Source of the DNA: Takakia lepidozioides | Lineage: Eukaryota; Plantae; Bryophyta | DNA: 64,000 bases | NCBI GenBank assembly: GCA_030704615.1 | Contig: CM060732.1 | Span: 70,184,001 to 70,248,000, forward strand | Direction of reading: 5' to 3' | Part shown: one piece after another, positions 1 through 64,000 of the stretch | Numbering within the stretch: position 1 is the first letter of the stretch | Layout of the letters: the number at the start of each line of letters is the position of its first letter | Translations under genes and position numbers: made by a program | The notes under the pieces: model-generated | What the model was told of the DNA's origin: nothing | The model's database searches: none | Seen by the model: only the letters and a program-made list of their open reading frames with translations

Positions 1-2207
1 CAGAGGAGGTTTGGTATGGGGACGAGAAGAGCAGCGATGTCACCCTGCAGCTTGTGCCCAAGCATGACTCGGAGCACTGCGCTGCCAATGGCTCTGATGA
101 TCAGCCCAAACACACGCACACTCCCACACTGTTGCTGGAATACCTCAAGCACACATCCACCGCGCCTCTCCTGCTTGAGGATGGATCCAAGCATGGGAGT
201 AGCCATGCTACCACCTCGGATGTGCCCACCAAACGAGGGCAGCCGTCGAAGAAGAGAAGGAAACTGCATGGCCACCCTGAGGCCACCACACTGCATGTTC
301 ATTCTGCCACTCTCCGTCGCTGCCAGGTGCTGTATTGAACCTGCAGTTACATTACTGTTCAGGACGGATTTCTGGATTGCTGTGAGGACATCCGATTATT
401 AGAATGTATCACTTAAGAATAATTTTCTGCAGCTTCTCGTACTGATGACTTGGATGCATAAGTGGACACAAACAAGCACACAGTACTTTACAATCCTAGG
501 CTCGGAAGGACAGAGAGGGAGGTACACAATTGAATTGTACTTTGAATCCACTTGGCTTAAATTTAGATCTTAAGTAAATGTGCATAAGCGCGCAAGAAGC
601 CTAGTGTCAAACCAGATTCTGTAAATTGAGCATAATTGTAACATCTAAATGAATACTGATCTGTACAAAGACATGTAGCAGTTGGTATTCACGTTTTGAA
701 TGCTGCAACTGGGTTGCAGTACTTCAATGCGTGCTTGGGGGAGCGGTGGGCCAAAGATGCGGACGGCGCACGTCCTGTGCAGCTAACTCTGGAGGCCCAC
801 AGCGACCCTAGTTGCTACATTCGATGCATTGGCTTTCTTTATACGAAGGACCTCTCTCCAGCGAACTACTTCCAGTCTGTGGCTGATGCCCTCAGTGTTC
901 TTCGGTGGCATCCCAGCTCCTGTTTCAGGACTGTATAATCTCTTCAATGCGTTACCTGGCAGCCATTCCCTGGAGCCCAGAGGACCAAGCAGCAATCCAC
1001 TCTACACTCTCCTTCGTCCACCTCCCTCTCTCTGCGGATTTAGCCGCTCGGCTGGGTACCTTCGGGGTCAATGGGTCCACAGGGCTGGAGCTTTCAAGTT
1101 TGGTGAAGAGGGTCTTGGAGAAGCTTTTGGCCACCAACACTCAAGACTGCCTGAGCTTCCGTGACCGACGTGCAGTGTGTGAAAAAGTGTTGAGAGGGAA
1201 CATGCAAGGGCCTTTGTCCTCAGGACCGCTCGCGAGCATCACCAAGTCCGCACTCTATGGAGAATTGCACAAAATTCTGAACAGATTCAAGGATCAGGTC
1301 TGTACAATGTCCCCATTCTTACTGGGGACAGGGCCTGGACACAGTAGAGGCATGTTAGAGGCTGAATCATATATTTATAAGGACTCTTTGTAGGTAAGCC
1401 AGGGTCTACCAATAGGCACATTGGGTGATCACTTGAGTACTACTCTTTCTGGTGTAGATGCGCTTGGCAGCATACTTACGGCTTTCGAATCTCTTGAGGT
1501 AATTAATAGTCGATTTTTGGGCTGCTTGTTGAGGGCCCATTCTTCTTTCCTGCTTTCGTTTTTCGCCCAAGCCTTTCTTTCTACTACTTTTAGACTGGAC
1601 CTTCTGACGAAATATGAAGTAACAGGTGAAAGACAGCTGCTGGCTTCATGAAGACGACATTCCTGATCTAAGTAAGGGGATTGTGTGGCTGCTCAACACG
1701 TTGCTGGATCTGAACGTGGCTGACGATGCTGTCAAAAGCATTTCCATTGACAAGGAGCTCGCCGACATAACCTCCGGCCTGTTAGAGTCCATCAAGTCCA
1801 ACTTCTGCAACGACTTCCTCACAGAGTTTTGCCATGTTCTGGTGCGGATGTTGCACGCACTTGAAAAGGGACAGATGATCCTGGACAATTCAACAAGGCT
1901 GGCTCTTATAGAGACCTGGCTGCCAGTGCTCAAAGAGAGCGAGTTTGTCATTAGCGATGAGCTGAGGGAGAGTGCAGAAAAAGCTGTGAATGGGGCTTTG
2001 AAAACTCTACCTATTTTTGATCAGGAGCATATCTTGACATCATGGTTGTCCAAGGACCCCGAGCTGGACTACAGTAGCTGGCCTAACCTCTCAGAGGCCT
2101 TTGATGCCTGGTGCCATAGCTTTAGATCTACCATGAACCTCCTCGGCGGTGGAGAGTTCAAAGGGGCCCCGATGGAAAGCCAAATTCCAACCGGCAGCGC
2201 AGTGTAG
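1..2207 (+). CDS. Plant BTB/POZ-domain protein, 5' truncated by the window edge; apparent 1-nt frameshift at ~903
   Basis: Exons <1-326, 720-1297, 1626-2207 with GT-AG junctions. Translation reads WYGDEKSSDVTLQL...LHVHSATLRRCQ|YFNACLGERW (BTB-like), then FQDCIISSMRYLAAIPWS and RLALIETWLP...ALKTLPIFDQEHILTSW...WPNLSEAFDAWC, motifs of the plant BTB family. The frame changes at 903-905. Confidence 0.75.
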
Positions 2208-2715
2208 ACGGTTCCTTGAAACTCTGGAGTTTTGTTGCAACAACCTTTAGTTTTTGTTCAACTTTAGGTAGGAAGTTAGATGGTGTAGGACTGGTTCAAG
2301 ACCTACTGCTAGATTTCTCCTTTCTTGTATATTAAGGAAGCAAGTAAGCTGGACCTTCGAAGCTTCTTCCAATTGCAGATCTTCTTGAAGTAACAGAACA
2401 CAGTGATCATAGTCTCTTCAAAAGCAGGGTGTCTTTGAGGTGGTAGAACTTCGATAACACCTCATTCAACTTGCTCCAATCCCTTGAAGCCTTTGTAAGC
2501 TCGGACTTTTTTTGGGTGCTGACACCTCTGTTGAGGGGCACGAAGATGGAAATGGGCTGTTTCATTATGCAGAAAATTTGGATCTGGAGTCCCTCCTAAA
2601 GGACCTGGAAACCCGTCGTTCCATCTCTACTCAAAATTTTCAGGCAAATGGCTGACTGCTTCCAAAATTGTTTTCTCACGGATAAATTGCAGACGAGTCA
2701 ACCCAATTGTCCAAA

Positions 2716-7281
<4,566 letters not shown>

Positions 7282-7619
7282 CCCACCCTCCACAACAATC
7301 TCCCTCTCACCTCCTCCCTCTTTACAACCTCCTAACCTCTTGATTACAAAGTTAATCTCTTCCTCTGCACCGATCCCCTCCTTCTACTCTCGGAGACTTG
7401 CGCAACAATCAACACAAATTTGACAAAGTAATCACAATCAACAAAACAACAGAACCGAGAATCCTTCCTTCCATTTACTTTCTCTCAGTCTTTCTCAGTC
7501 TTGCTCTTGCAGGCTGCGAATCCAAGCTGGACCATCGGGTCGGCTCGGGTCGCCCTGTATAGAACCGGGCTCCAATTATCATCCATCCAATCAATCGATA
7601 TTCATCCACTGTATAGGTA

Positions 7620-7775
7620 GATCCACGTGTTCATATCCATGGAGGCTGCCGAGGCGTCGCCACCTGGATAACCAAGTGGCAGATATGACACGTTGATTGG
7701 CCACACATTACACGTGGCTTGGGAGTATTTGAATATCCACGTCTCCGGAACCAATGTGCGGGTCCACGTGGAGAG
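7620..7775. promoter_or_regulatory. Cluster of G-box/ABRE-like motifs in the divergent argD/RING intergenic region
   Basis: CACGTG at 7624, 7711 (ACACGTGGC) and 7765, plus near matches GACACGTT, CCACGTCT and CCACCTGG within ~150 bp. Confidence 0.55.
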
Positions 7776-9088
7776 ACGGATATTCTGTCACAATTCCTAT
7801 GCCATTATTATTATACAGGTATATTACCCTGTAATATACGGGTGCGCGTATAACCATTTTGTGACGTTCGGTAGCCATTTTAGGTGGCTTTTAGGTGCCG
7901 CATTGTAGGCCAATCGGTGGATATAGCCATTTTCTTTCCTTTTATGAATAAGCGTGATTATGGCGATTCAAATAGAGAGAATTATACGAAACCCTTGGGT
8001 CGTCTCTCTCCTCAGGAAGGTGGGGCCGGGGAGGGCTGAGACGAGGGTTTCAGCGGTGCGCTCTCGGTCTGCGCGGGAATTCAAGGGGGTTGCAGTGTTG
8101 AAAACCCGGAGGAAGGTGGTTGGGAAGACTCGTGCGTGATAGTGTAGGTGGGAAATCCTTTGGTTGGGGGTGGGGGTGGGAGGAGAGTAGGGGGATCGGG
8201 AGGATGCAGGAGTAGACTAAGACTAAGGTGAAGTAGTAATTTCAGGAGGGAGATTTGGATCTTAAGACAAGTTGGTCGTATGATTTTTGGGAGAGATAGA
8301 TTGAGAGTGGGAAGGGACGTTGTAGGATTCTTGAAGGGGTCCGCCTTGAACGTCTCTGGCAGGGAAGACTCAAGAAGGATTGGGAATTGTGCACAACGCC
8401 GAAGAGCAAGATCATTCGCCGGCGCGGGTCCTTGTTGTGTGTTGATTAGGGATTGCATCGAGATCAATCTTTATAATTGATAGAGTTCAAAGTTTGGGAA
8501 GGCTTCAGATGCGCCATACTCGCACTCTTCACATTTCAGCCCCACTGCACCTGGGCTCGCTGGTTTTTTCGGTCTCCGAAGCCCAGTTCCGGAAGGGGGC
8601 GCCAATACAGCGGTGCTTAAAGTTCTGCAATCAAGAGGGGGGTCTCTATCATCTCTCCAATATCGGGGAAGGAGGAAGAGGCCAGTAATCTGTCGCGATT
8701 CGCACTTCTGGTCTCAGCGGGGCTTACTTGGAAGAACTATTTTGGGAGACTGAAATTCCTGTCCAGATAGCGTTCATTGAGGGAGAAGGTAGCACCATTT
8801 CGACGTAAAATTCTCATTGAAGCAGACAGAACAACCTTTTGGTGGTGCCTGAATTACACTGAAGGGAATTGTTCGGTCTTCTGACCTGGAGTAGAGACCG
8901 CTAAATTAACCAGTTCCTTTGTAAGGTTTACCACAGGCGCCCGCACGAAACTTCTTAAACAGTGGTTTCCAGAATTTGTCATCTGGGATTTCTCCTATTT
9001 GCACCGGGGGGTGCATTTCGGGCTACGTGCGGTCTTCTGTTTAGTTGCAGGTTCGGGGCCAGAGGCTTGCGGTAGCTCTGGTTCATTC

Positions 9089-11007
9089 ATGGACGATACA
9101 GGGGTGGCCGTTGGTGTTAGTCAGCTTCTCCCCACTTGTGATGGGGTTTGTGAGGGAGGGTTGGGAGGAGACGGAGCAGCAGCCCTTGAGTGCTCGGCAG
9201 ACGCTTTCGTGCTCCAGATTCTGGACGAGAAACCAGACACTGTCGCTAGCCCTCCCCAAACTCTGTTGCCTCCTACCTTAGTAAGTGCTAAACATCGAAA
9301 ATTCCATCTCAAAGCTTTACTTCATTGGGCATTCTATGGACACTAGCCCCAACCGTCCATTTTTTGAAGACGCTATCTCAAAATTTGAAACTCCTCTTGG
9401 CCATCTGCTTTTGTACTCCATTTACATGCATTGAAAGAGGAATGAAAGCAGTTGCTTGTTCTTGGGATAAGAGACACTCTTGTTGCGATTTAAAATTCTG
9501 GTGCAGATTAGCATATCTCTCTCTTTCCCCTCATTTCTGCCTTCAGTGTTGCATAGCTGTTGGGTGGTGTCTGACTTCCAGTCATAAAGTAGAAATCCTG
9601 TCATTATTTGTTTGTTTTGAACAACTATATGGAGTTGGAGCTGCATAGACACTGGATTGTCCACTAGATGATCATTTGCTGGAGGTGATCCTTGCACTGG
9701 AAATTTGGCCAGGTGGAGAGCAGCGATATGTCTGGAGATTTATGCATTTGTGCGATCTGCCGCGACAAAATTGTGCTGGAAGAGACTTCACAGGTCAAAG
9801 GATGCGAGCATGCTTATTGGTAATCCTCTTATATGGTATTTGATTTTGTAGGGAAGAATATATTCCCTCTTCTTTTTCAATACAATCTTTGAGGTTTCAG
9901 GAACGGTAGCATTGTACAAGGCACCGCAATTCCGGAAAGGTGGACTGTGGTAGTTGCTTTGAAAGTCCTAGATTGTTTATATCTATGATGAGGCATGTGT
10001 ACTGCCCCTGAGAAGTTGTGTTTAGTGAGCTTATCATGAAGGAATTGGACTGACAGGGGAGGAGGATGGGTGCAGTGTGACTTGTATCCTGCGGTGGGCA
10101 TCGTACAAAACTGAGCCATGGTGCCCCCAGTGTCGCCTTCCTTTCACGGCCTTGTATGTGTACAGAGCACTTGATGGCAGGTGAGCAATCAGAACACCTT
10201 ACCCTAGATTTAGAAAGTGCGTCTGTGAAGTTGTATTTGAGTGGGCTGAATCGTTCTTTTGATTGAATGATGCTGGCACATAAATCCTCGTCTTTCTGTC
10301 TGGCAGTTTCCTAACAGCAACTGAGGACTGGATTTGACCTCTTGTATGCTCAGCATCTAATAGTGTGAATAGAGTACCAGTGTGAAGTGTTTTACCAATG
10401 CAAGAGGGGACCCGCTAGCCTGTCTCTGGGAACTCCAGTAATGTTGGACCACCTGGGATCGGTTTAATTGTAGTCACAGCTGTACTGAGTCTCGCTTCGT
10501 GATGGTCAGATACCCGCTTATAATTGGGATTGAAGATTTGTTCTTGTTGAATGGTGGGATGGGCATAGTTTAAGCGACTACATGTTTGAGGAAAGTGTGT
10601 GTTTGCTGCTACGGGCCTCCTGGTTCAAAGGCATTCCACTGCTGCCAGAAATAGAGGAACCTGAGGATTACCATGAGGAAGATGATTGCTATGATGAATA
10701 CTATTACAAGTCCAACTTGCGCCTTGGAAATCGGCGCTGGGGTGACAATGGGTATGTGCGTGCTGGGCGCCGGGAGGCACGGCCAGTAGGTGTGCGCCAC
10801 CTGGCCGCTGCTATTGTGGATGAGGCAAGTAGCTCTTCATCCACAAGGCCTCCCAAGGGGAAAGAGAAAGAGCCTGCCAAAGAAGCTACTGGCCGGCGGG
10901 CTAAGCGGGCCCAGAAGAGGGAGGCAGCAGACAAGGTGGCCCCTGAGAAGCAGGCACATCAGCAGCAGCATGCACGTGGCAGCAGCAGGCGGGCACTGTC
11001 ATCCTGA
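9089..11007 (+). CDS. C3HC4 RING-finger protein (probable E3 ubiquitin ligase)
   Basis: Exons ~9089-9280, ~9713-9819, ~10075-10180, ~10569-11007. Spliced RING reads CAICRDKIVLEETSQVKGCEHAYC|VTCILRWASYKTEPWCPQCR, followed by DYMFEESVCLLLRASWF and LGNRRWGDNGYV. Confidence 0.85.
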
Positions 11008-11964
11008 ATTTTGGGGATGCCAACAGGGAGCTTAAAGAAAAGTGCTTGCAGTCACAAGTGTGTTGTTCTTGTAGATGGTGATCGTCTTCCTTGGATGCAA
11101 AGGAATACTAACTTCTGAGTATTTGTTTTTGGGAACGGGCTTAGATTGTCAATCTCCTTTGCTTGCCAGTGGTGGTGTGTGTGATAGTCTCTCCAGGCAG
11201 GTTGTCGGCATGTAATCTTGTACAGACCAGTTCTCATGGTAATGATTTTGTCAATATATCTTTATTGTGTCCAGAGTCTGTGTACAGATGTAAAATTATT
11301 GCACTTGTGTCTGATGCTGTATACCCAGGCTGATGCTGGGAAGTGCAGCATCATCAATCCTATTCATCAATCCTATCAATCCCATCATCATTCTATCTCT
11401 GCCTCTTGTGAGGGTCAGGATAATACCCTTTTCCTACCTCGCCCTCTCCTCCGCCCAGTTGTTAGCATATGACCAGTTCTTTTGGTAATGAAGTTGTCAA
11501 TAGACACATTATTATGTCCAGACTCAGATGTAGTTCTATTTGTACCTTGTGTCTTGATACGTGGAAGGAATGAAAGTGCTTCGCGGAAGAATATCCCCCT
11601 GCCCCCCTCAAGTTTGAAGGTGGGTAGACTAGCAGCATTATGCATGCTCATCTGTGTGGATGTAAGTCTTTTGAAAGCCAGGACGTTCTTCCCCTACTTT
11701 GTCCCCTCCTTATTTTGCTCTTACAACCTGCAAGGATTTGAAGGAAAGGGGTAATTGAATGAGATGACCATGCCTAGCCCTTACGAGTTTTTAGCCATGT
11801 ATGCAAGTGCTGGACCACCCGGAACGTTGTTTGAAGCCGCGGTCTCTTGGTGGGTCATGTCAAGCAGAGCTATATACTTTTGGTGTCCTCAAAGCCCTTA
11901 ACAGATGTTGGATTTTACTATGAAAAGTGGTTGTCGTCTGCAAGTAAAGTCAGCATCACAATTA

Positions 11965-12031
11965 AATATCAACCAATGAAGGCTTCATAGGCCCATCGCA
12001 ATTGAATATCAACCAATGAAGGCTTCATAGG
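11965..12031. repeat. Short direct repeat, two copies of AATATCAACCAATGAAGGCTTCATAGG
   Basis: Identical ~27-mer at ~11965 and ~12005. Confidence 0.8.
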
Positions 12032-13013
12032 TGTATGTAACCATAGATATTTCTTTGGCAGGCCCCAACGCCCCATGATGGAGAGGTAGTGGAAGCTGCT
12101 GTGCACCGAGCCCAGCTTTTGTAGGGCATGATTACAGTGTAAAGCTTGCAGAGATATCAGGGTAGCCAATAAGACCCTCACTGCATGCGTACCTACTTTT
12201 AGAAATGCAACCTATGAGTTGCCTTGTATCTCAACTTGACCATCCAATCACTCTCATGCGCAATCGCGCGGTGACTGAGACCCTTGAATCTTTAGTTGGT
12301 AAAAGTATCTGAAAAGATAATTGCTTGCCGGTCTATGCACAATTTCAGATTGTGCTACCAAGCTCATGGGCTGAACGGCATAACATGAAAGGGAGGATAC
12401 ACCAGGTTTCTTTCCTATGAAGTTTTTGCAGATGGTGGGAATCAACTGGGCCTGGAGAGGATACCGACCTGAAAATAACAAAGACAATATTTGGTAGGTT
12501 TCTAGGGAGAGTAGAATAGTGTGGACTTTGGGAGATATTGCAATCAAAATTTGACACATGGAACAAGTGTTTGTGTGTGTCCAAAATTTGCACTGAACAA
12601 ACAACGTGATTTCCTGATTTGGCATCAATTTTGCAAAGGTATATTAAAAAAAAAATGCCTTGTTTTTAATATCATTGATGTGAGTGCTTCCTCCCCTTTT
12701 AAATGTTAAAAAAATTCCTCTTCCCTGGTGGAGAGAGAGGGAATCTTGCAAAGAGGGAGATGATGATGATGAAGGCATAAAGGGTTTGCCTTCTACACCC
12801 AAAATGATTGGGCAGCCTGAGATACCGAAAAGGGAAGGAAAAGCCAAGGTGCTAGCAAGGCGACCAGAGCTGGCCCCCTCTTCATTCATTGTGCTGCCAT
12901 CATTGCCTTGCCCCCACACTGCTGCTAGATTCTTCCCTATCACCCCCCTCCATATAATGCAATGCCCCTCCCAAACTCCCCTCGTGATTCCAAACTAGAG
13001 TTTAGTTGGAGTA

Positions 13014-13226
13014 GGGAGGAGCCTGGCCACCAGAGAAAGAGAAACTCCCCTCGCGAGGAGCCCGGCCACCAGAGAAAGAGAAACTCCCCTCGTGAGGAGC
13101 CCGGCCACCAGAGAAAGAGAAAGAAGACTCCGGCCAAAGCCACCATACCTTCGTCGCTTTTCTAGAATTTAGTGGGAGTGGGGCAGGCCACTAGAGAAAG
13201 AGAAGAAGACTCCGGCTGAAGCCACC
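13014..13226. repeat. 39-bp tandem minisatellite (GAGGAGCCCGGCCACCAGAGAAAGAGAAACTCCCCTCGC), ~3 copies plus a partial copy
   Basis: Three near-identical units at 13016-13120, which produce the spurious REEPGHQRKRNSP ORF. A diverged partial unit lies at ~13185-13226, followed by (TA)n. Confidence 0.85.
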
Positions 13227-16200
13227 GTGTGTATATATATATATATATGGGTCATTTTCCCATATGGGGTCGGCCAACTATCACCCCCATGGGGCTTCCA
13301 ACTTGGGTTGGGCGGCTTTTTGGCTCTTCCACACTCTAAGAGTCAAGGGACGATTTGCTGGTCTTTGCCAATGGAGAGCTCGTGAGCGAGGCGCTAATGC
13401 AGTTGGGAAATTCCGTATGTTCTAAAGTTCTAACCCTTAAACCCCCACCAGGTCCGTAGAGGGCTTTTCATATTCTTTTTCTTAAAATATCTTGGGCAAA
13501 TCTGCCCTTTGAGTATGCTCATACCAGCCACCTGCCAGCATAGGCTGATCTCTCAATTTATTTTGGGGTTTCATAAAACTGCTGGTAGTGGGAAGGGGGG
13601 TGTGTTTGTGAATTACCTCCCTTGAAGGTTGTGCTTTAGTTTCCCTTCAGGGTTCTTGAGTTGTGGTTGTGTTGTGCAGGGACCCACATGCAAGATGCTA
13701 GGCGCCGGCCGGAGTCGGCTGGCCAAAAGCCCGACGCATCTTCACTCGGTGGATCCGACTTAAATTTCTTTCTGCGGGGCTGTGAAATAGAAAGGCACGG
13801 GCTGCGGTACGGAGCGGAGGCCAGAAAAACGTAACGTAGGGCGCAGAGACGTGCGGCAGGGGTGGGGCCCGTGGACGCCTCCCAATCATTGCCGCGTGGC
13901 TCCTTCCACCAATCCGCGCCCGCCTTCAGGTCCGGCGCGTGACCGCCACCCCTCGCTTCTGCGCCTCGTCTAATTCCACGTACACGCTCTCTCCACCGCC
14001 CGATCATGTTCCTCGCCCGTCCAGCCTTCGGATACAGCACTGCCTTTCACCGTCGGATGCCGAATCGGATGGCGAGCACTGCCCGACAGTTTAGCCGCGT
14101 TGCCATTTGGGGGCCCTTCCCTGTCGCCGAGCTGACGACCCACGTGTTATGTTGGATGAACACTTTTATTCATCCGTTCTGACGCATTCAGCCCCGGTTG
14201 CCAAACCAGGGAGGTTCGGTTGATCTGACTAGTGGTTGGAGCTCGTCCGAACGTGCGCCCCGCTCTTATTTATGGCCGCTCTGTCAGTTCTGTGCAAACA
14301 TTATGGGGTATTTGCCCGTCGACATTTACAGTTTTCCGAACCCCCGCTGAAGGGCGTTCTCTGGTCCATCAGAAAATACGACCCGCATTTTATAAGCCTT
14401 GATCTGGGCCCGGCCCCAATTGAAAAGACAAGGCTGGAGCCAATACACGGCCGCCACTGTTGAGAATGTCTCCAGACTTCCCATCAATGCCCTGTCACCT
14501 TTTGGCCCTTGTGCATTTTCCTTCTCCCAATTTGCAGCCCCTACACTCAATGGCCCCACGCCCGCTCTCTTGTCACTCTCTTCCTCCACTACTGCACTTA
14601 CCTACCTACCTGCCTTGGTGTGTGAAACAAGCAACTGCTTACTTCCCATTTCAAATTTTTTATTACACCCAAAAAGTTGTGTCCATGGAGACTGTCCTCT
14701 TTTTATTCTATTTTATTTTGTGTTTTTGGGAAATCCGAAAGGGGAAAGAAATTAAACCCCATTAGTGCCATAACTCGAAGGCGAAATTTAAATTTGTATT
14801 TTGTATTATTTTTTATTTATGAGAAAGTCGTATACTTGAATGTTCCCTAAAAGTCAAACTAATTGTCAAACTGAACAAGACCACAAAACTCGTCGCCGTT
14901 TCCGAAAAGCAAGCAACCACATTTGAATAGCCGCTTGGTCCGGCGCCGGTGGTTCTTGGTTCAAATCCCGCCCTGCAAGTTACGTGGTGGGTCCTGTAAG
15001 AAAAATTGCTTTTAAATTCTAAAAAGAAGCATGTTAGCACTTAAATAAGTGATTTAGAGGCCAGATATTAGGGGGCAGCGGGCGGTGTGTGTTTTGTGGC
15101 TTGCCGGGGTCTCGCCTGGAATCCCGGCTGCACTATTACTACTCACTACTCACTACTACTTACCATCTAGTAACTTTTCAGCCCAACTTAGTAATAGTAA
15201 ATGGTGATTGGTAACTCGTGATCTCCATCGGTATGTATTTGAACCGTATATGTATAGAAGATATCTGACGAAAGGGAGGAGGGTACCTACATGCAGGTAT
15301 TTTTGGGAAGCAGTTTGTAGTTGTATGTATAGTGAGTGGATACGTAGAAGAGTAGGTAGAGACGGGGGAGGTCGTCTCTCCGGTTTTGTCGTACGTGTGA
15401 CAATTCCGGAGCGTGAGGATGTGCGCAAACGCAGGTTTGCGTGCCAGCCTAGCTAGGTAGCTATGCCGACAACCATCGGGCTTTCACCTCACCGTGGCCT
15501 GCTCGCGCTGCACTTCTTTTTCTCTCTTGCGGGCTGGAGCAGTGAATCTGCGTGTGGAGGAGTGTGTCCTTTTCACCGGTCACTGTGGTCCCTAAACCGG
15601 TGCCTGGCTCCTGTATGTGTTACCGTGCCCTGTTCCAGGAGGGGTGCAGTGCAGTCCATGTTTGCCTCTTCTCCCTCTACAGCTAAGGCATGCCAGTGAT
15701 TTGGAGTCTGAACGTTTGAACGACTTGCTGCGATTGCGACCTTGCCTGCTAAGGACGTTCGATTGTGCACATTCATCTGTTTAATGCGTAGTGTTTCAGT
15801 GCGCTAGAGAAGCGAAGAGAATCTCGTCGTGGCGGGGTTGATCGAGAGGCATCGAAACAGAAGCTGCACTGAGGGAGTGACAGATGTCTTGGATTTGGCA
15901 GTGAAAATACGTCCAGTTTGCACGCGCAACGTAGGGTGTTGGACGTAGCAGCGGAAGAGAGCAAGGAGAGATGACTAGGATCTCTGTAGGACGTCGTTAC
16001 TTCAAATGCACTTGAGCGAGAGGTAGCTTGTGGACGGCAGTGGTTTATCAGGCAGTATTGGCGAAGTTGGAGAATAGACTAGGTTCTACTTCACACATCG
16101 GCTCAAGAGTTGGACCCCTGAGGTGCTCTGTACATATGTTAATGTCTCCTCAGAATTGCTGTACCATACGGCAACGGTTGTCTGTGTTCAAGGTTAGCTT

Positions 16201-16638
16201 GCTTCATTGGCAACATTTGTCATACTTTTTAGTGATTCGGCTGCATAGCAAGATATGATGTGAAGTTGAGCAGTCGGCGTTGTTGTCTTTGAAGGGGTAA
16301 GCTTTGGCCTTCCTAGAACTAGTAGACAACCTTTATGGATGCGGAGTACGTGAGAAAGATAATTAGAGGAGCCTAAGCGCTCAGTACGGCTCTCAACCCT
16401 GGCTAATTGCCGAAGCTGCTGGTTTCAAGGTCACGGCAGTGCGAATCTGAGAAAGACCAGAATTTTTTAACAGATCTGCATGAGGCTTCTGGAAAGGTGT
16501 GACGTGGTGGTCTACCTAGTCGAGGTAAAACGGATTCTTACGTCATTCAGGCCGTTCTTCGATTTACAGAAGGCTCAAATCATCTGAGAAGGGGAGGGCA
16601 ATCAATGCATGTGACCGGGGTGCGAAGGATAAACAGGA

Positions 16639-22960
<6,322 letters not shown>

Positions 22961-25900
22961 TACGACTACCTCCTCTGCTAAATGTCATTCACATACAAGA
23001 TTGTGTGGAACAGGTAACCTGTACCTAAAGCCTAGACCAGCACGTCTGGGATGCATTGATTCTTTTGTGTGTTATGTTCCCCATGCTATCTGTCTGCAAA
23101 TTGGGCGTGGACGCGTTGTTGTGAGTGCCCTGGTTATGATTGTTTGCATGTGAAGTGCAGGTTCTTGTTTGATACCAGTACAGCTAGCATTGCTTTCACT
23201 GGATGCCTATTCTCCATATTATGGAGGAATGGAGAATATGGACAATTTTCGTCCCACTGTCTTTTGTTTACTTTGTGTCTACAGTTCCTAGGAGGTCCCT
23301 GTATGTCATTTATGTCATTATGACTTCCCATGTGAGGATCAGAAAAGTTCTCTATTGTCTGGCTAGGTTTTACCGCTCGTTTCTCAGTAGTTAGTCCTTC
23401 TTTGACATTAGAGTTCTGGCAGGAGTTGGTGGCCAACTTTACACCGAGCTCTATCTGCTTGTCAAAGTATATGGAGGAGAGCGAAGCGGGCCTATGTATT
23501 GTGTATTCAAGTTGCTTCTTTAATTCAGGTCTTGTAATTTTTCCATGTTGATTAGTATTTAGTCAAGTGAAAGCTACAAGATTTCTAGATGCTTTATCTG
23601 GTCCGGGACATCGTGCTAGAGCCCACTGAAAAGATTTTAAATACTGTATTGCACTTTACAAACAAAATCAATTCACTCCAGTTACTAAATGTAGCAGTGG
23701 CCTCTTGTTTGTTGAACTAATTATGTTAGATCTTAATTGGATTAAAACACATTTTTCGGTGCTATAGCTTTGGTTGGTCTGTCGTTAAAGCAGGGTAGTA
23801 CCCAGGACTGGCCAAGGGGCTTGCGCGTTGAAAACCTGGTAGATTAACATCCACCAGTTGAGAAAGGATACTTTTCTGTTAGCTCAATATAGGAATGTCA
23901 GTTCTTCTTTTCCTGCCACACTAGAGCAGTCTACAGTCTGTCTTCAGATCATCACTGTTGTTTTGAGGTGCCTCCTAGATTTGCTTAGAAATTTTGACTT
24001 GATTTGTGTGTAGGACACACCTTAAAACTCTTCACTAATACTGAACCCATCTCTCTTACCATGCAATTGTCAAGCCTAGATTCTGTACCCAAGGGCTATC
24101 GCTCGGTCCTCTGCGGGTATCCCTTGTTTGTGGGGGAGTATGTAGAGCTTGTCAGAGGAATAGCACATTCTCAGGACCATATTACACTATTAATCCACCA
24201 CATTCCCACTTGCACATCCAGTAAACAGAAAATATAGAGGACCAAGAGCCCAAGCCTCCAATGTCTATGCTATAACCTAATCTTCTGGAAGGTTAAGTCT
24301 CAACTCTCAATCACACTCACAAGCAGGATGGCATATTATTATGCATATTCTCCAAATATCCAGAGAATATGCTCCAGTGAAATTGCAATGTGCTTGCGCA
24401 AGAAAAATTGTGAAACTAGAGAGATTTTTGCTCATGTGTGTGAAACTTTTTCAAGACTCTGAGTTTTACGCGATTAAGGAGCTTTAGTAGACTTCTTTGC
24501 ATGAGATTCCATCCACAAAAACATCTAGGAAAGAGCCATAAACTCAAATAGCTTTGAATGAAAATACAAAAATATTGTTTCATTGACTAAACAAGTTGTA
24601 GTTAGGTCTGTGTTTAGTAGAATGGTAAACCATGCCAAGTAAATAATGATGTAGTTGGCAGAAAAAGATTTTCAATGGCTATCATTGATACTTGGAGGAA
24701 TTATTGTCAGGAAAAGAGTTTCCTGATGAAACTCTCTGTAACTGTACAGAATTGTCCAACCTTGTGTCCGTTGGCATCCTCCATCATTGCCGACAAATCC
24801 TCTCTATGCTAAACCTATGTGGCTCCCATTTTGCCAAAGTTCAAACCCTCTACCCCCTGAATTGCGCTAACATGACCATTTTTCCCTGATGCTCACGTGA
24901 TACCAACCTCCACAAAATATAAGCTAGCTTCTTCCCACTTTGTCTATATCCCAGCAATAACATGTACATTCATTCAAGGAAAATCATTATCGCACAGGAC
25001 TCGTTGCTTCCGCACAAAAGTCCCAACTGAAAATGTGCCACTTTTGAATCACCATACTCAAGAGGTTCAATCCAACAAAACCTCCTCCTTAGTTAGACTT
25101 CCACAAATAACACATTCAATCTCAGTTTACTATAATGAGACAGACTCTCGACAAAGGTAGTATAAACTGAAAGTGCATTAATTTGTCACTATCGCATGAG
25201 ACAGTCGTTTATACATGACATAAAAGCAAGACAAGTATCATTTTCAAAGTTCGGTAGTGTGAGCAAGCTCAAGTGAGCAAAAACACCTATTTAAGGAACA
25301 TCCAGAGAATATTTGCTGACTAGTTTTCCCTTTACTAAGTCGGTCCCAAATGTTACTTCTATTTTCATTCATTGAAGCCTACCCCACAGTGTCCATGTGG
25401 CGAAAATAACGATGTCAAGGTGTAAAAAGTGGCTATATGACATGTGGAACATTTTTAATGGGTCCAGAGTCTCAAATTAGTTTGTGTTAGTTTAGTATGG
25501 TGAGGGTTACTAGCAAATCATTGTATGCTTGCGCTTCATTTAAATGGTCTTGGATGCACAAGACAAGTTTTGGACACGTTAAACATAATGATTAATATTT
25601 AAGGATGCTAGGTTTTTTAAGTTGGATAAAAAGAGAGATGACTCCGGCCAAGAAAAGAGCCACCTCAACTTACGGCTACTTGGATGAAAACAAGCATATA
25701 TCATCACCAACCACCATTGGACATGGATGATGCAAGATGAAATGCCATTAATATCTAACGTCAAGTGTGTGTATACAAGGTTGGGTCATAATGATAACCA
25801 AAAAAAAAAAAAAAAAAAAAAACCTTATACATGTATTTTGAATCCTGCCTATTATGAGTGTTATCTACATACTTGGATAACCGGCTCTAAGTAGTCATCC

Positions 25901-27169
25901 TATTAGGAAGATTATTTGGGTCTTTGGAAGACAATCTTGAAGAGCCCTTTGGAGGAGAATTGGAGGGTCATTAGAGAATTGTTTGAGGAGTATTTCAATG
26001 ATAGTTTTTGTAGTCATTTGAGTGATTATAGAGGTACGGGGAAGGTAATACGGGATGAGAAAACCGATGTTGGGTTAGATGAGGTTAGCTCTTCTCCTCC
26101 ATAGTCTTCTACACTCATAGTAGGTCAAAGTTTTTCCACAGGTAGAGACAAAGTCAGTCCATCATGATTGGAGTAATTAGCGCATTAGCACCACCACACA
26201 AATTTAGTTTTCCTTCGCTATTAACAAATCAACAAACAACAACATCCGTTGTACAAATTTGAGGCCAATTTATCACTTCAACGATTCTAACATTAAGAGT
26301 GAGGAATATTATAAGATCAACGTTACAAAAAAAGTTTGATTTGGGTGTGGGAGAGAGTCAATGTGCTTCATTCCAATTACATGTTTATGTATGTCTTTGA
26401 CTATGCATCATGTTAGTTTTATGTGGGCGCTTGTTTTTACAAGAGATTGGTTTGGATTTGATCATTGGCCAATCTTAGAGCGTGTTGTCAATAGTGAGGT
26501 AGGGTATTGATCAACGCACCACCAATATTTCTCCTATGGTGAGGGAGCTAGTAGGTTGATGACCAATAGACCATAGTTGTTGCAAATGTTTGATTTACAA
26601 TCTTCGCGCGGATCACCACAGAGTAATCTATATACTGTGTGTGCAATTACAGACTAGAGAGTGGCTGCGAGAAGCCTGCTACCGTTAATAATAGGGGCTC
26701 CATATATACCTCGCCGCAGCCAGCAAGGCTTTCTTGGTCGTCAAGATGTCAGTAGGAATGAAAGGTCCATGAATGGTGTTAATGTGCAAGAAGATGAGAT
26801 GAGACCTCGTGGCCGGGTGGTTAGTAAGAAGCACAAGCTCGTCAATGGAAACGGGTGTTTGCAAATGGATGTAGATATTGGTGTAGATGCAGGTTTGATA
26901 TTTGATATTATAGGCCATAAACCGCAACAAATTCTCTATTTGGTTATTGTGTGGAAAAAATGTTGGAGACTCGCTGACAACTGATTTGGTTGAGAGATTT
27001 CAACATGGAGTTGTCAAAATCTTCGGAAACTTTTAGGTATTTCTACAAACAACACAAATGTTAGTGGGTTTATAAGACAAGATATTTAGCTTAAACCAGA
27101 ATCATAGTGCACCTTTATATGATTTAGAGTTGTTTGACGCAATTCCGTGTATGTATGAAGATCATCCAA

Positions 27170-27240
27170 TAGATGGCCTAGTGATTAGGACACAATGATC
27201 TTGTCTTACAAGTGGTCGTGAGTTCAAAGCCACTAGTTAG
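27170..27240 (+). mobile_element. Degenerate tRNA-derived (SINE-like) sequence
   Basis: A-box-like TGGCCTAGTGATTAGG followed at tRNA-like spacing by B-box-like GAGTTCAAAGCC. No convincing cloverleaf. Confidence 0.45.
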
Positions 27241-29195
27241 ATATAACACAGCTATAAAAAAGAGGTCGTTTGGTCAACCAATTACTTAATGTGTGGGTAT
27301 ATGGGATTTTTGAGTCTTTGGGGGAGCCATGTTGCCCTGGTTACGACTATTAGAAGGTGTTCACCTTCCAAACAAAAGACAATAGACCTTCGAGGTGAAA
27401 TGACACCATAATTTATGTTTGTTTCGGCAAAAGTATTTTTCTATATCGAGAGAGATGCAATATTTTTTTTCATTTGTTATGGGATTCCATGGAAGAGATG
27501 TATGAGGCTACAAAAATATCCCGCAAGTACTCCGGAGTTGTGGGTATCATTGAGTTCGATGATTTTTTTAAAGTTTAACAGTGATACGACTTGCAACAAA
27601 ATTTGAGTCACACACAATTATTGTTTACACCATGCACTGTGTTGTGGAAGGGATTGTTTCAGGATTTCGAGTATCACCAATGAATGATTATAATCATAAG
27701 TATTGGCGGGGATGCAAATTGAGAAACGGATGACATTGTATTATTTACCCAACTAGATCTCTAATATTCAGACATGGTAGCACCAGAGCATTAGCAACTT
27801 TTGTAAACTTCTCCATTCTCATCATGTGGTAGAAGTTCAAATGGTTCCAACTCCATAACCACTTGTACTACTTGTTCTACTCAGAGCTTGTAAGAATTTC
27901 AACATAGCCTAATGAGAATGTAAGGGAATGAGTTCATACTATGTGCGTATGATAGATGTAACCCAGTGTATGGGAGTTCCGAGATCAGTTTCAATTCTGC
28001 TATGGGATATTAGATAGTAAGCTCAAAACAAGGATGTGGGATGCAACTTGGTTACAAGCGATCCAACCTACTCCGACAAATGTGTTTTTGTTGATAGAGC
28101 AGATAGAAAGATCAATATGATGGAAGAACAAGTCGTGACTACAAGGTTTGGTAAAGAGATCCAACACAACATTGTTGATAGTCAGCAATCACAACCTTCT
28201 CATAAACCTCTTAAGCTTTTTGTCCAACATTCCATATCAAAAATTGAATTGCAGTATGAACTCCCAACACCTCATATGAGTGTACACTATACACCTCCGG
28301 CCTCAAATTCTCATTGGGCTTGTGTTAGAACTCAAACTTTACCCCCTAGGAATTTCTCCACTGTGACAACTCACGAAAGAATTCCACAATCAGGTTGAAC
28401 GTTAGTACATCAAATACTGATTGTAACGGAAGCTTGGTTGGTTTTAGCTCTAGAACCATCAATACCATTTGTTTCATTGTTGGTTGTAGAAGCTACTAGT
28501 GTTGTTGCTAATACCATGCCATAAGTATTGGAGGTGTAATTGAATGACCAATACACCTTACATTCTTTAATCCGCTGGGATGCCCAACGCTGCGACGCCA
28601 GGGGGTCGCAACGGGAGAGAGATGAAATTTTCATACTTGCAAGAAACGGCTGTAAAGCCTGCCCTTGGCAGCTTTTGTAGGCAAGTGTCTTTGCACACTC
28701 AATGACCACCACCACAGTTGTGAACAACTCCCAAAAAAAAAAAAATTCCAGCAAAAAGAATGTAGCGGAGAGCCACTAAAAGAGACCAAGAAAAAGCCAA
28801 CTCATCTAAAAAAAGTAGCAGCAATCTACTAAAAGAATCCAAGAAAAAACCAACTCCTCTCTAAAAGCAGCAGCAATCCAGCCTGTTTGGCCCTCTGCCT
28901 GGGAGCTTGACACTGCCATTGAAATTGTTCTTCAATTCAAGTGGGTCACCAACATCAGTCCTCTGGATATGATGTCTACAATATCTGTGTCAATCAAGCC
29001 ATTGAGCTTGTACATGTGAAGTCAGGTCGTCGCACTTGCAATAAAAGGACAAAGTTTCTTGTCCACAATATAGGTTTCTTGTGGATAACTTTGCAACAAG
29101 TGGTCGCACTTGGGTTATATCACTTGGATTTCAAGTTCAAAGTGTACGTCGTCAGTTGTTTCCTTTTGCTTCTTATCTCGTCAAACGTAGCAAGC

Positions 29196-29447
29196 ATGGC
29201 TAATGTTTGAGATCTAGGCAATATCATGAGGTTTTCAGGACAAAACTTCCATATGTGGCAGTTTCAGATGAAAGCTCTCTTTATTGGAAAGGAGCTGATG
29301 GACATAGTTGATGGCACCACAACGTGACCTTCTAGTTATGCCGAGGGTTTAGCTGCTTGGATCAAGAAAGATAATCAGGCAGTCTTTCTTTTGTGCCAAG
29401 CCGTGGAGGAGAAGGTATCCAAGTATATCATGGGATGCAAGACCTCC
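29196..29447 (+). mobile_element. Ty1/Copia gag N-terminal remnant
   Basis: MANV*DLGNIMRFSGQNFHMWQFQMKALFIGKELMDIVDGTTT*PSSYAEGLAAWIKKDNQAVFLLCQAVEEKVSKYIMGCKTS matches the Copia gag DUF4219/UBN2 pattern. Two in-frame TGA stops. Confidence 0.8.
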
Positions 29448-29449
29448 AG

Positions 29450-29930
29450 AATACACCTTTTGATCTCAGTCCAGACAAGAAAGTGGTCAGAAATATCAAT
29501 TCTATCAACCATCACTTTGCACACTGGGGGGAACAACTCCTTATCCACTATGAGAAATCCGCAATGTACTATTCCCCAATTTGAGTTTTTTCACGAGTCC
29601 ACTGCAAAGTGTCTTCTGTGGACCTATTGTTCAAGGTCAGAAGCTGAAGTTATACCTGCGAATTGATAAGTCTATCCATTGGAATTATGCTCCTCAACAA
29701 AAAGCCCTATGGCATCGTCTTGTTGTAGATCCTTGCCTACCCGGCCATTAAAGTCGACATGACCACATGGTCTTTGGTGAGGAATTTACCACAGTCCAGC
29801 TCGACTTCTTCGAAGGCTTTCTCTGCGTCAACGCTAAGGGTTCCCTTAGTAGGCATGTAGACACAACCCACAAGGAGGTCCTTAGCCCTCATACCGCCCT
29901 TCCATTTTAGGTGACTCCTCAAAGTGCTGA
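29450..29930 (-). mobile_element. LINE (non-LTR) APE-endonuclease remnant
   Basis: Minus strand gives LLVGCVYMP, frameshifted DFNGRVG and ISDHFLVW, the conserved YxP, GDFN and SDH motifs of LINE endonucleases. Confidence 0.75.
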
Positions 29931-30790
29931 AACAATCCATTCTACTATATGAATGATGTGAGCAGCTGTGCGTGGCATATTTGTTGCAAATCGTACCAAT
30001 TGTCGAACTTCTAAACAAAATCATCCAATTCTATGGTCACAATTTTGAAGTATCGATGGGATCTTTTCATAGCACTATATGTATCTCGTTCATGGTGTTC
30101 CACAACAATGACAAAAAAACATGCATTGTGCACACCACCTCTTGGCACAAACATCGAGTCTATCTTAGACTCTGAATCAGATGAAGATGGAGGAGGTAAA
30201 GATGGTCTACGTCACCCCGTGCCTTATAAACCTTGTGATAGTTATACTTTTTGTAAAAACAACACTTTGGAAAGTAAAATAAAGTTTGTTTAACATCCAG
30301 TGAATTTACAGAGCCTACTGCTCAACATACAAACATTATGATAACTTTATGGTGAAACCTCTCAACCAAATCAATTGTCAAACCAATCTCTAACTTTTTT
30401 TTTCACACTGTAACCGAATAGAGAACCTATTGGGGCTTATGGCTTATAATGCTAGGTATCGAACCTACACCTACATCCACTACAAACATTCTAGTTATGG
30501 TCTGTTAGTTATCATCCATCCTCATCACCATCAACATGCTCTAGAATTGGCCAATGATCATATCCGAACCCACCTATGATAAAAACAAGCGGCAACACAA
30601 AATTGACGTAAGCCCTATTCTTATAGCTTTATGGGGCAGGTTATAGAGCAGAATTGGGGGTATTATTAGGGCGTCAAACGTGAGCCCCCCCCGGGCAGGA
30701 GCTTACACGTAAGAACCCTGCAACGTGGGGAAAAATGTGTAACGCTCATCTAGCCGTTGGATCTATGGCTTTCCATCGGGCTTTACGCAG

Positions 30791-30941
30791 GGTGAGGCAA
30801 TATCCCGACGGGCTTCCAGTACCGAGGTCCTATAATACGTGGGTAAGGCATTATCCCGCGGGGCTTCCAGTATAATCCTTGGGCTCCGCCCACGTATTAT
30901 AGGACCTCGGTACTGGAAGCCCCTCCGGATAATGCCTCACC
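30791..30941. repeat. Inverted repeat / foldback with ~53-bp arms
   Basis: 30791-30843 (GGTGAGGCAATATCC...GGGCTTCCAGTACCGAGGTCCTATAATACGTGGG) pairs with 30889-30941. The spacer holds a partial direct copy of the arm. Confidence 0.85.
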
Positions 30942-31083
30942 TTGTACAAAATGCATGGTCAAGCATGTGGGTACCGAAGAAATACAAACCCAACTAAAAA
31001 GAAGCATGCCTCTCTCCCACTAAAAAGTAGGGAAGATAAGTTGGAGCAGAAATTTTACAAAGGAGTGGAAAGTTGCTTTCCAA

Positions 31084-31445
31084 TAGAGTTATCCGTAAAG
31101 TGAGCCTGGGTTTGGTACCCTGTTTGGACCCGAGTTACGGGTTTCATCCTGAGTTTGAGTTAATCCGTAAAGTGCAGAAAACTGAGCACGAAGTCAGAAA
31201 AGAGGGCACCAAATCATAAACTGGGGATGAGGGCAACCGCTACTATGGCGCGAGCTCGTGAGCTCTGACCGACTAACAAAACTCGGCACCAAACTCCTTT
31301 CACCCCCATTTTCCTAGTCCTGGCAGTTTGGTCCCGTGTTTTTTTCTAGTCGTACCGCTTGATCCTGAGATTCGAGTTTCATACCGAGTTTTGGCCAAAC
31401 TCAGGGTTCTCATGCCGAGTTTGGGACCCTTTCCGGATAACTCTA
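31084..31445. mobile_element. MITE-like non-autonomous DNA transposon
   Basis: Terminal inverted repeats TAGAGTTATCCG...CGGATAACTCTA, consistent with a TA or AAT target-site duplication. Internal CCGAGTT repeats, no coding capacity. Confidence 0.7.
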
Positions 31446-32846
31446 ATAGTCGAAAAATTGTGGGTCCTGGAGCAAGGCGGGGAGCTCAAATTTCAGGAAG
31501 ACTAATGAGAGGGAACTTTCCACTATCAGAAATGGCGGTCATGATAGTTGGCTCATCAACAGAAGTATAGGAGATCAAAGCTTTTATGGGAGATCTCTAT
31601 GTTAGAGACACAGAAAGGTGGTAGGATTCATGACACATTTCAATGCATTTTCCCTGGAGTCCACATGTGTATGCTGGAAGCCATTGCAACTTGACACAAT
31701 TGCTGACCAATTGAGGGCAATCGAGCAAGTTTTCATGTCTATGAACTTAATAGGACCTAGAAGGAATTGTTGGATACAAGTTACAACCGGGGTGTTAGTC
31801 TTTCAGCTAAGGCAAATGGGCCCCCACTTAATACGAGGGTCACATGGTCATGTGTGTTTTTGTCTCGAGGCTAAGAAACTACTATGAACCATGTTTCTCT
31901 TCAAAGGGACCAAATGCAAGTCTCCGATGTCTAATGCACCAATGGTTTCTGCATATAGTACTGCCACCTTCAAGAATACAACCTCAAAGGTTGAAGCACG
32001 AGATTACTGGCAGCTTTGTGACTTCAGTGAAGACAGTCTCAGAGTGGGGCTTTGACTCAATTCCTCAATCCCAATTGTAAGTGATAATAAACCTCCAACT
32101 GGCTCAGCTTGCAGGGCATTTGTCAGATGCTTTCACTCCCACCTGAAGCTGTCCAGGCACATCAAGCACTCTTGTATGGAGACACGCATATTCAGAGCAG
32201 TAAAAGAGGGGAGGGAGGGTGTGGTTACTCGTAGGCACTGATGTACCACTGTATGCAAGGTGTGCATCACCAATGTTGGTGTAGCCATTTCCTTTGTTCT
32301 GACAAGATGGTGAAATCCTGATCTTCCCATGGTGCACTTCTGAGTAGATGATGCCTTCATAAACTGACAGAAAACAAATACCAAGAGCAAAGTAAGCCCT
32401 ACAATCCACATTCGTGCGATGTGGTGACCGGAGAAAGGCACCTGACACTTGGAATCTGACTATCTGCCTTGCAGTTCAGCTAACAATCAGTGCTCCAGAG
32501 ATGTGAATGATGACAGTAGGTGGGCACAAAAGCTGAGGAGCCTCCTTGTCCCTTCTGTGTCTATCCTACCAAAATAAAAGGGTCCAATATGGGTTTGGGC
32601 AACCTTGTTTTCCCTGGTTAACTTGTGGAGAAGTAGGTGGGAACATATGCCCTGACCCTCCTGCATGCAACTGAAATTTCAGTATGGCTTCACTCAATCC
32701 TACAAACTCCATTCCGACTACCTGAACGTTCCAATCAAAGAGAGTCAAGACAAGTATCCACAAGGATTGAAAAGAACTCACTGGCTACAGATGCAGAGAT
32801 CCCCTCTTCCCTTGCAACTAAAGAAGAAAGAGATCATGAGAGAAGG

Positions 32847-34169
32847 CTACAGGAGAACAAGGCCCAGTTCCACAGGTTTGAGAGGGGCCCGGAGGGAGTA
32901 ATTATAGAGATAGTAGTGCAGGTGCCCATCTCCAGGCCCAAATTTCAGCTCCTTGAGAAATGTTTCATTGTGCATGATGTCCAATGCATTGAACACATCA
33001 TAGTCTTTCTGCTTTGCCATGATGAGGAGATCATTCATGAGTTGGAGTAAAGGGGTGGTTTTAGCCACATTGTAGTATGAATATGCCGCCTTCAGCAAAG
33101 AGTGCGTATCATTGCCAATGATGGTCGAAGGAAGTGTGTAGAAGCTGCAAAAATCGGTGACATCATGGCTCTCTGGGTGTTCGACCACATAGCTATTCAC
33201 CACATTTTCAATCGGCAGAAGCAAGTGCTCTACATCCTCCTCTGTGAAATGGGGTGCAACAGTAAACTGTGCAAGATACTGTTGAAGGAGCTGTGCCACG
33301 GCAGGGGCATCTCGTCTCTCCATCTCCCGAAACCCAGCAGTAACCGTCTCGTCAGGCAGGCGGTAAAGTTTGATTGTTCGACTCATGGTCATGCGGGCGG
33401 CCAGCCTTGAGAACCCTACGTCAATGAGCTTTTTAGGGTTGAGAGATCTGTGCCAGTACTGACATGTGGCTATAGGCGTGGGAAGCACCACCCCTGCTGT
33501 GTAGGCAGCCTGCCAAATGTTCTCCAAGTGCACACGCCTAGTAACTTCTTTGATCAATACGGGAGCGAGCCTCTTAGATCTAAGCTTCTTATGCACGCAT
33601 AGAAAGTTGATCTCTGCCATCAACACCACAGTGTCGTGGGCCCTTACACGCGCAGGCACCCCTGTAATGAAGGCCACAAGCTTCTTAGAAGCTTTTGCCC
33701 GCACGCCTATATGCCAGTTGGGAAAGTACCCTGGGGGCTTCAGGGCCCATCTTAGAAACTCGACAGAGTAATCAAACCGGAACATGTTGTCATCATCTTC
33801 AACGTAGTTATTGGTAAGCAGGGTGTACACCTCCTTCATGGATTTATCATCGGTGATATCACAAGTGCACCATTCGTAGTTCTTTGGCAGATTGAGAGGC
33901 TCCTGCCGCACCTCTGAAAGCTCTTGGGGTGGCTCGATGGGCCCTTCCAGAAATCCCCCCTGCTCCCTGTCATTGAATTGCCCTACCGGTTGCGTCTCCC
34001 AGAATTTATGCTTCTTCTCCAGCGTGAGTGCCCTCTGTGCCTTCTTACTCAGGCCTTCTGTCCCTCCTCGCCCCATTGACATCAACCCACGCGCCTCGCC
34101 ATCCCCTGAGACAGACTCCTCCGCATTCGAATCGGCAGATTTAACTGGCACTCCCTTGTTATCGGCCAT
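32847..34169 (-). CDS. NMT1: Glycylpeptide N-tetradecanoyltransferase (N-myristoyltransferase), single coding exon
   Basis: 440-aa ORF with HKFWETQPV, NYVEDDDNMFRFDYS, EINFLCVHKKLRSKRLAPVLIKEVTRR, KFGPGDGHLHYYLYNY and C-terminal GLVLL. Confidence 0.97.
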   Translation of the reverse strand: MADNKGVPVKSADSNAEESVSGDGEARGLMSMGRGGTEGLSKKAQRALTLEKKHKFWETQPVGQFNDREQGGFLEGPIEPPQELSEVRQEPLNLPKNYEWCTCDITDDKSMKEVYTLLTNNYVEDDDNMFRFDYSVEFLRWALKPPGYFPNWHIGVRAKASKKLVAFITGVPARVRAHDTVVLMAEINFLCVHKKLRSKRLAPVLIKEVTRRVHLENIWQAAYTAGVVLPTPIATCQYWHRSLNPKKLIDVGFSRLAARMTMSRTIKLYRLPDETVTAGFREMERRDAPAVAQLLQQYLAQFTVAPHFTEEDVEHLLLPIENVVNSYVVEHPESHDVTDFCSFYTLPSTIIGNDTHSLLKAAYSYYNVAKTTPLLQLMNDLLIMAKQKDYDVFNALDIMHNETFLKELKFGPGDGHLHYYLYNYSLRAPLKPVELGLVLL

Positions 34170-35122
34170 TGTGTCACGAATTTTGATGTCGAAATGAGAG
34201 ATTGATCCTCTACACTACGGTCAAAAAATTACTTCTCATATTACTCGAAGCCAAACCCTAACCTCAACAGACAGCCGCCTTTCCAGACAGGCCTTACAAG
34301 ACCGGAAAATAGAGAAGACGAAACGAAATGCGGCGCCCTCAGCATAGAAAATAAATCCCAAGCTTTCCAGGAGCGGAGACACAACCAGGGAAGAAGTAGA
34401 GCACAGTGCCGTCCCACGGTAAATAGGGCTCAAAAACCAGCGTTTCCAAAATCAGCAATCAGCCTACCAGAAACCCCGTATCCTCCTACATGCTGCAGAG
34501 ACAAGCCATCCGCATTTGGATCAGATTCAGAAAGACTCACAGCAAGAGACGATCCCATCAAACATTAAGTACGCAAAACTACTCAAATCTACCACACTCC
34601 TCGGAAAAGCGCTCCTCACGACCAGCCAACACCCTCGCCTTCACAAGCTTCTGCAACACAACGCTTCTCCTTCCTCCATTGCTGCCCGAACCCCCGGGCC
34701 ACCAATCAAAATTCTCACACTCCGCCCGAATGAAACGTTCACTTTTTTTGGATGAATGAAAAAACACGTTCAAAAGTCCGATGGAGTCTTTTACATAACG
34801 ACTAAAAATTACCAGCATTTTTTGTTTTTTTTGTTTTTTTTTTGTTTTTTGATAAACAGGGGGATTGTAGCCCTGACAAATTTATTGAAGAAGAGGTAAG
34901 GAAAAAATAACCTTACAGAGCCAGCATTATTACCACACACGTCGGCACGAGTCATTACTATATATATATATATATGATATGATATGATATATAAATATAA
35001 TAGATGATATAAATATAATATGAATATAAAGTATATTTCATTTTAATTGCGGAAATGTTTGTCTCTGTCTCTCTACATAGTACTAAATTGTTTTGCTGTT
35101 TTTGGTGGCTGCAGAATGAGTC

Positions 35123-35138
35123 AAACCCTAATTAGGGT
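35123..35138. promoter_or_regulatory. Telo-box (AAACCCTAA) upstream of MetRS, within palindrome ACCCTAATTAGGGT
   Basis: CAAACCCTAATTAGGGT ~200 bp upstream of the MetRS ATG. A second AAACCCTAA lies at ~34253 on the NMT1 side. Telo-boxes are typical of plant translation-machinery promoters. Confidence 0.55.
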
Positions 35139-35326
35139 CTCTTGCTCTCGGACCGAGCCCTGCTTTCCCCAACAAATGCTACAATCTCTTGACCTGGAAG
35201 CGAATGTGGATCTTGTAGAGTGGGATTTTTGCACTGTTCAAAATCAAGGACTTTTTCTGGAGATTTGGGAGTGGTTCGGTTCATGAAGTTCTGAAATCGT
35301 GGGCCAGCAGCGAAAGATTTGCTGCA

Positions 35327-38300
35327 ATGGGGACGTTTACACTGCATGCAGTGGAGGGAGACCCCCGCACACTTGCCCCCTTCATCACTGCGGAGGCCTG
35401 CGGGCTTGCTCTGGGCTTCTCCCCCACGGAGAACCTTCCCGTGCTGTCTTTGGATCCATTGACAGGCCGGAGTCCGTTTCTGTTTGTTGGATCCACGGGC
35501 GTTTCTCTCCAGGAGCCACTTGCGGTGTGTCGATTCATTGCCAGCACCAGCCAAATCTCTTCTCTGTACGCCCAGAGTGGGTCTCCTCTGCATTTGCAGA
35601 CGGAGGAGTGGCTAGATTGGGCAGAGAGGGAGGTGCGCAGCACGGTGACGCAAGTTTTGAATGGGAACGGTCAAAACGATAGGGTTCTCAACGTTTTTGA
35701 GAAGATTGCACACGCACTCAGGGGGAAGTTGTATATATTGGAAGATCATCTGACAATTGTGGATATTGTGGTGTGGTCTGAACTGTTCCCGTTGTTTGGA
35801 GGCAACATCAGTGACATCTTTGGGGTGAATGAGGCAGTGTTGAAATGGTTCAGGTAAATTTTGGTCTCTTTCCCTTGTGTCGGTGCTCTTTTATGTGTCA
35901 CAGCTTGGCACTTGCTGTTGACAAACTTTTTCTCTCTCTAAGCGTTTGTTTGTCTGAGAGTCTAATCATCAGTTCTTACAGGACACTGGGTAATTCGGAG
36001 CCTTTTCTCAAAGGGGGAGACACAGCCCTCGGTGACGCCTCATCAGAAACCCTAATTGAGGCAGCTAAAGCAGTGGGAACGGGCAGCGTCAGCTCTGCCG
36101 AGAGTAGTGGTTTAAGATCACTGTTGGTGGGCAGAGTCCCCGTCCCTGGGAAGCGGAATGTGCTGGTGACGAGTGCACTCCCCTATGTCAACAATGTGCC
36201 CCATTTGGGCAACATCATTGGATGTGAGTCGCTGTGTTCTTAAACCCTACATCCTAAAGCCCTTATTGCCCTTTGCAAATTTATCTTGCCATTGTAGAGT
36301 GTAAACCCTGTCTATTTTTTCTTCCCACACTCCCTCTCAAGGCAAGCATATGGGTAGCATATGGCCTACCTACCCTCGGCACTAGACTGAAATTTAAACT
36401 GAGGGCAAGGAGCCTACCTTTGAACAATAAACATATGCCGAGACGAAAAGGAGATTGTAATTGCCCGATGTGCAGGCAACCTGAAGACAGTATCCATTTT
36501 CTGATACATTGTCCGGAGTATTCTCACCAGAGAGTGTCCCTGTTCAGGAACATCAATAACATGGTTCCTGCACCTCTGATGCTTGTGTGAAGGGCTTTCT
36601 AGAGTGTAACTGGAAAGTCGGAACTAATTGTTTATACCAAGGTATTCATACTACTGCAGTGAGCCCCTCACAAAGGTAGTCCTATTCCCTATGTTTCTGT
36701 CCCAACTGGGTGTGGGGTTTTTGGTGTGGCAAACAAAGTCTTGTGAGTACATATGGGTACCAATTCATGCAGCAAGTCCTCCTGGCCTCTTGGTTCTCTG
36801 AGGTGGATATTACATCTAGTCAAAAGTTAACACAGATTCTAGTGTGAAAATCTAGTATAAGTAGATTTGACATTGTGCAAAGGTGATTGTCAAGCAGACA
36901 AACTGTGAGAGCTACAGTCTCACCAAGCTTTCAGTAGCAAGGGACTTGATCAGTCATGGGAAATTCTTGGTTGTTTTGGAAAACCAGAGGAACATTCTCT
37001 AGTGATTAAACTGACATTGGGGTGTTGTGATGGTATAGATGCCTTAAACCTGTACTTGGTCAATTGAGAGTGGGTAGGTGTGTTGAGTGCGGATGTGTAT
37101 GCACGCTACTGTCGGATACGGGGCTACAATATCATCTACATGTGTGGAACTGACGAGTATGGGACGGCCACAGAAACCAAGGCCATGGAGGAGGGGTTGA
37201 CTCCTCAGCAGATTTGTGACAAGTTTGTCATCTGAAGAACCCCCTGTACTTCAATTTCTAGTTCTGCATTTTGATAACACTTTTGATCTGGGATGTTGAA
37301 AGAACACAGGCTACTTTGGATTGTTTGTGAAGTCAAATCCTCCTACTGATTGTACATGATACTACCAGGTATCATGCAATTCACAAGGATATCTATGAGT
37401 GGTTCGACATTCAGTTTGACACATTTGGACGCACATCAACGCCTCAGCAGACAGAGATTTGTCAGGCCATCTTCAAGCAGCTGTATGACAGAAAGCGCCT
37501 CAAAGAAAATACGATGAGCCAGGTGAGCTTTTTCCAGCATGCGACTTAGCTACAGCTAGGAAAGAAGTTACTGAGTGTTTGCAGCAGGACCTGCTGTTGT
37601 GTAGGCAATTTTGACCTGGGGATGAGGTTGAGGGCATAGCCATGAGAGTTGGTTGTGGAAGTTCTCAAAGTGGTTCTTCTTCCTTTTGGGGAATGTAGGA
37701 GATGGAAATGCAGGGTTTAAGCATGGTGTTGCAAGAATTAGCTGCATAGTCTGTGCATAAGAGCAGGATGATGAACATGCAAGGATCATTGTGTTGCACC
37801 ATTCACCACTTTGTATCTTCGGTGGATCAGACTCTGGACATTGGTTGCTTGTGGAGTTTACTTTGAGTTTTGGAGGCATGGTAATCTAATCCGTTGATAT
37901 ATTCCATATGTGCTGCAGCCTTACTGCGACACATGTCAGCGATTTCTAGCAGACAGGTTCGTGGAGGGCACGTGTCCAATGCCAGGGTGTGGTTATGAGG
38001 ATGCACGTGGTGACCAGTGCGATAAGTGTGGGAAGCTGCTCAATGCTGAAGATCTTATTAACCCTCGATGCAAGGTTTCCCCCTACCACTGGCAGAGCAC
38101 AAAACAGCTCTAAATCCCACAAGCTGCAAGCTTCATGTGACTATTGAATTCATATACTGCTTTTAATGAGTCTTCATGCCTACAATTCTGCTTGTGCAGA
38201 TGTCTAGTTTGTTTATTGAGTTGCCGGTCAAGAGGGCATCTGTTGCATAGTTTGGCCTCAATGGCCTCCATCGAGCTTGGGAGAAGCCCCAACCAAACCT

Positions 38301-41300
38301 TATCCTTGTCTCAAGACACATCTTGATACACCATAGCATGATTATTGTAGGTTTGTGGGAACCGTCCAGTAACTCGAGAAACAGAACACTTGTTCTTGGA
38401 CTTGCCCGAACTGAAGAACCAGCTGGAGGGATATGTAGCCAGTACATCCGTGGCAGGGGGCTGGAGTGCAAACTCAGTGCAAACAACCAATGCTTGGATC
38501 CGGGATGGGCTGAAGGAGCGTTGCATCACACGTGATCTGAAGTGGGGAGTGCCTGTTCCTTTGGAAAAATACAAAGAAAAGGTGCTGTTCATTGTTATCA
38601 TGGCAATGGACTTCTGATGTTGAAGGCAAATTGCAGGATCAGAGGCCTAACACCTTGTGCATGCTAAGGAGAAAAAAATGTACAATGGTTTGGTTTTAAC
38701 TCGTTATCTTTGTATGAACAGAGGTCCAATGCTTCCTTTCTCTCACTTGTCAGGTGGCAATGAGTGCTGATCGTGTACAACACAAGCTTCTATGCACCTT
38801 CAATGCAAGGTGTACAATTCAATGTAGTTAGGGGTTGTATTTGCCAAAGGAAGAGCTGACATGACTGGACCGGTGGAGTGTCCAGGTTTTTTATGTGTGG
38901 TTTGATGCACCAATTGGATATATATCTATCACGGCAAATTATACGCCAGAGTGGGAGAAGTGGTGGAAGTCTCCCAAGGATGTGGAGCTTGTGCAGTTTA
39001 TGGGGAAAGATAATGTTCCGTTCCACACTGTAAGAAGAGCTTCTGCTCAAGTGATGTGTACATAGCTGGAAGCGTCAGATAGGAAGTGTTTGTTAGAGTC
39101 ACAGATTATGTTGGGTGCAGGGTCTAATTTTTGAACCTTCAGGGTAAGAATCTGTTTAAATTTTGCTCATGTGATGGTGGCTTGTCTACATGGCCTGTTT
39201 TGGACTCTTAGGGATTGCAGTATCTGGATGTGCTTGATAGCCATAATGGCAATTAAGTGTGGCACCACTGTGGGCTTATGTTTTATGGGAGTTGCTGATT
39301 TTATCTGGGAGCAAGCTCTAGCCACCACTGGCCAAGAGGGTAAAACTGCTGTGTGAAATGGTCAAGAAGGATAGTTTTCCAGTCACAGTTCCAATACTCC
39401 TTTGGGTAGCCACAGATTTGATGCTTGTCTCCATCTTTTCATGCATGTGGGCAAGCCTGGTATTAGTAGGGTGTGTGTGAGGCTCTAAGGACTCATCTAT
39501 TTGTTCTGCACTGGGGTTTGCAGGTTATTTTTCCGTGCACACTGTTGGGCACGGGTGAGCCCTGGACCTTGATGAGGACAATCAGTGTCACTGAATACCT
39601 GAATTATGAGTCAGGTCTGTCCTCACTACTTCACATCTTGCAATGTAAAAAAGTTCTTCATATTGTAGCTTGGGGATTGATAGGCATGTGCTTTTCACCT
39701 GTCAAGCAGAGCTGACCCAGATACAGGTGGATGTGTAGTCTCACGGGTTGACAAATTTTATTTTGCATTTGTAACCTGGGTCTCAGGGGCTTGCAGGCAA
39801 GTTTTCAAAGAGCAGAGGTGTTGGGGTGTTTGGTAATGATGTGAAGACAACAAGCATTCCTGTGGAAGTGTGGCGTTATTATCTCCTTACCAATCGTCCA
39901 GAGGTACCGCCATCTTAGAGTACTGTATAAGTGTCTGTTTGTTAAAATTGGACAATGGGCCATGTATATTGTATGAGGGGAGAGAGTTAAAGTGATTGAG
40001 AAAAAGCATACCTGCTCACTTGGCTGAAACAGAAAGCATGGGTGCGGGCTGTAGGTGTCAGACACCCTGTTCACTTGGGCAGATTTACAGGCAAAACAGA
40101 ACAATGAGTTGTTGAAAAACCTGGGGAACTTCATTCATCGGACCCTCTCTTTTCTTGCTAAGCCAACAGGTTTCTTCCTCACAATTTGTGCTTTTTTCAT
40201 ACTCGTCATGTTGCTGTATTTTGGCTAGTACTTCTCTGCGATGGCTTTTTGAAAGGTTGTGTTTGTACAACAGATCCTCGCGGAAATGTCTAGTGAAGAT
40301 GCTGCTTGCCTGTTTGGGCATCCCATGAAATCTGTGGTTTTGCCTCTGCTTGTTGTCACTAAGGTAATCTTCACATGGTACAAGCTTTAAAGGCAGGATA
40401 GTCTCTTTAGAACATCTCTCTGCACTTTGGGGTTGACATTCCTCAGATACCAACACTTATGAGTGTCATTTATGTGGAAAATTCAGGGGAAGGAGGCTAC
40501 AGCGGTGTGGTTCCAGAAGACAATGGTGCTGAGGCGCATGAGCTGACAGCAGCCTTCGGCAAAAAAGTTGGCGAAACTGTCATAGAGTACATTGAAGCAA
40601 TGGAGAAGGTAATTCTCTCCTCAGGAATAGTGTTGGTTTGTATGGATTTACTGAAGACTTTGACATTTCAATTCTCTTCAAATCAGAAAGTGAAATTGAA
40701 ATATCTGCATTTGTGGCCATTCATTGGGGGTAAGTGTGTGTGTTGCCTGTAGCAGAGAGCATGGTCAGTAATTACCTTCAGTGTCTATTATTGCTGGGAT
40801 CTTTACAGTGTGATTAAATGCCACGTCCTGGTTAACAGGTGAAGCTGAAGGCGGGCCTCAGAACAGCGATGAATATCTCCAGCCTCGGCAATAGCTACCT
40901 CCAAGTATGACTCGCTTGTAGCCAATATCTTGGGTGTATTATTAAGTCTTTGGTGAGAGAGAGTACATAATATTTCTCTTCTTTTATGTAGGTTCATTGC
41001 TTCAGTCAGGGTACTTTGGTTTAAGACACAATGGGGGAAGGAGAGGGAAAGGATGATTGAGGGAGAAAGTAAAAAATATGAGCATGCTATGCTTTTGCAC
41101 GACCTGTAGTCTAATCTATGGCTATGGTGGACACAGGATAGTAAGTTTTGGAAGCTGTACAAGGAGGACCCACCCGCATGTGCAATTGTGTTGAAGACAT
41201 CAGTGGGCCTCGTGCATTTGTTGGCCGTCCTTCTGGAGCCATTCATGCCTTCCTTGTCGCACAAGGTTTGTGATAATTTCCCAAGAGGTGCAATCTCTTT

Positions 41301-43555
41301 GGGCCATTCCCTCTCCTCTTCCATATACATCTCCTCTACCATGGGTTTCCACAATCGGACTCGTGAATTGCTGAACCTGCATGGACTTGCTGCACCTCAT
41401 TCCACAGTTGGAAGGAGTCAAATTTGATAGAATTATCTGCTCATTTTCCTTCATTGTGACTTTGTAAGGCCACAGCAACACCGTTATGAGCAGTGACCAT
41501 ACAAGTCAGAAAGTGCTGGGGTAAATACCAAGCTGTTTTGCAGGGTAACCCAATAAGAGCCATAATCCTGAAATTCAGCTGTAGTTTGAAAGCGGGTTCA
41601 TATTGGATATAATTGCAGGTATTGGCACAGCTGAATTTGCCCCCGTCAACATTAACGCTTGTAGAGGAAAAAGGAGATTTGATGAGAGCTTCCAGGCCTT
41701 GGGAGCTGGTTCCTGCAGGCCACCAAATTGGCACGCCCGAGACATTATTCTCAGAAATGGTCAGTTGTCACACTTGCCCTGCTGTTTACCAAACTTTGGT
41801 ACAGTCAGCGTTAACAGTATGCTAGAGAGCTGGTAGTCTACTCCAGGGGATCCAGTAGGAAGCTGGCTAAACCTTTGTGGGATCACATGGAAAACTTTCG
41901 CGGCATTCATTGACCTTTTCTTTTGATCAGTAAACTGTGCTGGAAAGTGGAAAGTTTGGCCGGAGGTAGAATTCAGCGCGCAGCTGTAGTGGCTAGGTTT
42001 GGGAGAAGGTAGTTGGCACCCTGTGATAATGCAAGTTACTTGTTACGACTGAGAGCATGATGAGGAAATTGAGAATCTCAAATTAATCGTCTTCAAACAG
42101 GTATTGTAAGTCAATTGGGGTACTTAGTAGGGCACCCTTGAACAGATTATTACCTCTTCACAAAGATGAAGTAAGCTGAATAAGTCTGAAATGTTATTCC
42201 TGATGGTATGCCTATTTTTGAATGAGGGTTTTGCGTATAGGTGACGTTTAGTACCAGAAACTGCTTTTCCCCAGACTGATGACTTGAGTTGTTACACAGA
42301 AAGACGAGGAGGTAGAAAGATACCGTCAGAAATTTGCAGGCAGCCAGGCAGACCGGGCAGCAGCAGAAGCAGGTGTAATTGCAGCGGCTGTGACTGCAAA
42401 TTCAGGTCTGGATCATTAACAGTTGTGAACAGGAGAATGTGGTACTTTATTTAGAGTGAGATACGCTGATGACTGTAGTACTGGAATTGTATAGTAGGCA
42501 TTATGCCCCATTGAAAGTGATGCCATCTTCAATTTGAATAATGTGCCTTCTTTATCTCCAGGTCCCTCAACACCAGCAGTCACTGAGAAAGAGGCCAAGG
42601 GCAAGAAGGGTGGGAAAGGTGTGCCAAAAGATGCAGAAACTAATAAGGGAAAGAAGGCTCCAGCTGCAGTCATAGAGGCTCCAGTTGATGTTGCGAGATT
42701 GGATATACGGGTGGGGCTGATTACTGAAGTGAAGAAGCACCCAGATGCTGATTCTTTGTATGTTGAGCAAATTGATGTGGGAGAGGCTGTGCCCCGTACT
42801 GTGGTCAGCGGTCTTGTTAAGTTCATTCCAATGGAAAAGCTGCAGGTATATATTGCTGTCAGTTCTTTCTTCTCTCTTTCTTTCTTGCAGTCTACATCAC
42901 CCTTTCTCAATAACCCTTGTGCTTTGTTTCTACAGAACCAGAAAGTGTGTGTACTTTGCAACCTAAAACCGGCAGCCATGCGGGGAATCAAATCACATGC
43001 CATGGTTCTGGCTGCGTCCAATGGTGACCATACACAGGTTATATACGGCACTCATCTTTGTCTTCTCTTTGTGCGAGGCAACTGTGTTTCCCAATTGCAG
43101 TGGGTTATGGGTCCTAATCCTTTTTGCATTGGCTTTATGATGGAATTGGAATCAAAGCATCAAATCTTTCAGCACAGATCTCTCACCCTGCCCCACATCC
43201 CTTGTTCCCCCTGTTTTCTTGATTCACCAGTGCTAGTCTCTCGCTATGAGAAAGCACACTCCCTCTCCCTCGTCTACATGGTTGTCAGCTTTTTGTCTTG
43301 TTCTGTGAGTTTTTGTGTATGCAGGTGGAGCTAGTCATCCCTCCAGATAGTGCGGCTGTTGGAGAGAGGGTGAAGTTTCCAGGTTTTGATGGGGAGCCAG
43401 ATGAGGTGCTCAATCCCAAGAAGAAAGTGTGGGAATTGGTGCAACCCCATTTGCATACCAACAATAATCGTGTGGCTGTTTACCAAGATGTGCCTTTCAC
43501 GACAACGGGGGGCATCTGCCAGGTTGCTTCAATTTGCAACGGAGAAATAAAATAG
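35327..43555 (+). CDS. MARS: Cytosolic methionyl-tRNA synthetase with N-terminal GST-like and C-terminal EMAPII-like tRNA-binding domains (18 exons)
   Basis: Exons 35327-35853, 35982-36223, 37078-37222, 37369-37522, 37919-38074, 38351-38581, 38886-39029, 39524-39614, 39797-39903, 40055-40169, 40487-40608, 40839-40904, 41137-41265, 41619-41759, 42300-42405, 42562-42845, 42936-43037, 43325-43555. Motifs: [18 protein letters not shown] (HIGH), Zn knuckles, [28 protein letters not shown]...KHPDADSLY. Confidence 0.95.
36370..36590 (+). mobile_element. LINE 3'-end fragment (C-terminal CCHC zinc knuckle) inside MetRS intron 2
   Basis: [15 protein letters not shown]...[24 protein letters not shown] matches the CxxC...E...H....C motif at the end of non-LTR ORF2 proteins. 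Confidence 0.75.
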
Positions 43556-44421
43556 GCTCTACAGCCTTCCTACATTTTTTCGCAAATTTGGGGGTATGGG
43601 GTAGAGAAAGCTGGCCCCTTTAGATGATAGCCACATTTATATAGCTATTTCCTTCCACATTTTACTGGGTTGGGATGAGAAACTATTGACTTTGACCCAT
43701 GGCAGCCCATGCTGTTTAAACAGGTAGGGTTGAATCGGCTTTGTTGGCAGATGAACAACAGACGATCTCGATGATTGCTGTCTGCAGTACCTGACCAAGT
43801 TTTAAATTTAACTTCTGATAAGATAGAAGTGTAGAGCCTTCTTACTCGCCAATGATGAATAGGCTGCGCGGCCACAGATTGATTGCCAGATTGGATAAGC
43901 AAACGACTTGGTTAGCTTAACCTCATTGGTATTGATTCTGTACTCTTTCCATCTACATTCTTAATTCTTCTCTTATGGGACCCTCAGGAGTTGCATAGTT
44001 GTCAGTAGACTCAAATTATTACCCCTAAATGTGATCTCTTTGAAGATCTCATTTCCATTTGGATTCATCAGTCTCCCCATGCCCTTGTTTCTTGGTTGGA
44101 GTTGTCAAATGATTTCGGGTGTGTGAATCTGTGTTGGCCAGAAATGAGTCTCGTGGATGCAAGAAGAAGTAGATAGTAATTCATGAAGCGGATGGGGGCT
44201 GGCTCACTGTCCAACTTACACTACTTTTTGCCAATCATACTTTCATGGCATTCCTGCTTCACCCCGTTCCTAAATAGCATATTCCACAGATTCTAGGAAT
44301 ATAGAGAAAATATGTTTCAGCAAAACAAAAATGTGCTCCTGCAGAAAAATTACAAAACTATCTCAGATTTGTGCAAAATATGTTCTGGCAAAACAATTCT
44401 TTTGTTTTTATTAAGGGAAAT

Positions 44422-44664
44422 ACCTGGGAGCGACAGCTCGCAAATCAGGCCCCTTAATTATAGTGAGAGGAGAAACCAAAAATGTTGCTCAGGCTAAGAA
44501 AGAAACCCCAAACTATTTCAAATTTGTGAAGAGCTAGTAATACTAGCGCACTTATTTCCTTTTAGAAGATATCCATCTAGAAAAAAATAAAATTGGAAAT
44601 GAAATTTCGCCAGTGAAATATTTTTATGATTTTGAAATAAAAACGTGGGCTGTCGCTCCCAGGT
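44422..44664. mobile_element. AT-rich MITE-like element
   Basis: Perfect 16-bp inverted repeat ACCTGGGAGCGACAGC (44422-44437) / GCTGTCGCTCCCAGGT (44649-44664) bounding an AT-rich interior. Not present in the duplicated copy of this region. Confidence 0.6.
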
Positions 44665-45868
44665 TTCATTTAAAAAAATAAAAAATAAAATTAAAATTAA
44701 ACAATTCCGCGAAGGAAACCCTCCATAATATAATCAAATATAACATATGAATATGACGCCTCCCCAAGGGAGCCTGAACTTATGGTGTGCTACACTCTAC
44801 TGCCTCCCAGCACGATGCATTTTGGGCGTAATCTCGGTAGAAGACATCATCTAGAATATTGGATGGCATATTCAGGATGACATCTGGATACTCTTGTGAA
44901 TAAACCCAGCAAAATAGTCCAACTTACTAAACTGAAAGTAAATCTATATTCTCTAGAGAACAAACACGATCTCTAGTGACCACCGACGCTCCTTCTCTCC
45001 CACCGAGGCTTCTCTCCCACCGAGGCTGCTGTGACGATCTCTCCCACCGAGGATCCTTCTCTCTGCTGTGATGATCTCTACCACCGAGGCTCCTTCCCTC
45101 CTCCTTCCTTCCTTCACATCACAGTGTATATATATGCCACTCCTCCCTCCCTCTCCCACATCTTCACTTGGCGCTCGCATGTTCCATCCCTCTCGTCTCC
45201 TCTCTCTCTCCAGCTAGCTTGTGTAGAGTTTTATTTGGCGTCCAAGTGCACTAGCAAAAGAATTTGGTGCTTTGGAGGCTCTAAGGACCGAAGGATTGCG
45301 ACCTCCCAATTCGCTTGGACCGCTTGCAAATCTCAGTAAGTGCCGGCGTATTCTGCCCCAGGTTTCTCTTTATTCTCTTTCTGGCACATTGGTAGCTGCT
45401 GTCTGATCGAATTCCTCAGCTGTTCCACACTGGTTACCGTTTGTAACCACTGTCAACATCGGGGATACTTTTTGGTTTAATGTTTTCTTCGGGGAATCAC
45501 GATAAAGTGTTCTCTACAATATTGCACCATTATTGGGCTTAATGTTCACTACTGCTTAGGTAGCCAGGAATGTGCTTATTTGTAGTAATCATGCTTCGGA
45601 GATGGCCTACAATTCACATGGCCTAATGAGACACTCCTTCTCTATAGAACATGGGAATTCAGTTTCTTCTTCCGATGACTTGTGAACATTTTGACATTTA
45701 TGCAATTATCCTTTGCCCAGTCTGTCCAAAGCTCTTTATCCTAAGACACCACAAATGCAGGGCTTGCACTTGCTGTCGTAGTTCCAACAGATGGTACTGC
45801 TAGAAATAATCACTGGATATCGTGGTGGTGAGTACTTGCAGGAGGAGGACAGGAGGAGGACGCGAAAA

Positions 45869-46360
45869 ATGATGGGAACCTTAAGTGTGGGCGTGGTACT
45901 GGTGGGGGTGGGTCTGGTGCTACTAGCCATGGTCAACCATGTGCACGGGGCTGTTCCTTACAGCAACAGCGTGACCATTACTATCACGAACAAGATCGCA
46001 GACGGGTTCATGCGGCCCATGCGTATGGTTCCTGGCCCGCCTAACCCATCGACCATCTCAGTTGACTGCATTTCTGATCGCTTGCGTCAAACTCCCCTTG
46101 GGACGCAATGGCTCTATAACGAATATGTATATTCGTGGACCTTTCAGCCGATAGACCTCCATCACGTGGCATCGTGGACCTGTAGCTTCACGTACATGGA
46201 CCAGAAGACTGAATTTGTGATCTGGAATGGGGCGGTGAGCAATCTTCGCGCACTATCCTGCGAACAGTGCTTTTGGGAGGTCCATGAAGGAGGATTCTGG
46301 TGGACCCAGGGCTCCATCACAAATGCCCCATATGAATTCTACAGAGGCTGGGATGCTTGA
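45869..46360 (+). CDS. Secreted S-protein homologue (SPH, plant self-incompatibility S1 family), copy 1
   Basis: Hydrophobic signal peptide, then VTITITN...ISVDCISD...LGTQWL...YSWTF...WTCSF...FVIW...CEQCFWEVHEGGFW...W. This matches the SPH pattern (V-I-N, CxS, LG, W-F, C-F, CxxC-W, terminal W). TATA-like motif at ~45126 and probable 5'UTR intron ~45336-45841. Confidence 0.85.
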   Translation: MMGTLSVGVVLVGVGLVLLAMVNHVHGAVPYSNSVTITITNKIADGFMRPMRMVPGPPNPSTISVDCISDRLRQTPLGTQWLYNEYVYSWTFQPIDLHHVASWTCSFTYMDQKTEFVIWNGAVSNLRALSCEQCFWEVHEGGFWWTQGSITNAPYEFYRGWDA

Positions 46361-47125
46361 TCAGCCCTCACTCCTCTTCCCCGCTTAACACCAGGTTTTT
46401 CCATCACTGCTGATTGTTGACGAGGGTTCAACATTATCATGCAAGCTAACTCTGATTTCGAATTTTGAATTTTGCATGATGTCCTGAATCAGATCATGGC
46501 GTTCAGGAGCTTGGGGCCAATATGGATCTCAAACAGATGTGGATAATTAGTCTGGATAGATTGGTAGCTGCAACTAGAAACATGTCCCTCCATAGTGATA
46601 GCCAGATTCCATTACATATGTGAACATGTATATATCGCTATGTGCACAGAAGTGGTGCTAGAATCTGATGAGATTGTGATAAGGTACTTCAGCTACCTTG
46701 CAGTTCGCTGGTAATAAAGTTTATATATTCTGGCAGTCCCAATTGTCTCTGAAGTCATGTATAGTCTGTACATATATAACATCCAACGTTGTTGAGATAG
46801 AGTCTTATGGTACTAGTGCTTGAAACTGAGCCTGCAGTGAGGTTATTCAGCAATGATAGTGCACAAGGCATGAACCCAGCTTGCATGCCATATCCACGCA
46901 CATACATTAATATATCTTAGTAAGTTGGTATATAGATCAATTGTCTCTCTGTACACATCCAACGTTGTTTGAGATAGAGTCTAGTGCTTGTAATACTGAA
47001 CTGAAGCTCCAGTATGAGCAGTACCCAGCTACAAACACTAGCCAACAACATAAACCGATCATATAATGTCAACTAAAACTTGTTAAATAGTTTGATCTGT
47101 CCCAACCTTCTCGTCCTATGCGGAC

Positions 47126-48879
47126 GGCGCTCTGGCCAGAGCGCATCGTCGAAACCCATGGGGGTCATGGGTTCGATTCCCGGTGGGTGTGCAGGCTACA
47201 GGACCACTAGTGGGGGTGTGTAGATGACAGTCCAGTACATGGGCATATTTGGTATTCCATAAGTGTATTCTCCAGAAGTGGAAGTTCTTGTAGAATTTGA
47301 TGACTTGCTTGTGGTAAGTTAACTGCCCTGCTACCCACCTCGTGACCTTGTCGTCTACTTACCTCTTCGCATGCTCTGCTTGCCTCTTCAAAGGCAGAAC
47401 GACACACCCCCACAGGCACAGTTGGGTACTACATTGTTCGCATCATGTTGTGGTTATAAGTACAAGGGCAATGTGGCAGTTATGGCTTGTTTTTGCTTCT
47501 TCTTCTTGGGTCGTGGAGGACTGAGCTCCAGAGCCCCACGCCTCGTGAGCCTCCTGCAATGCTCACACCGGCTGTAGATCCACATGGAAAGTGCTCAAGG
47601 AGATGAGATGACATGCCACTTCCTGCACTAAGCGCACCATTGCGACGTCATTGTCGTGAAGGAGTGCTTGACGCCATCCACCGATGGAAGCCCCACGAGG
47701 CGGTGCTGCAGAAGCTGTCGATAGCGGGCTGGCTACGAGCACATGGCAAGTTTGTGAGGCCTGAGTTAACCAAGAAACATCGGCTGGAACTGAAGAGTGT
47801 TTCGAACTTTTTGACGCCGATGGTTCTGGTAACATTCTTGTCGACAACACCCAAGTTCATTTCGTGTATCTACTGAATTATATGGAGAGGGACTAGGAGA
47901 TTGGAAAATTATGTCCTGATTATTGTCAGATCTGTGTTTCATATTTTCTCATGTTGAAGCCAGCCAGTTGCAAAAATGAGGACTCCAATCTTCTTAGACA
48001 ATTTACCGGTAACCACATTTCTCTTATATGGAGGACCAGAGTGACCAATTCTGTCAAGACTGAACTTATCCCAAAACTGAAGTACACAGGATCCAAAACT
48101 TTGGGACGTCTGAGCTGAGCTTTGCTTTTGCAAGAGCATCCAAATTTGTCAAGGACCTTAGCCAAAACAGGGGGTAATGGAGTAGAATTTTCCGGTCATT
48201 GTATCTTGTAGAGGAAATGGAAGCATGGGAGGAGTGGCTGTTGTGATGCGTGCAGAATCGTCGCTGCCATCATATGTGATAGAGCACATGGATTCGGAAG
48301 TGAAGAAAGTGTTGTACAACATCCATGAGCTTGCCTCTGTACGCCGCACATCCATGGCTGGTGAACGAGATAAGGCTACCACCAATTCCAAATCTGACAT
48401 TTCTCCTATTGCTGAGAAGTCGGTGGAGAAGCCCACCACTTCTTCAGAAGACAAAGGTTGATGAAGTATCTGTATCACCATGTACAAGTCTCTAGGCATT
48501 TCCATTGCTGGACACTTAGGCTGTTTCAGACGCCTAGAATTAAAGTTCATGCGATATGATGTCTCCACTCTTTGCTGTAGTTTCAGATAGCTGACTAAAA
48601 GTGGCTGTTGTTCCACACGACATTCAGTTTCACACCCGGCTGTTTAATAGGAAAATGCCTCCCTGTTATTCACCTTGAGCAGTTAAAATTGGGTATATGC
48701 AAAACATTTTTCTCACCAAAGATCGCTACTCTTGATATGACTGCGGAGAACTTGAAAGAAGTTATTAAGACAGTCAAAGCAATGCCAAACTCAGCTTATC
48801 CTCCTCCTCGAATTGCAAACACCGACTACAAGGAGGACTTCAAAAAGCTTATCACGTTTCGGTCAATGGTAACTTTCTA
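47126..48879 (+). pseudogene. Degenerate partial duplicate of the centrin-like EF-hand gene
   Basis: 47126-47900 matches 56982-57845 and ~47920-48879 matches ~60655-61630. Lesions: ~2.8 kb internal deletion, frameshift at ~47795 (GAAGAGTG vs GAAGGAGTG), +1 A near 48456, no last exon. Confidence 0.9.
47130..47215 (+). mobile_element. tRNA-derived (SINE-like) remnant, second copy at 56982-57070
   Basis: Canonical B-box GGGTTCGATTCCC at ~47169. It sits next to the inversion breakpoint and has no complete cloverleaf. Confidence 0.45.
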
Positions 48880-50672
48880 ACCCCCTGTACTTCAATTTCG
48901 AGTTCTGCATTTTGATAACACTTTTGATCTGGGATGTTGAAAGAACACAGGCTACTTTGGATTGTTTGTGAAGTCAAATCCTCCTAATGAATAAAACTAC
49001 CAGGTATCATGCAATTCACAAGGATATCTATGAGTGGTTCGACATTCAGTTCGACAAGTTAGACGCAATGTAGGGGATTGAAATGCAGGGTCTAAGCATG
49101 GTGTTGCAGGAATTAGCTGCATAGTCTGTGCATAAGAGCAGGATGATGAACATTCAAGGATCATTGTGTTGCACCATTCACCACTTTGTATCTTCGGTGG
49201 ATCAGACTCTGGACATTGGTTGCTTGTGGAGTTTTGGAGGCATGGTAATTAATCCGTTGATATTTTCCGTATGTGCTGCAGCCTTACTGCGACACATGTC
49301 AGCGATTTCTAGCAGACAGGTTCGTGGAGGGCACGTGTCCAATGCCAGGGTGTGGTTATGAGGATGCACGTGGTGACCAGTGCGATAAGTGTGGGAAGCT
49401 GCTCAATGCTGAAGATCTTATTAACCCTCGATGCAAGGTTTCCCCCTACCACTGGCAGAGCACAAAACAGCTCTAAATCCCACAAGCTGCAAGCTTCACG
49501 TGACTATTGGGACCATATACTGCTTTTAATGAGTCTTCATGCCTACAATTCTGCTTGTGCAGATGTCTAGTTTGTTTATTGAGTTGCCGGTCAAGAGGGC
49601 ATCTGTTGCATAGTTTGGCCTCAATGGCCTCCATCGAGCTTGGGAGAAGCCCCAACCAAACCTTATCCTTGTCTCAAGACACATCTTGATACGACATAGC
49701 ATGATTATTGTAGGTTTGTGGGAACCGTCCAGTAACTCGAGAAACAGAACACTTGTTCTTGGACTTGCCCGAACTGAAGAACCAGCTGGAGGGATATGTA
49801 GCAAGTACATCCGTGGCAGGGGGCTGGAGGCAAACAACCAATGCTTGGATCCGGGATGGGCTGAAGGAGCGTTGCATCACACGTGATCTGAAGTGGGGAG
49901 TGCCTGTTCCTTTGGAAAAATACAAAGAAAAGGTGCTGTTCATTGTTATCATGGCAATGGACTTATGATGTTGAAGGCAAATTGCAGGATCAGAGGCCTA
50001 ACGCCTTGTGCATGCTAAGGAGAAAATATGTACAATGGTTTGGTTTTAACTCGTTATCTTTGTATGAACAGAGGTCCAATGCTTCCTTTCTCTCACTTGT
50101 CAGGTGGCAATGAGTGCTGATCATGTACAACACAAGCTTCTATGCACCTTCAATGCAAGGTGTACAATTCAATGTAGTTAGGGGTTGTATTTGCCAAAGG
50201 AAGAGCTGACATGACTGGACCGGTGGAGTGTCCAGGTTTTCTATGCGTGGTTTGATGCACCAATTGGATATATATCTATCGGCAAACTACACGCCAGAGT
50301 GGGAGAAGTGGTGGAAGGCTCCCAAGGATGTGGAGCTTGTGCAGTTCATGGGGAAAGATAATGTTCCGTTCCACACTGTAAGAAGAGCTTCTCCTCAAGT
50401 GGTGTGTACATAGCTGGAAGTGTCAGATAGGAAGTGTCTGTTAGAGTCACGGACTGTGTTGGGCGCAGGGTCTAATTTTTGAACCTTCAGGGTAAGATCT
50501 GCTTAAAGTTTGCTCATGTGATGGTGGCTTGTCTACATGGCCTGTTTTGGACTCTTAGGGATTGCAGTATCTGGATGTGCTTGATAGCCATAATGGCAAT
50601 TAAGTGTGGCACCACTGTGGGCACGGGGGCAAGCTTGGTGTTAGTAGGGTATTTGTGAGGCTCTAAAGACTC
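48880..50672 (+). pseudogene. Direct-orientation partial MetRS duplicate (intron 3 to intron 7)
   Basis: Matches 37238-39494. Exon 4 is truncated by a deletion, exon 6 has a 12-nt deletion (GGWRQTT vs [11 protein letters not shown]) and exon 7 a 2-nt frameshift (TCTATCGGCA vs TCTATCACGGCA). Confidence 0.92.
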
Positions 50673-51246
50673 CGTCCGCACAGGACGAGAAGGTTGGAAC
50701 AGATCAAACTATTTAACAAGTTTTAGTTGACATTATATGATCGGTTTATGTTGTTGGCTAGTGTTTGTAGCTGGGTACTGCTCATACTGGAGCTTCAGTT
50801 CAGTATTACAAGCACTAGACTCTATCTCAAACAACGTTGGATGTGTATCTATACATGACTTCCGAGACAATTGGGAATGCCAGAATATATGAACTTTATT
50901 ACCAGCGCACTGCAAGATAGCTGAAGTATTATATCACAATGTGATCAGATTCTAGCACCACTTCTGTACACATAGCGATATGTAAAGGAATCTGACTATC
51001 ACTATGGAGAGAAATGTTTCTAGTTTCTACCAGTCTATCCAGACTAGTTATTGACATCTCCATATTTCAGTTCGCCCCAAGCTCCTGACCTGCTCCTGAA
51101 CGCCATGGTCTGATTGAGGACATCATGCAAAATTCAAAATTATCAGAGTTGATTTGCATGATAATGTTGAACCCTCGTCAACAATCAGCCATAAGCAGAG
51201 TGATGAAAAAACCTGGTGTTAAGCGGGGAAGAGGAGTAAGGGCTGA

Positions 51247-51723
51247 TCAAGCATCCCAGCCTCTGTAGAATTCATATGGGGCGTTTGTGATGGCGCCCTG
51301 GGTCCACCAGAATCCTCCTTCATGGACCTCCCAAAAGCACTGTTCGCAGGATAGTGCGCGAAGATTGCTCACCGCCCCATTCCAGATCATGAATTGAGCC
51401 TTCTGATCCATGTAGGTGAAGCTACAGGTCCACGATGCCACGTGATGGAGGTCTATCGGCTGAAAGGTCCACGAATATACATATCCGTTATAGAGCCATT
51501 GCGTCCCAAGGGGAGTTTCATGCAAGCGATCAGAAATGCAGTAAACTGAGATGGTCGATCGGTTAGGCGGGCCAGGAACCATACGCATGGGCCGCATGAA
51601 CCCGTCTGCGATCTTGTTCACGATAACAATGGTCACGCTGTTGCTGTAAGGAACACCACCGTGCACATGGTTGACCATGGCTAGTAGCACCAGTACCACG
51701 CCCACACTTGAGGTTCCCTTCAT
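51247..51723 (-). CDS. Secreted S-protein homologue (SPH), copy 2, inverted
   Basis: Intact 158-aa ORF. Versus copy 1 it has ~12 amino-acid changes in the mature part and a shorter signal peptide, with all four Cys retained. The promoter/5'UTR is also duplicated (to ~52584). Confidence 0.85.
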   Translation of the reverse strand: MKGTSSVGVVLVLLAMVNHVHGGVPYSNSVTIVIVNKIADGFMRPMRMVPGPPNRSTISVYCISDRLHETPLGTQWLYNGYVYSWTFQPIDLHHVASWTCSFTYMDQKAQFMIWNGAVSNLRALSCEQCFWEVHEGGFWWTQGAITNAPYEFYRGWDA

Positions 51724-52883
51724 CTCTCTCTCCCGTCCCCCTCCTGCAATTACTCACCACCTGGACCTCCAATGATTATTTGTAGCAGTGACATCTCCTA
51801 AGCATGATTCACTATACACAGCTTAACACATTCCTGGCTACCTAATCTAACGCCCAATAATGTGTTACATGATTCCCCCAAGACTCTAAGCCGGAAAGTA
51901 TCCCTGTTGGTAACAATGGTTTCAACTGGTTACAATCAGTAACCAGTGTGGAACTGCAGCTGAATTCGATCAGACAGCTACCAATGTACATCTACACAGA
52001 TCTAGGTTGAATTGCGCAAGTTGCTTACAAAATCTTGGAGTGGATTCCTAGGCCAAAGAGAATGAAAAGAAAAGAGATAGAGAGAGAATGGAGGGAAACC
52101 TGGGCAGAATACGCCGGAACTTACTTAGATTTTCAATCGGTCTCATGAGGCTGCAGTCGTTCGGTCCTTAGAGCCTTCAAATGCGCCAAAACTCTACTGC
52201 TGGTGCCGCTCAATACTTACGCCCCGCAAGTAAAACACTGTACACAAGCTAGGAGAGAGAGGAGACGAGACGGATGGCTCATGCGCGCGCCAAGTGAAGA
52301 TGTGGGAGAGGGAGGGAGGAGTGGCATATATACACTGTGCTGTGAAGGATGGAAGGAGCCTCGGTGCTAGAGATCGTCTCAGCAGCCTCGGTGCGAGAGA
52401 GAAGGAGAGTGTTCTCTAGAAAATATATATTTAGTTTGCTGTAATGTTGAATATGATCAGTTTAGTAAGTTGGACTATTCTGCTGGGTTTATTCACAAGA
52501 GTATCCAGATGTCATCCTGAATATGCCATCCAATATTCTAGATGATGTCTTCTACCGAGATTACGCCCAAAATAGCATCGTGCTAGTCTGGTCTATATAA
52601 TGGTGGATGTATTTTCTTTCCAGACACCAGTATGAGAATGAGTATCATGCCACAATACCAGCTGGTATGAGATCAATTCTGGTATCTTTGCAAAGCCATC
52701 TTGAATTACAAGATCAAGTGAAGAAGTGATCAAGTGAAACCAAATACAAGAAATATAAAGAAGTAAATATACATAAATACAAGTATGTAGGCATATGTAT
52801 ACATAATTAATATAATACACATACAAGAGTAAATGAGGAAGACGGCGGGGGAGTACTGGTATTGAGGCTGCAATGAAAAAACT

Positions 52884-55800
52884 GAGATCACATTTAGGGC
52901 TGATAATTTTGGGTCTATTGACCATCTGATGGTCCCAAAAGAGACGAACTAAGAACGTAGATGGAAAGAGGGATTTGAGAGTACAGAATCAATACCAATG
53001 AGGTTAAGCTAACCAAGTCGTTTGCTTATCCAATCTGGCAATCAATCTGTGGCCACGCAGCCTATTCATCATTGGCGAGTAAGAAGGCTCTACACTTCTA
53101 TCTTATCAGAAGTTAAATTTAAAACTTGGTCAGGTACTGCAGACAGCAATCCTTGAGATCCGTCTGTTGTTCATCTGCCAACAGAGCCGATTCAACCCTA
53201 CCTGTTTAAACAGCATGGGCTGCAATGGGTCGAAGTCAATAGTTTCTCATCCCAACCCAGGTATGTGGAAGGAAATAGCTATATAAATGTGGCTATCATC
53301 TAAAGGGGCCAGCTTTCTCTACCATATACCCCAAGATTTGCGAAAAAATGTAGGAAGGCTATAGAGCCTATTTTATTTCTCCGTTGCAAATTGAAGCAAC
53401 CTGGCAGATGCCCCCCCATGTCGTGAAAGGCACATCTTGGTATACAGCCACACGATTATTGTTGGTATGCAAATGGGGTTGCACCAATTCCCACACTTTC
53501 TTCTTGGGATTGAGCACCTCATTTGGCTCCCCATCAAAACCTGGAAACTTCACCCTCTATCCAACAGCCGCACTATCTGGAGGGATGACTAGCTCCACCT
53601 GCATACACAAAAACCCACAGAACAAGACAAAATGCTGACAACCAGAGTCCAAGTGTGCTTTCTCATAGAGCAAGAGACTAGCACTGGTGAATCAAGAAAA
53701 CAGGGGGAACAAGGGACGTGAGGCAGGGTGAGAGATCTGTGCTGAAAGCTTTGATGCTTTGATTCAAATTCCATCAGAAAGCCAATGAAAAAAGGATTAG
53801 GACCATAACCCACTGTAATTAGGAAACACTGTTGCCTCGCACAAAGTGAAGATAAAGATGAGTGCGGTATATAACCTGCGTATGGTCACCATTGGACGCA
53901 GCCAGAACCATGGCATGTGATTTGATTCCCCGCATGGCTGCCGGTTTTAGGTTGCAAAGTACGCACACTTTCTGGTTCTGTAGCAGCAAAGCACGAGGGT
54001 TATTGAGAAAGGGTGAAGTAGACTGCAAGAAAGAAAGAGAGAAGAAAGAACTGACAGCAATATTTACCTGCAGCTTTTCCATTGGAATGAACTTAACAAG
54101 ACCGCTGACCACAGTACGGGGCACAGCCTCTCCCACATCAATTTGCTCAACATACAAAGAATCAGCATCTGGGTGCTTCTTCACTTCAGTAATCAGCCCC
54201 ACCCGTATATCCAATCTCGCAAAATCAACTGGAGCCTCTATGACTGCAGCTGGAGCCTTCTTTCCCTTGTTAGTTTCTGCATCTTTTGGCACACTTTTCC
54301 CACCCTTCTTGCCCTTGGCCTCTTTCTCAGTGACTGCTGGTGTTGAGGGACCTGGAGATGAAGAAGGCAGATTATTCAAATTGAAGATGGCATCATTTTT
54401 AAGGGGGCATAATGCCTAATATACAATTCCGTATTACAGCCGGTCTGCCTGGCTGCCTGCAAATTTCTGACGGTATCTTTCTACCTCCTCGTCTTTCTGT
54501 GTAACAACTCAAGTCATCAGTCTAGGGAAAAGCAGTTTCTGGTACTAAACATCAACTATACGCAAAACCCTCGTTCGAAAATACCATCAGGATTAACATT
54601 TCAGACTTATTCAGCTAACTTCATCGTTGTGAAGAGGTAATAATCTGTTCAAGGGTGCCAACCACCTTCTTCCAAACCTAGCCACTACAGCTGCGCGCTG
54701 AATTCCACCTCCGGCCAAACTTTCCACTTTCCATCACAGTTTACTGATCAAAAGAAAAGGTCAATGTATGCCGCAAAAGTTTTCCATGTGATCCCACAAA
54801 ATAGCCAGCTTCTTACTGGATCCCCTAGAGTGGACTACCAGCTCTTTAGCATACTGTTAATGCTGAATGTACCAAAGTTTGGTAAACAGCAGGGCAAGTG
54901 TGACAACCGACCATTTCTGAGAATAATGTCTCGGGCGTGCCAATTTGGTGGCCTGCTGGAACCAGCTCCCAAGGCCTGGTAGCTCTCATCAATTCTTCTT
55001 TTTCCTCTCTACAAGCATTGATGTTGACGGGGGCAAATTCAGCTGTGCAAATACCTGCAATAATATCCAGTATGAACCCGCTTTCAAACTACAGCTGAAT
55101 TTCAGGATTATGGCTCTTATTGGGTTACCCTGCAAAACAGCCTGGTATTTACCCCAGCACTTTCTGACTTGTATGGTCACTGCTCATAACGGTGTTGCTG
55201 TGGCCTTACAAAGTCACAATGAAGGAAAATGAGCAGATAATTCTATCAAATTTAAGTTCTTCCAACTGTGGAATGAGGTGCAGCAAGTCCATGCAACGAA
55301 TGGCCCCAACGGGAATGCACCTCTTGGGAGATTATGACGAACCGTGTGTGACAAGGAAGGCATGAATGGCTCCAGAAGGACGGTCAACAAATGCACAAGG
55401 CCCACTGATGTATTCAACACAGTTGTGCATGCGTGTGGGTCCACCTTGTACAGCTTCCAAAACTTACTATCCTGTGTCCGCCATAGCCATAGATTAGACT
55501 ACAGGTCGTGCAAAAGCATTGCATGCTCATATTTCTCCCTCATTCAGTTTGTTGATCCACCACAATTATCCTTTCCCTCTCCTTCCCTCTTTGTGTCTTA
55601 AAGCAAAGTACCCTGACTGAAGCAATGAACCTACATAAGAGAAGAGAAATATTACGTACTCTCTCTCAACGAAGACTTAATAATACACCCAAGATATTGG
55701 CTACAACCGAGTCATACTTGGAGGTAGCTATTGCCGAGGCTGGAGATATTCATTGCTGTTCTGAGGCCCGCCTTCAGCTTCAGGAGGTGGCATTTAATCA

Positions 55801-56981
55801 CACTGTAGAGATCCCAGTAAATAATAGATACTGAAGGTTATTACTGACCATGCTCTCTGCTACAGGCAACATACACACTTACCCACAAATGCAAATATTT
55901 CAATTTCAGTTTCTCATTTGAAGTAAATTGAAATGTCAAAGTCTTCAGTAAATCCATACAAACCAACACTATTCCTGGAGAGGAGAGAATTACCTTTTCC
56001 ATTGCTTCAATGTACTCTATGACAGTTTCGCCAACTTTTTGCCGAAGGCTGCTGTCAGCTCATGCGCCTCAGCACCATTGTCTTCTAGAACCACCCGCTG
56101 TAGCCTCCTTCCCCTGAATTTTCCACATAAATAATACTCACAAGTGTTGGTATCTGAGGAATGTCACCCAAAGTGCAGAGAGATGTTCTAAAGAGATTTC
56201 CGCGAGGGTCTGTGGTACAAACACAACCTTTCAAAAAGCCATCGCAGAGAAGTACTTGCCATAGTACAACAACGTGACGTGGATGAACAAAGCACGAATT
56301 GTGAGGAAGAAACCTGTTGGATTAGCAAGAAAAGAGAGGGTCCGATGAATGAAGTTCCCCAGGTTGTTCAACAACTCATTGTTCTGTTTTGCCTGTAAAT
56401 CTGCCCAAGTGAACAGGGTGTCTGACACCTACAGCCCGCACCCATGCTTTCTGTTTCAGCCAAGTGAACAGGTATGCTTTTTCTCAATCACTTTGACTCT
56501 CTCCCCTACATGGCCCATTCTCCAATCTCAACAAACAGACCTATATGGCATGAATGTCTTGGTTCCAAGCACCTAACTAACACTTATAGAGTACTCTAAG
56601 ATGGCGGTACCCCTGGACGATTGCTAAGGAGATAATTAAGCCACACTTCCACAGGAGTGCTTGTTGTCTTCACATCAACACCTCTGCTCTTTGAAAACTT
56701 GCCTGCAAGCCCCTGAGACCCAGGTTACAAATGCAAAATAAAATTTGTCAACCATGGAGACTACACATGCACCTGTATCTGGGTCAGCTCCGCTTGACAA
56801 GGTGAAAAGCACATATCTATCAATCCCCAAGCTTCAATATGAAGAATTTTTTTACATGGCAAGATGTGAAGCAGTGAGGTATTCAGTGACACTGATTGTC
56901 CTCATCAAGGTCCAGGGCTCACCCGTGCCCAACGGCGCGCACGGAAAAATAACCTGCAAACCCCAGTGCACAACAAATAGA
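52884..56981 (-). pseudogene. Inverted partial MetRS duplicate (exon 8 to 3' flank)
   Basis: Reverse complement of ~39497-44038. Deletions in exons 8, 9 and 15, frameshifts in exons 11 and 14, and a GAG>TAG stop in the last exon (~53558). Confidence 0.92.
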
Positions 56982-57422
56982 GCTCTGGCCAGAGCGCATC
57001 GTCGAAACCAATGGGGGTCATGGGTTCGATTCCCGGTGGGTGTGCAGGCTACAGGACCACTAGTGGGGGTATTCTCCAGAAGTGGAAGTTCTTGTAGAAT
57101 TTGATGACTTGCTTGTGGCAAGTTAACTGCCCTGCTACCCACCTCGTGACCTTGTCGTCTACTTACCTCTTCGCATGCTCTGCTCGCCTCTTCAAAGGCA
57201 GAACGACACACCCCCACAGGCACAGTTGGGTACTACATTGTTCGCATCATGTTGTGGTTATAAGTACAAGGGGCAATGTGGCAGTTATGAGTTGTTTTTG
57301 CTTCTTCTTCTTGGGTCGTGGAGGACTGAGCTCCAGAGCCCCACGCCTCGTGAGCCTCCTGCAATACTCACACCGGCTGTAGATCCACATGGAAAGTGTG
57401 TGGCACAAGGAGATTGGATGAC

Positions 57423-60400
57423 ATGCCACTTCCTGCACTAGGCGCACCATTGCGACGTCATTGTCGTGAAGGAGTTCTTGACGCCATCCTGCGATGGAAG
57501 CCCCACGTGATGCTCATGTGGGTTCTCTACCTTCCATTGATGTCTTGCTCTGAGTTGTGTTGATTGAAGATGAACTACGAAAAGTGAAAGCATGCAGGTT
57601 GAGAAGCACATCTTTGATGAAGGGAGGTGCAATGTCCGCAGGCGGTGCTGCAGAAGCTGTCGATAGCGGGCTGGCTACGAGCACATGGCAAGTTTGTGAG
57701 GCCTGAGTTAACCAAGAAACAGCGGCAGGAACTGAAGGAGTGTTTTGAACTTATTGACGCCGATGGTTCTGGTAACATTCTTTGTCGACAACACCCACGT
57801 TCATTTCGTGTATATACTGAATTATATGGAGAGGGACCAGGAGAATTATCAACGATGGCTTCAAATGTGCATATTTCAGATTCAACAGCGGGATTAGATT
57901 GTATCTTTGTTCAGCTGTAAACAACGTTCACTGAAAAGTGCAGGGTCAATTGCATGTGTGGGCTTGCAGGCGCGATAGATGCGTCGGAGATGTTGACAGC
58001 CTTCAATGTACTGGGTATGCATGTGAAGAAGTCCGAGGTTGAAGCAATGCTGGCCGAAGTGGATGCTGACGGTTCTGGCGAGGTAGTAAAATTCCGGGGT
58101 GATGTGTCTATCCCCTTCAAACACTCTTCTGCCCAGAATTTGTCTCCTTTTTAAAATACTGGGCAATGCAGCATGTGGGAGTACAGTAAAAACAGGTTTT
58201 TTCTACAATCTGCATGTTTAGAACTCTGACCCTGGTTGATCTGAAACATAAAGACAAGGTTGGAGCTGTGGTATAGGTCCTCAACACATCAATTTGGGAG
58301 TCTGAATCAGGACACCCATTGTACCACAACTGCTACTTACTCTGTGAAATCCCAGGAGAGAGGGGAAGAGAGATGCTCACTGACCTTTCCTGCCAATGGC
58401 GTTTATGACTTCAGCTTCAGGGTACAGTCCCTGTGGGATGTCACAGAGCAGTTGTGGGGCTTCTATCCAGAAGTTTTTGAAAATTTAGCCCGAAATTGCT
58501 GTAGCACTTGGCGTGGCAGCCAATGACAAGTTAATGTACAGTAAGGGCTGTTGGAGATTTTATTGGTAAAAACGCAATGTTGACACCAGTGCTGGTGCCC
58601 TGCCTTCAATCTCGCACATGTGAGAGGTGTGGCTGTGATGGCACTGCAGTTGATAGATAGAAAGAGAGTTTCTTTCTTGTATCCATGATCTCATGCGAGG
58701 ATCAAATGTTGTGTCCCATACAGGTAGAGTACCCTGAGTTTGTCCAAATAATGACAACGAAGCTGGACAGACAGCAACCAGATGCCTCTCCTTCCAGAGC
58801 TGATGGTATGCTTCAAATCTTCTACCTTTCCTTGTGGGATAGATTGTAGTAATTAAAAGTAAGTAATCTCTTTTCTCTCCTACTACAGTTTTCTTTACTG
58901 ATGCACAGGTTGCACATCTGTTTTTCATGTCTCTATGTGTATTGTGGTTCATGTCTTTGTTCGTATGTCAAGTGATCCTTCAGATTGGAGATTCAAAAGA
59001 GCCTGTGTCCATCAACTCACAGCCTTCGTTCTATTTTACATTCATGAAATAGTATCTTGGAAATGTTCTGCAGGAAAGTCAGGGAAGCAGCAGACTCTGC
59101 CATTTCCCCTTTTGGCCCAAGCATATAGGAGGAAGAAGGTTAGAAACCATTATCTTGCTAGGTCCATGTTTCCTTATTGTCATGCTCTCTTCTGTTTGAA
59201 AATTCCTTATCTCTTACATGAGCTCTCAGTGGTCCCCTTGTGTGTCTCTTATGTACGCCAGCATATATCCGAACCAACTTAGGATTATCAAGGTTTGGTA
59301 ACAGAGAACTCATGAACATATCATGGTCATGTAAGTAAGAGTTATACCATAACCCAACACGAACATATTTTTCCACCTCTGTAAATTGATGATGTTCCCA
59401 TGTCACATTTTAGTTTTGTCACAAGACATGCAAGATATGCGAAGTGTGTGTGCTGGGAGTGTTCCATTTTGCGATTCTTCTCCCATTCTTTCTGGTGCTG
59501 TTGAAATGTAAGTAGCTAATGAGGACATCCACAGAGAGAGTCTATTGAGGGGAAGAACATGGGGGAAGGTTTGGCATACAGCTGATGGAGGCAGTGATGG
59601 GAGGGGACAAGGCAACACAAGAAAGATTGCAGGCACGTGCAGATGCTGCTGAGGCTGAGCGGCGAGCAATGTTGGATGAAGCAGCCAACCAGAAGCAGGT
59701 TGTGCCTTTCTCTGTCATGGTCCCTGTCATTGCACACCGACAGGGTCTGCTGCATCTAAAATTAACCATGCTGATGTGCAGTTTGGTTCAGATAGATTTA
59801 CTCTCTCTCTATGCACAGATCAGAGTATCCTTCAAAGTTTACAGTTGATAGTCCTATGATAAATACATTTTGCCAAGGCTCGTGCAAAGCCAAGTATCTT
59901 ATTTTGGTGTGTAGCTAGACTGTATTGAATGTATGGTAGCTATCTCATAAGTAGCTCTAGGGCTCTGTTAGTAACTAATCTGGCCACAGTCCATACACAA
60001 AGATGTCTGCAGTAGAAGGCCACACAGCCTAGTGAATGGCCATCTTAGAGCAAGATAAGGGCTTTTTGTTGGTTCAAAGGCATGAACACGCATCTCCAGA
60101 GATGAGATTCATGCCTTTCTTATGCCTTTTTGTGTCCATCCAGGCGATCAAGAAAATTCAACAAAAAACTCTCACTAGTGTGGCAAGCCAGGTACAACTA
60201 GTCACACAACTATTTTTCCTGTGTGTGTGTGTATCTCTCTCTTGGTTCTTGGTACCTTGTCCCAGGGTCCTCATGGCCTTCTGTGGACATTATAAATTTC
60301 TCTCCTTTTTTGCTTGAGCTTGCTCATGTGCCCTCACTTTCTTGATTTGACATAGGAGAGTTTAGTCAGCTGTATAGGAAAAATACGCTCATCTTAAAGT

Positions 60401-61957
60401 TCCTTGATTTAGTATATCCACACATACACCTGTTGTGTTCAATAGTGTGAGGGTGGTTGAAATGCAGAGGATCAGACGAGCTGCAAAATTGAAACAAAAT
60501 GAATTCAAGAAGTTACATGTTACTGGTGCCCCTTCACCCAGACAAGTTTAGAGATGTTGCAAGCTAAAAAATGGAAGAATCAAAGATGAAGTGTGGTCAC
60601 ACCAGTGTGGTGCCATGCATGACCTTGTTTGTGCTTTTGGCAAATTAATGTCATGATTAATGTCAGATCTTTGTTGCATATTATAGCTCCGTACATTTCT
60701 CATGTTGAAGCCAGCCAGTTGCAAAAATGAGGACTCCAATATTCTTACACAATTTACCAATAACCTCATGTCTCTTATATGGAGGACCAGAGTGACCAAT
60801 TCTGTCATGACTGAACTTATCCCAAAACTCAAGTACACAGAATCCAAAACTTTGGGACGTCTGAGCTGAGCTTTGTTTTTACAAGAGCATCCAAATTGTC
60901 AAGGAGGTCCTTAGGCAAAACAGGGGGGTATGGAGTAGAATTTGCCGGTCATTGTATCTTGTAGAGGAAATTGAAGCATGGGAGGAGTGGCTGATGTTAT
61001 GCGTGCAGAATCGCCGCTGCCATCATATGTGATAGAACACATGGATTCGGATGTGAAGAAAGTGTTGTACAACATCCATGAGCGTGCTTCTGTACGCCGT
61101 ACATCCATGGCTGGCGAACGAGATAAGGCTACCACCAATTCCAAATCCGACATTGCTCCTATACCTGAGAAGTCGGAGGAGAAGCCCACCACTTCTTCAG
61201 AAGACAAGGTTGATGAAGTATCTGTATCACCAGGTACAAGTCTCTAGGCATTTCCATTGCTGGACACTTGGGCTGTTTCAGACGCTTAGAATTAAAGTTA
61301 CTGCGATATGATGCCTCCACTCTTTGCTGTGGTTTCAGACAGTAACTAAAACTGGCTGTTGTTCCACACGACAGCCAGTTTCACACCCAGCTATTTAATA
61401 GGAAAATGCCTCCCTGTTATTCACCTTGAGCAGTTAAAATTGGGTATATGCAAAACATTTTTCTCACCAAACATTTGCTACTCTTGATATGACTGCAGAG
61501 AACTTGAAAGAAGTTATTAAGACAGTCAAAGCAATGCCAAACTCAGCTTATCCTCCTCCTCGAATTGCGAACACCGCCTACAAGGAGGACTTCAAAAAGC
61601 TTGTCGCGTTTCGTTCAATGGTAACTTTTCTCCCTGTCTCATAACCCACCTCTCTCCCCGTTACCTTCTTATCTCTCCACAACCAACTCGAATGGCAATG
61701 AGCAGGTGCGACACAAGCCAACATTGGAGCAGCAGTTGCTGCATGTGCATGCAATCAAGTCCCTCCACGATTATTTTGAGGAAGGACATTGGGAGATCAA
61801 AGGAAGTCCACTACAGTATGCTGCATCACAGCATGCTACCAGCATTTCAATAACAGCTGCTTCTCTTGAAGATCGCCCCAGCTCCACTAGTTTCGGAAAA
61901 CTGAGGCCTCGTCCAATGTCGAGCTTGGGTGAGCTATGCAGGCCCAGATGGATCTAA
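57423..61957 (+). CDS. Centrin/caltractin-like EF-hand protein with long non-EF C-terminal extension
   Basis: Exons 57423-57506, 57642-57771, 57970-58082, 58724-58805, 59074-59138, 59582-59698, 60144-60191, then less certain exons near 60468, ~61009-61232, ~61499-61620, 61706-61957. EF hands: LTKKQRQELKECFELIDADGSG|AIDASEM and EVDADGSGE|VEYPEF. Start codon and middle exons are uncertain. Confidence 0.75.
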
Positions 61958-62432
61958 TCCTATGTCCTTCTATCTCAACAACCGCATCTTTTGCAATCCT
62001 TGCAGCATCACTGCTGTTGTTTTTTTGCTACCTGTGGTACTCCCATCTATCTGCAACTTTAGCAAGGTTTTTGGGACCATTGTTTCTGAGTGACTCACAA
62101 CACACAGTCTACAACACACAGCTAGGATATCACTTGTCACAGGCGGCACTCCTCCTGATAGTGGTGATCCAGATTGTTACTTGAGGGAGCAATAGCTAAC
62201 ACATGCACGCGAACAAAAGCAGATGCTCATCTCAGTACTTGATCCAAACTAACCTGCCAAAAAGGAGCTACACACCTTCAAAGGGCCAGAAATGGTGCAC
62301 AGTTTTATAGCTTATTTAGACTAGATTTATTTCTCCACTCCCTGTTATAGTTGGCCAGCTTATTTACAGGTGGGGAGCCACTATCCAAGTAGGATAGTTA
62401 ATGTTGAAAGAATACAATACTGTACAGGAATA

Positions 62433-64000
62433 TCAGTGGAAGATTTGGGACGAAGCATAGTATTCACTCTCATTGAACACTGGCCTCAAATCTACTTGGG
62501 ACATGAATTCAAGGGGGAAGAATACAAGATGTCCACGCACACCGTCAGTGGGTTTGTCTTTGCTAACTTCCATACGCAAAGAGTCCGTGTCTAATTCCTC
62601 GGGGGCAATGCCGAGATCAATGGTTGTGTGCCCAGCTTTCTCTTTTCGCTGAGCCAACGCTTGCCGCAGAGCAACTCTGGAATGTATAGAATCAGCTGGA
62701 ATGCAGCCGAATACAGTTGCATAAATGCTAGTGTTGAGCCGAGCTCGAGACATCCACACATCTTTGTAAGTGGCGTCGCACACAGGATCCCTAACCAAAC
62801 TAATCTTTGAAGGCTGAATACCCAGATGCTCTGCCCAAAGGGATAATCGTAGCGAGTATGCAAAGCGGCCTGCCCTCCAGGGTTTGCCAGCCATGGTGGA
62901 GCTCACGTAGTCATCGTCCTCCAAAACCACACCCATCTCTGAGTCTCGTGAACCCAGTAGACTTCTGTCGTTGATGTTCGCGGAGCCTATCAACACAGTT
63001 CGATCATCGACTATCATGATCTTGCTGTGCACGTATACTTGACTTGTGGCCAATGGGCCGTTCTCATATAGCCTCCCATGATTCCGTAGTCCATAGAATG
63101 ACACATAGTTTTCTGCTTCAGGCCCAATTGTATCAAACAGGCGTTGCAGCAAGGAGTGTCTACCCCGACAGATTGTCCGATACTGCCAGTGCATTATCAA
63201 TCTCACTGATGCAGCACCCCCTTCATCTACTCCTCCCTGAAACCCAGGCAGCAAGGGCATGACCACAATAACCCGAAAGCACTGACCCTCCTTGTGCGCA
63301 CGCATGATTCGGAGATACAGTGCTTCGAGTAGCCGGTTGTGGATCGTATCATCACCATCTAGACCTGAAATGAAGAACTGGTTCTCGATGTAGATAAAGT
63401 ACTGAGCTTTCTCAATGAGCGAACAGTATGCGGCATGGATGCTTCTCTCCTCCGGCTGGCTTGTGCCTGCCGACCATTGCCCCACACTTCGTATCACTTG
63501 GCAACGACATGCTACCCGGGGTCCAACATCACCAATTGGGTCCAACTTTGCTACCTGCCCAGGTTCACCCTCCTCTACCTCCCACCACTTGCCTCCTACG
63601 TCTCCATTCTCTTTAAAAATCTGCTCCTTATCAACATCGTGGAAATGTTGATAAGGCCCAACCCCTGTGCCACACAGTGGTGAAATCCCAACCAACTCTC
63701 TTGGGTTCCGTTCCATCCTATTGCCGCTCCCCCTACGATCCACCTCGTGTCCTTGCTCTTTGGGAAGCAGCAATGGTATGTCTGCATATGAGGATCGTGC
63801 AGTGTCCGAAGCTTGCTGAAGCTCATGTTCAACCAATGCCTCAGCCTCTTCGTGACCCGTCAGAAAGTGAGGGATAACCATGCGATTATGTGGCAAAAGC
63901 AGGGGAATTGCTCGCTGATTTGGTGCCTTACTTCTCTTTGCGTAGTTCCATCGCTGCACGAAATGCCTTGCAATGTCCCGGCATGGGGGTCCCCAGAGCG
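62433..64000 (-). CDS. PLDzeta: Phospholipase D zeta (PX-PH type), 3' half, running off the window
   Basis: Open frame with CQVIRSVGQWSAG, YIENQFFISG, the second HKD motif VYVHSKIMIVDD-x-IGSANINDRS and the C-terminus ESEYYASSQIFH typical of plant PLD-zeta. Confidence 0.93.
   Translation of the reverse strand, partial: LWGPPCRDIARHFVQRWNYAKRSKAPNQRAIPLLLPHNRMVIPHFLTGHEEAEALVEHELQQASDTARSSYADIPLLLPKEQGHEVDRRGSGNRMERNPRELVGISPLCGTGVGPYQHFHDVDKEQIFKENGDVGGKWWEVEEGEPGQVAKLDPIGDVGPRVACRCQVIRSVGQWSAGTSQPEERSIHAAYCSLIEKAQYFIYIENQFFISGLDGDDTIHNRLLEALYLRIMRAHKEGQCFRVIVVMPLLPGFQGGVDEGGAASVRLIMHWQYRTICRGRHSLLQRLFDTIGPEAENYVSFYGLRNHGRLYENGPLATSQVYVHSKIMIVDDRTVLIGSANINDRSLLGSRDSEMGVVLEDDDYVSSTMAGKPWRAGRFAYSLRLSLWAEHLGIQPSKISLVRDPVCDATYKDVWMSRARLNTSIYATVFGCIPADSIHSRVALRQALAQRKEKAGHTTIDLGIAPEELDTDSLRMEVSKDKPTDGVRGHLVFFPLEFMSQVDLRPVFNESEYYASSQIFH

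Follow-up and report, generated by a model that had tools for sequence, protein, structure and literature searches.

How two SPH genes came to lie among whole and broken copies of the same neighboring genes, and whether the second of them marks the birth of a gene, are the questions raised by a locus in Takakia lepidozioides (assembly GCA_030704615.1, contig CM060732.1, positions 70,184,001 to 70,248,000; this 64,000-nucleotide stretch is referred to here as the window). An earlier note on this DNA had proposed a tandem duplication followed by an inversion, with flipping of the inverted part restoring the ancestral gene order. Self-BLAST, global alignment, and reading of the junctions base by base support that structure. 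The self-comparison of the block that the note had suggested as a check, run as self-BLAST, recovered all of the copies listed there, and their coordinates were correct to within 1 to 3 bases.

The duplicated block consists of two head-to-tail copies. Unit 1 (37238 to 48878, + strand; 11,641 bp) contains exons 4 to 17 of a methionyl-tRNA synthetase (MetRS) gene, SPH1, and the decayed 5' part of an EF-hand gene. Unit 2 (48879 to 61631, + strand; 12,753 bp) is collinear with unit 1 after the segment from 50673 to 56982 is flipped back. The self-BLAST matches, all with E-values of 1e-47 or lower, were direct at both ends of the block (37238-39275 with 48879-50622, 93 to 96%; 47265-48876 with 57069-57844 plus 60696-61628, 94 to 96%) and inverted in its middle (39496-44038 with 56981-52884, 86 to 95%; 44809-47127 with 52584-50672, 80 to 99%). 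At the tandem junction, 48878/48879, the end of the unit is joined to its start. The duplication begins about 18 bp inside the intron that follows the third MetRS coding exon, which agrees with the proposal that it started in MetRS intron 3, and it ends 10 bp inside an intron of the EF-hand gene. Non-coding divergence between the units is 4.5% in the non-inverted parts and 5.9% in the inverted parts, and the units differ by 54 indels, the largest of 2.8 kb. Unit 2 lacks about 170 bp (unit 1 positions 39274 to 39442) immediately before the left inversion breakpoint, and an intergenic stretch of about 770 bp in unit 1 (44039 to 44808) can no longer be aligned with its counterpart of about 300 bp in unit 2 (52585 to 52883).

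The gene flanking SPH on one side is whole in unit 1 and dead in unit 2, as had been proposed. The intact MetRS gene (35327 to 43555, + strand), of which coding exons 1 to 3 fall outside the duplication, was delimited by reading its exons and by Pfam searches in which the exons of this gene and of the EF-hand gene were searched separately rather than as joined proteins. It encodes a GST-like N-terminus, a catalytic domain covering tRNA-synt_1g profile positions 1 to 391 contiguously, an anticodon-binding domain (Anticodon_3), and a C-terminal tRNA_bind domain, the complete set for a class I synthetase of this kind. Direct reading found HLGN in exon 2 and KFSKS in exon 9, which we take to be the HIGH and KMSKS signatures. 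In unit 2 the copy has no exons 1 to 3, the inversion has broken it in two, and at least seven lesions disable what is left. In the remains of exons 4 to 7 (48879 to 50672, + strand), exon 4 is largely gone through a 259-bp deletion, an in-frame deletion of 12 bp shortens exon 6, and a 2-bp frameshift affects exon 7. In the remains of exons 8 to 17 (52884 to 56982, - strand), deletions of 23 bp and 116 bp cut exons 8 and 14, respectively, exon 11 has lost a single base at two sites, 2 bp are inserted in exon 13, and there is an in-frame stop in exon 17. This copy is demonstrably dead, and its exons have gained about 3.8 disabling indels per kb.

The gene on the other side of SPH has the reverse fate. 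In the unit 1 copy of the EF-hand gene (47613 to 48868, + strand), a 1-bp deletion after 47794 shifts the frame within the first EF-hand exon. Also missing are 132 bp at 47697 and 2,792 bp at 47900, a loss that takes in the second EF-hand exons, and the end of the duplication severs this copy from its 3' exons. The copy is demonstrably dead, which bears out the claim that unit 1 had lost this gene. The unit 2 gene (57423 to 61620, + strand) continues past 61631 and looks intact where its sequence could be tested: the candidate exons 57423-57506, 57642-57771, 57970-58082, and 58724-58805 are open and have GT-AG borders. Its Pfam matches are weak, with the domain split over exons, and it retains only about 440 bp of native upstream DNA. 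The gene model requires splicing of a 135-nt candidate intron (57507 to 57641). The earlier description of this gene as centrin-like is loose, although it suits the N-lobe. A centrin is a protein of about 170 aa that contains four EF-hands; here only two EF-hand loops were found, in exons 57642 to 58805, followed by a long remainder whose later candidate exons gave no hit in Pfam. A more fitting name is EF-hand-pair gene, with a centrin-like N-lobe.

The enclosed gene is open in both units, as had been claimed. SPH1 (45869 to 46360, + strand) and SPH2 (51247 to 51723, - strand) are intronless open reading frames of 163 and 158 aa that score 32.5 and 34.6 bits against Pfam Self-incomp_S1 (PF05938; cut-off 24 bits, profile positions 10 to 94 of 104 covered). 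The two genes are convergent, and 14 replacements and an indel of 5 aa separate their products. By direct reading, each product has a hydrophobic N-terminal leader of about 22 to 27 aa. In the mature domain, which is roughly 135 aa long, four cysteines (C67, C105, C131, and C134) are invariant and have a spacing that resembles the family pattern; the core motifs are likewise conserved. The only coding indel is in frame and lies within the leader, where SPH1 carries a 15-bp tandem duplication. The BLAST identity over the SPH region is low (about 86%) because the local alignment ran through indel-rich flanks; global alignment gave 91 to 96% over the coding part. An exact-sequence look-up of SPH2 returned no record, a word search with SPH2 found no relatives, and a search of the PDB gave no match. 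A metagenome scan with the SPH alignment, in a collection from which the source plant is absent, returned 187 pattern matches and no relatives. An AlphaFold2 model of SPH1 built from the two-sequence alignment had a pLDDT of 33 and was unusable for comparison with the beta-sandwich solved for SPH15; it placed a helix at residues 8 to 26.

Two open frames make the birth of a second SPH gene plausible, but the earlier note's claim of gene birth is not supported as stated. The dN/dS of the pair is 0.89 (5 silent and 16 replacement changes), which is indistinguishable from 1 (Fisher p = 0.79), and strong purifying selection on both copies, with omega of 0.3 or less, is rejected (P < 3e-4). These values would also be compatible with one SPH copy being a young pseudogene that has so far escaped a disabling mutation, in which case no gene was born. 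When a single copy was allowed to drift neutrally in simulations, it stayed open in 8 to 11% of them (p ~0.08-0.11), and this one-lineage null replaces a null with both copies neutral, under which the p value for open-frame survival was 0.017. Upstream, the copies also differ, through many repeats and an indel of 189 bp located 74 bp ahead of the ATG. Against a pseudogene, neither copy has lost any of the four cysteines or the core motifs, and the single indel spares the frame and is confined to the leader, whereas the MetRS exons of the same age that serve as a local neutral yardstick accumulated disabling indels at the rate given above. On balance a young pseudogene appears somewhat unlikely. 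A further reading, in which selection holds both frames open while the mature domains change at a near-neutral rate and hairpin small RNAs might additionally tune the family, is distinctly doubtful. If it were true, a bryophyte would have a secreted recognition ligand under diversifying selection, reminiscent of the PrsS system of poppy. We know of no bryophyte SPH for which a function has been established.

The inverted segment (50673 to 56982, - strand) is the reverse complement of unit 1 positions 39496 to 47127. The same two breakpoints account for both of its junctions, at 50672/50673 and 56982/56983, and each junction is the expected join minus 1 to 2 nt. The junctions are thus reciprocal, as in a balanced inversion, and the inversion is a clean two-break event. 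Recombination between inverted repeats was considered as another route and rejected, since within 150 bp either side of the breakpoints the best inverted match was 7 nt and shuffled sequence gave a mean of 8.2. The cut on the SPH side fell within a tRNA-like stretch, possibly the head of a SINE (47120 to 47215, + strand), read directly and containing a perfect box-B-like GGTTCGATTCC motif; a second copy lies at 56983 to 57068. Identity of the 47120-47215 stretch as a tRNA was not supported by ARAGORN or Rfam.

Two tracts of low divergence bear on the order of events. The first (37754 to 39030, + strand, paired with 49129 to 50378) has a non-coding divergence of 1.9%, against 4.3 to 6.1% in its own flanks (Fisher p = 0.0015), and is probably a gene-conversion patch. 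The second (46951 to 47561, + strand) spans the right inversion breakpoint and has a divergence of 1.6%, against 5.4 to 9.5% in its flanks (p = 9e-5 versus the rest of alignment block A4). Its two halves now lie 6.3 kb apart in unit 2, at 50673-50849 (inverted) and 56983-57366, and each is significant alone. Local constraint or variation in mutation rate, rather than conversion, could also produce such tracts. However, because the second tract is continuous across the breakpoint in unit 1 coordinates, it suggests that conversion preceded the inversion and hence that duplication and inversion were two steps. The alternative is replication-based template switching of the MMBIR/FoSTeS type, in which a single event would have made the duplication with its middle already inverted. 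The presence in one locus of three junctions that are blunt or have 0 to 1 nt of microhomology would fit such an event, as would the similar divergence of the inverted and non-inverted parts; given that similarity, sequence clocks do not separate duplication from inversion. We nonetheless regard a single step as quite improbable. The inversion junctions are reciprocal to 1 to 2 nt with nothing lost, gained, or templated, the signature of two simple breaks; an origin in three independent template switches, each of which happened to hit matching bases, would be less parsimonious; and homogenization of the tract across the right breakpoint is easiest to envision if the copies were still collinear at the time.

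A tandem misjoining of two haplotypes or collapsed repeats is very improbable, even though the structure is known from one assembly, because 4 to 6% non-coding divergence with 54 indels of up to 2.8 kb would rule out a recent or artefactual copy, gene decay is complementary in the two copies, the inversion inside one of them is base precise, and allelic haplotypes would not each miss a different essential part. The Calypogeia and Sphagnum loci checked for synteny had no MetRS, SPH, or EF-hand neighbors, and the single-copy ancestor was not seen there. An N-myristoyltransferase gene neighboring the block had its best matches in Sphagnum (82%) and the liverworts Calypogeia and Marchantia (79 to 80%); an exact-sequence look-up of it returned no record.

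Taken as a whole, a history of duplication, conversion, inversion, reciprocal decay, and doubling of SPH is quite probable, with an event order that we infer from the present arrangement. The ancestral locus would have had single copies in the order MetRS, SPH, EF-hand gene. A segment of 11.6 kb, with one end a short way into the intron that follows MetRS coding exon 3 and the other shortly after the start of a late EF-hand gene intron, would have been duplicated head to tail through a blunt non-homologous join. Gene conversion would later have homogenized patches of both copies. Two double-strand breaks in the second copy, one in MetRS intron 7 and the other in the tRNA-like element 0.77 kb downstream of SPH, would then have been rejoined in reverse, flipping 6.3 kb. 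Only one complete MetRS was possible, in unit 1 with the promoter and exons 1 to 3, and only one complete EF-hand gene, in unit 2 with the 3' exons; the partial copies would therefore have decayed as they acquired small indels, deletions of larger size, and a nonsense change. SPH was enclosed in full by the unit and is therefore present twice, and the outcome would be two open, convergent genes whose proteins diverged at a near-neutral rate and whose proximal upstream regions were reshaped.

The locus reveals no new mechanism or gene family and is a tidy but ordinary case. Its value is as a dated and annotated case for SPH evolution in bryophytes, a clean worked example of how a family of small secreted proteins grows in which every step can be read in one sequence: the duplicated unit, the blunt junction, the later end-joining inversion, the patches of conversion, and the loss of a different truncated neighbor in each unit.

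Comparison with known systems places each of these steps. As in other tandem segmental duplications with reciprocal decay, the breakpoints lie in flanking genes, no unit can keep more than one of those genes whole, truncated copies turn into pseudogenes, and the enclosed gene is doubled; there is no difference in principle, and the later inversion and the conversion patches are additions. The inversion resembles simple end-joining inversions in its reciprocal junctions, the loss of 1 to 2 nt, and breakpoints free of homology. Unlike such inversions generally, it was confined to one copy of a fresh duplicate, so that nothing was disrupted beyond a redundant pseudogene and a tRNA-like element. 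Inverted-duplication loci can give rise to hairpin RNA, as in the proto-microRNA model, and the convergent arrangement here might likewise yield hairpin small RNAs: arms of about 2.3 kb (44809-47127 and 52584-50672), with a whole gene inside, face each other across a 3.5-kb spacer. In contrast to hairpin-RNA loci, the arms are 80 to 99% identical with many indels. In mosses the SPH family was already known to expand through local duplication, and 56 copies have been reported in Niphotrichum japonicum (PMC10619864). The Takakia pair shares with the SPH/PrsS family (PF05938) small intronless genes that encode four-cysteine proteins with a leader and multiply by local duplication. It differs from those expansions in that the two genes are convergent through the inversion rather than head to tail, and in that the duplicated unit, its junctions, and the fates of its neighbors can be read base by base.

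The window was compared with itself, and both units were aligned globally after flipping 50673-56982 back. The results bore out the tandem duplication with an internal inversion that the earlier note had described; direct and reverse matches recovered both copies of the block. Unit 1 extends over 37238-48878 and unit 2, which contains the inversion, over 48879-61631. Unit-1 positions 37238-39495 match 48879-50672 directly, 39496-47127 match 56982-50673 in reverse, and 47128-48878 match 56983-57844 plus 60637-61631 directly. A further 2,792 bp (57845-60636) are present in unit 2 and absent from unit 1. The tandem junction (48878/48879) is base-precise, with an ambiguity of at most 1 nt. At this junction the unit-end sequence passes into the start of unit 1, and at the end of unit 2 the same sequence passes into unique DNA.

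The inversion has the hallmarks of two breaks repaired by end joining, because its junctions are the expected reciprocal joins of 39495/39496 and 47127/47128, each minus 1 to 2 nt, and because no inverted homology was found between the DNA around both breakpoints (best match 7 nt, no better than shuffles). Both units carry a tRNA-like stretch, at 47120-47215 and at 56983-57068 (plus 50673-50680, inverted). It combines a D-arm-like GCTC...GAGC with a perfect box-B-like GGTTCGATTCC and is possibly the head of a SINE; neither ARAGORN nor Rfam called it. The right inversion breakpoint cuts it between the acceptor-like start and the D-arm.

The spliced genes were assessed exon by exon. According to the Pfam matches of its exons, the methionyl-tRNA synthetase gene (MetRS) in unit 1 is complete (35327-43555, + strand), with gapless cover of tRNA-synt_1g positions 1-391 followed by Anticodon_3 and tRNA_bind. 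Its coding exons 1 to 3 lie upstream of the duplication, which starts ~18 bp into the next intron. The unit-2 MetRS lacks these exons and is split in two by the inversion in intron 7. Most of exon 4 was removed by a 259-bp deletion, exon 7 has a 2-bp frameshift, exon 8 is cut by a deletion, exon 11 has two 1-bp deletions, exon 13 has a 2-bp insertion, exon 14 is cut by a 116-bp deletion, and exon 17 has an in-frame stop. Judged by these lesions, it is a dead copy.

The reverse was found for the gene that had been called centrin-like, here designated the EF-hand gene. Its candidate exons in unit 2 (57423-57506, 57642-57771, 57970-58082, and 58724-58805) have open frames and GT-AG borders and encode two EF-hand loops, with Pfam EF-hand matches that are weak because exon borders interrupt the domain. 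The gene runs beyond 61631. The loops resemble the centrin N-lobe, but a second EF-hand pair was not found in the unit-2 gene and its later candidate exons had no family match. Therefore, it is not a canonical centrin. The unit-1 copy has a 1-bp deletion after 47794, within the first EF-hand exon, lacks 132 bp as well as the 2,792 bp containing the next exons, and is cut off from its 3' exons by the duplication end; from its sequence, this copy is dead. Thus the structural interpretation is supported together with reciprocal gene loss, each unit keeping the partner of the copy that died in the other.

Two further features of the EF-hand copies were observed. Between two coding pieces in unit 2 lie 135 nt (57507-57641) with GT...AG ends in phase 0, of which the dead unit-1 copy (47696-47698) lacks 132, with the frame kept and a GAG codon left over. 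The 135-nt stretch has neither terminal repeats nor a target duplication and occurs nowhere else in the window; it could be either an intron lost almost exactly from the pseudogene or an insertion that created an intron in the live copy. A chimeric EF-hand/MetRS transcript would have been possible just after duplication, because the tandem junction puts the donor of the last EF-hand exon kept in unit 1 (GT at 48869) 5' of the acceptor belonging to what remains of MetRS exon 4 (region 48869-49005). Such a transcript would be out of frame (exon phases 0 versus 2).

In unconverted non-coding DNA the units diverge by 4.5-5.9%, and 54 indels were counted across 7.5 kb. At what we take to be moss-like substitution rates, the duplication would be, as a rough estimate, a few million years old. 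Divergence is significantly lower in two tracts, 37754-39030 (1.9%, its flanks being at 4.3-6.1%; p = 0.0015) and 46951-47561 (1.6% versus 9.5% in the left and 5.4% in the right flank; p = 9e-5). Measured along unit 1, the second tract crosses the right inversion breakpoint and is equally diverged on either side of it; in unit 2 it is broken into two oppositely oriented halves separated by 6.3 kb. This pattern is most simply read as a single gene-conversion patch from a time when the copies were collinear, which would place the inversion after the duplication, though constraint or local rate variation may instead account for the low divergence. Duplication would have yielded two collinear copies, gene conversion would have homogenized a patch across the future right breakpoint, and an inversion inside unit 2 would have come later. 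This continuity across the breakpoint favors such a two-step history over a single template-switching event that made duplication and inversion together. An assembly artifact is unlikely: mis-joined haplotypes would not be expected to show so much divergence, so many indels, or an inversion exact to the base, and least of all complementary decay of the MetRS and EF-hand copies.

The first tract (37754-39030/49129-50378) is a 1.3-kb patch over MetRS exons 5 to 7 and their introns, in a live and a dead copy. It probably represents gene conversion between MetRS and its pseudogene; such exchange could, in principle, carry pseudogene lesions into an essential gene.

Several features surround the duplication. 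An intronless N-myristoyltransferase gene (32847-34169, - strand, 440 aa) best matches Sphagnum (82%) and the liverworts Calypogeia and Marchantia (79-80%); its Sphagnum relatives are likewise single open reading frames (ORFs), arranged as a tandem pair. These matches place the source among the bryophytes, with no near kin in the collections covered by the search. No synteny with the locus was found in Calypogeia or Sphagnum. Directly downstream of the duplication, a long phospholipase D exon (62433-63959, - strand, PLDc and PLDc_2 domains) converges on the EF-hand gene. An inverted repeat (26879-27023/30332-30479; 148 bp, 77% identity) flanks a 3.3-kb low-GC segment (38-42%) that lacks any convincing ORF and is possibly an old transposon.

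The Self-incomp_S1 (PF05938) ORFs SPH1 (45869-46360, + strand, 163 aa) and SPH2 (51723-51247, - strand, 158 aa) are intronless, now convergent and 4.9 kb apart. Both score above the Pfam cut-off and have a hydrophobic leader, and their four cysteines are invariant. Fourteen replacements distinguish the two, along with an in-frame 15-bp tandem duplication in the SPH1 leader (45887-45919), whose hydrophobic core is five residues longer than that of SPH2. The 5 silent and 16 replacement changes (dS 0.050, dN 0.045, dN/dS 0.89) reject strong purifying selection on both copies (omega <=0.3, P(Nd >=16) <3e-4) and do not reject neutrality. In simulations under a one-lineage null, with neutral change gauged from the dead MetRS exons and the same unit's non-coding DNA, a single drifting copy keeps its frame open in 8-11% of cases; a figure of 1.7% was discarded, its null having wrongly assumed both copies neutral. 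The proximal upstream regions also differ: a 189-bp indel lies 74 bp ahead of the ATG, and the DNA is rich in repeats and aligns poorly. Hence sequence alone is no proof that both copies are in use. Of the "gene birth" proposed earlier, the two intact ORFs stand; use of both is plausible but unproven.

Word search, a metagenome scan, and a PDB sequence search detected no relatives of the SPH proteins. Self-incomp_S1 is known in mosses; Niphotrichum japonicum is reported to have 56 copies and an expansion specific to that species (PMC10619864). The locus is an unusually legible case of an already known kind of event.
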